Assembly: GCA_054600435.1 (NCBI GenBank)
Contig: BAAIJX010000056.1
Span: forward strand, 1 to 64,000
Length of the DNA stretch: 64,000 nucleotides
Direction: 5' to 3'
Source: Neophaeotheca triangularis
Lineage: Eukaryota
Shown here: piece by piece, positions 1-64,000 of the stretch
How the letters are laid out: every line of letters begins with the position of its first letter
Numbering within the stretch: the stretch's first letter is position 1
The notes under the pieces: model-generated
The model's database searches: none
What the model was told of the DNA's origin: nothing
Seen by the model: only the letters and a program-made list of their open reading frames with translations
Program-made: the position numbers and the translations under genes

Positions 1-45
1 GGTTTTTGAGGCTTTGCGCCGCGAGTTGCTCGATCCTGATGCCAT
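1..45 (-). CDS. possible 5' end of a gene running off the left edge (MASGSSNSRRKASKT...)
   Basis: ATG at 45, open to position 1, pyrimidine-rich leader on the minus strand, TATA-like TATATTATA at ~188-197; only 15 codons visible. Confidence 0.3.
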   Translation of the reverse strand, partial: MASGSSNSRRKASKT

Positions 46-949
46 CGGTGGGGGGGGGCGGGAAGGAGGGCGGGCAGTCTCACAGTCGGAAGAAAGGCCT
101 CAGGCTGGAGCTGGAGCTGGAGCAGCCTGGGAAGGGAAGCAACGACTGGAGATATTAGGGGCACGTGCACAAAAGCTTGGCCTGGCCATATAATATACCT
201 ACGGGTTCCACCTCCTATCTCTCTCAGCCTCCTTGACGACATGAAACTACATAGGTATTTACTCGTCCACACCCCCGACGCTTCCAACCTTCACACAATA
301 ACGTACTCTACTATTCTAGTCATAACCAATTCCGAAGCTGAGGAAGAGCCCGCTCCGGACTAGTTGCAACACAGCACTGTCGTCCTGGAACACGGCCGGG
401 ATTATTGGAACCGTGACTAGCTGGCCGGGTACCTCCAGTAGGTGTCTATACTTTTTCGGCAGCATATTGGACTTGACTGGTCAGGCACTGGCAACAATTC
501 CAAGATTCATCGAGCTCAAGGTCCATGAGACCTACAGCAATCGAAGTGGCCCGAGCCAAAGCCGTCAGACAGGGCTTCTTTCGCTGTGTACGAGTCGACA
601 GAATCACGCGCCTTCGAGCCTTTGCAATAAGATGGTCTTTGTCCCGATGCTGAACTCACGACAATGGTATTGTAGGCAGTGGCTCATGGCTTTGTCGGTT
701 GCTCGAGACATTCTTGCATTTCTTTCACACCATTACAAAGACAAAAATGGTTGAGTGATACGGCTTTATCACGTCTTCATCATGCATCGACTTTCAAAGA
801 GACACTCTACCATATATACCATTCAAGTCCTCGCGATCTACCTAGCTTCCTTTCCTCTCCCACTCCACGCATCCGGTGACTAGCAGGCCTATTCACCACC
901 CTAACAACAAAACTCAAAACCCAAACTCCAAACTCCAGATCCACCTACC

Positions 950-1801
950 ATGTCATCCACCAACACCGGCACCGACATGCCCGACGCTCCAGTCGCCGCA
1001 CCATCAACCCCACCCAACCCGGTTCCCGCCCGGCCCACCGATTACACCACCCCTGAAGCCCCCTCTTTCAGCCCCCTAACCCCCAACAACGAGGTGGCCC
1101 GCGCAACAGTTTCAACCCCACTCAACCCCGTCACTACCCGCCCAGCTGACTACACCACTCCCGAAGCTCCCTCCTTCAGCCCACTAACACCCATCCGCCG
1201 TGTGGGCGGCCCAACCGACAACCGCAGCCCCACAGCCCCGCATTCTACAGGCGACGCCCGCGTCGAAATCCGAGCGACCCTTCAACGCATGCGTCGTGCA
1301 CGCCTGCTTGGAAACAACGAAGCCATCCCCGAGCGTGAAGCCGGAATTGCAAACTCCATGCACGAGAGATTCCTCGCTCGTGCCCGCCAGCTCGAAGTCA
1401 ACGAAGGCACCACCTTTGTCCGAGCGACGCAACAGGCCGACTTGGACCTCCAGGCTCTTGCTTCCCCCGACTACGCTCCCGACTACGAAGCCGCACGCAT
1501 GCATTCCGTCCGTGACCGCATTTCCCTCTCGAACTGGGTGAGGATGCTGGGGCGGTGGCGGGTTGCGATGCTGGTTGAGCGGTTTCGGGGGTTGCAGCCG
1601 AGGGAAGAGAGGGGCCGACCGGAGAGGGTGAGCGAGCATTTGTGCGATATTGAGTGTATGCGCGAAATGGAACAGGACCAGGCTGAGGACGATGAGAGCG
1701 AGGCTCATGCGGACGACTGTGAGTGTGAGGAGTGCAAGGCTGAGGACGGACCTTCCCCCAGTGCCGGACGTCCGATGAAGAGGGTGAGATTTGCTGAGTA
1801 G
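950..1801 (+). CDS. hypothetical protein, Pro/Thr/Ser-rich with a duplicated motif and acidic Cys/His C-terminus
   Basis: 283-aa intronless ORF, ACCATG start context, fungal codon usage; family not recognised. Confidence 0.65.
   Translation: MSSTNTGTDMPDAPVAAPSTPPNPVPARPTDYTTPEAPSFSPLTPNNEVARATVSTPLNPVTTRPADYTTPEAPSFSPLTPIRRVGGPTDNRSPTAPHSTGDARVEIRATLQRMRRARLLGNNEAIPEREAGIANSMHERFLARARQLEVNEGTTFVRATQQADLDLQALASPDYAPDYEAARMHSVRDRISLSNWVRMLGRWRVAMLVERFRGLQPREERGRPERVSEHLCDIECMREMEQDQAEDDESEAHADDCECEECKAEDGPSPSAGRPMKRVRFAE
1004..1192 (+). repeat. internal direct repeat, 108-nt offset (STPxNPVxxRPxDYTTPEAPSFSPLTP x2)
   Basis: copies start at 1004 and 1112; many differences fall at third codon positions. 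Confidence 0.85.
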
Positions 1802-3174
1802 AGTGGAGTGCGAGTGGTGAGTATGAAGTGGAGAAGGTAAGTGGTAGGAGAGAAAAGAGTCGAGTGGTGCGCTGTGCTGTCAGAGAGGTAAGTCCCCTCC
1901 CCCCTGCACCCCCTGTTTTAATCCCCCCTGCCCTTTTTCTTTTTTAAGTTTTCTTTTGTTAGCGTATCCAAACCGTTTGCTTTCAGAATAGCTTTCCCTG
2001 TTCCACTACAAGTCCAAACATTATGACGCCAGTTTTTCCCCAATCCGCAGCCTTCCAGTGCGTTTCTTAACAGGTACGACCGGTGTTGTACATGTAAAAT
2101 CATCACAAGACTTCCTATAGGATGTGTTCCACATTACTTGCGCTTAGCCCAAGACAGATACCACTATAATTGTGATCCGGAAATCCCTAGAATGAGGGCG
2201 AGCAAGCTTTCAACTCTGCAATGTAAAGATGTCTTGATATCTCGATCAATTGGGAGAATCCCCGATGACAAACCTACGGTTCTATCTACGACTTGGGCGA
2301 AAATAAGCCAGTAGTAAAATAGAAACTACTCTTAGTGACAAGTTCATACGTTTAGACGCAAGCAAAGTCCAAATGTCACCTCCTGACATCCCGTTCCTTC
2401 CTTCCATCTATCGTTCCTTTCCTAGTAGCAACGACAAGAACATGGATCATTCAGCACTCCCCACGGCCTGCTTGCCTCGAACTGCCAACGCTCTAGTGGG
2501 TGGGCCTCACTCTGTGAGTCCACTCACATGCTGCTTAAGAAGATCCTAATGCAACGAAGATACTTGAAGCGCCCGGAGTCTTGGAGCGGACGCATTCCTA
2601 TGGTGAACAGATTTCAAAAATGAGCCAAAAACTTGAAGGATAAGTGGCGGAGGCTCAGTAGCTAGCTGAAGTAGAAGTGCAAGCCCGCTATCTTGGTCCC
2701 ATGCGATCTCTCTTTCCCTTTCGGCCGACTGCCAGATCGAGTCTGCATCTCGAGCATAGCAAAGCCAATGCATCCATATCGGCATGTGGTAGGGTCGTCT
2801 TCCCTAGATGCCATGCCTAGAGCTCGGAACCAGCTCTTTGATTTGTAGGGCATGAGTAGCGAGAGCCCCTGGTGCTGTCGTCTTTGTCGAGCATTTGTTT
2901 CCCTCGTCTCCGCAGCTCCACTGCCGTTTAACGTAGCGTATGGCTTGCGTATGGATCCTGCGCGGAAGCCGGAGGCTTTGCGGCTAGAGCGTTCCTTTGC
3001 CGAAGGGAGCTGTACAATGCCACAACCAGTCGCAAAAAGGTAGGAGAAGGTTGGGTGGCAAGGAAGAAGGATCGCAGCCGGCATTCATTCGCTGTTTTAT
3101 GACCGCCAACATCGCTTCGGGCCCGGTTTCTTCAAGTTCCTGGTCGCTGCTCACCCTTCTCGCTCGGTCACGGC

Positions 3175-4284
3175 TCAGGCTTCTCCCCTCCCTAAAGTCC
3201 GCACACAGCCATAGCAAAGTCTAGATCTCGCGGGCGCGCTAGCGTCACTGAGCGGGAGACTGCACAGTTCGCACACCGTTTCGATCGCCTCTACATCCCG
3301 CTGCACATCGCCCCTCCTCAACTCCAACTTCCCCGCGGTCTTTACAACATTACTAACGATACTAGGAAAGTCCCTCTCGACGCCCTCGAAATACTTGACC
3401 ATCAACTCATCAATCGTCGAATTCCTCGTACTAACCGCCGGCTTAGGCGCTTCCTCCAAAACCACTTCTCGCAGCAAAGGTTCCACAAAGTCGCCGAAAC
3501 TCTCAATCTCCTTGCCGAGCAAGTCGCGCATCGGGTAGTAGCTCGGCGGCGCGGAAGGGTTTGTAGAGGCGGCGTCGGCGACGTACCATGGCAGCGAGCC
3601 GCCCCGGCCCTTGGCGGTTTCCGCTAGAGTGCGTTGGGCTAGGCGGGTGGTGCTGCTGCCCCAGAGGATGGCTTCCGTGGAGTGAGAGTGGGCGAGGTGG
3701 GTTAGGAGGTTCGTGAGGAGGAGGGAGAGGATATCGGATTTTGAGGTTGGGGATTTGAGAGAGTCGATGAGAGTGGTGAGGTGAGTTTCTGGGGAGGGGT
3801 CGGGAGTGGGAGGTTGCAGGGCCAGGGGGAGGGAGGCCGTGGGGATGACGGAGGGGTCGAAGAGGGCGGAGAGCGGGTGGGTGGCGTAGTCGTGTTGCGG
3901 GTAGCGGAGTTTGAGCTTTTCGAGGCAGGTTTGCGTTCTAGCTTGGTTCGAGTATGTCGGGAGGGAAATGTGCACGACTAGCAGTTTGAAGCCCGTACGC
4001 CCTGTGTTTTCGATTTGCCGCTGGAGGTGCTGGCTCAGGATGTGCAGGAGTGCGACTGAGGAGGCGCCGAGGGAGAGCGGGAGGAGCAGGACACGTTCTT
4101 TGTCCGGAGTGCTGTGGCGGACGCGAAATGTTTCCATGCGTTTGACGACTTTGGTGTGGACGTATTTCTTGAAGCAGTCGCTACAGAGGGGTTCTGTGCG
4201 GACGGTGATGGCTATGGAGTTGGTTTGGCATCGTCGGCAGAGGGAGGGGTCCAAAGGGATGGCTTGATCCCGTCGGCCTGGCAT
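3175..4284 (-). CDS. NCS2: cytoplasmic tRNA 2-thiolation protein 2 (Ncs2/Ctu2)
   Basis: N-terminal CxxC..LCxxCF, degenerate PP-loop LPLSLGASS, LAETAKGRG, YPMRDL, FPSIVSNVVKTAGKL, C-terminal CxxC..LCYGC; first ATG at 4284. Confidence 0.9.
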   Translation of the reverse strand: MPGRRDQAIPLDPSLCRRCQTNSIAITVRTEPLCSDCFKKYVHTKVVKRMETFRVRHSTPDKERVLLLPLSLGASSVALLHILSQHLQRQIENTGRTGFKLLVVHISLPTYSNQARTQTCLEKLKLRYPQHDYATHPLSALFDPSVIPTASLPLALQPPTPDPSPETHLTTLIDSLKSPTSKSDILSLLLTNLLTHLAHSHSTEAILWGSSTTRLAQRTLAETAKGRGGSLPWYVADAASTNPSAPPSYYPMRDLLGKEIESFGDFVEPLLREVVLEEAPKPAVSTRNSTIDELMVKYFEGVERDFPSIVSNVVKTAGKLELRRGDVQRDVEAIETVCELCSLPLSDASAPARSRLCYGCVRTLGRGEA

Positions 4285-5172
4285 TTTGTGGCTGAAATCT
4301 GGTGGCAATGCTGGAGACTGGATACCCAAGTATGCTTGGGCAAGAAGGTAAAGAGGGAATGTTGTTGGAATGGCTGGTCCGAGCTTTCTCGAAAAGTGAA
4401 TGTTCAGGTTGCAGTCTTAGATAAGCCGTCGATGATTGGCCCGTGATGCCGAGGCGGGGGTGAAGCCTTTGGTAAGCTTGGCATGGGCGAAGCATGGTCT
4501 AATTAATCTCTACGCTCTGCTAAGACTTGGAGCTGATGCGCCTTATCGGCCTCTATAATTAAGGTATATAGTACACCTCTGTCTTGATCAATACCGACAC
4601 TACCTGGGCATTTATCGGGGGCCAAGACTTGTCAACATATATACTAGCCCCTTCTACAGATATCCTCTAACCCCCCCATTCCCCGGAAATCGGCCGTCTT
4701 TTCCGAAAGTCAAGCAGAGCTAGTCGTTTTGATCGGGAAGAGGTGGAGCAAAGGAACAGATGCTATTCAAGCCCTTCCGTCACTTTCGTACAACCAACCA
4801 ACTAACTACACCTCAAAAAACAATCCCAACTATCACCGCAACCTTCTTCTTCTCCACGACTTTCTCCCTCGTTTGGGCAACTATCAGAGCCTCCTGTTCA
4901 CCCTTCTCAATTTCTTCCATCAATCGCCCCTGCCAACTAGGGCAAGACGGAGCGGCGACTGGGCGCGACGACATACCCTGCATGCGGCGACACATCCATC
5001 CCTCAGCCAACCCCGACACCCTGCCGCCAACTCTACCCCGAACGTGAACCCGGTCGAGTCCTAACGATTCCGATTGAAGAGAGGTGAAAAGAGCGATTGC
5101 ATCCACAGGGCCAAGGCTTGATCGGACGTATATCAAAGACACAAACACTCTTCAAGAGACAGGCAGTTCAAC

Positions 5173-8100
5173 ATGGCATGGGAACACCTTTCAATCAATA
5201 AGCCGCACTTGGTGTACATCATCCTGGGCGGCTTCACAAGCATCTTCATGCTCTGCTCCTCCATCATCAAAGAGCGTCTCTACATCGGCGAAGCAACGGT
5301 CGCAACACTATGCGGCATAATATTCGGCCCCCACGCCGCGAATTTGATCGATCCACGAACATGGGGCAACGAAGACCAAATCACCCTCGAGTTCTCGCGA
5401 ATAGTTCTGGTGGTGCAGTGTTTCGCTGTCGGGGTCGAGTTACCCAAAGCGTACATGGAGAGGCATTGGAAATCCGTCACTATGCTGCTGCTACCCGTCA
5501 TGACCTTCGGCTGGCTGGTCACTAGTCTTTTCATCTGGGCAATGTTCCACCCCTACCTCAACTGGTTGGAGAGCCTGTGTTGTGCCGCTTGCGTGACGGC
5601 TACTGATCCCGTGCTGGCATCTTCCGTCGTCGGCAAGGGAAAGTTCGCCAAACGTGTACCAAAGCATTTGAGAGATCTACTATCCTGTGAATCCGGCTGC
5701 AACGATGGCATGGCATTCCCTTTTGTCTACTTGGCTTTGTATCTGATTCGATACCGACCCGACGCCGACGAGGTGGCTCTGGAGTGGTTTTGCGTCACCA
5801 TTTTGTACGAATGCATTGTCGGCACCATCTACGGGCTCGCAATTGGCTATATCGCACGTCGCTTGATCAGATATGCTCACGAAAAGGACCTCATCGATCG
5901 AGAATCTTTCCTCGTATTCTACTTTGTCCTGGCGCTCTTCTGCGCTGGCTCTGGCGCATTATTAGGCATGGACGACCTACTCGTCGGCTTTGCCTGCGGT
6001 GTCGGCTTCTCAAACGATGGCTGGTTTACTGAAAAGACGGAAGAATCTCACGTTTCTAACGTCATAGATTTACTGATTAACCTGGCTTTCTTCGTTTATT
6101 TCGGCACTATCATACCTTGGTGTGTGTTAGCAATTCCCATAGTAACGTTTTGATGCTAATATACAATGTCCAGGGAGCAATACAATTCTGGAATCCTCCA
6201 CCTCGACGCTTGGAGGCTGGTAGTCGTCGCACTCTTGGTGCTCTTCTTCCGTCGCATTCCTGTCATGCTAGCCTTGAAACCGCTCATCCCGGATATCAAG
6301 ACTTGGCGAGAAGCTCTTTTCGTAAGTCTTACCACGCGTAGGAGTGATCCTACGGCTTAGCTCTCGCTCTTTCAACCATAGCCATGGCACAAGACTAACA
6401 CCTAATGATTCAGGCCGGCCATTTTGGTCCCATCGGCGTTGGAGCCATCTTCGTCGCCATTTTGGCCAGAGCAGAGCTTGAGACGGGCGAGACTACTCCC
6501 CTGGCCGAAATACCGGAAAGTGGTGATGAACGCAATCTCATCGTGCTCATCTGGCCGATTGTCACCTTTTTGATCATCGTGTCAATCATCGTACACGGCT
6601 CTTCGGTTGCTGTGTTCACGCTAGGCAAACACATCAACACCCTCACTTTGTCCATGTCCTACACACAAGCCAACGAGCCTTCTTGGATGGATCGCTTGCC
6701 TCGTATAGCGTCCCGCTCCAAGACGTCCATGTCCATGCAGCGATCGGATTCCGAATACGATGAGAAGTCGATCGGGATTGGTAATGGCCTGCTCGCGCCT
6801 AACGGTGCGCTCCTTCGCAGACAACGTGAGGACAGTCACAGTCGCTCGCCTAGCAGGCACAGCCAGAGACGCAACGGACAACGGGATACTGCTATGGGTC
6901 CCGGTGGCCCGATTTCTCAGTCAGCCATTGCTCCTGCTTCCCGCAAGACCGACTTTGCCGCCGAGCCTGCCTCTAGCGACTCTGACACACTTGGTCAACC
7001 CTCCGAACCCCCTCCAAGTGCAGGCAAGATGGGCACTCAACCCTCCCCTCAAGGGACAGGCGAGCGTATCATGCCGCAATCGGGCGAAATTTACGAAGAA
7101 GGTGACAACACGGTGTTTGAAGACGAGCAAGGCAATGTTCTCGCTGTCGAGCACAGTCGAGACGAGGACACCACCCAACAAGACCGGGAAAGGTGGGAAC
7201 AACGCGAAGGCAGCAGACTAATGGATCAAGAGCTGGCCCACTCCAATCACGGCACGGCAGCAACGCAAGTCGACCCCAACAAGGACCCCGGCGAAAACCT
7301 AGCCGAAAGCGTAAAAGATACCGTGCAATCCCAACGACCCGGCAACAAATGGCGACAAGGCACCACGGCCATGCAGAAAATGGGCACGCTCACCGGTTTC
7401 CGCAAACGCGAAACCGACAACAATAACAATACTACCACACCTAAGCCCGAGCAAAAGAAGGAAAAGAGACAAGGTCCGGCTCGCGCTTATCAATTCGGCA
7501 CGACCATCATCGTAGAAGACGAAGACGGCGAAGTGGTGAAGAAGTACGACATACCGACTCCCAATAAGAAAACCCCCGAGCAACAAACCCAGTCGGAAAA
7601 GTCCCGCAAACACATTGGCCAAATGGGCAAATACCTGGGTCTAAGCAATTACAAGAACTCCAATAACAAAGGCGCCGAAGCCTCTTCATCACAGACCACC
7701 GCTACCACACCCGCTCGCGAAGACGACGACGACGCTCGCGTCCGCTTCACCATCGACTCCGGCGGCCGCCGCATGAGCAAGCTCGAATTCATCGACAAAA
7801 TCCGCCAAATGGATCCCAAAGCTCGCGCCAAGACTGTCGAAGAGAGCAACGCGCCCGAGGCTGTGAAGCGCGAAGCCCGCAAAGAATCACGCGAGCAGGC
7901 GGCTCTGAAGAAGGCGGGCTCGAGCGCCGCAGACGCCTTTCCCGTCGTCGCTGAAGAGGAGCCGAGTGCAGATGAAGGTGGTGTCGGGGGCGTGGGACGT
8001 GAGAGGGCGGCTGTGCGACGCTCGTTGGCTCCTGGAGCGGGAGCGGGAGCGGGTGAAGGTGAGAGTCTCGAGCTCGTCGACTCGAACCAGCAAGCCGTGC

Positions 8101-8588
8101 CTTTCCACTCTGTGCGCATTGCCGGTCACGGCCAACGACAGCGAGACACGCCCGCCCAACGCCGCCGTCAGCAAGCCCAGCGGCCTAGAAGGCCCACGGG
8201 GCCCCCGCCGGCGGTCGCTGATGACGATGATTCCGAAGACGATGGCACGGAGCGCGTGCCGCCGAAAGCCAAGATCTCGCGCTCGGGCTCGGAAGAGCCG
8301 GAGGGAGAAGAAGCTGGTGAGACAGCTGCGGAGAGGAGACGTAGGGAGGGGGCTTTGGGGATAAGTGCGAGGAGTGAAGAGAGTGATAGTGAGGATGGTA
8401 TGGAGAATGAGGATGAGGATGAGGACGAGGGTGGTGATGGGGGTGAAGTTGGCCGGGAGGGCGTGGCCAAGCAGGGGCCGGGCATTCGGTTTGCGGATCA
8501 GACTGCTGGTAGTGGTGTCGGTAGTGGTGGTGCAGAGGGGGCGAGGAGGGAAAGTAAGCTTAGGTGGGGGAAGGATGTTAGAAGCTGA
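5173..8588 (+). CDS. NHA1: plasma-membrane Na+(K+)/H+ antiporter Nha1/Cnh1 with long hydrophilic tail
   Basis: TDPVLASSVVG, ESGCNDG and GHFGPIGVGA motifs; exons 5173-6119, 6174-6321, 6414-8588 (introns 6120-6173, 6322-6413) join in frame. Confidence 0.95.
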
Positions 8589-9916
8589 GTATTTCTACCG
8601 ATGGGTCTTAGCGGTCGTCTTGTCGGGTGGGACTGCAGTTTTGCAAGAGCGTTGAATCGGGTTGGGTTGAATTGCCTTGGGTTCCCTTTACCGAGATTTT
8701 GTGTTTCCAGCGATGGCGTTGATGCGTCGGCCATGTACATACAGACAAGATGAGACATAAGACAACTGTCTATCCGTCTCATTGCGAAAGAGAATAAAAT
8801 AAGAACAAAGAAAACCATACAAAGTCCTCTGCTCCCCTACTCTACTCTGCCTATACTTAGAGATCTAGCAAAAAAAGAAAACACTTAGAGACACTTTCCC
8901 CAGCGTACATAACCTCAAAACACTGGATATGCACAGCAGCGCAAATACACCTAACACCAAGCTTCCCGCCTCTCATACTGGCGAAGCTCGTCGCCAGTCG
9001 ACTGGCACGTCACGTAAGAGGCAGCCAAAGGAAAGCCCGTCGAAAGACACCCCCCCTCCCTAAGGTTCCTTTCCGCAAGGCTGATCGCGAAAAGCGAAGC
9101 CAAGGATGCTACGCCGGAAGCCAACGCGCTCTGTGCAGAGACCGGTGGAGTGCGTGTGTCGTAAAAGGTGAAAAAGCCAGGGTTGCTCTTGTAGGTCTAC
9201 CTCGCACCTCGCTTTGTTCAGCTGCTCGACTTGGTAGAGGATAAAGGGGGGGAGGTTGTCGGTCCGCTTGCCATCTACTGCTTTTACTGCCGCTGCTCGT
9301 GCCGTCGGGGTCTTTGTATGTAATCCGAGAACTGCGCGTGTTGGGAGCTATTTTGCTTTTTGGGGGCGTTTTTGGGGGAATACCGGTGGTGCCTTGCTCG
9401 CTCGCTATATAGGTCTGCCCGAGTTTCTTGGCGCAAGACTGCCGGTTGAGGTGAAAGGGGATTGTGGATTTGAGGCTGTAGGTGGTGGAATTGTTCTTTC
9501 CCTTGTTGTGGGATGAAAAGGACTAGCCTTTTTTTTTTTTTTTATCGTAGTCGATGGAAGATTTACGTTACTTGCATGCTGCCGCGACGTCTTTGGAAGT
9601 CGAAGATTGGCGTAGCAGCCGCGCTGGCAATGTTAGGACGAGGAGTCTGACAGCGCCAGCTTCTACCACAGTATTCCGCCAACGGCTATACTTTGCAGTC
9701 ACGTAACAGTCGTGACAGGGGCTCCAAACCCAACACAAGAATAGAATGTACATTAACATATACCCTACAGCCCAAAAAAAAAAGGCACCACAGAGAGGAC
9801 TGCTGGCAACTTCAGAGCAAAAAGATGCCGCCACCGCCGCCGCGTCGGGATTCGATCCAGCTTACGCCCAATACTCCGCATGAATGCAAATACAATGTCC
9901 CTCTTGTCGCGATCCT

Positions 9917-10757
9917 TTAGCATGCGCAACCGTCCTTGTCGCTGTCCAGGTTGATAGGTATGGTCTCAGGGAAATCGGGGTTGAAGTCCTGGGACTCCTC
10001 CTGCGCAAGAGCGTTCCGTGCAATCACTGCAAAAGTCAGCATTCCGTCTTCTCTCCCTCCACCCTCGGTTGTAGTTTCATTAAACCCACCCTCAAAAGCC
10101 TGCTCCACATTCACAGCCTCCTTGGCGCTTGTCTCGAAATACGGTATCCCGCCCTTGCTCTGGCAAAAAGTCGTTGCCCTTTTGCTAGAGATGACTCTTT
10201 TGCTCTCCTCCACATCGACCTTGTTCCCAAGCACGACGAAAGGGAAACTCTCGGGATCCATGGGCGAGGCCTGGATCAGGAACTCGTCGCGCCAGCTGTC
10301 GAGCGTGTCAAAGGACTTGGAATTGTTGACGTCGTAAACGAGGACGCAGCAGTCGGCGCCGCGGTAGAAGGCTACGCCGAGGGATTGGAAGCGTTCTTGG
10401 CCGGCTGTGTCCCAGAGTTGCATTGTCACTAGGCGGTCGTCGACGAGGACTTCTTTGGTCAAGAAGTCGGCGCCGATGGTGGCTTTGTAGCTTGCGCTGA
10501 ATTTCTTGTTGACCTAGATTGGGGAAGGGGGGTGTTGTTAGGCTTGTTCTGGTCGTGTGATGGGCTGTGTTGGGGGGGAGCATGAGGAAGGCGAGGTTAG
10601 GCGCGTACATATTGGTTCATCAAGCTCGTCTTGCCGACGCCGCTGTCACCTAGTATGATGACCTGAGATGGGGGTATCAGTCATGCGCGGGACTTGGTAA
10701 CGATGTTGTTGCAGGGCTGCTGCCCACCTTCAATAGTATCTTCTTTCTCGACGACAT
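9917..10757 (-). CDS. YPT7: Rab7/Ypt7 small GTPase
   Basis: [43 protein letters not shown]-terminal CAC; exons 10757-10728, 10662-10609, 10513-10090, 10026-9917. Confidence 0.97.
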
Positions 10758-13454
10758 GGTTGACAGGCTGCCTTTGGCGAATCGAAGGAGATGCAGCTGC
10801 TGTGGGTCAAGCGTAGTGTAGTATGCGCAACCTGTATGTAGTCTCAACGAGTACCAGGTACCTTGGGTAGTGGATCGGATGGTGTTGTTGGAGCTCGTGA
10901 TAAGGTAGTTAGAGCGAAGTCACGGGTCACGGCCGGGGAAACACTGGAAACTCGGTTGCTGTCCCGACAAGGTTCGCTATCGGCAGCTCTTATCTCTTAT
11001 CTACCACCAAGCCTGATAATGAACATCACATCACCTCCTTCCCCAGGACCTCAGCTGGGAAACCGCTTGCAAACGCACTTACAGTACCTGACTGATCATC
11101 CTTTCATAAGTCCCCTGTGGTATTCATTCCCTTCTTACTTGAGCTGCTGCAACAACACCCGTGAACCAATGCAGCACAAGTCATGATTATTGTGAGGCTC
11201 TACGGACGCTGCCACCGCTACCGCCACTACAGCCACACACGACCTGGGATGCTTGGCAATCCGCCCGGTGGTCGTTAGGTTCCGTCTGGGTTGAGGTCTC
11301 AAGAGAGAGTCGCATTTCACGGAAAGTAGTCAGCGCGCAGTGCCTTGACAATTGAGTCTGAGAGCTAGACGGTTCAGCGCTTCTTTCGCCCGTCGTACAC
11401 GTGCGACCGAGTAGACCAAAACCGCGCCCTTTCTCTGCTGACGGGCACGCGCCGAAAGAGAAGACCATCTTAGGTGTCATTGCACAGCCGTCAGGAAGAC
11501 TCGAGGATCGACTTCGCCTCCACAGTGAGGTGACCGCCCTGTTCTCACGAAATATAACGAAATGGTCCCATCTCTTCCATCTTCCTAGATAGCGATACGC
11601 GACCCTGCGGTATGTCGTAGGAAAGCTACGCATAGCCACCGATCACAGCCTGGCGAGTTCTCAATCCATATACTATTTTTGCAGCTCTAGGTCACCAAGG
11701 CTTCCTTTAGGCGCGAAGGAAGGCTTTCTTCCAGCCTTACATGCTCACGAGTGGGAGTAGCGTCTACTAATCTAAGGGAGAGATAGGTTCGACATTAACT
11801 CATTCCCGCCAACAGTGGACTCAGCGCACAGTGGGGTGTTGTTAGCTACTAGCATGTCCTGGTCTTTTAGTCGGCCTTTATATGATGTCACGCACATCGA
11901 TGCCCTGTTGGCGCAGTTATTTCATCAGTCAAAGCTCAAGCGTTATCAACGCTATGCTATGATTAATGATACCTACAGTAACACCTGTCATGGTCATAGC
12001 GTGAAACGACGGATTCTCCACGCGATCTTTGCAGCGGAGCACCGAGATGTTGAAAAGCGTGGCCGTTCGATGCGGCTAGGCATATAACTTAGTACTCAGA
12101 GTTCCCTTAAGTTAGGAGGTAGGTATAAGGTATTTGATCGGACTGGTCCCAGTCTGCGCTTTCTCAAAACGACAATATTGATAGACAATCTCAGGCATGC
12201 AAGCGTCTTCTCGATCCTGAACCTAAGTGAATAACGTGACCACTTGCCGCCGAGTGCTGACAAGAGTCATGTACACAGTACGGTGAATGCTGACATGTGC
12301 GCCCCATGTGGGGACCAGGAGGAGTTTATGGTGTTGATGGATTCAAATCGCTGATGTCATGGCGCAGGCTTGGTGTCGCAGGATTCCGATCCGCAAGGCT
12401 CTGCTTCTCGGTAGAAAATTGCGCCGGTTGGAACAGTGGACGGTTTTTCCAATCGAAAGTAAAGTTCCAAGACGTGAGAGGGGCAGACCTGGCCGAGCCA
12501 AGAGCTTGTTAGACGGTCGGCCAAGGTCTAGAGGCCCGCCAAGGCGCGACACCCGGATCATTGAATTGCCTTGCCTTAGTGCATGAGGTGATGGTGTGTG
12601 TCGATCTGGCTCGACAATCTGTGGGGTAGACATTCGTCGTCGATCTGGACAACATGATCAACTTTAACGACAACAGCAGCAACATGTAAATACACAGGAA
12701 GGAAAAAAGAAACAAAGGGTAGCTATGCCAACATGGAGAGACGATCCGAATACATTTAGCTGCTTGCGAGTCTGACTGTAGCTACCCTTGCCATCTCTTG
12801 GGTACGGTAGGTACAATTGGATTGCGGGGGGAGTAAGTAGTTTACACGGATTACCTTAGCTACCTTACCTAACGTCAGGTAAGGAGGTAGTCGATTCATT
12901 TGCATCTGCCGCCTGCGTAATCTCCAAGACACGCCACGAGGTTGGGCGCAGGCTAGACGATTCGATTGGGTCTTGGACAAGACCTATAGGTATTCCCATG
13001 TAGCCTTCCACCTTTGCCCAGCTGGGCCTATGCCGCAAGCTAACATCAATGGGGTAATAAGGTCGCCAAGGTAGGTTCCAGGTCCCTTTTGATGATTGGC
13101 TGGATTGACGCGATTCACTTAGCCGCCACAAAGGAAGGTGCGGTAGGTGATCCTCCTCCTTCTCCTGGGCGGAGTGATGATACTACCTAGCCCAGGTAGT
13201 ACATACCTTACCTCAGACTAAGGTACCTAGTACCAACTAGTCCAATGCCGCAGTGGCCGCAACCTTACCTACCTTAGTACTAGGTACCTACTGGTAGAAG
13301 CCAGGCCAGCTAAAGCTCAAAGGGTACCCGCGGCCTCCCTTTTCCTCTATCAACATCTCAACCTCTCCCCTCGTCTTCTTTCCTTCTTCTCTTCCACACT
13401 CATACCCGTTACCCGTTTGAACTTACTACTACTGCACCGCAATCTCCAACCGCA

Positions 13455-14780
13455 ATGCATCTCAACTACCTCCTTTCGGCGGCCATTGCCGCTACCGCTG
13501 TCTTCGCCCAAGATGATGAAGACAGCAGCAGCAACAGCCTTACCTCAGTTCTCGGCGACAACGACGACCTCTCCTCGCTCGCTACCTTGCTCGAGGATTA
13601 CCCTGACTTGGTTGAAACGCTCAGTGGATCTCAAAACATTACCATCCTTGCGCCCAGCAACGATGCGCTCGCCGATTTCGAGACTGACGGGCTGGAGGAT
13701 GGTTTCCTCGAGGCGACCCTCAGGTACCACGTCCTGAATGCTATGGTCATGTCCGACGCCATCAACGGAACCGCTCAATTCGTTCCAAGCCTCCTCACCG
13801 CCGACGCCAACGACGACTACACCACCCTTGACGACGGACAGGTTGTTGAGGCTTTGCTCAACGACGATGACGAGGTCGTCTTCTTCGGTGGCTTCTTGAG
13901 CAATGTCACAGTTTCAGAGGCTGTAAGTGTACCGCGCGTTTCCCATCACTCGTATGGCTTGTCTAACAGGCCCTTTTAGGACATCGAATTCAGCGGTGGT
14001 GTCATTCACATCGTTGACGGCATACTCCGTATTCCTCGCGATGTTGACGTAGTTGCCGTTGCAGGTAACCTGACCGCCTTCGCCGGTGCCCTTGGCCAAA
14101 GCGATCTCCTCGACGACGTGGCCGACCTCGACCAGGTTACCATCTTCGCGCCCAACAACGCTGCTTTCCAAGCCATTGGCTCCGCCGTTTCTGACATTGA
14201 CGATGACACTCTCGCCAGCATCCTCCAGTACCACGTCGTCGAAGATTCGGTCCTCTACAGCACCAACATCACAAACAGCACCACCATTCAGGCTCTGGAC
14301 GGCACTGATCTTACGATTACTGTTGATGGCGGTGCTGTCTACGTCAACGGCGCTCAAGTTATCATCCCCGACTTGCTCGTCAGCAATGGCGTCGTCCACG
14401 TCATCGACCAGGTCCTTAACCCCGAGAACCCCACTACTCCTGGCAACGGCACCGCTGCGACTGGCACCGAGTCCATGACTGGCACCATGACCGGTACCGA
14501 ATCCATGACCGGCACTGAGACTGCCGCCGCAACTACGGAGGACAATGCTTTCAGCGCCAGCTCCGGCACCGATGTGCCCTTTACCTCCGCCGCCCCAACC
14601 ACCGTCACCGAGGTCTTCGAGGTCCCACCCTCAGAGGAGACCACTGGTGCCGACGATGTTGCCGCTGGTGGTGGCGCTGAGGAAACCGAGTCCGAGTCCG
14701 AAGACGCCGCGCCCATGGCTACTGCCGCTGTTGGCATGGCCGCTCTGTTCGGTGGTGCTGCCTTCATGGCCAACTTCTAA
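13455..14780 (+). CDS. secreted, probably GPI-anchored protein with two fasciclin (FAS1) domains
   Basis: signal peptide; two sets of TI(L/F)APxN, LxYHV and GV(I/V)HxxDxxL motifs; S/T-rich stalk; hydrophobic C-terminus; intron 13923-13979. Confidence 0.92.
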
Positions 14781-15282
14781 ATTTGCTGAATTTGCATCGG
14801 CATCGCAAAAATACCCTTCCTTGCAGGGCTTTCAGGTCCAGAATGGGGTTTGAATCGAGATGAGACGTGGTGGGATTGGTGATGGTGCGGTGGAATGTAA
14901 TTATGGTTGATAGTGTGCAACGGATTACGATTTGATGGTTTCGAGCCTTTTAAAGTAACAGTCGTTGTAATCGGGAATTGCTTCAAGTACCTGTAATGAT
15001 TGTATGGAAAGGCAACGCAGCTTCATCTGGAAGGCATGTCGTGATTCGTAAGGTTGTTTTTGAGGCCGCCCTATGAAGTGACGAGACGATCAGATTTGGT
15101 GACATCAGGCCAGCTTCGGGAGGTGCTTTACTCAGCAACCTGACCTAGGTAGTTAACTGACCCGGCACTGACAAACGGGCTCACCTCGCAACTTGAACAT
15201 TCACAATCTACCCTCCTCAATACTACCTTGACCATCCACCCCTACCGACTCATCCCACAAACCGCTCAACACCAACCCCGGC

Positions 15283-16515
15283 ATGCGCGTCCCAAACCCA
15301 GCGCGCGCAAGAGCAACGGCCAAAGCCTCCAACCCCGGCGCCCTCGGCCTCGCACACAACCCTCCCCCGGGTCGCCGCCTCTACTCCTCCCAACCCACAC
15401 CCCCTCCAACCATCCCAGCCACAGGCGCCGCGCACCTACCCAACCGCCGACTCATCTCGCTGCACGGCCCAGACGCGCCGAAATTCCTCCAAGGCATCCT
15501 CACCAACAACGTGCCCCCCACTCCCCCCTCTGCACCCTTTTTCACGGCATTCCTCACCGCGCCGGGCAAAGTGCTCGCGGACGCTTTCGTGTACCCGACG
15601 TTCGGGTCGAGCTGGCACAAGCGGACCGCGGAGGGCGATGGCAAAGGCGTGGCCGGGGAAGGGGACCAGGGGTTTTTGGTCGAGGTGGATGGGGAAAAGG
15701 TGGAGGGTTTGGTTCGGCATTTGAAGAAGCATAAGCTGCGGAGTAAGTTTTTGCTGAGGTTGGTTGAGGAGGGGGAGTTGGCGGTTTGGAGCCGCTGGGC
15801 CGAGGGCGAGAGATGGACGGCGCATGCGGCGGGGAGCGTGCTCGAGGGGCTGCGCGAGGAGGGTGGGCTCGGGTGTGTGGATGCTAGAGCGCCGGGGATG
15901 GGGTCGAGGGTTTTGATTAGGGGGGATGGGGAGGAGAGGGGGAGGAGGTTGGAGGGGTGTGAGGTTGTGGGCGCTGGGGCTTATGATGTCAGGAGGTTTT
16001 TGAGGGGGGTGCCCGAGGGCCAGACAGAGATCCCTTGGGATGATGCACTGCCGATGAATTACAATTTGGATATCATGGGGGGGATTGATTTTCGCAAGGG
16101 GTGTTATGTTGGACAGGAGTTGACGATACGGACGCATCATACCGGGGTTGTGAGGAGGAGGGTGTTGCCTGTGGCGCTTTACGGAAGTGGCGGGGAGGCG
16201 CCGGAGAGGCTTGAGTATGATGGTGGGGGAAGTATTGCTGCAGCCCCCGAGGTGGGAACGGATGTTAGGAAGGCGGATAAGAGGAAGAGGGCGGTGGGGA
16301 AGTTTATCGGGAGTGTGGGCAATGTTGGGTTGGCCATGTGCCGGCTGGAGCAGATGAGCGATCTCACAGTCTCTGGGGAGGGCAGCTCATTCACCCCGGA
16401 GGACAAGTTTGTCGTTACGAATGCCGAGGGGAAAGAGCTGGGAGTTAAAGCGTTTGTTCCGGATTGGATGAGAGGCAAGATCAGAGAGCCGAAGATTCAG
16501 AAGCGAGTGGAATGA
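15283..16515 (+). CDS. IBA57: mitochondrial Fe-S assembly factor Iba57/Caf17 (GcvT/YgfZ family)
   Basis: GPDAPKFLQG and the KGCYVGQEL signature; basic N-terminal presequence. Confidence 0.95.
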   Translation: MRVPNPARARATAKASNPGALGLAHNPPPGRRLYSSQPTPPPTIPATGAAHLPNRRLISLHGPDAPKFLQGILTNNVPPTPPSAPFFTAFLTAPGKVLADAFVYPTFGSSWHKRTAEGDGKGVAGEGDQGFLVEVDGEKVEGLVRHLKKHKLRSKFLLRLVEEGELAVWSRWAEGERWTAHAAGSVLEGLREEGGLGCVDARAPGMGSRVLIRGDGEERGRRLEGCEVVGAGAYDVRRFLRGVPEGQTEIPWDDALPMNYNLDIMGGIDFRKGCYVGQELTIRTHHTGVVRRRVLPVALYGSGGEAPERLEYDGGGSIAAAPEVGTDVRKADKRKRAVGKFIGSVGNVGLAMCRLEQMSDLTVSGEGSSFTPEDKFVVTNAEGKELGVKAFVPDWMRGKIREPKIQKRVE

Positions 16516-16561
16516 GCCATCTACTCCTCCCGCCTGTTCCACACCAACACTACTTGGGCAA

Positions 16562-17200
16562 CTAACCTTGACCACTTCCCAGCACAACCTGGCCCTCCTC
16601 CCATTCCCGACTCTGCTTCTCGCCCAACCACTGCGGCTGCAGACGGTCAATCATCTCCTCAATCTGCCATCCCCTCCCTCTCCCTCCACATACTCCGACT
16701 CCCCCAGCAACCCCGAATCCGTCAAACCCCCAGCAATCACCCTCGCGACGCCCTCGGCCGATTTCGCCGACAACCCAGCTTTGTCTCACGCCCCCTCAAT
16801 CCCATCCACCGACCGGCATCCGTTTCGTCCAAGGACAAACCGCATTCGTCCTAAAATCATACGATTCCGCGGCCAACGGTCTCCGCAACGTCTTCATCAA
16901 CCCCAATATCCCCGCTTTCGCAGCCGCATACACGCTCAACCCCGGCGACTCCTTGAACCCGGCGACACTGCTGACGAATGTGAGACTCCTGTCCGTATCC
17001 GGCCTCTCACTCTGCCTGTGCCTATGCCTAGGGAGCCGCCGGTTACGAGGATGACTTTGTTTTGGAAGTGCTGAGATAGAAGAGGAAAGGGGATGGAAGC
17101 TGGACATTGTTCGAGTGGTTATTGCTTCGGGTGTCAGGGAAGAGATGATGTGATTTGGGATCGGTTTGGAAGATGAGGTGCTGTTTCGTGAGGGGAAAGG
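16562..17200 (-). pseudogene. decayed short-chain dehydrogenase/reductase
   Basis: FVSSVAG..YAAAK..NAVCPW (catalytic S and YxxxK) in ORF 16796-17107; C-terminus (WQIEEMIDRLQPQWLG) in another frame; no GxxxGxG or credible start; 5' boundary approximate. Confidence 0.7.
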
Positions 17201-17542
17201 GTCGGTTTGGGAGGGTCTGCTTTGTGGTTTTATTTGTTTCTGTTACTTGCAACTGTGTACTACTAACCACCTAGGTAGACATCTTGAGCTTCTCTCCTAG
17301 AGTTCGACTTCGGCACTTGCTGGGCTAAGGTAGGAGGTGCCTTTACCTGGCGACGTTGGTCCCCCGCAGTCGACAGTCGCTGCAGGGCCCACTTGAGGTG
17401 AATTTGGTGCGTTTAGGGGCTCCATAGTACGCAGACCACGCGTGTCAAACTCACTCACCCACCCGCCGAGACTGGATACAATCGAGGTTTTCGGCGAAAA
17501 TCTTTGCTTTCGGTGATCTCCTGGATCGACGACAGGCTGCCA

Positions 17543-17900
17543 GACGACTCTTCGGGTTGCCTTTACATAACATGTTTGAGGTTTTCAACGAGCTTCCCGG
17601 TCGAGATGGTCTTGTTTGAAGGTGAGATAGGGTGGACATAGGGCTGCTTTCATACGCGACTGTTCGCCGGATGGGAAGAAACGTGGGAATGCGATTGCAA
17701 GGCGTCCGGAGAGATGTCTGTTGAACTCCTAGGTTGGTGAATCGCTGCCCAACGGCCCTTTGGGTGGATTTGCAACGATGCATTCGGTCATTGACGGGCT
17801 TCCCGGCCGAGACGGTATCAATGGAGAATGCGAATACGGTAGACAATTGGCTGCTTCTATCCGCAACTGTTCGCCGGATGGGAAGAGATGTTGTACTGCG
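17543..17900. repeat. diverged tandem duplication, ~206-207 bp period
   Basis: CTTCCCGGyCGAGAyGGT at 17593 and 17799; identical 21-mer ACTGTTCGCCGGATGGGAAGA at 17659 and 17866. Confidence 0.8.
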
Positions 17901-18894
17901 AGTCTTGGTAGCAAGGCACCTGGAAAGCCTTCTGTTATCGTAGCTGGGGTCTACGAGGCTGTCCCTGGCTGAGGCTACGCTGTTTTGCCCGATGGTTATG
18001 GGGTTCAGCAAGGTGGTTCTGAAGCGGCAAATTCAGTGTCATCAGATCGGAGTGCCTGGGAACGTTGAAGAATGCGAGAGCCGGGAGGGGCAATAGGTGA
18101 CTTACTCTCTGGTGAATGTCTCATGCCGATGGAACTGACCTACCTAGACAACCCAACCCAACCCATACCCATACCCCGGATCAGCCAGGTCGTCTTCCGA
18201 AGGGTGTTCTGTCGTCTCGTCAACCCCGACACGCACACCCCTACCGTGTCTTTCACAGCACAGTTGGTATCTCGTTGACCTCTTTCACATTTGCTATGTT
18301 CGTGACGGTTGAGATTATAGTGTGATTGAGCCATCACGTGCCACTGCACAAAACCGGCTCTCCTGACGCTAGACCACTTTCGCTTCTACATATAACATGA
18401 CCAGAGCCGGCTCGAGGACGGCGCAGTGGTCTTGAGACCAGATTGGTGAGTAATTACCTATGCTTACATTACCTTCTTCTTACCAACACTTTCTCTACTT
18501 GGGTTACTACTTTGATGACTTCCCCGACACCAATTCGACTACCTACCTTACTGAATCAACTGCACCAATGACGGGAGATTGTAGCAATATCTAATCATTT
18601 ACGCGAGAGCAGGAAGACGGATTAATAACCGGATCATCAACTTGCCCAACGACAACACCTGAATGGAGAGAGAGAGAGAGAGAAAAGATAAGCAGTGCAC
18701 TATCAATCAATACATATATTGAACTAGATAAACTCGGGCTTGGCAAAGATTGGGGTCGAAGCTCTCTCTCTCCAAAGCCATCCCATGCCGATTTCCCCGC
18801 CTTTTGCAACAACCACCCGAGACTGCGAGTCGCGTTCTCGCTTTGCGACGGTTCAGCGACATCCAAGACACTCGATACTCCACCCGGGCACGCC

Positions 18895-21800
18895 ATGGCC
18901 TCTACGAACCCCTACCCCCATCCTCCACCCCACCCCCAGCAGCAGCAGCAGCAGCAGCAGCAGGACGGCGACGCCCAGTTCGATGCTGCCAATGCTCAGG
19001 GAGAGGGGAATAAAAACACCGGCGGCAGCAAGGACGGCAATAACCCTGGGAGCCATCAGAGGACATATCAAGGTGCGTGGAATAAAACGTGATATAGGAC
19101 GGTGAGGAACAATACTAACACTCCCTCCCCAGCGTGCATACCATGTCGCAAACGTAAAGTCCGTTGCGATCTCGGTCCCGTCGACAACCCCCATGATCCA
19201 CCTTGCCAGAGATGTCGCAGAGAGGCCAAAGAGTGCTACTTCTCCGCTACCCGTCGCAAAAGAAAGACGGGCGGTCAGGATGAGAGTGCCTTTGGATCGG
19301 ATGCCGGCGACGAGGTCCCTTTCGAGATTCGACGCGGTAGGAAGAGGTTGAGGACTTCGGTGAGCGTGGAACAGGACGACTACGATAGGAATGAGAACGA
19401 GGAGCCGCGCACGCCCGGCGGGTCGATTGGGAGGCCGCAACCTCTGCGCAAGCCGTCTTCGCAGAAAGTGCAATACTCGGAACAGGATCATAGGATGGCT
19501 GGGGAGGTTACGAGCGTTCTGCAGGCTTCCGAGGTGCATGGCGGACATGATGCGCTCAAGGTGCTGTTCGAAGCCGCTGCTATGCGCGAGAGGGCTGGAA
19601 GTGGTAGTGGCACGAGACCTTCCGGCTTGTCTTCTGGCATGACTCCTACTTCTATCCAGTCCATCACAAGCCCTGAGCTGGGAAGGCAAAGCTCGTTCGC
19701 ACCACCCGCGCAGATGACGGCGTTTTCGGCGGGTACTCCTCAGTTCCAGACACAGCCGCAGCAGCATCGCATCGATCCTGCTATTACTCAGGACGGTGCT
19801 AGAGATACCGCACCAATAAACTCGACCGAATATGCGGCGGCCGTCAAGGCGTGGACCCGTTACCGCTTTGTGCGTGCTGGATGGTTCACCGCGCGCGAGG
19901 GCATCTCCTACATCCAGTACTTTTACAAGTATCTGTCACCCTTGACTCCGATTACGCTCCCGGACTTTCAATCGATTGCCTCCCATCGCCATTTACTTGA
20001 GCAGGAGCCGATGCTCGTCGTTACCATGTTACTGGTCGCGTCGCGTCACATGGTTCTCGAAGGCCCCGGATCCGCCAGTCGTCCGTATGCAATCCATCAC
20101 AAGCTGTGGACGTATCTTCAAGGCATGATCAACCGTATCGTGTGGGGTCAGGAACAGTTTGGTGGAGGCTTTTGCGGTGCTGGTTCTGAGCCGAGCTGTG
20201 ATGTGAACCCGCTCAGCCGTAAAGGCTTACGGACCTTGGGCACGGTCGAGTCGCTCATGATGTTGACCGAGTGGCACCCACGTGCGATGCACTTCCCGCC
20301 CGACGAGGCGGATGAAGAGTTGATGATACCCGACGAGCCCTTTGCTACACCCGACCCAGCAGACCCCGAGCTTGGCAACAAGGGCATCGGTGGCCACCGT
20401 ATGGACAGCTGGCTCGAACCATGCTGGCGTTCCGACCGCATGTGCTGGATGCTGCTCGGCATGGCTATGAGTCTGGCGTTTGAAATCGGCGTCTTCGATA
20501 AGAACGAGTGGCAGCGTCATGCTCAATCCGCAGATGGCGTGCTCATGTCTGGCGAAGACCTCCAAGCATACGATCGTCGTCGCGGCAATGTCAGAGATCT
20601 CTTGCTGGTCTACGTCACTCAGACTAGTGGTCGACTGGGTCTTACTTCGATGCTTCCGGGCAACTACAGCGAACCCCAGGCGAGTGACGTTTTCCGCAAA
20701 CCAATCTCCACACACATCAACAGCAAAGAGACGGTCATCCACTTTTGGCTTCGTCTGGCTGATCTCATGAAGGATGGAAACAACTGCCTCTTCCGCAACA
20801 AGAAGTTCACCCGCAACCTCATCAAAGGTGGCGGTTACAGAGCCCAGCTGGAGCGAATGCAGCCTGCGTTGGCTTCGTGGAGGAACGATTTCGATCGTGT
20901 TACTACCATCTCCGAAAACATGCGCCATGTTCTGAATATAGAATATGAGTACAGTCGGACTTACCTCAACAGTCTGGCTTTGCAGGCTCTGGTTGAGCGC
21001 TGCGCCAACGACAACCCCGTGGCTTCGACAGAGATCCACCCGCCTCTGGAAATGGCTCGCTCGGCAATCTCCACTAACGGCCTTAGGGCAGACAATGCAA
21101 TCGACTCGACGACTCTCGCCAAATGGCTAGGAGGGGATAGGTACTTCATCTCGCAGACTAGAGATGCGGCTCGCAATCTTCTCAAAGCGGTCGTCGAGGG
21201 ACTAGGCTCCGGCGACTATCTCAAGCACGCTCCAGTCCGCACCTACTTCCGCATCATCAGCGGCGCCATCATCCTGCTCAAAAGCTTCGCCCTCGGGGCA
21301 AGTGAGGACTACGTGACAGAAGCGTTCGGCCTCATGGATAGGACCGTGGAAGCTCTGCGCAACTGCATCGTCGATGACGTCCACGTCGCTTCCCGCTTCG
21401 CCGACCTCCTCGACACCTTGACCCAAAGCATGAAACCGCGTTTCGTGCGCATGGCGGGTGATGGACGTCAAGCCCACAGCCGACGTCCCAGCAACTTTGG
21501 ACTGCAAGGGGAGAACGCCCAGGCAAACCAAAACAACAACATACGCTGGCCTGGCACGCCCAACCAAAACGGCCACTCCAACCTCAACCAGCTGTCCACT
21601 CAACAGCAACAACAACACCAGGCCTGGAATTACACCAATGGCACCTTCACGCCAAACAACAACCAAAACACCAACAACCCTTCGACTCCCCTACACTACG
21701 CTCCTCCGAACAGCAGTAGCTACGACTACCCCTCCCTCCCAGCCGACCTGCAAAACCCAAACATGTTCTCCGTCATGCCACCACCCTCCTTCGCGCAATC

Positions 21801-22080
21801 CCCAACCTCAACCTTCAACGCCACCCACAACCAAAACAACAACCAAAACACTGCTCTCCCAAATACCCCCGGCAGTTTCGACGCTTTCGCCTCTTCGGGT
21901 TTCGGCGACGCCGAGATGCAGGACTGGCTCACGCTACCTCTAGATCCGCTCATCAACATCAGTCCCGGGGTCGACGTTAATCAGACCATGTACGGACCTG
22001 AGCTGGGGGGGCAGGATATGTTGGAATTGTTGCTTGGGGGTGGGCAGTTTGGGAGCGGAGGACAAGGGGGGATGGGGTGA
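18895..22080 (+). CDS. ARO80: Zn(II)2Cys6 transcription factor, Aro80-like
   Basis: after removing intron 19073-19132 the protein reads [32 protein letters not shown]..C, the Aro80-type zinc cluster; N-terminal (CAG)n polyQ; N/Q-rich C-terminus. Confidence 0.88.
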
Positions 22081-23159
22081 AGTTTTCTTTTCTCTTTTTT
22101 TTTTCTTTTCTATTTTGATGAGATTGCGATGACTGCATGATGAGGGACGAGAGGATGAGGCACGATGAACACGATTTGTTTCCTACTACTATGGATTTGC
22201 GAGCGATTTTCTTTTTTGTTTTCCAGCTCGGGTGTCGTTTGTGGGGTTTTCGATTCGAATCCTGCGATGAATGCCGGTAAGTCTGGGAAGGGGGTTCCTG
22301 TTTTTTTATTTTCTTTCCTTTCTTTCTTCAATCCGGCGGTACTTGCAGTCCTTGCTGCTACGGTGGCATTGTGACTGCTAGCTAGTTGGCTAAGTAGCTC
22401 GATCACGAGAACAAAAATGCTTTCGGAAACTTTGCTCCCACATCTCCTCCCGGCTCTCGAGCGAGAATAAGTACTACCCAACTAGCTCACCCTCCTACTT
22501 AGGAAGAGCAGTAATGTGAGCGACTGCCGTGATATCACTACCCAACGAAAAGAAGATATAGTAAGCGCCGGTCGCAAAGGGAAGAAAAGGGGTTCCAGCG
22601 CTTCCAAGACCTCGAAACGCTTTTCCAAAACCTCCACTGACCCGGTTGAAATCAAGCGAGTAATGCGTTCGGAAATCGCTCGTCTCTCCCTCTCCGGCTC
22701 TTGGGTGGAAGAAGTGACTTCTCTAGCTATCCTACTCCCTCGAGGCTGCGGTGGGGGTGTACGGCTACTAGGGGACTGTTACCTACCGGACTGAGCTGAG
22801 CTTCTCACACGCGCCGGGAATTGGGGGAAGTGAGAGGTAGACTGCTTTTTCTTTTTTTTTCTTTTTTTCTTTCTACGCTTCCACGATGGGCTTGGACGAA
22901 ACGCTTTGGGGAATCTTACTTGGTTATCCGTCTCCGGCTGTTAGATGAGAACGAGTCCTACTGTCCTTTTTCCCCTGTTCTAGGGGAGATAGGGGGGGCG
23001 TAGGTGGCTTGCTGTGTGTGCTGTTGGGTACCTGAGGTGCTTGCTGGGTTGAGGGCGTAGCTGGCGCCGGCTGGAGTGGGAGTAGAGCTTCCTCGACCGA
23101 TTGGTTTGGGTCGGGGCTTCGGTGGCTGGGGCGCTGGGGTCGAGGGTTGGGGTTATGGG

Positions 23160-23306
23160 GTTTGAGCTTTGGTTATGTTTGTTTTGTCGGTTTTGTCGGT
23201 TTGTCTACTTGTTTGTCTGTTTGCGGTGTGGGTTTGTTTGTTCGTCTGTTTGCCTAGCCGTCTGTGAGTTTGGCCTGTCTGTCCGCTTGTTTATCCGTTT
23301 GTTTAC
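23160..23306. repeat. degenerate (GTTT/GTCT/GTCG)n low-complexity tract
   Basis: runs such as TGTTTGTTTTGTCGGTTTTGTCGGTTTGTCT. Confidence 0.7.
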
Positions 23307-23726
23307 CATTCTACTAGTCCGGTAAATGCAAACTACGTCTATCTATAGTAGTGTCGAAAATTGTTTTTTTGGGGACAAGGCAGTGTAACCCAGAGGGCTT
23401 GGAATAAATTTATAAACGTCTCGAGTGCCGACTTAGGGCACTGGAAAGGGGCGAGACTTCTCACAAAACTTAAAAGCGACAGGACAGTCAAGGTCGCCTT
23501 GGGACCATCAGATGAATTGGAATATCAAAATCGCTGTTTCCTTCGTTATCGTGTCTTGCGTCGTGGAATCATCCCATCTTCCCCCACTAAACCCATCACC
23601 ACATCCATCACCAGGGTAGCTGCGTGACTATTTAAGCCTACATCGCAAGATCAGTACCTAGGTACTCTATAGGTTCGTCGAGCAAGTACTCCCATCCATA
23701 CTTCAGACTTCTTGCCCCACCTACCT

Positions 23727-25193
23727 TTACAATTTTCCCCCAGCACCGCCGTTCTTCCCCCCAACTTGCTTCCATGCCTTGGCAGCCCACTCTTCGACGT
23801 CCGCGAGCAGGACTTTGGGCTGTTCCATTGCCTATAAACACCGTAGAGTCAGTGTTCGTCCGCAATTGCAAACCCAATGGCAACTACACCAGGGATTTTG
23901 AGGGGAAATTTCAGTGCTCACCGCAAAATGCCCGCCGGTCGTGTGCTGTCCGTAAAACATCAACTCGCCGACTTTCTCGGCTGCCCAGCTTTTAGGGGTG
24001 GGCATTAGTTCAAGGGGGAAGAAACTATAGCCGAAGGGTTTGTTCTGCACGAAGGGCATGGGTTCGCGGGGTTCGGAGTAGATCTGCGGTAAGAGGAAAG
24101 GACTCTGGTCAGTTCGGGGCTCTTTAGTTAAGGGGAAAAAGCGGGGTTGGAGCACTCACGCCGCGGTAAGGGTAGATGCATCGGGGGAAGGTTTCGGTGA
24201 GCCAGTAGAGCGTGACGCTGGCGAGGATATCGTCGAGGGGCGGGTCCTCGTCTGTCCATTCGAGGAACTTTTCGCCAATCCTGGCAGATACCTTCTCGTT
24301 AGCACCCATACTCTCGCCACTGCATTTGGGGGGAGGGGGGGGTTGGTTCCATACCATGCCAAAAGCGCCAACGGGCTCGAACTCAGCGCCAAGCCAATCG
24401 TCCCGGTCCTCGTCCCATGCTCCATGCCGTAAGCACTTCCATAAGCATGGAACGCCTTACCCCTGGGCAACGCCTTGGCTTCCACCTCATCGATGTGCAA
24501 CTTCTCAGCATTCTCCGGAGGGCCCACGGCAACCATGTTCAGATGGAAGCCCTTGCAAGCGTCGTAACTCACGGCTTGTAGGTTGGAGATGAAACTTCCC
24601 AGATCCCCGCCCTGGGCTAGATAGCCCGAGCCGAAACCTAGCCCGAGCATGAGGTTATGCATGCAGCTGGCCGCGGCGCGGATGTTGTAGTCGACGTCGC
24701 CCGGACCGGAAGAGTAGGTGTAGCCGGGTAGTGAAGGGACGATGATGTGGTAGGGGAGGTCTTGGGGTGAGTATTTGGATTTCAAGAGCTCGAGGATGGG
24801 GAGGAATTCCAGAAAACTGCCGGGCCAGCCGTGGTAAAAGGCTAGCGGGATGGCGTCGGCTTTTTGCGAGTAGAGGGCAATGAAGTGGACGTCGACTTGG
24901 GTGTTGAGAACATCGTCGGTGATTTTGGCAGTGTAATTGGGCAAGTTGTTGATGCGGGTTTCGACATCACGCCAGTTGAATTTGTTGGCCCAGTGGTCTT
25001 TGGCGTTGATGAGCCAGTCACGTTGGAGGCCGAATTTCTCGCGGCCGGCAGTGCTGTTTTCCCATGTCTGAGGTCCGATGGGGGAGAGTTTGATCAGGTT
25101 TTGTAGGTCGGAGAGTTTCTTGTCGTCAATGTTGGCCTTGAAGGGTTGGGGTTTCAGGGTGGCGGCGGATGGGAGGGAAGTGTAGTCTGCCAT
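23727..25193 (-). CDS. epoxide hydrolase (EHN + alpha/beta hydrolase)
   Basis: HGWPGSF, QGGDLGS nucleophile elbow, GGHFAAME catalytic His; introns 24281-24354, 24084-24159 and 23832-23921; ends ...AGGKL*. Confidence 0.93.
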
Positions 25194-25719
25194 GGTTGCA
25201 GTCGTTGGCTGATGATGGATAAGGTTGGGAATTTGGTCGATTTTGGTATTTCGAGGGAGTTTGCGTGGATCAAGTGGGAGGGAGAGAGAGGGAGAAGAGG
25301 AAGAGGGGGGTCGTCTCACTCTTATATATATTGCGAAGATGGAAGGATGGAGGTCAATGCCTAGGCAACCAACTCCAGCTAACTTAGGTAGATTTCCCCC
25401 ACTCTCTTACAAAGCATGTCCTGTCCATGCCACCTCGATCCATTGGGCATAGCCGACGACACCGAGTCTCCCCATTTCATCAATCAAAGTACCCGGAACG
25501 ATATTTTCAGCTCATCGCATGTTTACACTCTCTTCCCTAAGAGTAAAACGTGCGTGTTAATTAATAAAACACCATGGGCAAATCACTGTCTATCGTTTCA
25601 TCTAGTCTACCTTCTATCCCATCCGCAAACCGCAAGTGACAATTGTAAAGCCTCCTCACTCCAACCATCTACCACTTCACCTCGCCCCCCTCCACCAAAC
25701 AATACAAACAACCCCCTAC

Positions 25720-28700
25720 CTACCTATCCAACCCATCCAACTCAACCAACCTCCTAACCAACCCCACAACCTCTGCCCCCTCCATCCTCCACCCAGGCTC
25801 CTCAACCTTCCTCTCCAACACCCGATCCAACATGCCCCTCAACCTCCCCACCAACACCCCCAATCTGGCCCACCCCCTAACCCTAACCCACCCATCAACC
25901 ACCAACCCCCTCCCACTCTTGTCAACCTCGATACCACCACAAAACATCAACAACCCAAAAGTATTAAACGGCGTGACCTCGCGGATGAAAATCTTGGAAG
26001 TAGCCATCTTGGTGAAGTAGGCGAGGTACGAGGTGTTGGGCGGGTAGGTTTGGGTGGAGAAGAGGGTCGACGAGGGGTGCAGGAAGATGCGGCCGTTGTG
26101 TTGGTTGTAGTATTTGATGGCTTGGGCTTCGGGGTCGAGGGCGAGAGTTCCCGAGGCCGTGGGGGCGTACTTTTGCGTCGGGTAGTCGACGCGTGCGAGT
26201 TGCGGCGTCATGGCTGCGGCTATAAGGGCGCGCAGGAGGGGGGAGGGGACGGATGCTGTCGAGGTGTTGTTGTCTTTGCCGTTGCTGCTTTGCAGGAAAC
26301 CGATTTCTTGCAGGGAGCTGAAGTATTGCGTCCGCGTCGTGGATATGTCGAGCAGGGTCTGGTGGCTGAGGAAGTTCTCATCGCACCACCTGCGCAGAAC
26401 AGAAGTGGCTTCTCCAGCACTCCTTCGCTCGCTCCATTGGTTGTAAGCGTTGAGATCGCAGAGCAAATCGCCCTGACTACCATTGCAAAAAGTCGCTCTC
26501 GCCGCTTTGGCCTCTTCACGTTTCGCTTGCGGTGACACAAAAGGGCTCTTGACGGTCAGAATCGACGCGATGCTGATGCAAGCTTCCAGACACCCAAAAG
26601 CCGCTCCGTAGACCATGAGCTTGCCGCAACGCAAATCCGCCGGGATCATGGAAAGATGCCGTCCCAGCGCCGTCAACTCCGTCTTATCCAGTGCCCCCAT
26701 ACGTTGTAGCAGTTCCAACGCCCCTTCCACGGCCAAAGACTCTGGCGGCGTAAGCGCCGAGCCGAGGAATGCCGGCACGTCCAAAATACCCATGGCCTTG
26801 ACGGATAGGCAGAGCTGCTCAAGAGGCACTCTCCTGATTTCGGGTTCAGGGCGCTCAGCCATCTTGGTCTCAGCACTGCGCGTGTACAACTTATAGCAAG
26901 TTCCTGCTCGGACACGACCGGCACGGCCTCGACGCTGCTTGCAAGCCGCGCGACTGGCCCAGACTTCGGCAAGTTTGACCATGTTGTTAGCGGGGTCGAA
27001 ACTCGTCTCTTTAACTCGACCAGTATCGATGACGGCCACAATGTCGTCGATAGTAATGGAGGTTTCAGCGACGTTGGTGGCGGCCACGACTTTGCGTTGG
27101 CCACGGGGCGGGGCGTGGAAGACTCTGCGCTGTTCGGACGACTGCAGCGAGGCGTGTAGCGGTAACGTGTGGAGGTTGGGTATACTTCGCAGAGCTCGTA
27201 ACGTCTGGTCGATTTCAGCGACACCGGGCAGGAATATTAGAATCCCACCGTCAGCGCCCCCTAGTTCCGAGTCAATAAGCCGTACAGTCTGCGCGATGAG
27301 ATCGTAATTGATCCGCATCCCCACCGACCTCAGCGCCTGACCCAACCCCTTGTTATCCTCACCACTCTTACTCCCTCCGTCCAAACTCAAACCCTCCATA
27401 GCCTCAACCTCCTCCTCACCCCCCTGGAACCCCCCAAACCCAGTCCCCCTAACAATCTCATCCAAATAAACATCCCTAACCGGAAAAGTCCTCCCTTCAA
27501 TCTCCACCCCACCAACGCTCAACCCGTCTTTGGCAAAATACCTCTCGAAAACCCCCGCATCAAGCGTAGCACTCATCAAAACCAACCTCAAATCCCGCCT
27601 CTTCCGCAAAACCCCCCTCAACAACACCAACAAGAAATCCGTATCCAAACTCCGCTCGTGCACCTCATCAACAACAACATGACTCACATCCGCCAGCGCA
27701 TCGAGCACGTCCTGCTCCGCGCCACCACTCGTCTGTAAGCGGCGCAACAACACCCCCGTGGTCACAAAACACAGCTTCGTAACCCCCTTCCTGACCCTCT
27801 GCTCACCGCGAATCGCGTACCCGACTTCCTCGCCCACTCTCCCGCACCGCTCGTCTGCTACCCTGTCCGCGAGCCCTAGCGCAGAGATTCGTCTCGGCTG
27901 CGTGCAGACGATGTTGGCGCAGTCGCCGAAACCACGAGTTATGAGGTCGTCGAGGATGAATTGGACGCTTTGCGTGGATTTCCCGCTGCCCGTCTCGCCC
28001 GAGACGATGGTGACTTGGTTTTCGGCGACCGAGGAGGCGATTAGAGTGCGTAAATTCCAGGCGGGGAGGGTCTGGCGCGCGCCGAGTTTGCTTTGTTGGG
28101 CTGCAGTGGTGTTGCGGGTTTGGAGGGCGGAGAGGAGTGTTTGGCTGGCAGGGGTGTGCGGGGTCCAGGTTATAGGTTTCGGTTTGCGGGTGTTTTGGCG
28201 GGGCCGTGGGGGTGTTGGGCTGGGGTTGCTAGCGTCGATGGTTGTGGAGGCTGCGCTGGCGATGGCGCTGAGGCTGCCGGGGCGTTCGATGATGGTGGGG
28301 ATCTCGTGTTCGAGCCAGTCGACTATGTTGAAGAGCATTTGATCGCCGAGAAAGTGGGTCTTTGTGGCGTTGATGCATTGTTTGAGGATGCTGAGGCGGA
28401 TGTAGGCTGGGAGAGCAGCGTCTATGCTTAGTATAGGGACGGCGTTTGGGTAGTTGTTTGGTGGAGGTCTGGTATGGAGGGTGATCGGCTGCTTGGAGGG
28501 GGTCTGAAGTTCGAGAAGGATACTCAATATTTTGTTGTTTTTCGTACATCTGTCTCCAAAGATCGCCGCCAGAGTCTCCAGTTCCTCATCCCAGATACTC
28601 AAACCATCTTCGTCTGCGTCTGAATCCTCGACTTCTTCTTCATCCGGAGACAGTAATTTCTGTAACGCGGCAGCAGCCCTCCCCTCATCACCCTCATACC

Positions 28701-29892
28701 TATCCAACACATCCCCACAAACCTCTGGCGCATACCCCGAAGCCGCCAATCTCTTAATCTTGCCCTCCCTCTTCAAATCACCCGAAGCCAAACTGACCCC
28801 AGCAGTGTAATTCTCCGGCAACGCCCATTTGGGCAAGTCATCTTCGGGAACATGAATAAGCAACCACTCCAAACACTCCTCCCCATCACCACAAATCCCG
28901 GCCGCCTCCTCCGCATGACTCCTCCGAAACCCACTCCTCTCCAACTCCGCCACAACCTTTTCAGTCTCCGCCTTATCCATTCCCAACCCATAAGGATTCC
29001 ACACGCCATCCCTCCTCACCAACCCCTCAACCTCCCTCCTCATGCCCCTACCCATCTCCACCTTGGGAACCCTCTGCCACCCCTTTAGAACACCCTTATC
29101 CTGCACCTGCCCATCCAACCCCACAACCGCATTCTTCCTCTCCGCCTCAACCCTTCTTTCCCTCTCCTCCCTCGCCTTGTTCCTCCTAACCCTCTCCTCC
29201 TCCCTAGCCCTCCACGCCGTAAATGGATCCGCCTCATACAACCAGCCCTCCCCCCTCTCCACCGCTTCCTTCCGCAACCCCTCAAACTCCCCCTTCCACA
29301 AATCCCTATAAACCGGCGGCAGCATCATGTGCAAATTCTTGCCATTGGCAACCCTATGCAGCGCGAAAGCGGCAGCGAAATGCCTCGCCTCGACGGCCGA
29401 AGGCTGCGTAGCCTTCTCTTTCAAGTACGGCTGTGGCGGTAAAATGGGCGGCAGAGTCAGCACCTCCTGCGTTTTGGAATTCTTCTGCCGCAGTGTCACG
29501 GAGCCGGTGAAGCCGCGGTTGCTGTTGCCCTGGACATGGTATTCAACGCGTTCCCAGTGTTGCTTTTGCGCGTGCTCGTTGAGGAGGGTTTGGGGCAGTT
29601 TGCCAGTCCAGCTGGTGCCGGCTATGATCTCGCGCGTGGAGGGTTTAGGGGGTTCGGTGGGGTGAAGGGGGGTGGGTTGTTTGCCTTTTGTTGTTGAAGA
29701 TGCGGGGTTTTGAGGAGCAGCGGCGGCGGCGGCGGCGTTTTGTTTTGCTTTTTTCGACGGTTTGTCGCTTTTGGAGAAGACTATGTAGCTGCCGTCTTCA
29801 TTGTTGCTGTTGGCTGGGGTGGCATTTTTCTTGCTATTACTGTTGTTGTTGGGTTTGCCGTTTGCGCGCGGGGCGTGCGGTTTGTTGGGCAT
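25720..29892 (-). CDS. DEAH/RHA ATP-dependent RNA helicase, DHX57/Ucp12/YLR419W-like, with UBA/RWD region
   Basis: GETGSGKST, TQPRRISA, DEVHER, MSAT, ATNVAETSITI, QRRGRAGR, HA2/OB-like C-terminus; 1390 aa, intronless. Confidence 0.93.
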   Translation of the reverse strand: MPNKPHAPRANGKPNNNSNSKKNATPANSNNEDGSYIVFSKSDKPSKKAKQNAAAAAAAPQNPASSTTKGKQPTPLHPTEPPKPSTREIIAGTSWTGKLPQTLLNEHAQKQHWERVEYHVQGNSNRGFTGSVTLRQKNSKTQEVLTLPPILPPQPYLKEKATQPSAVEARHFAAAFALHRVANGKNLHMMLPPVYRDLWKGEFEGLRKEAVERGEGWLYEADPFTAWRAREEERVRRNKAREERERRVEAERKNAVVGLDGQVQDKGVLKGWQRVPKVEMGRGMRREVEGLVRRDGVWNPYGLGMDKAETEKVVAELERSGFRRSHAEEAAGICGDGEECLEWLLIHVPEDDLPKWALPENYTAGVSLASGDLKREGKIKRLAASGYAPEVCGDVLDRYEGDEGRAAAALQKLLSPDEEEVEDSDADEDGLSIWDEELETLAAIFGDRCTKNNKILSILLELQTPSKQPITLHTRPPPNNYPNAVPILSIDAALPAYIRLSILKQCINATKTHFLGDQMLFNIVDWLEHEIPTIIERPGSLSAIASAASTTIDASNPSPTPPRPRQNTRKPKPITWTPHTPASQTLLSALQTRNTTAAQQSKLGARQTLPAWNLRTLIASSVAENQVTIVSGETGSGKSTQSVQFILDDLITRGFGDCANIVCTQPRRISALGLADRVADERCGRVGEEVGYAIRGEQRVRKGVTKLCFVTTGVLLRRLQTSGGAEQDVLDALADVSHVVVDEVHERSLDTDFLLVLLRGVLRKRRDLRLVLMSATLDAGVFERYFAKDGLSVGGVEIEGRTFPVRDVYLDEIVRGTGFGGFQGGEEEVEAMEGLSLDGGSKSGEDNKGLGQALRSVGMRINYDLIAQTVRLIDSELGGADGGILIFLPGVAEIDQTLRALRSIPNLHTLPLHASLQSSEQRRVFHAPPRGQRKVVAATNVAETSITIDDIVAVIDTGRVKETSFDPANNMVKLAEVWASRAACKQRRGRAGRVRAGTCYKLYTRSAETKMAERPEPEIRRVPLEQLCLSVKAMGILDVPAFLGSALTPPESLAVEGALELLQRMGALDKTELTALGRHLSMIPADLRCGKLMVYGAAFGCLEACISIASILTVKSPFVSPQAKREEAKAARATFCNGSQGDLLCDLNAYNQWSERRSAGEATSVLRRWCDENFLSHQTLLDISTTRTQYFSSLQEIGFLQSSNGKDNNTSTASVPSPLLRALIAAAMTPQLARVDYPTQKYAPTASGTLALDPEAQAIKYYNQHNGRIFLHPSSTLFSTQTYPPNTSYLAYFTKMATSKIFIREVTPFNTFGLLMFCGGIEVDKSGRGLVVDGWVRVRGWARLGVLVGRLRGMLDRVLERKVEEPGWRMEGAEVVGLVRRLVELDGLDR

Positions 29893-30527
29893 GTTTGGTG
29901 ATTTGTTTTGTATTATCCCTGGTGTGTAATGTGTTGGTCCATAGGGTAGTTAGTAGGGTGTGTTGTAGACGTCTTTCCTCATCTGAATCGTGAAAAGATG
30001 CTAGCGCGAGATGGAAGTGAAGTCTGGGGAAGTGATAAATTGTGGGGCCCCACTGGATTGACACGAGAACGAGCAGAACGAGACATGACGGGAGTATGTG
30101 AAGTCATATCTCCGATGATGATAAATTCAAGTAGACACTTACTCATTCGTGTAGGCTCACAGCAGATGATGGAAAATTAGTGACACATGCTCGTCTATTG
30201 TAAGTCGGCACTAAGCCCCTCGACGGGTACAGAGTAGACATACTACGATTCTACGTTTCAGACTCTACCCCAATTATCTCCCAAGCAGCAACGACGCGTA
30301 TGTAAAGTTCGGTCGAGCTCTCCCGCCTTCAATGCTCGGGCAATCCTTGTCGGCTGGTTGAAGCTATAATGTTGAAGAAGAAAGCCAATAGGCACTCAAT
30401 CTGCGACTTTAGTCTCTCCCACATCGCTCATACACTCATGCGTATTGTTGAAAAAAATCATAAATGCTCGCTCTGATAGCTAAAAAGAACCACACCCAGC
30501 CCTCAATCACATCTCATCTCATCACCC

Positions 30528-31185
30528 CTAGTGATCCGCCTCCTCAGTAAACTTGTGATAAGCGCCTTGATCCATCAACTCGCCAACCTCCTCTCTCCCC
30601 TTCTCCCCAACCTCCAATTTCGCCAACCATCCCTCGCCCTCGGGGCTCTTGTTGATCAAAGCCGCTTGCTCTTCCAAAATACTGTTGGCCTCGATGACTT
30701 TGCCGGTCACGGGGGTCATGATGTCGGAAGCGGACTTGACCGATTCGACGGCGCCGATGCTGTCGCCCGAGTTGACTTCGAGGTCGATTTGGGGGAGTTC
30801 AACGTAGACGACGTCGCCGAGGGCTTTGGCGGCATATGTTGAGATGCCTGTTGTGGCTGTAGCAAAGAAGGGAAAACCCTGTATTAGCTTGGAGTTTGCG
30901 GTTTGGATGTTGGTCCGGAAAGGTATACCTGACTTTCCATCCGCGGACAGCTCGACCCATTCGTGGTCTTGGGTGTAGCGTTTCTCGAAGCCTGTAATTG
31001 GGTTAATACGATCTTTTGTCATCAATTGTACCACGATTCTACGCACCTCTCACACTCGCGGAGAAAGCTCTCGTCGTGGGCGTGAAAGCCTGGCCTTGAG
31101 CTCTCAGGCGCAAGAACTGTGGTGTGCTACATTTGGTAACGGCGACAGAGCGTCCGAGTACGCGACCAGCAAGGGAGGCAGACAT
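30528..31185 (-). CDS. GCV3: glycine cleavage system H protein, mitochondrial
   Basis: YTQDHEW, LGDVVYVELP, AVESVKSASD (lipoyl-Lys); presequence exon 31185-31047; introns 30992-31046 and 30857-30928. Confidence 0.95.
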
Positions 31186-31525
31186 TGTGAGTGAGGGTTT
31201 GATGTACAAGAAAAACACACAGAGAGCCTTGGAAGGAAGAGGAGTAGTGAGAGTAGTAAACAGCTCGCTCGACTTTAGCTATCTCCAGATTACCTTACGT
31301 TCCTTACGAGACACAGCTCGGCCACCGGTAGTTTCTCGGACAATGCTCTTGCGGGTGAAGGAACCCCCGGCCTGCCGCGTTCGGATCTCCCTGCCCGAAG
31401 AGGCAATTTTACGCCCGCCAAGCTTCAACTTCCATCAACTCTATCACTGGACTCTTTGCGACTGACGGACGACTGACTGATTGATTAAAAGCGCTATCAA
31501 ATGCCATACCGCTAAATTCCACACT

Positions 31526-31999
31526 ATGCTATACGAGCTCATCGGCGTGGTAAGCTCTACACCTCCCTCTACCATACTGCCAACCCACTAACACCGCCTT
31601 TCTCCCCCCTCAGGCCCGCCCCGGCCGCAGCATAAACGAAATCAAAGAGTATTCCTCCCATCCCACACCCGACCCCGAACTCCCCTCTAACACTCACACC
31701 TCAGAATCACCCGCACAACCGGCAACATCGTCCTCAGCTCCGGCGGCGTCGTCCGCGGTCTCACAAACTGGGGAACCTTCCTCCTGCCCCGTCCGGCTCG
31801 CAAACAGGGCGCAACTTACCATCGCGGCCAATACTTTATCTTGCGCTTCGACTCGAGCGCAAAAACTCAGCATGCGGTTCGGAGGACGCTGGGGTTGGAT
31901 CCGAGGATGATTCGGTATAGTGTCGTGAAGATGGGGGATAAGCTGGAGGAGTTGGGAGGTTTCGGGGGGAAGGTTGAGTGGGGGGGGAGGGAGGAGTAG
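31526..31999 (+). CDS. MRP17: mitochondrial ribosomal protein bS6m
   Basis: not in the ORF track; exons 31526-31549, 31614-31648, 31705-31999 give MLYELIGV-ARPGRSINEIKE-ITRTTGNIVLSSGGVVRGLTNWG...LRFDSS...LDPRMIRYSVVK. Confidence 0.9.
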
Positions 32000-33164
32000 G
32001 GGAGAATGTGTGAGGGGAGGTCTTTCGATTTTGGACAGGCTTGCTAGGGAGGTGGAAGATTGAAGGTCTCGAGGCGCTGGGGATGGCGAGGGCTTTTACG
32101 GGAGGCATAGATGGCATGGCTGGCATGTGTGGGGATATGTGAATGACAAAGGCGGCGGGGGGGGTGTACATCTACTGTACCGATAACAAGAGCGAGGCAT
32201 TTGGGCGGCGTTCATGGAGTCAATGAGTATCGGTGCCGTGCGTCGCTGGATGCCGCTAGGTGCCGCTGATACTGTGTATAAACATCTAGACAGCAGAAAT
32301 GCGTCTGCTTTACGCCTCGACTTCATGTGCCCTATCAACGACTCGTCTGTGTGATTGCAACACGGTGTGCTTACCGTTCGCGCTCTAGGGGGCCGCTCAT
32401 TATTTCTGCACATCCCAAAGACCACGGAAGCTTCGCAACCGAGAGCGCAAACGAGGGATTATTAGCTCGAGAGGTTCTAGAGACTTCTGATCATTATTAT
32501 GTGAAACAGAAGGCTGAGAGATCCAGCAGCTATGTATGATGCCTACGCTATCGTCCTGTTTGTTCGCGGGTAATTGTGAACATTTGCAAAAGTGTGAGGT
32601 TGTAACCACGATGGAACTTTGGTCACTTTTTGAAAGAAAGCATTATCAACGTCAAAATCCCATTCCAGCGCCAAAAAAAATCGCCAATACTACCAGAGAT
32701 ATATTATATGCTACCAAGGACCAAATCTTAGCACCACCTGGGGCATTTCTAGCCGTCGCATTGGCCTCAATGCTGGTGTTTGTAAACCAAACTCTAACCC
32801 TGAAGCTCGAAAGCGCCTAGGATTCGCGCGCTCTTCCACCGACCTCAAAGGTAGAAGGGACTGAGAAAAGCTTACCCATCAATCTCCATGGCGGTACAAG
32901 CTGATGGTGGACATGCCTTTTGTCATCTTCACACGGCATAGCTCGCTCCGTGAGAAGACGCTGTTGGTGAGGGACAAATTGCCCGGGTATGCAAATGTGA
33001 TCTTCCACGTTCCAGTCCCAGCTCTTCCTCAAGATACCTAGGTAAGCTCGACGGGGAATTTGCCTCCTGTCTTGAGGGCATGAGATTGAAATATATACAA
33101 AAATACAGTTCCTCGTCCATCAATCCATCACCAGCCAACTCGATTCGGTTGAGAAGAGGATCAT

Positions 33165-33253
33165 GCCTTCTTAGCTCAGTTGGTAGAGCGCGTCACTAGT
33201 ACTACTGAGGTACATCAATGACGAGGTCGCCAGTTCGACTCTGTCAGAAGGCA
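33165..33253 (+). tRNA. tRNA-Thr(AGT) with 16-nt intron (33202-33217)
   Basis: acceptor GCCTTCT/AGAAGGC, A-box TAGCTCAGTTGGTAGAGC, anticodon stem CGTCA/TGACG with AGT at 33198-33200, B-box GTTCGACTC; one T-stem mismatch. Confidence 0.93.
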
Positions 33254-33277
33254 TTAACCCTAACCCTAGAGGTTATC

Positions 33278-33287
33278 TTTTTTTTTT
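33278..33287 (+). terminator. Pol III oligo-T terminator of the tRNA gene
   Basis: T10 starting 25 nt after the discriminator base. Confidence 0.75.
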
Positions 33288-33495
33288 GTCTTCACTAAAT
33301 AGCAATCTACTAGAGTTGGCGATTGTGTAAACTTGAACTAGGAATCTTTACTCTATGCTGTTTATAGTCAAATCTTTAGCGGTGGCGTAGACACTACGAT
33401 ACTCTTCTATCATCTCGTCCCCGCAGTAAGTCAACGCTTCATGAAGGAGATGTAATAGAAGGAATCCATGCCTAAGGCATGTCTACTAGCCGTCC

Positions 33496-34889
33496 TCATC
33501 GCTGCGCCGCCGTCTCAATCGTGCCCGTCAAGGAGGTGCCCACAAACACCGTCATGACCGCTGCGTATGCGGCCGTCACTGACACCGGTTCCAAATCTTC
33601 CCAATAGGTCGCACCCACTGCAAAACACCCAAACATCAAAATCGCAACACTGCTGACCGACAGGCTCTTCATGATGCTTGGATCAATCGACATGATGATC
33701 ATGGGTACTACCAACCACAACCCGGCTGTTACGGATAATGCGAGCTTTACTCGCCAGTGCCGGAAGAATTTTCCCCTTCGATGTGCGCTTGGCATAGGGT
33801 CATACCGAGGCCCACGAGAGCGTATTCTGAAGGACTCAAGTCTCGATAGTGGAGGAGAAGGTGGAGGAGGAGCCGTAGGCTCATGTGTCCACCAACCTGG
33901 AGCCGGCCTTCGCTCTTGAAACACCTTGCTCCACATGCGTGAAAGACTGCTCAGCGTTGGCGAGGGTAATAGGTCTCTCTCTTCGTGCAAAAGGTGATCG
34001 TCATAGAATGGGCGTCTTCGCGGTGGGACATTATTCCCATTAGCACTTGAGTCTGCGACAGACATATCTGGCCAAATCGGAATGTCGAGGGATTGATTCC
34101 AGTGCGGTAGCTCAACATGGGCCGATAACCCCGATATAGATCCTGCGATGGTTGAAGGGGGGCGGCGGGGCTTTTTGCGGCGGGGCTTTCTGCTATCATC
34201 AAGCGATCCTGTAGAGTGTGGTCAGATCAGTGTATGCTCGTCCAGTCCACCAGCCAGTCTCAAATTACGCGTATACTGTAGTTCTTGTACACTTTGATGA
34301 AACGATCTATCTGTTCAGCCGTGATGGTGTCGGTGGCCAAGACATTATTCTGCTCTTCCATCATCTCGAGCAGGCAGTGATCTTTCGCTATTAGTCTGAT
34401 GTAGTCAAACTCCCGCTCTTCAAGCGGTGTAAACGAATCGGGATGCCATAACAAATACGGCCGGACCAATAGGCAGTAATACGCTTCACTGCCAAATTGA
34501 GGTACCGGACCGATTGGATAGCCCCGTACTGACTCCGGAACGTTAGCTGTCGGTGAAGCCTCGAAGCCATGTTTATGCCGGTGAGGATACTCGGTCGAGA
34601 TCCCATCTGCGTCGACGACAGGAGCTTCAGGTGAAGGGGTGCTCGCTTCATTCTCCCCTGAGCTAGCGACAGGCGTCTCCAATCCGGCTTTCTCTTGCGA
34701 TGATCCATTCGTTCGAGACTCGTTCACTAGAAGCCGCTCTGCCTTCTCGACAGGAGACTCTGGTGCTTGCGGTGCATTGCCGGTGATAGGACTGCCAGTG
34801 CGTGAGTCTTCGGCCTCAGGCGTCGTCGTTGCATTCGAAGAATTCTTGTTCGCACTACAAGTGTCCGGGGCACTAGCTGCTGCCCTCAT
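33496..34889 (-). CDS. hypothetical protein with C-terminal DUF6594-like transmembrane module
   Basis: intron 34209-34276 joins ORFs 34260-34943 and 33496-34065 in frame; ends LVVPMIIM...TAAYAAVMTVFVG; start uncertain. Confidence 0.65.
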
Positions 34890-35224
34890 ATCGGTAGATT
34901 TGTCTGGCGGCTGGAGTCGCGGATCAGGGGTCAAAATTTTCAATATGTAGCGGGAGGATTGACAAAATCTTGCCTTTTCTTCTTTGCCGTTTCCAGGTTC
35001 TCGACCATCTTATGCACCCCGCGCACAGCCTCGCCATAGCCTTGTGTGATGTGGTGGATGTGCTGACATGCAGCTGCATCTGCATGCACAGCTCAGCTCA
35101 AGCTCAGGCGAGGCTGAGTACCTGGTACCTTATCAAGAGCAAGAGTCCTTTTACTGCAGGAGCTGATTGACACCATCTACAGCATCCGGATATCACTTAG
35201 CCCCTAGACCACAGAGCTAACGAT

Positions 35225-36051
35225 CAGACTTGTCACCAATTAATTCAAGTCAATTTGGTAGGTGAATTGACGTTGAATTAGTGCCAAGACTGGGGGGGGG
35301 GGGGGGGTGAATTGATATTGAATTGACCTACTAATGATATAGGTGAATTGAGATTGACTTGCAAGGCTTAACAGTACTGCACTTACCGCATTAGGAAGGA
35401 GGTTGTGCTAAGCATACTACTCAGATTGCTATACCATAAGCTCACTAAATCACCTTATGCTCCTAGGTGACCTCCCTACTAGCCTATTGCTGCTCCCTAC
35501 TCTTGATTACTGCTTTCTCTCTTCCCTCCTCTTTTTAGTGACGCATTAAAAGGGAGCTATTAGCTCGTAAGTGTGCATAGCTCTTGAACAGTGGGAGGTG
35601 GTCTCTATAGTAGGAGGGGCACCTAGTTAGTAGAGGTAGTAGTAGGGTGCAGCAGTGCATGCCATGGTGGCTCTGTCGGTCACGGAGGTGCTATCGTGGC
35701 TCTGTCGGTCGTAGAGGTGCCATAGTGGCTCCGAAAGTATGAGACGAACGGAAGTAAGACAAAAACCGCAGAAGGTCAACCTAGCGGATCTCCGGCGGAT
35801 CTTCTGGCTAATAGGAAGCCTAAGATAAGCATAGATAAGCTCTAGGGTCAGAGTTTGGATTATAGATGAGCAACATTCACCTATAAACATACCTAGTTAG
35901 CTCACCTATCAAGCCTTGTAAGTCAATCCAGACCTTGAATTAGCCTTGGTAGGTCTTATGGTATAGGTGAATTGACATTGAATTGGTGCCAAGATCAAGA
36001 CAATTCACCTCGTGAATTGAAATTGAGATGGATTGGTTGGTGACAAGTCTG
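35225..36051. mobile_element. non-autonomous hAT-like DNA transposon (827 bp) with RIP-like mutations
   Basis: perfect 15-bp TIR CAGACTTGTCACCAA/TTGGTGACAAGTCTG; 8-bp TSD CTAACGAT (35217-24) vs CTAAAGAT (36052-59); subterminal GGTGAATTGA repeats; TpA-rich interior. Confidence 0.88.
35661..35731 (+). repeat. 29-bp tandem repeat x2.4 inside the element
   Basis: GCCATGGTGGCTCTGTCGGTCACGGAGGT / GCTATCGTGGCTCTGTCGGTCGTAGAGGT / GCCATAGTGGCTC. Confidence 0.85.
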
Positions 36052-36186
36052 CTAAAGATATGAATAAAGCGAGCACTTCAGCGTGAAAGTGTCCCATCGA
36101 GCCTGAAAAAGAGCAAGAGTCGTATTGCAAGCTCTGAGTCCCTCAAGAATTTCGCATCAATTCGTCAAAGTACCTACTTACCCACT

Positions 36187-37389
36187 CTACCAGCATAAAA
36201 TCGGCTTAATCGTTTCCCCCGTGTGCATCTCCTGCAAAGCCCTCTCAAACTCAGCAGCAGGCATCAACTTCATCATCTTATCCAGCGGGAATTTGCCCTC
36301 GCGATACCACGCAATGAGCTTAGGGAGGAATTCCGGCGGGTAAGCCTGCCCCTCGACGGCACCTATAAACTGCAGTCCCCTGACCATGAAAGAAAAGACG
36401 GAAACCTCAAGGTTGAAATCAAAAGGCGCTGAACCGACTTGTACGTACTTGCCGCGATTGCGGGTGAACTCTGTCCCGGCTTTGATCAATGGCGGCGCGC
36501 CCGTGGTGTCGACTGTGATGTTGGGCCCTAGACCCGAAGTCAGATCCTTGACGACGGTGATCAGGTCTTTGCCGTCGGGGAGGTTGGAGCCGTCGAGGAC
36601 GTCGGTGCAGCCGAGCTCCTGAGCCATTTTCAGGCGCGAGGCGACGCGGTCGATGCCGATGATTTTCTTGCAGCCGGCGATTTTGGCGCCCATGACTGCG
36701 CTCAGACCTACGCCGCCGAGACCCATGATGACGATTGTGTCTTCGGGGCCTGGTTCGGCGGTGTTGAGAACGGAGCCAGAGCCTGTCATGATGCCACAGC
36801 CGAGGGGGGAGAAGAGCTTGAGTTCGTCTTCTGATTTGATCAGGTCTTTGGCGTTGACGACGGAGCATTGCTTAACAATGCTGGTGCTGGCAAAGGACGA
36901 CTGCCCGAAAAAGGCACCGCCGATGCTCTGTTCGCCGTCCTTCCATGATTGACAGCCGAAAATCTTGTGGGGGCCGCCAAAGTTGATACCGTTGAAGTCG
37001 ACGCAATGGGAGCGGTGGCCGCGTTTGCAAACCTCGCAAGTGTCGCAGAAGCCGTAGGAGAGGAGTACCGGGTCACCTTTTGCGGCGACTGTGACGCCTG
37101 GACCTACTTCTTTGACGTAGCCAGAGCCTGCAATCGTCAGTCAATTTAGCCCGTCAATAAAATTGGGAGCATTCTTACCCTCATGCCCCAAAACTCGCGG
37201 GTAGAACGCAATAGGAGCTGCTCCGTCAGGAATGCCACCAATCAGAGCATCAGTATGGCAGACACCACTCGCAATCATCTGAACAAGCAACTCTCCCTCC
37301 CCGGGCGCTCTCACAGTTACATCCTCCATCTTCCACCCACCGCTAGCGTGCGTATCATGACAGACGATAGCTCTGCCGTTGGAAGACAT
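36187..37389 (-). CDS. Zn-dependent (aryl-)alcohol dehydrogenase, MDR family
   Basis: GVCHTD, GHEG, CxxCxxC..C, FFGQSSFA, LGCGIMTG, GLGGVG; intron 37128-37178. Confidence 0.92.
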
Positions 37390-38065
37390 GTTGACAGAGT
37401 CGCTCTTCTTTTCCAGGTCTTCCCAAACTCGACGAAGAGATAGTGGAATATTGTTGGAAGCTCTGGCCGCCATGAAGGAAGACGTGAAGTAGAGAGGCGA
37501 GTCAAATTATACTTCTGAACTAGCCTGTTTGCTTACCGAGGGTAACGTGAATGACTCGCTTTACCTAGAGCGTTTGTAGAATAATAACGTTTCGGCCGTG
37601 TTATGACCGTCGGCATACGAGCACGGTCGAGTTGTGGTGCTGTTAGAGATAATGAGGTTGTCGACAATATCCCCTGAATCGGACTTACGGTTTCCACTTG
37701 AAACCATTTCGAAAGACCCCGTTCGAGATTAATGATAACAACAACTTAAATACCGGAGTGGAGTCGCCCAGGAACGAGAGGAGAAGAGACGGGAGGAGGT
37801 GGGGTTGAGGTTTATCTGGCCCCCAAATGCACGTGCAAAGATCAGGTAAGTAGGTATAATAATGGAGATGATCTTGTGGGGAAGTCCAGGAGTCGGGTTT
37901 GGGCAAACAAGTCATTGCCGTGTATCCGTGGCGCCAATTGCGATGTCGCTGCTCACCACGTCGATCTCAGCATTCCAGGTCGTGTCGGCATCTTCGAAAC
38001 CATGACTTGGAGAACATCCAGGCGCACCTTCTCCAAGATGGCCAAAGTCGATCCAGCAGGGCGTG

Positions 38066-39457
38066 ATGAAGTCTGATTCCAACGATCGTCCAACTCATCG
38101 ACCACGGAAGAGGAAGAACTCGATGGAGTCAAAGAAAGATGAAAGCGAGGAAATAACGCCCCCAACCGTCAAGGTCGATGGAACTACTCCCAAATCAACA
38201 CCCGAGCCAACTTCACCCAACCAACCCGCGATGAACGAACGCGAGAAACCGCCTACAACATCCCAAAACAAAACCTCGGCCAAACCAAAATCAACCCCCC
38301 AAAAACTCCTCCACCTCCTCCAAACCCACTGGTTCCTCCTCGCCCTCAGCCTTCTAATCCTCCTCGCCTCCCAAGTCCAAGTCCCACCAGCCCAGCAAAA
38401 CCTCAAAAAAACCCTCACGACCTACATCTGCGTGACACTAATCTTCCTCCTAACGGGCTGCACCCTCGACACACACACTTTGATCCTCAACGCCGCGCGC
38501 TGGCGCCTCCACCTCTTCGTGCAAGTGCAATGCTTCCTCCTCACCTCGGCAATAACCTTCGGCGTCGCGGCAGCGGCAGGAACTAACAGAAACTTCATGG
38601 ACCCCGGTTTGCTGGTCGGTTTGGTCTTTATGGGGACCGTGGCGACGACGATTAGCTCGAATGTGGTTATGACGAGGCAGGCAAAGGGCAATACGGCGTT
38701 GACGGTGGTGCAGACGACTCTGGGGAACTTTCTCGGCGTTTTCCTGACGCCTGCGCTGGTTGTCATGTACCTTTCGGCGCCCGGGTTGTGGTGGACGGAG
38801 GTGTTGCCGAGTACGGGGGCGGGGGAGTGGGAGGGGATTTACAGGCGCGTGCTGTTTCAGCTAGGGCTGACGATTTATGTGCCCTTGTTTGTGGGACAGG
38901 TGCTGCGCTGGCTGGCGCCCGGGATGGTCAAGAGGGTATGTGTGGATTGGAAAGTGGGAAAATTGGGTTCGGTGGCGTTGTTGGTGGTGTTGTGGCAGAC
39001 GTACGATCAAGCCTTTGCTGTGGGGGCTTTTGAGGCCGTGCCGGGGGATAATATGGTGTTTGTGGTTTTTATGAGCATGGGACTGTTTGTGGTGTTTTTT
39101 GGAGTTGGGTTGGGGTTGTCGTTGTTGTGGTTGCCTAGAAGGGATGTCGTGGCTGTTTGTTATTGCGTGCCGGCCAAGGGGATAGCAATGGCGGTGCCAA
39201 TTTCGCAGGGTACTTTTGGAGGGGTTAGTACAGAGCTGGAGAGTAAGATTCAGATTCCTATTGTTGTTTATCAGGGGTTGCAGTTAGTGGCTGGGGCGCT
39301 GTTGGTGCCGTTGTTTAAGAAATGGATCGAAAAGGAGGAAAAGAGGCTTGCAGAGGAGAACCGGGGAGAGGAAGAGATTGAGGTCCTTCGACCGGCATCT
39401 GGAGACCAACCTTCTACGGAAGAGCAAGTCAACGCAAATAGCAAAGAGTGCGCATAA
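38066..39457 (+). CDS. RCH1: SBF-like/SLC10A7 transporter (Rch1-like)
   Basis: multi-TM protein; TTISSNVVMTRQAKGN, GNFLGVFLTP, CVPAK and QIPIVVYQGLQ motifs. Confidence 0.8.
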   Translation: MKSDSNDRPTHRPRKRKNSMESKKDESEEITPPTVKVDGTTPKSTPEPTSPNQPAMNEREKPPTTSQNKTSAKPKSTPQKLLHLLQTHWFLLALSLLILLASQVQVPPAQQNLKKTLTTYICVTLIFLLTGCTLDTHTLILNAARWRLHLFVQVQCFLLTSAITFGVAAAAGTNRNFMDPGLLVGLVFMGTVATTISSNVVMTRQAKGNTALTVVQTTLGNFLGVFLTPALVVMYLSAPGLWWTEVLPSTGAGEWEGIYRRVLFQLGLTIYVPLFVGQVLRWLAPGMVKRVCVDWKVGKLGSVALLVVLWQTYDQAFAVGAFEAVPGDNMVFVVFMSMGLFVVFFGVGLGLSLLWLPRRDVVAVCYCVPAKGIAMAVPISQGTFGGVSTELESKIQIPIVVYQGLQLVAGALLVPLFKKWIEKEEKRLAEENRGEEEIEVLRPASGDQPSTEEQVNANSKECA

Positions 39458-39508
39458 GCAAGTTTCATCATTCCATTTCTCCGTACTCGTAACCGTCTAG
39501 TATGTCGT

Positions 39509-41566
39509 CTACTCGCTATTGAGCTTCCCGACAGCCTTCGTCACAGCCGCAACTGTCTCATCAAGCAGTGCCAATTCCGCATTGACGCTTTCATCCTTTG
39601 CATCCTCTAGCTCTCTCCCTGGTGCTGTTTCCTGCTGAAACCTCACACTACACTCCCTCAACGGCTGCAAAAAGCTTCCAGCGACGTCATTGTTGGTCCA
39701 AAGATCACTGATACCCAATGGTTGATGCAGGTGCTTGGCCGAAAGTAGCAGGTAGATGAAGTTCAGGCTTGCCAAATAGAAAGAAAAGTTGCTGCGAAAT
39801 GTCATCCAGGCTTCCTGCACTGGCGCAGTGACCAGATCGGCTTGAAGGGAAGGGAAGAGGAAAGGTGCAAGGCTGTCTAGGGCGTGTGACGTGGCAAAGA
39901 CTGATCTTTCCTCTCCTTGCTCTGATGTGGTATGCGAATGGCCGGGAAGTGGCGTTGGAGGGTTGGCTTCGATAGTCTCACCCTTGATCCAGCCGACTGC
40001 GCTTGTCTTCAAGTTCTCAAACGGACAATGCTCCAGGGTGTCACGAATAAAGGACAGACGCACCCTCTCATCGGGCTGCGAGCGTAGAACAGTGCTAGTG
40101 AGGTAGTGAGCGTGGCCTCTCAGGTTTGGACTCGGGCAATTGGATGATAGAAGCGCGACGACCTGCAAATACTCCATGAACTCTTCGTCAGAAGAAGGTT
40201 CGCCCACGGCGTCATTCTCGACACACAGCAAGCCTAGAGCGAGAATGGCATCAATGAGCGCCTGCGGCTCAGTACCCAGCGTTCCTTGACCTTTTTCTGG
40301 CGAGGACATGCATTGCTTGAATAGATTCTTGTGCCGAGGAAAGATGGCAAAGTCTTGCATAGCAGGCGCAGGCTGATCGTAAAGGACCAGCGAAGCCTGC
40401 CTGGCCACATATAGCAAAAGCGAGCCGATACGAGATAGCGGAACGTCGTCGGCAGATGTCGGTGGCTCCTCCTCGTCGATCCCTTCCAGCCCTGCCTTCT
40501 CCTTTGCCACCGTAGCTTGCAGAAGGGTCTCATCCTTGAGCTTCATGTCTCTGGCCAACGTGACCAGCTGACCAAGCGCGTCAATGCGTCTCGAAAGTGC
40601 CCTTTCCTTGGCAAACCGTTCATTCAATGGCATCTTGTCGCTCCTCCAAGGATGCCGTTCGGGGTGCATCTTCTCCATCAATCGACTTGCCCACGCCATG
40701 CCAGGTACGTCATCCTCCGTGGGCTGTTCCAGCAAGTACTCCTCGATGATGTGTGTGATGAATGACTGCAGAAGCTTCGTCTGAATTGCAAGCTCTTCGG
40801 GCGAAGTATCGACAGCCGCAGCAGCTTCAGGATCCGAGGCAGACTGTGCACCTGCACCTTTGAATGAATTGAGCATACCACTGCTTTTCCTGGATGGTAG
40901 AGTGGGCCTTTGGATCCCGCTCATTGACTTGACTAGCTTCGCGATCGCCACAACCATTTCCTCTCTATGGCTCAGGGCGGCAGAAAAGGAGGCGAGAATG
41001 GCCTGGAGAGTAGTTGAAAGAAAGCGCGAGGGGTACTTTGTTTTGATCCTGGGCTGAAGTATAGCCAGCATAGAAAGCAAAGCGAGGAATTGATTGACTG
41101 GCAAGGGCGCAGGCGGTGGAACTTCAGCAGCCTGTGTGGACGAGGAGCCGGGCAGCGGAACGCCACCCTCGTCGATTGAAGCAGTTCTCGTGGGACGTCT
41201 TGGAGGGGAACTCCCAAATCCATCTCCCTGTGCGCCTGCAGCTGCATCCTGCGCCTCATCGAGCTGCTCTCCCTCTAAACCCTCATAATCAATAAGTCGT
41301 AGGCTTTCCGTGACTTTGAGAATGACTTCACGGGGATTACCAAGTCGAGCAATATCTAGCAGGCATTCTTCCGAAGCTGGCAAAAGCGGCACCAGAAGAT
41401 GTACTAGGTCCCAGCCAATGTTAGTGGTCAGTTTCTCATCTTGCAGCACTTTGTGGAGAATTGGCAGGCTCTCTTCGTTGAGGTTGTATTCCACAATGGT
41501 CAGGTAGGTGAGGTAGTCGCTGGCCGGTGGCAAGGCCTGAATCAGGGGGCTCTCTTCGTCGGCCAT
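39509..41566 (-). CDS. YBP1: YAP-binding/ALF4/glomulin family protein (Ybp1-like)
   Basis: DYLTYLTI, LTTNIGWDLV, IARLGNPRE, RIKTKYPSRFLST, CPFENLK motifs. Confidence 0.75.
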   Translation of the reverse strand: MADEESPLIQALPPASDYLTYLTIVEYNLNEESLPILHKVLQDEKLTTNIGWDLVHLLVPLLPASEECLLDIARLGNPREVILKVTESLRLIDYEGLEGEQLDEAQDAAAGAQGDGFGSSPPRRPTRTASIDEGGVPLPGSSSTQAAEVPPPAPLPVNQFLALLSMLAILQPRIKTKYPSRFLSTTLQAILASFSAALSHREEMVVAIAKLVKSMSGIQRPTLPSRKSSGMLNSFKGAGAQSASDPEAAAAVDTSPEELAIQTKLLQSFITHIIEEYLLEQPTEDDVPGMAWASRLMEKMHPERHPWRSDKMPLNERFAKERALSRRIDALGQLVTLARDMKLKDETLLQATVAKEKAGLEGIDEEEPPTSADDVPLSRIGSLLLYVARQASLVLYDQPAPAMQDFAIFPRHKNLFKQCMSSPEKGQGTLGTEPQALIDAILALGLLCVENDAVGEPSSDEEFMEYLQVVALLSSNCPSPNLRGHAHYLTSTVLRSQPDERVRLSFIRDTLEHCPFENLKTSAVGWIKGETIEANPPTPLPGHSHTTSEQGEERSVFATSHALDSLAPFLFPSLQADLVTAPVQEAWMTFRSNFSFYLASLNFIYLLLSAKHLHQPLGISDLWTNNDVAGSFLQPLRECSVRFQQETAPGRELEDAKDESVNAELALLDETVAAVTKAVGKLNSE

Positions 41567-42004
41567 GGCTTTGTGGTAGTGGTACCTCAGGCTGCAGTGT
41601 GATCAAGCGCGTTTGTTAAGACTCGTAGATGGCTTGAGATATTGCAGGAACCGGTTTTGGCGCCTTTGCTTTAGGTAATGGAAGTGAATTAGTTATTCAA
41701 GCCTAAAGTCTCATAAAGGCGACGTTCTCGCTGCTTTGTGAACAGTTGTGAGTTGTGAGTTGTTCGAGGCAGTGTTAATGCAAAGGTGTTGATGTGTAGT
41801 TGGGAAAGGTGTAGGTAGAGTGACAAGTTGTGGTCTAGGCCAACTTGGAACCTTGCTTGAGCCCTCCAATTGTGCATGTGAAACAGGGTCCGAGCTCGAA
41901 AATAATGCCTTCAACATTAGGTATTCGTTACTCCCTGATTAAAAAGTGTTTCTACACTCACACAGTTTTCAGGAAATAGAAACAACACCCAACGTCCCGC
42001 CAAC

Positions 42005-43294
42005 ATGGCCAGATCAAAGACGAAGCCCTCTAAGCACCTAACCACCGCCTACGCCGCCTCCCAGCCCCTCTTCTCCGCCGTTCGCCGAACCTTGGAGAAC
42101 CTCTCACACCAAGAAACAGCCCTCCAAACCGCCAAAACACTCATCCAGAAACTACATGTGGGGATCAAGGATGTCAACAACTCGGCCGAATTGCGTGAGC
42201 ACGAACGCTACATGGATTGCTGCGTGCAAGCTTTCAAAATGGTTACGGAGAGTTACCAAGAAGTCTTTGTGGAGTTGGCCAGGATTACCGGGCCGGATGA
42301 GGGCACAGGGAAAGGCAAGGATGAGGGATTTGAAGCCTTTGAGGCTATGAGGGATGCTGCGCAGGCTTCGAGGGGGGCAGCGGCACGGTGGGGAAGAAAA
42401 GGGAAAGGGAACGTGGAGGTGCAGGGAGAGGTCAAAGGGACTGGGAAGGCCGCTCGGGATGGGCACAAGGCGGAGGAGTCTTCTGACGTTTCTGAGTCGG
42501 GGATGGAGGGCGATGGAAAGGTTGAAGGGAGGAACGCTTTCAATAAGCGCCCTGCCGAGACTGAGGTTGCCCAAGCCGGCACTCCCCCACAAAAGGTCCA
42601 GAGGCTTGCCGGGAACAAAAAGTTCGGAGATAACGGTACATTATTGTGCGATGAGGGTGCGGAAAAACCTGCTGTGCCGTTCGCTTCGCTGGGGTCCAAT
42701 GAAAAGAAGGAGCCGAGAAGTAGAAGGATGCGACGAAAGCAAGATCAGACGCGCGAGGCGCAACAGCAGGCAGAGGTGCGATCTAAGTCTGCAAAAGGGG
42801 AGGAGCAGATACCGGATCGTCGCAGGTCTTCTCCGGACGCATCCATGGGAGATGCGAGCAAGCCTGTCTTCAAGAGGAACAACATCAGTACGAATGGCAG
42901 CCATGATACGGAACCAATGGACGCCGAACCCACCAATGCCGCAAATATTGAGTACGAGAACGTGGACTCGGAGGTTGAAAGGAGGCTTAAAGCCAAGGAG
43001 CAGAAGATGAAGACAGATGAGGCACACTTGAAGGCGAAGAAGGCCGAGAAAAAGCGCAAGAGGGACAGCGCAGGGTCAAACATTGGAGTCGAGGAGGGCG
43101 CATTTGGTCGTTTTGCTGCGGTGGAGAAGCCGAAGAGGAAAAGGTCGAGGATTGACAGAGACGCTACTTTGGACGCTCAGAAGCCTTCCACTCAAGGCCA
43201 GCAAGACAAGGAGCGGAAGAAGCGACCCAAGGAAGTTGAATTCGAGGCTGTGGATGGAGAGATGCGCCAGATGAAAAGGAAGAAGAGTAGGTAG
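42005..43294 (+). CDS. hypothetical Lys/Arg/Glu-rich protein, probably nuclear
   Basis: 429-aa ORF, AACATGG context, several basic NLS-like clusters. Confidence 0.7.
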   Translation: MARSKTKPSKHLTTAYAASQPLFSAVRRTLENLSHQETALQTAKTLIQKLHVGIKDVNNSAELREHERYMDCCVQAFKMVTESYQEVFVELARITGPDEGTGKGKDEGFEAFEAMRDAAQASRGAAARWGRKGKGNVEVQGEVKGTGKAARDGHKAEESSDVSESGMEGDGKVEGRNAFNKRPAETEVAQAGTPPQKVQRLAGNKKFGDNGTLLCDEGAEKPAVPFASLGSNEKKEPRSRRMRRKQDQTREAQQQAEVRSKSAKGEEQIPDRRRSSPDASMGDASKPVFKRNNISTNGSHDTEPMDAEPTNAANIEYENVDSEVERRLKAKEQKMKTDEAHLKAKKAEKKRKRDSAGSNIGVEEGAFGRFAAVEKPKRKRSRIDRDATLDAQKPSTQGQQDKERKKRPKEVEFEAVDGEMRQMKRKKSR

Positions 43295-43868
43295 ATGTTG
43301 GACCATGGCAGTGGAGGCGTGCTTTATTGCTATGCGTACGAGCGATGTGAGCGTTTGCGTAAAGTTGGACACTCAAGTTGTGAAACTAGCGGTGCATCTT
43401 GAGACGCACTCCCAAACGCGAAGGCCAGAGAAGAAGGTTTTTAGCGGGATGTTTTTACAGTTATAACATAGTGCATGACAACGAGAATTGATACCGGGCT
43501 GTCGAGGCTGTCAACAGACGATCAATCGACTAAATCTGAAACTCGGATCGATCACCGGCAGACAGCGGACGGACTTTGGACTTTACACTACATCCGCTCC
43601 TGGTGACATCACGACATTCCAACTCGAGCTACCTCCCATGGACATCATACACGCACTCGAGGCGTTTATGTATGCTGTCACTGTTACGATATATGTCAGC
43701 GTTGTTCCCATGATGTTCACAGGTAGTACTTTTAGTTTCCCTCTCTCCCACAACTAGCCCAGCTACCTGACTGATATACACCTCATCAACCGACGAACCC
43801 ATCGTAACCGAACCTGAACGGACACCACCAAACAACACTTGCCCAATTCCCTATTATATACCGCCAAT

Positions 43869-44757
43869 ATGGGCATCTCCTACTCCACCGCGCGCTACAT
43901 TGCCCCAGCCTCCTTCCTCTACGACTTCGCTGCCCAACAGTATGGCCTCAACTCGACTCCAAACATGCAGACCATCCATGACCGCAACCTCTCTTTCTGG
44001 TCGCCCCAGCCTTACTTTATTGGCGGCTTCTTCTTTCCCCAACAATTCTTTCAACTCGCCTGGCTCTGGAAGCTCTGGCGCCTAGACACAACCGTCCCGT
44101 CCCAAAAGCGCGAACTCGACCAAATCGTCCGCTATGTCCCCTTCTACGTGCTGGGCAACGTGTGCATCGGGACTTGGATGTTCTTCTGGAACAGTGAGCA
44201 GCTCAAGATCTCCAACATCTTTGTCGTCATCAATAGCACTGCGCAGCTGTATTACGTACTCACGCAGCTGGAGCCCATGGATACGAAGAGCTGGCCGAGC
44301 ATTCTGAACCACGTTGTTGCAAAGACGTTTGCGGGTATTGGTGTTTTGGACTTTTTGCACAATTTGAGTGTTGCCTACTACAAGGATGTCACGCCCGGGG
44401 TGGCTGTTAAGGCCTTGACGGGGTTGGGTTTCGCCGGGCTTGCCGGGTTGAGTGACTGGATACTGGGAGGATGCTTGGTTTACGACCTGATCGGTCTGGC
44501 TGTTGGACAGAGTCAGTATGGAAACCAGGCTTGGAGTCAGATGCTGGGAGGCTTTGCCGTGGGGACTGCGGCGATTGTTGGTTTAAGGAACTATTTTCTG
44601 TAGGTTTTTCGCCTGTAACAGGAGTGGCTGTGGGTACGGTTGCTCTGGGTTAGTTGTTGAGGCGATTCGCTGACTGCTTTGCTTTTGCAGGCCGCCGTAT
44701 GTCAAGGGGCAAGACTACAAACCTGCGGCACAAGAGGAGGCTGATGATAGGGCATGA
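43869..44757 (+). CDS. hypothetical multi-pass membrane protein
   Basis: several hydrophobic helices; intron 44600-44690 adds the final exon LPPYVKGQDY...DDRA*. Confidence 0.8.
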
Positions 44758-45130
44758 GAGGTGGGAGAATTCTTGGACCAATTGTGTGTTTACAACTATG
44801 TACTTTTACTAATGTCTGATCCTGACTCTCACGTCATCACCTAAGCCTCAGACAATTAACAACGCTGTACGCTTTCCATCTTCTCCTATCCATGGATCCC
44901 TCACGTTCACCACGTTCATCAGGTACGAAATACCCTAATTCGGCTAGCATGCACGTGCTGTGATCAACTCTAAATCGACGTCACAGGGCACAGCAATTCA
45001 GCCGAACTTCGTCCGTTGGAACGTCTGGCCAGCTGGCGGGCATTGGCTTTGTAGCTGTCTGGTCACTTTCGACCTTTTGAACCTCTCCCACACCACCATC
45101 TCAAGCCATTGGTACAGCTGAACCTCCACA

Positions 45131-46127
45131 ATGGTCTCTCTCAAGCTCACCACGCTCGCCCTTGCGGCTATGCGTGCTTGCAATACCCTCGCGCAGGGAT
45201 ATCCCGAGGGCGTCTCGGTACGCAAGCAACGCAGACCCTATCACGTCCAAAGAGCTCTTACTAACGAATCGCGACCCTCTCACAGATCGAAGACCAAGTC
45301 GAGCTCGAAGACTCCACGGAAGACCCTTCGCAGCAGCAGACTCCGAACCTAGCTGTTACGATCAGCGCGTCCTTTCCCCAGGCAGAGGTGTTTGGCGTGA
45401 AGCTCGTCAACGGCCGCGCAACGCAAGCCGTCCTCGACATCTCCAACGAAGAGCCCGAACCTATTATCGTCGCCCTTGTAGGCGGTAGCCTCTGGACTCC
45501 AACAGACAAGCCTGGCGCTCCTGAGCAATCAGTCAACATCCGCAACCTGACCACCCAGCGCTACGGCGTACAAGTGCCCCCAGGCGAGAAGGAAACCCTC
45601 ACATATGCCTTCGCGACGGAGATGCACCCGCAAGACCTGCGTTTGAATATCGCCGCCGTCTTGCAGAGCAGCTCGCAGCAGTTCTTCACCAAACTTGTCT
45701 ACAACGAGACCGTCAGCATTGTCGAGGCACCCACGAGCTTCTTTGACCCGCAAATGTACGTTCCTCCCCGGCTTCTTAACTACCAAATCCGTAACCGACT
45801 AACACATTACTTCTCAGCATCTTCCTCTACCTCTTCCTCCTCGGCGCCTTTGGCGGCACCGCCTACTTCATCTACAGCACCTGGATTACCACCCTGTTCC
45901 CGCAGAAGCGCCGCGGCGGCAAGGGCGGCGAGCGTGCCAAGCGTTCTTCCGGCCAAACCAAGAAGGTCGACCCGGCTGACCAGGTCTCGGTTATTGGAGC
46001 TGACGGCCCAGCCGTCACGAGCGGCGCAAAGGCTTACGATGAGTCTTGGATCCCGGCTGAGCATTTGAACCGTCCTCAGGCTAAGAGGGTCGGTAGCGGG
46101 AGGCCGAAGAGCAGGGCTAACCCGTAG
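45131..46127 (+). CDS. IRC22: translocon-associated protein alpha (TRAP-alpha/Irc22)
   Basis: signal peptide, FGVKLVNG, NIRNLT, FFDPQIIFLYLFL TM, YDESWIP; introns 45218-45285 and 45756-45817. Confidence 0.88.
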
Positions 46128-47236
46128 ATTTTGTAGGGGGTTATTCGGAAAGTAGCTGTGTTGGTGGAGCTGCGTTCGCGCCGATCGTCGGGGTGGTTCT
46201 TGGTGGACGGGCTGGAGAAGAGGAGGCTAAACGGATACGTTGCGCGACGGGCAGATGACTGGAAGGCGGCAAGAGTACGATGATGTGTACAGTAAGCGAG
46301 TGAAAGCGAGCTTCCAGCGTGAGAACAAAGCTCCGCGAGCTTCTTGACTTTGCGAGACGGCGAGGGAGAAATCTGTATACATTGCTCTACCCAATTACTT
46401 GCTACTGCTTTGCTTCTTATCTGATCTGAAGCCGGCGCATCCAGTATATCTAACCTGTTGAGCAGACCCTTGCAGCGGAACTTATCTCTCGGTCTTCTGA
46501 TCCCATCTGATTCGCCATCCTGCGGTATCCTAAAGTTCACTGGCATCGAAAGGCCCGCTTCAAGAACAAGTATACTCCCAAAGGTAGTTCTCAAGGAATC
46601 AAGGATGAGAGGTGTCGTAAGAACTTCGAGCCCGAGGCCAGTCTTGGCAAGGGGGAATCTCCCCGTTCGGCTACATCACAGTCGTTTCAACTCCCCATCG
46701 AACGGAGAACATGCCGGCATTGCACAAACCGCTACCCCACGGTACTCCAAAATGCATGGGCCTCCTGCTCATGGCCGATGAGGTCGGTTCGACGGTTGCA
46801 ATTTGGGCTCCCCAAAGAGGTGCCGTTCCTCCGCCAAGGCAATCTACATCAGACTTGCACCCGCTGTGCACGGGGCAATAGTATGTTCGAAACCAATGCC
46901 ATTGTTTAGCATTGCTCGCTTATGCATTACAGCTTGTGCTTATACTACAGTCACGGCGCAGACTCTGGTCCATCGACCGCTAAGCAATTGACGCTCCGTA
47001 TCACAACCTTAGACGACGGATTGGCCCGGAAGACTGAGGTCCTCTAGGACGGCAGTGAGGGTGTTAGTTGAGGATAGCTATGGGTATAACAATACTGGTA
47101 TTCCGTTCCAAGAGTGTTCCTGCTCAACCAGATTTTCTATCCCCTTCCTTCTGCCATCTCGCTCAATTCTCGTTTTAGTAAAAATTGTCGCTCATTTCAT
47201 TTTCACATAACTTTCTTCTGGTAAGAAAGCCTCATA

Positions 47237-48795
47237 ATGCGATCTCTATCAAAAATCGCGGCTCTGCTGTCGCCCAGCCTGGCGCTGTTGGCTTCAAGCA
47301 GGGCCGTCGCTCTTCCTGCTCAGCCAGCTCGTGTTGACAAGAGGCAACAAGCCTCCTGCGCACTCCCGACATCCTACGAGTGGTCCGACTATGGAGGACC
47401 TCTCGCGCAACCTGCCAATGGATGGGTATCGATCAAGGACTGGACTGCCAGTACGACCATGGATGGCCAGCACATTGTCTATGGCACATTCTTCGGAGAC
47501 TGGTGGGGTTCGTTTGGTAAGTCTCAACCACGAGCATCCTCGATAAGCTACCGAGAGCGGTGCTCCTAACCATCACCTAATAGCGTTCCCGCCTTTCAAC
47601 AGCTTCGACGAACTGGCGACCGCTCCTCAGACGCCTCAAGCTGAAGCCGCGGTGGCACCTACCTTGTTTTACTTTGAGCCCAAGCAAATCTGGGTCCTAG
47701 CCTACCAATGGGCACTGCACCCCTTCTCCTACAAGACCTCCAATGACCCCACGGACCCCAACGGCTGGGGGCCGGAAGAGGTTCTCTTCTCTGGCAGCAT
47801 CACGGACTCCGAGACCGATGTCATCGACCAGACCTTGATCGGCGACGACCAAAACATGTACTTGTTCTTCGCCGGCGACAATGGCAGAATCTACCGCTCG
47901 AGCATGCCCCTCGACAATTTCCCCTCCAGCTTCGGCACCGAATACGAAATCATCCTCGAGGACACTCTGCAGAACCTCTTCGAGGCCGTACAAGTCTACA
48001 CCGTCGAGGGCCAGAACCAATACCTCATGATTGTCGAAGCCATCGGTCTGGAGGGCAGGTACTTCCGCTCCTTCACCGCCGACCGTCTCGACGGCGAATG
48101 GACTCTCCAAGCCGGTGACGAGAACGCACCTTTCGCGGGCAAAGCCAACAGCGGCGCGACCTGGACCAACGACATCTCCCACGGCGACCTGATCAAGTCG
48201 TCCAACGACCAAACGATGGTGAGTTCCCCCCTAACCTCCTCTCTCCTTTGATCCCACTAACCCCCAACCCTCCCAGTCCATCGACCCCTGCAACCTGCAA
48301 TTCCTCTACCAAGGCCAAGACCCCAGCAACCCGGACCTGCACTACGACGACTGGCCCTACCTCCCAGGTCTGCTGACGCTCCAAAACGCACCCCCGCTCG
48401 ACAACACGGCCGCCGCTCCTCCCGCGCCCGAAACCCCAATCGACACCAACCTCAACGCCGCCGTGCCCGACCAAGACATCCACACCGACCCAACAGCCAT
48501 CGCCTTCAACGCCGACGGCAGCGTCGCCGAAGACGCGCCCCTGGCTCCCGTGACGGGCGAGGAGACCGAGCAGCAAGCGGACGAGGAGGAGTTCAACTAC
48601 TCCATCGCCACTGAGCCCAACACTGCCGCTGCCACGCCTGTGGTTGATGCTAGCGGTGATGAGGCCGGGTGCACTCCCATGCGTGTTACTATTACTACTT
48701 CGACGCCCGAGCCTACTGTTGCTGCTGCTGCGGGTGACGAGGAGTGCACGCCCGCTACGGTTACTATTACTAGGGGTGCTGAGCCGACTTTTTAA
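47237..48795 (+). CDS. GH62 alpha-L-arabinofuranosidase with acidic C-terminal extension
   Basis: signal + [57 protein letters not shown]; introns 47517-47583 and 48219-48276. Confidence 0.93.
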
Positions 48796-49203
48796 ACGAG
48801 CGGGTCGTGATGGTCAAGTGAGAGGGGTGGCGCTTGTTCTTTGAGGGGAGGAGGTTGCTAAGACGCTGGGGAATGGACGCGGTGAGAGTTGCGGATAGCT
48901 GTGTTTGTGTATTATCTTCGTAGTTTGCTTGACTGTCCGTATTGGTTTGTAAAGCTTGTCGCTGTAGGTTGGATTTGCGATATCTGTTACGACATGTTGA
49001 ACTGTGTTTGGTCAGATGGAAGCGATGAGCCCCTTCCCATCGTCTTAACGCGATGGTTGGCAGATGCCGTTCAAGGCTATCGAATACAGCGTAATGGTCG
49101 TTCTCCGCCTCGTAAGAAGGCAGCGCGGCTGATCATGCCGTTCAACCTACCAAAGCAACGATTGGCAGCAAAGCCCTCATCATGACCCAAGATACACAGC
49201 CTA

Positions 49204-50127
49204 TCAAGAATCCTGCTGCTCCTTCGATCTCTGTGACGGCGGCGTCGAAGCCTGTTGATCCTCCACCCTCCCCTTCTCCGCATTCCCACCCTCCATACTC
49301 CCCTCCAGCACAAGCGTCGCAAACCCGCCAACCTTCCCCTCCAACCCCTTAAACTCCTTAGCGCCGCTAACCTCGCCACAAACCTCCCGAACCCTCTCCA
49401 AAACCCCCCTGCACTCCTCCAACGTCGCCTTGCGCCCCTTCTTCTTAGCCGCAAAAACAACCTCCACCCTCCTCCCCTCGGCCAAAAACTCCCTAACTTT
49501 GCCCAACCGGTGCCCCAAATCATTCCCGTCAATGGCCCAATTCAACTCCAAAGTCTTCATGCTCTCGGCACGAGATTTGGCCGTAGCCCCACCACCCGCC
49601 GCTTTGGCGAGTTGCTTGCGCTTCTTGTCCTTCTCGTAGACATCCTTCTTGCTGACGATTTTGCAGACGGCGGGGGAGAGGCGGTCCGTGGGATCTGCGG
49701 GTTCGGCCACTTGGACGAGACGGTGGGTTTTGCGGTCGATGGAGCCTAGGACGTCGTAGGGGGTTCGGGGCGGTAGGGGTTCTTCCGTGACTGGGTCGAC
49801 GGGGAACTTGTTCGTCGAGGGGTCGATGATGTGGATGAGTTGGGCGCTGATTTCGTCGTCGATGCGGTGTTTGCGCTTTTCCGGTTCGCGGTATTTCGCT
49901 GCTAGGGGTCGTGGGGTGGTTGTGAAGGGCCGGTGGGTGGGAGCTTGGTGGGGAGTGGGGGGTTTGGGGAGGTGTCTGATGGGGAGGCGTGGGGGGGTTG
50001 GTGCGATGAAGACGCTGTAGAGGGCTTGCGCTGTTGTTCGCGCGGATCTGCTGTGTAGAGGAGGCATGGCGAGGGTGGTGTTGGGTATCAATTGGGGTGG
50101 GACATACCTCCCAGGCCAACGAGGCAT
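49204..50127 (-). CDS. AIM23: mitochondrial translation initiation factor IF3 (Aim23-like)
   Basis: presequence, IDDEI, PAVCKIV, KTLELNWAIDGNDLGHRL..FLAEGRRVEV; start could be ATG 50067. Confidence 0.8.
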   Translation of the reverse strand: MPRWPGRYVPPQLIPNTTLAMPPLHSRSARTTAQALYSVFIAPTPPRLPIRHLPKPPTPHQAPTHRPFTTTPRPLAAKYREPEKRKHRIDDEISAQLIHIIDPSTNKFPVDPVTEEPLPPRTPYDVLGSIDRKTHRLVQVAEPADPTDRLSPAVCKIVSKKDVYEKDKKRKQLAKAAGGGATAKSRAESMKTLELNWAIDGNDLGHRLGKVREFLAEGRRVEVVFAAKKKGRKATLEECRGVLERVREVCGEVSGAKEFKGLEGKVGGFATLVLEGSMEGGNAEKGRVEDQQASTPPSQRSKEQQDS

Positions 50128-50316
50128 GTGGTCTGGACTGAGGTAAGCGAGCTGTATACCTTAGGGTAAGGGTTTTGGTAGGCTTCCATCTTTTCTGTCA
50201 GCAACGTCAACTCTTCCTAGGTCTGTCTCTTCCAAGACGCAGTGAAAACGTTCCATTCGGCACGAAAGATATAACGCTTGAATACGTACAGCCTTGTTTG
50301 TTCCAACCTCACCGCG

Positions 50317-50783
50317 ATGGCTATCGATACGCTGCCGATGACGGTCGAGTTCTCGTACGTCCTTTACTCATTTCACGTACTACACCCAAAGGACAACGGA
50401 GCTAATATCGACATCAGCGGTGGACTGGAGATGCTCTTCTCGGACCAAAGAAAACACAAAATTCATCTGCCTCTCAAAACAAACGACGGCCAACCTCCGG
50501 ACGTTGCGTTTTTGATCGATTATTTGTGCAACAACCTCATGAAAGACCCTCGCAAGGACATGTTTGTGCTTGACGACGCCGTGTACGCCGCCCCGGACAT
50601 TGAGAAAAGACTTCAAGAAGACGACGACGCTCTAATCGATTGAGAAGACGCTGACATTTGTACAGACGACCGGGCATTCTCGTTCTAATCAACGACGCCG
50701 ATTGGGAGCTCGAGGGTGAAGACCAGTATGTCATTCAGCCTGGCGACAACATCGTCTTCGTTTCCACCTTACACGGCGGGTGA
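50317..50783 (+). CDS. URM1: ubiquitin-related modifier 1
   Basis: [37 protein letters not shown]; introns 50355-50417 and 50583-50665. Confidence 0.96.
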
Positions 50784-51233
50784 AGTGCTTCTGAACGGGC
50801 ACATCATGACGGGCAACACGTTAAGAGACATTCATCATGTCAAAAGAATATTTCGGATCGATTTCAACAGCAACTTGATGTGGAAACGCCGCCGCCAGAC
50901 TGGCATAGCATGCTTCTGCTCTCACAAGCCAAGACAGCCTTCTCCCAGCAGCACCGGATACCTCGAGTCAACGAGTGGATGCCCATGTGGTTCTGTGACA
51001 AAGCGCTCAGCATCCGTGGTTGAGCGAGAATGGAAGTATTCCAAGATCGGGAAATACCCATCAGGGTAGACAAACCCCCCCATCCCATCAAGGTTCTTTG
51101 TACCTGTCCGAAGTAGTTATACTATACTATGAGAGAGACAGGCGCCATATTAAATGCAAGACCTTCTTAGCACTACCAACCTACAACGTTGCACAGCCCA
51201 CCCAACCTACGTGACCTTGTCCTTACCACGTCA

Positions 51234-53046
51234 ATGAAAATGGCAGGCAACAACGAAACCGACGACCGCTCGCCCCCAATCTACGACGTCCTCATCATAG
51301 GAGCCGGACCAAGCGGACTAGCAGTAGCATCAAGACTCCGCGAACAGCACCCTTCAGCCCTCTTCACCGACGATGAGCATGGCCGCTACCATTGGATCAA
51401 CAAGCATTCTAACCAGGCATCTATCCGAAAAACGCGTGACAACCGCGTCAAAGCAGCCGATCCTTCCAAAAACGATTGCGGAGGCATCTCTACGCTCGTC
51501 TTGGACAGCTCCGGCAATGACTGGATGACCAAGTGGAATTCTCATTTCAAGACTTTCAACATCCAGCACCTACGAAGCCCCATGTTCTTTCACCCAGACC
51601 CGAGTGATCGAGATGCTCTGCTAGCGTATGCTCGAGAGACTGGGAGGGAAGATGAATGCGTCGAGATTGCCGGCTGCGTAGGTAAAGAAGTCAGCAAGCA
51701 CAAGAAGAAGAAACGAAAAATGGGGCAGTTGTAAGTTACCACCATCACGGCCAATCCAAACCCTCCCCTGCCCTAACAAGCCCCCCAGTTCCCAACCAGT
51801 AAACGCTATCGACGAACGCGACCGCAAAGACTACTACACTCCCTCGGCGGGCCTCTTCAACGACTTCTGCCGCGCCTGTGCCGACCGCTACCACCTCAGC
51901 CACAACCACATCAAACACGAAACCGTGCTAGACATAGCCTACAACACGACGCCCAACGACCCGACAACCCCCGAACCCGACCGGCCCCTCTTCAAAATCC
52001 ACACAACCACCAGCACCCACCTCTCCCGCACCGTAGTCCTAGCAATCGGCGCCGGCGCCCCCATCATCCCGCCTCCCTTCCCCGCCTCGCACCCCGCCGC
52101 AACCCACGCCATGAACCTCACCCCCACCACGCCAATCCCACCCCCCCACCTCGCATCCCCCAACCCAACAACCCCCCAAACCATCCTAATCCTCGGCGGC
52201 GGCCTCACCAGCGCCCAACTCGCCGACCGCATCCTAACCCTCACCCGCACCCTCACCGTTCACCTCCTGACCCGCTCCCACCTCAAATCCAAACCCTTCG
52301 ACACCGATCTCGCCTGGCTGGGCAAATACCGCAACACGGCCAAAGCGGCTTTCTGGTCCGCCGACAGCGACGCCGAACGCTTGGCTCTGGCCAGGGAGGC
52401 CCGGGACGGGGGCAGCGTGCCGCCGGTCTGGAAGCGGAAGCTGCGGGGCTGGGAGCGCAGCGGCCGGTTGCGGGTGCACGCGAACACGACGGTGCGGGAA
52501 GCGCGCTGGGACGAGGGGGTGGGGAAGTGGGATGTTGTCGCCGAGCCTGCGGTGGCGGGGTTGCGGTTGACGGCGTCGTCGGCGGCGGCTGCTGGGAGTG
52601 GAGCTGGTGAGAGTCAAGCTGGTGGCGGCGAAGGCGGCATCGACCACATCTACCATGCCACGGGAACCAACACGGCTCTGGGCGAGTACGAGTTCCTGCG
52701 AACCCTGCTCCGGGAGCAGCCGATCGACAGTCTAGAGGGTTTACCAATCTTGACCGAGGACCTGGCGTGGAAGGAGGGAGTGCCGTTGTTTGTGACTGGG
52801 AAGTTGGCGATGTTGAGGTTGGGGCCCGGGGCGGGGAATTTGGAGGGTGCGAGGGTGGGGGCTGAGAGGGTGGTTTGGGGTTTGAGGGATTTTTTGGACG
52901 GGGTGGGGAAAGGGGACGAGCTGGGGGTGGAGAGGAGGGATAGTGGGGTTGACGGCGTGGGGGAGGAGGACAAGGAGCAGAGGTTGTATGAGTATACTGT
53001 TGGGTTGGGGAATCGGTTTGCTGGGTTGGGGGTTGAAGGGGAGTGA
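51234..53046 (+). CDS. FAD/NAD(P)-dependent oxidoreductase (flavin monooxygenase-like)
   Basis: IIGAGPSG, HLRSPMFFHPDP, second ILGGGLTSAQ, LGPGAGNLEGAR; intron 51731-51788 joins the two ORFs. Confidence 0.85.
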
Positions 53047-53419
53047 GTAGTTTGGGTGATCGGGGGGTTTCGTGTTGCTTTTCGAGGACTTGGGGTGGGT
53101 AGAGGTGCTTGGATGGATATAGTCTGTCGCTTGCGTTTGTTATGGTACCTTTAACGTCTTGGTCACTTTTGTGGTGTGAAGCAAAATGCTCGTGTGGTCG
53201 GGTTTTTGAGTGTATAGGCAATTGCAGCGGATTAGTAGTAAGCTACGGTGTATCCAAGCCACTACAACTTTTCCAAACTGTCTAGCATACCCTCCGGGGC
53301 AAGTCGATGGTCGGCTCAATCTCTCGTGGCCCATTCGCTTGACCGGCAGAAAGAGCAAGGCAACGTTCTATGAACGGCTCCACGGTCACCATTCCTACTC
53401 CAAGCGTACTGTTCGCACA

Positions 53420-55267
53420 TCACCAGCCGGCGAACCCAGCACCCCCACCCTCATCATGCTTCCGCTCGTCAGCCGCAACCCAAACCTCCTCTGGCTGCAC
53501 AGCTGCCTCCCTCTGCTGCCCAAGACCCCACCCGGAAGCGGTAACGACACTCTCCTCCACTACCCCGGGCCTTGCATCACCACTCCCACTCCCACTCCCA
53601 CCCTCCCCATCAACCGCAACACCCTTGCCGGCTCCACCACCACTCCGACCCTCCCCCTCAAATCCCCCAGCCAAAAACCTGCCCAAACTCCACTCCCCCT
53701 TCCCCCTCTCGACCCCGCTGCTCCCCTCAAAACAGCCACGAGCATCACAAACCACAACCCCGGCCTGAACAAAAACAGTCCTCAACCTCCACCTCGTGCT
53801 CGGCACGCTACCGGGTTCGTGCACGCAAACGACAACATCGGTCTGCACTTCCACCGTGATTCTGGCGCCTTTGCAGTTTTTGGGAACGAGGGCGAGTTGG
53901 TGCGAGTAGATGCGCGAGCGGGCTTGCTTGTCTAGGCCGTAGAGGAGGCAGCCGCGGGCGTAGGAGGAGGGGGTTGTTGGGGTGGGGAGGAGGAGGGGTT
54001 GGTGGGTGTTTTTGGCCGGGAGGAGGGTGTGGGCGCGGAGGAGGGCGGGGGCGAGTCTGGGGTAGAGGCGGAGGGGGTCGGTCTGGGTCGGGGTGTCAGT
54101 GGGTGGGTGGGTTTGGATTGGTGGGGGGTAAAGGTTGTAAAACTGAAGTTTGATTTTAGGGGGAGGCGGGGCTTGTTCTTGACTGACTTTGTTGATTGTC
54201 GTGGCCACAGTACCTGGTAGCATCAAGCTGTCGAAGACGAAGACGGGTTTAAAGACTTCTACGTCCCATTTTCCTCCCGGGTCGAGGTTGTAGCCCTGTG
54301 GGCGGTTGAGTAGGACGTTGCGGTAGGGTTGTGGGATGTAGGAGGCGTAGGCAGGGTCGTCGTTCAAGAAGCTAGCGTGGATGTAGGCGTCGTCTGGGCG
54401 TTTGGGTTGTTGGGAGAGACGAGGGGTGGGGCTTTGGAACCGCTCGCCTAGGTCGATGCCGAGGCCGATGATGGAGTTGTCGTTGGAACGTCTTGGAGCA
54501 TTGGTATGTCTCTCGAAATGTTGGTCGTAGATGGGGTTATAATTGGGTTTAGGAGTTGAGCCTTTGTCGATGTTGGTCAGCTCGGTTTCCCACCAACCTT
54601 GTCTTTGCATTGGAGTGGCAAAGTCTGCCATTGCTCGTAGGACGTCCGGAGTAGGGTTGTTGATGTAGATTTTGGGCCGGCCGTTGACGACGTGGAGCTC
54701 ACATGAAGATATGTGCATTCGTTCAAAGGGTCTGGCTGGTTCCTGTGGTTTCTCCTGGCGGGTCGGTAAGTTTTGACGGGTTTTGTGCTGTTGAAAGGAG
54801 GTTGTTAGATTACGGGTTTGGCTTGTGAAGGGAGGCTGGCGAATGTGTGTTGGAGTAGGCCGGGTGGATATTGAAAGATTTTGAACGAGTGATGGTTGCT
54901 CTGTCCCAGGGGTACGCTGCTTGGATTTTTTTTGACGTGCAATCATCACATGTGGAGGCTGTGGGTTCGTTGCTGAAGTTGCAGACTGTGGCAATGGCTT
55001 TTTCCCATGATGCACGTGACTCTCCCTGTGGCGAGGAAGAGAAGAGGCGTGTGATTCAATCTTGCTTCGATACAGAAGCAAGTCAATGCGTGCTTCGATG
55101 GCGGCTAGATTTCGGATAGTAGTCTGCTCGTACAGAGCGGGAGGTGAAAGGGTGATGTCGAGACGAGGGGGAAGTTGAGGCTGCTGAGCGCTTCTTGCTT
55201 TTTTCTCGTAGGCTGGCCCTGGTGGTGTCATTCGCGGCATCTTTTGGTGGTGATGCTGAGAGGCCAT
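53420..55267 (-). CDS. hypothetical protein with possible degenerate AIG2/GGCT-like C-terminal domain
   Basis: 615-codon ORF; probable in-frame intron 54083-54187; PVFVFDSLMLP..LAPALL..RGCLLYGL. Confidence 0.6.
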   Translation of the reverse strand: MASQHHHQKMPRMTPPGPAYEKKARSAQQPQLPPRLDITLSPPALYEQTTIRNLAAIEARIDLLLYRSKIESHASSLPRHRESHVHHGKKPLPQSATSATNPQPPHVMIARQKKSKQRTPGTEQPSLVQNLSISTRPTPTHIRQPPFTSQTRNLTTSFQQHKTRQNLPTRQEKPQEPARPFERMHISSCELHVVNGRPKIYINNPTPDVLRAMADFATPMQRQGWWETELTNIDKGSTPKPNYNPIYDQHFERHTNAPRRSNDNSIIGLGIDLGERFQSPTPRLSQQPKRPDDAYIHASFLNDDPAYASYIPQPYRNVLLNRPQGYNLDPGGKWDVEVFKPVFVFDSLMLPGTVATTINKVSQEQAPPPPKIKLQFYNLYPPPIQTHPPTDTPTQTDPLRLYPRLAPALLRAHTLLPAKNTHQPLLLPTPTTPSSYARGCLLYGLDKQARSRIYSHQLALVPKNCKGARITVEVQTDVVVCVHEPGSVPSTRWRLRTVFVQAGVVVCDARGCFEGSSGVERGKGEWSLGRFLAGGFEGEGRSGGGAGKGVAVDGEGGSGSGSGDARPGVVEESVVTASGWGLGQQREAAVQPEEVWVAADERKHDEGGGAGFAGW

Positions 55268-56021
55268 TGTAATGTAATACCGCTCCGTGGGTGGCCCAGG
55301 TGGTCAGTACAATACTAACTAGGGTGTGTAACCGTTGACTTGAACTTTGCTGAGAGGCAGAAGAGGCTTGTGATGTTGACGTTGCAGCAGGCTCACTACC
55401 TAAAGTCATGTGTTAGATACTACCTCACCTACCTAGGTGCCTACTAGGTAATGTAAGATTCAGATCGTGGACGCAATCAGCCATGATTCATTTCAATAAA
55501 GCAAGGGAGTCTCTATTCCAAATCGCCATGGGGTGTGGTAGTACACTGCAAGATAGCATAGCAGATACATAGTAGGTGGTAAGGTAGCTCAGGTAGGTAA
55601 AGTAAGGTAAGGAACAGCGCCACCATGTACCCATTGAGCGAGCGACATCAATCATCACGATAGTGTCACGTCGGCACGTGAAGACTGCCTCAGGTATCAA
55701 TTAATACTAGGGGGTAGACCCGACCGTAGATAACCTTGGAAGGTTTACCATACCTAGATAGGTACTCTCGTACTGTAGAAGTGAAGTCGGGGATTCACGA
55801 AGCTTCCACCGCGAGTCTCTGCGCGCTTCCAATTGCCTCCAGCTGTCTTAGTCAGTCCTGACGAGGTCGGCTGCTGCCTGCCCTGCCCTCCACTGCCCTT
55901 TATCGCTTTCGATCATCAACGTCACGGGCTTTGCTATTCCGAACTTCACCCGGGGGTCTGCAAGCTCACCTCCGAAGCCTACCTTAACACCTACACCACA
56001 TCATCTTCGACACCTCCTCCT

Positions 56022-56048
56022 CCTACTACTACTACTACTACAACTACT
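56022..56048 (+). repeat. (CTA)n microsatellite in the pyrimidine-rich leader of CDC48
   Basis: CTACTACTACTACTACTACAACTACT. Confidence 0.7.
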
Positions 56049-56233
56049 TACTCCCCATCAACACTCTCTCCCTTATCCTCTCCATCCACCTTTTCTCTTG
56101 AAGACTCCGTCAGTCAGCTCCACCACAGCTCTACTGACGTTAAAACCACCTCACTCCTTCCACATCGCCACTTGTCGAAGACCCGACACTTGACTGAAGA
56201 CTCGCCTTCAAACACCGGTACCACCCCTCAAAC

Positions 56234-58897
<2,664 letters not shown>

Positions 58898-59593
58898 ACG
58901 CTTACCCACAACGTCATTGCACGAAACGACCTCGTCCGCCCTTCCGGCATCTCTGCCGTCGATCTAGCTGCTCTACCGGCTTTTAGCTCGACAAACCTCC
59001 TCGACCATTTGGCGTTTCCGGTCCTCTTTGCTACCATGACGGGGGAAAACGCAACAAGAAGCGGGCGTGAATTTAATCCACAGAACTGAAGGAGAAGAGA
59101 GCATAGAGAGGTTTTCTTTTCTTTTTGGAGTCTTCGAGATTAGTTTAGCTTGAGCTACCTTAGCTTGACTGGTATCGAGGGCTTTTGTAACAGTAGTAAA
59201 ATGTTTCAATGTGCTTTTTTGTCAATTGCTGATGTTGTTTGTTGCTGTATTTGAGGTGTGTGTGTGGCTCGTCTTGAGTGTCGTTGATGCTTAGGGATCT
59301 TGCGTGATGGTTGTGCGGTATTTGAGCTGGGTGTCTTTGTTTTTTCACATGTCTCGCCGTGTCTGACGGGATCGTGGAGGTGTACGAGAGGTTTCTCTTA
59401 TTTGCGATAACTGTTGCTGTTGCATTGTTAGGTGTTTGTTAAGGGCATATTCTATAAACGGCTGTTATATAAATGTGCCTGCAAAGGTACAGGGCACGTG
59501 CCACTTCGGCGGCGAACTTTCATCTCGACGTCTCAGAGAGCTTCAGCACAGAATTACCCTGAACATCACCCTTACCAACCACACCCACCAACC

Positions 59594-60631
59594 ATGGCAT
59601 CAAGACGAGCGGCCATACCGGCCAAACACCTCTTCAATGGCTTCAAAACCTCCCAAAGCCTCCCCCTCCGAACAGCCACACGCAACCTGACGACAACCAC
59701 CACCACTGAACCGAGCGCAACCCTCTCCCAAACCCACGCCGACGCCCATCTAACCTCCACCCCCACCGACCCCATCCTCCACGACAACATCTCGCAACTC
59801 AAAACCCAAACAACGACCCCCCTCCGCCCGCACCTAACCCCACAACCAGCAAACCCCTTCCTAACAACCGCAACCTGCACCCTCCACGCCTTCCCCACCC
59901 TCGAACCCGTCGCCTTCACAAGCTACCCCAGCACGCACCTCCTCCTGCCGCTGCGCCGCGACCTCCTCCACCGCGCCATCATCTACGAAGGCGACATGAC
60001 GCGCCAGGGCACGGCGTCGACGAAATGGCGCAGCGAGGTGCACGGCTCGAACCGCAAAATCCGACCCCAAAAGGGCACGGGCGCCGCGAGGTTGGGCAAT
60101 AAGAAGAGTCCGATGCTCAAAGGGGGTGGGCAGGCTTTTGGGCCGAAACCGCGGGATTTTTCCACGGGTTTGCCTAGGAAGGTTTATGATTTGGCTTTTA
60201 GGACTGCGTTGTCTTGGAGGTGGAGGACGGGGGGGTTGGTGGTTGTGGAGGGGGAGTTGGGGTTGGGTGGGGAGGCTGCAGTCGGGGAGTTTGCGCGGGA
60301 GCGGTTTGTGAGGGAGGTTTTGGGGTGGTTTGGGTTGGGCAAGGAGGGGGGGAGGAGTCTTTTCGTCGGGGCTGAGAGGAGGGAGGCGTTGTTTGGGGTT
60401 TTGGAGGCGGGGAGGTTTGGGGCTAGGGGGTTGGCGGTCGCGGATGTGGATGTCAAAGATTTGTTGGAGGGCGGCAGAGTTGTGGTTGAGAGGGAGGCTT
60501 TGGAGTGGTTGTTGAGGGAGCACGAGGGGGATTTGCGCGATAGGGAGCGGCTTGTGCATTTTAGAAAGGGAAAGGGGGTTCTGGCGAATGAGGTTCAGAT
60601 GTTGCGGGGGAGGAGGTTTGATGTTGTTTAA
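59594..60631 (+). CDS. YML6: mitochondrial ribosomal protein uL4m
   Basis: LRRDLLHRA, RQGTASTKWRSEVHGS..PQKGTG.AR.G...SP...GGG..FGPKPRDF; ACCATGG at 59594. Confidence 0.92.
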   Translation: MASRRAAIPAKHLFNGFKTSQSLPLRTATRNLTTTTTTEPSATLSQTHADAHLTSTPTDPILHDNISQLKTQTTTPLRPHLTPQPANPFLTTATCTLHAFPTLEPVAFTSYPSTHLLLPLRRDLLHRAIIYEGDMTRQGTASTKWRSEVHGSNRKIRPQKGTGAARLGNKKSPMLKGGGQAFGPKPRDFSTGLPRKVYDLAFRTALSWRWRTGGLVVVEGELGLGGEAAVGEFARERFVREVLGWFGLGKEGGRSLFVGAERREALFGVLEAGRFGARGLAVADVDVKDLLEGGRVVVEREALEWLLREHEGDLRDRERLVHFRKGKGVLANEVQMLRGRRFDVV

Positions 60632-61239
60632 GGGGAGATGGCAGGGTTGTAGATGTTGGGCTAGGCTGGCTGTAAGATGGTGTACTAACTATACTACATA
60701 GAGAAGAAGATTTTGTACAATGCATTGTAGAGATGGAATCTACAATTCTTTTCTTTTCCTTTCTCCAGACACGCGGTACCGGTCCAGGAGCGCGGCGAGT
60801 ATACGACTCTCCAAAGAAAGCAAAACAAGTCCATCTTCCCTCCCCTTCCCCTCCTGAAAAAAGAAAGAAAAAGAAAAAAGCAGAAACCCTACACTGACCA
60901 GCAACAGCAGCAGCAAGAACCAACCAACCGACCAAGTTTGCCATTCCCACCCCATTACTCTGCGAGAAATACGCTAACGAGCTTACAGGAGAACTCCTTC
61001 TTCTCCCACGAGCCAAAAGAGAGAAACCTCCCGCTTGTTACGATCACATTGCCAGACCTTTGAAGAAAACAAGGAAAAGCTGATCCTGTGACGTGGTCCA
61101 AGGGCAACGGCAACGGCAACGAGTCTTGGGAAGCGTGAGTGCGGGTGGGTGGACGGGGCGGTTGAGGGTTGTTGTTTTTCTGGATGGAGGGTGGGGAAAG
61201 GGGGAGATTGGTTGATCTTTTTTTTTTTTGGTTTGTTGT

Positions 61240-61276
61240 GCTGCCGCTGCTGCTGCTGCTGCTGCTGCTACTGCTG
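61240..61276. repeat. (GCT)n trinucleotide tract next to a poly-T run
   Basis: GCTGCCGCTGCTGCTGCTGCTGCTGCTGCTACTGCTG. Confidence 0.8.
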
Positions 61277-62157
61277 GTTGATGATTGATGGTTGATGTTC
61301 GGGTATAGCGTGGCTGCTTTATGGGATCAGGGCGGGTTTTTGGGCGGTCGCGGCTGGGGGGCTTTTGTTTGGTTCACTTGTGTGATTGCGAGAAGAGGAG
61401 GGGCATCGTTGGTTTTTTCTTTTTCCCTTGCGGGGTTTAACGGTGGTGGGGAGTTGGAGGACTTTTCCTTTTTGGGGGCCGGGTGGGAGGAGGTTTAGCC
61501 GGGAGAGGGTCGGTCGGGGAATTGATGGGAAGGGATGAGGGATGCGGTTTGGGTTGTTGGTGGATAGAGTGGGTTGGGATATGGGATGACGAGGGTGACG
61601 CCTAAGGTGGTAAGTTGCTGGGAGAGGGTGGTTGCACTCGGGTTGGTGAAGAGTGATGGGTTGGGTTTGAGGGTTTTAGGTGCTTCGATACTGGAGGTGC
61701 TATGGGCTTGTACTTTACTGAGCATTTATCATGTACTGCGATGAGGAAAGAGTGGTCGTGAAGGGGTTCCCTAGCTTGATGTTCGAAGTGGTGGTGCAAA
61801 TGGAATCCTCGTTGAAATAGCTACAAGATGTGCTTTACTTGTCATCTGGGAGACCTTAATTCGACGGGAATCTTGTTCGTGGAGAGATCGGTTGAATTCT
61901 CAAGGTTCATCCTAGCGATTAAGACTCTTAGGTACTCCCTCTGGTAGTGAGCCTCTGGGTATTTGTGCCTTACATGTCAGGCTCTTACGGTATCGGGTGA
62001 CGTCTTGTCACCTCATTCCATCGGCTATTCCCGCAATTATCCGATTCCGAGTCGTTCCCTCTGAGCTTCGACTTCAGAGAGAGCTCCCAATGGCATATTT
62101 CAGTCCTGCATAAACAACTGAAACAGCTCTGACCTCCCCTATTGCATACCGTCAACC

Positions 62158-63318
62158 ATGTCACTAGCACGCGCACAGGCTCTGAGGAGTCTCCAAAAGT
62201 CTTTCGCCTCCTCCACCCGACCTGTCGCTCGCTCTACTCTTCCGCGCCGGACCCAGCAACTCGTCGCGAGGAGATGGGCTAGCGGCGGTGGTGGCCATGG
62301 ACATGGTGACCCTTCTGGCTCGGATCTGCCTTGGTAGGTTTTGATTGCTATGATTTTGTATGAACTGGTTGCATGGAAAGGAAAGCCTCTAACACCAGCT
62401 TTGAACAGGGCTCTCGGAGCCACTGTCATCACCATCCCCTCCGCCTGGTTCCTCTGGCCCGACACCTCCTCGCACGGCGGTCACGGTCACGACGAGCACC
62501 ATGAAGAGGGCGGTGAGGAACACGAAGAAGCTTCCGAAGAGGAGCCCACCCCCGATGACTCCCCCGACGACGGCGTCAACGACGAAGCCAAGACCGACCC
62601 CTCTGCCCCCGTAAAGGACACCACCGACACGGAAGAAGCGGCCAAGGAAACTGAAGAGACTGCCAAACCCTCCGGCTCCCAGGGCGAGAGCCAGCCTCAG
62701 GGTCCCGATGCTAACAAGGAAAGCTCAAAGACTGAGGAGAGTGTGGCCAAGCCTGCGCCTGAGGGGAAGAGCAATGTCGGCAAGGGTCCGATGAACGAGA
62801 ACGCCCCCGAGGACACGCGTAAGAGTGAACCTGATGCGAAGGGTGGGTACAAGAAGAGGGTGGACAGTGGATATGGGAAGAACCTTGGCGAGGGGCCGCA
62901 GTTTGCCGACGATGAGACTGAGGAGGGCGGCAAGAGAGAGAGTGTAAGTCTCACCATAGCTTTTGCGTTGTCGATGTGACGATTTGGAAGTTGGTGTGAG
63001 TTGTGATATTTGGCTAATCATGAATTGTGGTGCAGGCCGCCTCGGCCAAGGAGCCTCAACGCGGCTCCCAAGGACAGATCAGTGGCAAGCAACACGGTCT
63101 CTCCAACACCCCGACTAGGCACTCTCTGCAGATCGATCAGGACCCAGAGAAGAGCAAGAAGGGCGAGGGTGCGCCTGAGACTGCCAAGTCAATGGGTACT
63201 GTCGACCCTAGCAGACCGATGGTGAGTAACCTGTCTTCAAGGGGAATTCTCTAGTGGGATGTCTATGCTAATGATGGTGTGTTCCAAGGCCGAGAGCGAT
63301 CAGAGGGGCAAGAAGTAA
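62158..63318 (+). CDS. hypothetical mitochondrial single-pass membrane protein with His-rich/acidic tail
   Basis: Arg/Ser presequence ending RRWAS; SDLPW-ALGATVITIPSAWFLWP TM; introns 62334-62408, 62944-63035, 63222-63288. Confidence 0.8.
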
Positions 63319-63981
63319 AGAGATTTGCAGTGGTTGAAGGTAAAAGCGCACGCATACATGGCGACTGGGGGAAGGCTGGAGAGAGGGGGAGAGAAGAGAG
63401 AGAGAAAGAGAGGGCAGTCGGTGGATGTACATATGTACTGTATACCTAGGAAGTCGTGCTGCTGTCTTTGTTACCTCTTCGTGTCAATTTGATCTACATG
63501 CCCGATGTTCTCGCCGTGCAGTCGTCGATCGTGTCTTTGGTAGTAATGGCAGACGGAAAAAGGCAAGTCACGTGATGAATGCTGCCTGTCCCACCTCCCC
63601 CACGTCAGTGTAAAGTCGAGCTCACTTTCACGTCTAGCTTCGAGTGTTTCTTCTACATCATCTTCAGGTAACACAATAAGAGACTCCCGTAAGTTTTTGC
63701 TGTATCCAATCGCATCCGCGATATATCTCACCAACAATTGCCTCGACAGGTTTGTACCTTCGTACGTGTTGAAGCAGGTCTCCAAGCGAACAGACGCGAC
63801 TTTCACACCGTAAAGTGAGTAGCATCACTCGACAACACCAGTGTGGGAAATGTACACTGTTCCTTCACATCAGAACAACTAACCGTACCACTTTACGCGA
63901 CTAGCACATCTCCTCCCTCCAGTGGCCTAACCTTCCTCACCCCATCTGCGGCAGCTCAGCCTACGAGCCTCCGCCGCAACC

Positions 63982-64000
63982 ATGTCGTCCTCCGGCGTCC
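63982..64000 (+). CDS. probable start of a gene running off the right edge (MSSSGV...)
   Basis: AACCATG context after a C-rich leader; only 6 codons visible. Confidence 0.3.

Follow-up and report, generated by a model that had tools for sequence, protein, structure and literature searches.

The analysed window is a 64-kb stretch of Neophaeotheca triangularis DNA, which was segmented on the + strand with a 3-state HMM into C/A-rich (M), G/T-rich (K) and neutral sequence. The M state made up 12.8% of the window and the K state 22.6%. Seventeen M blocks were followed by a K block, giving M+K units of ∼0.6–2 kb in length. All block coordinates below come from the HMM, and those over CAF17/IBA57 and CDC48 were also read from the sequence.

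The first unit (803–1893; M 803–1248, K 1535–1893) lies over an ORF at 950–1801 (+) with no Pfam family, which displayed p3 GC skews of −0.76, −0.67 and +0.05. The second (3288–4487; M 3288–3532, K 3533–4487) covers the CTU2/NCS2 gene (−), which in coding sense is C/A-rich over its 5′ 955 nt and G/T-rich over its 3′ 245 nt. Over CAF17/IBA57 (+; unit 15130–16516), the M block (15130–15563) begins ∼150 nt 5′ of the start codon, and the end of the K block (15564–16516) coincides with the stop codon. The next unit (16517–17244; M 16517–17016, K 17017–17244) occupies the 3′ part of a short-chain-dehydrogenase-like gene (−) that is convergent with CAF17. A Zn(2)Cys(6) factor gene (+) of 3 kb was neutral outside the unit at its 3′ end (21518–22312; M 21518–21870, K 21999–22312). 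Three units were located between 25607 and 30047, inside and flanking the ORF of a DHX57-like helicase (25720–29892, −): M 25607–25969 with K 25970–26376, M 27313–27883 with K 27884–28545, and M 28546–29314 with K 29557–30047. This helicase is a single 1390-codon ORF with three skew cycles, and the G-to-C switch at 28545 inside it falls where the RWD domain begins.

Further along, a unit at 31555–32167 (M 31555–31872, K 31873–32167) has no gene assigned to it, and a unit at 38184–39384 (M 38184–38605, K 38606–39384) covers an SBF-like transporter gene (RCH1-like, +). Units were also located in the 5′ part of the ORF 42005–43294 (+) (41983–42532; M 41983–42156, K 42157–42532), over the ORF 43839–44603 (+) (43739–44687; M 43739–43993, K 44327–44687) and 3′ of a GH62 domain (48226–49029; M 48226–48513, K 48773–49029). 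The unit at 49260–50101 (M 49260–49600, K 49601–50101) lies over the ORF 49204–50127 (−), earlier named IF3, for which a Pfam search gave no match at E ≤ 1e-5. It is followed by units over a putative FAD-dependent oxidoreductase gene (+) (51739–53251; M 51739–52378, K 52379–53251) and over the ORF 53420–55267 (−) (53378–55384; M 53378–53855, K 53856–55384), the latter being C/A-rich in coding sense along its 5′ 1.5 kb. A non-coding M block (55965–56316, +) corresponds in CDC48 to the 5′ leader and the small first exon (start codon at 56235, intron 56289–56404); the leader skew was −0.60, while the coding sequence was neutral. The last unit (59557–60683; M 59557–59986, K 60122–60683) lies over the gene for the mitochondrial ribosomal protein uL4m (+).

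Strength and Arrangement of the Skewed Blocks

Across the whole 64-kb stretch, the standard deviation of GC skew in 300-nt windows was 0.283 as compared to 0.077 in 20 shuffles. An absolute GC skew above 0.4 was observed in 17.0% of these windows and in none of the shuffled ones, and GC skew was correlated with T−A skew (r = 0.52). The preliminary description had reported switches from C/A-rich to G/T-rich sequence in six example pairs, all of which were borne out: the first block had a GC skew of −0.43 to −0.68 and a C+A content of 0.62–0.76, and the second a GC skew of +0.46 to +0.66 and a C+A content of 0.25–0.33. CDC48 and the fasciclin gene, said to mostly lack the pattern, indeed displayed a skew of only −0.05 (CDC48 coding sequence) and −0.16.

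A K block followed within 350 nt of 17 of the 24 M blocks, against 7.2 ± 1.9 when the labels were permuted, and none of 5000 permutations reached 17 such pairs. The described succession of blocks is real; a fixed period is not, as the distances between the 17 M-to-K switch points ranged from ∼1 to 12 kb and tracked gene spacing. An assembly artefact was rejected, with contigs of another sample, X2, covering 14800–32200 with 410 differences (∼2.4%).

Gene Polarity

The pattern had been presented as strand-independent, occurring whichever strand the gene is on. This wording is uninformative given that a C-to-G switch is its own reverse complement: M-then-K reads identically on both strands, and gene strand therefore carries no information in the + strand view. 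Read in coding sense, the pattern follows gene polarity, a property reported for fungi before (PMC3315797), and genes run from a C/A-rich 5′ part to a G/T-rich 3′ part. Over the first 300 nt of coding sequence, 17 of 19 genes had a C skew (mean −0.27); over the final 300 nt, 15 of 19 had a G skew (mean +0.32). The 200-nt flanks showed the same polarity, the 5′ flank being C-skewed in 15/19 genes and the 3′ flank G-skewed in 13/19; the 3′ flank of CDC48 had no G skew.

The blocks, 0.25–1.5 kb in length, adjoin the gene ends. In short genes, the blocks from both ends meet in the middle, which results in the sharp C-to-G switch. Long genes are mostly neutral between their end blocks, and in Nha1, the Zn-cluster factor, CDC48 and Ybp2 (genes of 2–3.4 kb), blocks were seen near the ends only. 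Block parts beyond the coding sequences listed carried the same skew (M at −0.55 over 3065 nt; K at +0.46 over 5484 nt), the CDC48 5′ leader being one of them. No intron was identified inside a block in the 64-kb stretch.

Silent Sites and Protein Change

Silent sites are usually treated as locally uniform, whereas here codon choice depends on the position in the gene. The skew persisted at fourfold-degenerate sites and was strongest there, which agrees with the earlier statement that much of it sits at synonymous positions. In coding sense, the frequencies of A, C, G and T at fourfold sites were.176,.583,.130 and.112 in M blocks (n = 1442),.135,.406,.223 and.236 in neutral sequence (n = 3010), and.069,.157,.517 and.257 in K blocks (n = 1034), giving a GC skew of −0.64 in M and +0.53 in K. 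Two-fold codons followed the same trend, with C/(C+T) at.88,.68 and.27 and G/(A+G) at.26,.62 and.83 in M, neutral and K sequence, respectively. The third-position T−A skew flips along with the GC skew, in uL4m from −0.82 to +0.91; at fourfold sites, A exceeded T in M blocks and T was 3.7 times A in K blocks. On the G-rich strand of a block, the depleted bases are C and A, the largest gain is in G, and T is nearly unchanged, at fourfold and non-coding sites alike. Codons ending in A, which are non-optimal, are used in M blocks, and the conserved CDC48 has retained ordinary ones ending in C or T; this points away from translational selection.

Amino-acid usage differed between the blocks, Pro (12.2%) and Thr (10.9%) standing out in M blocks and Gly (15.2%), Glu (11.6%) and Val (10.9%) in K blocks. 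The helicase was compared with the consensus of its orthologs. In neutral columns, 28 of 334 residues differed. In M columns, 80 of 325 differed, 44 towards C and 15 towards G, and in K columns 74 of 379 differed, 51 towards G and 10 towards C. The 17 other helicase orthologs showed no such consistent direction and a much smaller block-specific excess; in some of them, the M-column rate was as much as roughly double the neutral one. The K-block direction of replacement recurred in RCH1 and uL4m, while the M-block replacements of uL4m were not towards C (11/64, mean +0.27). This demonstrates that the pressure pushed amino-acid replacements in the same direction as the skew. About one in five residues at otherwise conserved positions thus also depends on its place in the gene, and models of codon usage, dN/dS and phylogeny for this clade would be misled by such position dependence.

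The silent-site skew was further found to be coupled to the skew of residues that are at least 90% conserved among the 17 outgroup orthologs. The correlation along the helicase was r = 0.75 (n = 17), a value reached by none of 16 circular shifts, and the corresponding values were r = 0.65 (n = 7) for RCH1 and r = 0.90 (n = 6) for uL4m.

Occurrence in Relatives

The preliminary description had considered the skew much stronger than ordinary skew, and the amplitude was indeed ∼3 times that of 22 related Pezizomycotina loci. The p3 GC-skew difference between the last and first ORF third was +0.56 here, outside the range of −0.37 to +0.41 in the 22 related loci, and an absolute skew above 0.6 was observed in 31% of 60-codon windows as compared to 0–24%, mostly 0, in the relatives. 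The relative P0002 (79% identical) exhibited the same directional pattern in the helicase, and P0003 did so in part. In the changes common to this fungus and P0002, M columns moved 15 times towards C and never towards G, K columns 27 times towards G and 3 times towards C. The pressure therefore dates mainly from the ancestor that this fungus shares with its closest relative, and the effect is concentrated in one small Dothideomycete clade. Such a clade-specific onset invites the search for a changed repair or RNA-processing gene.

The 410 differences from X2 were symmetric (A>G 75, G>A 77; C>T 70, T>C 74), which indicates that the pattern is older than the strain divergence. They were also of an ordinary kind, with 296 transitions and only 38 C<->G changes, so that no large ongoing C-to-G flux is visible.

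Comparison with Known Strand Asymmetries

Replication-associated GC/keto skew switches sign at origins, as in bacteria and mammalian skew domains. Reviews of this skew are available (PMC3269012, PMC3269016). The present pattern resembles it in the joint enrichment of one strand in G and T and in a jump from negative to positive at a single point. It differs in having ∼1 switch per 4 kb, in following genes, in lying within ORFs and in alternating with equally sharp reverse switches. At silent sites, the amplitude comes closer to what animal mitochondrial DNA shows than to any known nuclear replication skew. The strand-coordinated mutation clusters of yeast and cancer known as kataegis switch strand at a resected break; there too, the damaged strand changes at a point, single-stranded DNA is damaged and C is lost on the exposed strand. 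Those clusters are, however, single somatic events, whereas the composition here is an evolutionary near-equilibrium common to strains 2.4% apart.

Transcription-associated strand asymmetry in mammals, reportedly described by Green in 2003 and by Polak and Arndt in 2008, has an amplitude about an order of magnitude below the one seen here. The mammalian transcription and R-loop asymmetries share with our blocks the G+T excess of the coding strand and a GC skew that is positive at 3′ ends, and they are proposed to stem from the non-template strand being exposed; in the genes studied here, in contrast, the sign is opposite along the 5′ part. R-loop-linked GC skew at mammalian gene ends is attributed to Ginno 2012/2013 in PMC4911931, in which budding yeast R-loops show no GC-skew association.

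The closest match is the skew of fungal genes, in which the coding strand is C-biased 5′ and G-biased 3′ (McLean & Tirosh 2011, PMC3315797). Fourfold sites, promoters and UTRs all carry that skew, amino-acid usage is shifted by it, its cause has not been established, and Pezizomycotina were in the data set (PMC3315797). The polarity, the fourfold sites, the flanks and the amino-acid shift all agree with what we observed, and the skew in the window is an extreme, block-like form of this gene-polar fungal skew. The known form is a genome-average gradient in which A−T skew is flat along genes and G and A rise together (PMC3315797). Here, near-saturated, sharp-edged blocks occur in single genes (fourfold G:C from ∼1:4.5 to 3.3:1), one ORF goes through three cycles, T increases together with G and A together with C, and the amplitude is ∼3 times that of related loci. 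This amplitude is large enough to make the long-unexplained fungal gradient testable, and the sharp boundaries within single genes can be compared with maps of transcript ends, RNA:DNA hybrids, single-stranded DNA or breaks.

Possible Origins of the Blocks

The earlier suggestion of a strand-asymmetric mutational process gives the best-fitting reading, although not in its replication-origin version. We tentatively favour, at somewhat less than even probability, a strand-asymmetric substitution pressure anchored at gene ends that depletes one strand of C and A and enriches it in G. Mutation pressure rather than codon selection would be the cause; a fixation bias fits the same facts as well as a mutation bias. 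CDC48, probably highly expressed yet free of skew in its coding sequence and not G-skewed in its 3′ flank, speaks against this reading, as do the M-block replacements of uL4m and the ordinary spectrum of the X2 differences. The affected strand would be the one running 5′ to 3′ towards the nearer gene end, namely the template strand near the gene start and the coding strand near the gene end. Transiently single-stranded DNA may be damaged there by deamination or base loss, after which C would be inserted opposite the damaged site. Such damage followed by C insertion would be expected to remove the two amino bases and to enrich G, and Rev1-type bypass in yeast is the basis for expecting C to be inserted.

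Transcription-linked exposure through R-loops, which favour a G-rich displaced strand, appears a slightly more likely source of this single-stranded DNA, with break resection in nucleosome-free gene flanks as the main alternative. R-loop exposure would be self-reinforcing, so that the sign of the silent-site skew would follow the skew already imposed by conserved residues. The R-loop version needs antisense transcription or a second process for the C-rich 5′ blocks. A more far-reaching form is speculative and, in our judgement, improbable: nuclear genes of this clade would carry bistable strand-composition domains, in which the locally G-richer strand is repeatedly exposed (for instance as the displaced strand of an R-loop), C and A turn into G via C insertion opposite damage, a small skew from protein constraints or gene ends is amplified near saturation, and the protein is then rewritten.

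As an explanation in its own right, 5′-to-3′ resection of meiotic or mitotic breaks in the nucleosome-free regions flanking genes seems unlikely. The 3′-ending strand would be exposed on each side, leaving G/T-rich sequence to the left and C/A-rich sequence to the right of every gene boundary, and the C-to-G switch would merely be where two tracts meet. A single process would then give both signs without antisense transcription, and every type of boundary has the expected polarity, the convergent pairs at 16516 and ∼53314 among them. Loss of C and A with gain of G on the exposed strand also fits, and the 0.25–1.5 kb blocks and neutral middles of long genes fit tract lengths, which in yeast are several hundred bases. 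However, resection does not predict the coupling of silent-site to conserved-residue skew, and a break would have to occur within the helicase ORF, at 28545. The G-to-C junctions are strongest where two 3′ ends converge, and in budding yeast such places make poor break sites. Exposure is also brief and rare, so that a skew of 0.6–0.8 would need a very mutagenic step.

Equally doubtful is selection on RNA or single-stranded DNA against local self-pairing, for which each stretch would keep to a nearly non-complementary alphabet: silent C/A would be avoided where the protein forces G-rich first and second positions, and G/T where it forces C-rich ones. The coupling of silent-site to protein-imposed skew is in its favour, as is the extension of the skew into leaders and trailers, which are parts of the mRNA. 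Segments of 120 nt from six skewed genes had a mean folding energy weaker by 4–10 kcal/mol than that of their synonymous shuffles (z +5.7 to +10.1, against +0.8 and +2.9 in two unskewed genes), but weaker local folding follows from the skew whatever its cause. A G/U alphabet still wobble-pairs and G/A would do better, the blocks use non-optimal codons while the conserved CDC48 has no blocks in its coding sequence, and the cost of keeping the RNA unfolded would be steep, with conserved residues replaced 2–3 times more often inside blocks than in the neutral remainder of the protein.

It is very improbable that replication origins, or some other bidirectional process, begin at each C-to-G switch inside genes. 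The negative-to-positive jump of GC and T−A skew has the polarity of an origin, and the preliminary description had drawn this analogy. Gene-independent switches at replicon spacing were not what we found: the 17 switches in 64 kb lie mostly within ORFs, the blocks follow gene polarity and hug gene ends, long genes lack a mid-gene switch, and the reverse G-to-C switches at gene boundaries are equally sharp. No motif common to the 11 direct M/K junctions was found.

Selected structure, whether a long hairpin between the C/A and G/T arms or G-rich arms kept as G-quadruplexes, can be given just as little credence, despite having been proposed as the alternative to mutation. Composition alone permits promiscuous C:G and A:U pairing, yet in all 10 units tested with arm-wise shuffles the complementarity of the M and K arms was no greater than composition gives (z −0.8 to +2.0). 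Against synonymous shuffles, whole-CDS folding energy showed no consistent decrease and varied across six genes (z from −4.0 to +2.9), even though uL4m and CAF17 folded more stably (z −4.0 and −2.0). The 90 G-quadruplex motifs matched the shuffled expectation (86 ± 17), and G runs were depleted (ratio to shuffles 0.90 for G3+ and 0.67 for G5+). Repeat-induced point mutation (RIP), which leaves AT-enriched, C-to-T mutated, duplicated DNA, was not supported, as the blocks are GC-richer than their surroundings (0.55–0.64) and sit in single-copy conserved genes, and CpG is at expectation (ratio 1.00).

Skew Blocks in the Window

The window (64 kb) was identified as nuclear DNA from a Dothideomycete fungus. 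The six pairs of blocks singled out in a preliminary description of the sequence were confirmed, with GC skew running from -0.43 to -0.68 in the first member of each pair and from +0.46 to +0.66 in the second, and skew was near zero in the fasciclin gene and across the coding sequence of CDC48, as had been stated. Across 300-nt windows, the standard deviation of GC skew was 0.283, against 0.077 in shuffled sequence, and 17% of windows exceeded an absolute value of 0.4, which no shuffled window did. GC skew and T-A skew were correlated (r = 0.52). A three-state hidden Markov model (HMM) assigned 24 C/A-rich blocks (M blocks on the forward strand; 12.8% of the window) and 32 G/T-rich blocks (K blocks; 22.6%). 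A K block followed within 350 nt for 17 of the 24 M blocks; permuted labels gave 7.2 ± 1.9, and none of 5000 permutations reached 17.

Contigs of another sample carrying the same organism label (X2) covered 14800-32200 with 410 differences (∼2.4%), and pieces of the window were also present in two other studies. The blocks therefore do not stem from misassembly; strains ∼2.4% apart have them in common. Among the pieces listed, the highest divergence from X2 was found in the 3′ flank of the helicase gene (19 differences in 317 nt); just 3′ of its stop codon, 84 nt (25635-25718) are replaced by 22 unrelated letters in X2.

Placement of the Blocks Relative to Genes

Pfam matches bore out most of the gene names proposed earlier (CTU2/NCS2, CAF17/IBA57, the SBF-like RCH1-type transporter, uL4m, CDC48 and fasciclin); the match for the 'FAD oxidoreductase' was weak, and the 'IF3' reading frame had none. 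The preliminary description held that the pattern appears whichever strand the gene is on. This is uninformative, since an M block followed by a K block is its own reverse complement. Read in the coding sense, genes have a C/A-rich start and a G/T-rich end: of 19 genes, 17 had C skew over the first 300 nt of coding sequence and 15 had G skew over the last 300 nt; C skew in the 5′ flank was seen in 15 and G skew in the 3′ flank in 13. A fixed period was likewise rejected, as the 17 switch points (M-to-K junctions) lie 1-12 kb apart and track gene spacing. In all other respects the description was right.

The M and K blocks abut in short genes (CAF17, uL4m, RCH1 and the 'IF3' reading frame), while in genes of 2-3.4 kb (Nha1, the Zn-cluster factor, CDC48 and Ybp2) they occur near the ends only and leave a neutral middle. 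This demonstrates an anchoring at gene ends and not at a mid-gene origin, and the proposal that the switches mark replication origins was rejected. An exception to end anchoring is the DHX57-like helicase, a 1390-codon reading frame on the reverse strand (25720-29892), which contains three M-to-K cycles and, where its RWD domain begins, one abrupt switch in the reverse direction (28545). No shared motif or palindrome was found at the switch points across 11 junction zones; four-base palindromes of G and C only occurred in 5-6 of the 11, about as often as GC-rich sequence gives.

Base Composition at Silent and Non-Coding Sites

The skew was maximal at silent sites. In the coding sense, the A/C/G/T frequencies at fourfold-degenerate sites were.176/.583/.130/.112 in M blocks,.135/.406/.223/.236 in neutral sequence and.069/.157/.517/.257 in K blocks. 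The choice among two-fold codons changes between blocks as well, and M blocks use GAA, AAA and CAA, which is not ordinary optimal-codon usage. Block portions lying beyond the listed coding sequences, of which the CDC48 leader is one example, carried the same skew (M, -0.55; K, +0.46). On the G-rich strand, coding and non-coding sequence behaved alike: C and A are scarcer, the largest gain is in G, and T shifts only slightly. No intron clearly inside a block was found in the window; that of CDC48 is on a block edge.

G at fourfold sites showed no dependence on neighbouring bases, the CpG ratio was 1.00 (the expected value) and runs of G were somewhat depleted. The effect is therefore regional and does not act through nearest neighbours or run extension. 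An origin by slippage was rejected on the grounds of the depleted runs and the neighbour-independent G, coupling to CpG avoidance on the CpG ratio, and selection for G-quadruplexes, raised in the preliminary description, on the depletion of G runs.

Comparison With Relatives and With the Known Fungal Bias

The window was compared with 22 Pezizomycotina loci holding a helicase ortholog at 48-67% identity. These relatives had lower standard deviations, both for GC skew (0.10-0.25) and, along the helicase, for third-position skew (0.16-0.39; window, 0.54). Over all long reading frames, the third-position skew of the last third minus that of the first was +0.56 in the window and -0.37 to +0.41 in the relatives, or about +0.15 to +0.2 in those with five or more reading frames. 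Windows of 60 codons beyond an absolute value of 0.6 made up 31% in the window and 0-24%, mostly 0, in the relatives. As the window lies above these ranges, its skew does not match ordinary skew in related Pezizomycotina, in agreement with the earlier impression that it is much stronger. The relatives do carry a weaker, locally autocorrelated skew, and the closest locus (L001) has one K block in common with the window. Two related metagenome loci that carry the helicase ortholog (L010 and L012) have strongly skewed silent-site blocks (down to -0.86) whose G-rich members gain A and not T, so that their axis is purine/pyrimidine and that of the window keto/amino.

In most fungi, genes are biased towards C at their 5′ end and towards G at their 3′ end, at fourfold sites as well as in UTRs and amino-acid usage; A-T skew is flat along genes, and G and A co-vary (McLean and Tirosh, 2011; PMC3315797). 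No cause was found in that study, which proposed mutational regimes differing between transcription phases, or C avoidance. The window agrees with this bias in polarity; it departs from it in amplitude, block shape, pairing of G with T, internal cycles and a clade-specific onset. In the literature searched, that outside subscription journals, no block-like, near-saturated or multi-cycle form was described in Pezizomycotina. The skew is thus real and strong, an unusual form of a known, so far unexplained fungal bias that is much stronger here.

Protein Change and Its Timing

The skew has measurable consequences for protein evolution. The helicase is 79% identical to that of the closest relative (P0002); Rachicladosporium comes next at 67%, then Oleoguttula, Cladosporium and Meristemomyces at 65-66%. 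It was compared with the consensus of 18 orthologs. Of 325 M-block columns, 80 differed from the consensus, with 44 changes directed towards C and 15 towards G; of 379 K-block columns, 74 differed, with 51 changes directed towards G and 10 towards C; among 334 neutral columns the number was 28. K blocks typically showed K>R, D>E, I>V and S>G; for M blocks, A>T, A>P and K>Q were typical. In a leave-one-out control, the other 17 orthologs presented no such consistent direction and a far smaller block-specific excess (in M columns, no more than roughly double the neutral rate). P0002 showed the pattern of the window, and Rachicladosporium did so partly. The K-block direction recurred in both RCH1 and uL4m, and that of the M blocks in RCH1 alone.

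Replacements common to the window and P0002 were 15 versus 0 in favour of C in M blocks and 27 versus 3 in favour of G in K blocks, and the trend was weaker after the two lineages split. Recent differences from X2 were symmetric and ordinary (296 of 410 were transitions); by block, 40 of 503 difference rows (14866-16603), a small sample, looked balanced. The blocks thus arose for the most part on the branch ancestral to a small clade and are at present near equilibrium.

Coupling to Conserved Residues and Possible Origin of the Skew

Silent-site skew in the window tracked the skew that conserved residues impose (those with at least 90% conservation across 17 outgroup orthologs). The helicase gave r = 0.75 (n = 17), or 0.70 with the gene ends left out, and none of 16 circular shifts reached the observed value; r was 0.65 in RCH1 (n = 7) and 0.90 in uL4m (n = 6). 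Over 198 windows of 50 codons, silent skew was flat (-0.1 to -0.2) where first- and second-position skew lay between -0.3 and +0.3, and averaged -0.59 below -0.3 and +0.71 above +0.5. The relation looks threshold-like, and any model must explain the coupling.

We tentatively favour a strand-asymmetric substitution pressure, which keeps the mutational reading of the preliminary description plausible, because the skew is strong at unconstrained sites and in non-coding parts, non-optimal codons are used, the conserved CDC48 coding sequence is free of it and directional replacements at conserved residues are in two- to three-fold excess. The affected strand would be the one running 5′ to 3′ towards the nearer gene end. 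In losing both amino bases and gaining G, the substitution pattern resembles the outcome expected if this strand were damaged while single-stranded and C were then placed opposite the lesion; in yeast, Rev1-type bypass inserts C opposite a damaged site. Two sources of strand exposure fit. R-loops could be self-reinforcing and would account for the coupling to protein-imposed skew, but would require antisense transcription for the 5′ blocks. Resection of breaks in the nucleosome-free DNA flanking genes would produce both skew signs through a single process and suits the block lengths, but leaves the coupling unexplained.

Selection against local self-pairing of RNA, which we consider unlikely, also predicts the coupling and is consistent with local folding being much weaker (z = +5.7 to +10.1). 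Yet the skew itself entails weaker folding, no matter how it arose, and the toll in protein changes seems too high. Selection for long-range C:G self-pairing, suggested earlier, was rejected as the arms showed no complementarity over and above that given by their composition, and global RNA stabilisation because folding was inconsistent across genes.

Other Features of the Window

A 6-kb stretch (32168-38183) has no skew blocks and contains a DUF6594 gene, a zinc-type alcohol dehydrogenase gene with C-rich third positions along its whole length, and unidentified sequence. A short-chain-dehydrogenase-like gene (16517-18032, reverse strand) looks fragmented, its GxxxGxG and YxxxK stretches lying in different frames with stops between, which may reflect several short introns or decay. 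The G-poor 5′ leader of CDC48 includes a short (TAC)n repeat (56027-56046). CTU2/NCS2 (3175-4329) and URM1 (50275-50640), both components of the tRNA thiolation pathway, lie 46 kb apart, probably by coincidence. The helicase gene adjoins an epoxide-hydrolase gene (24159-25406), and the Peltaster fructicola helicase ortholog (P0061), as listed, is a 1750-residue protein that also has epoxide-hydrolase domains, pointing either to synteny having been conserved or to a merged gene model for that record.
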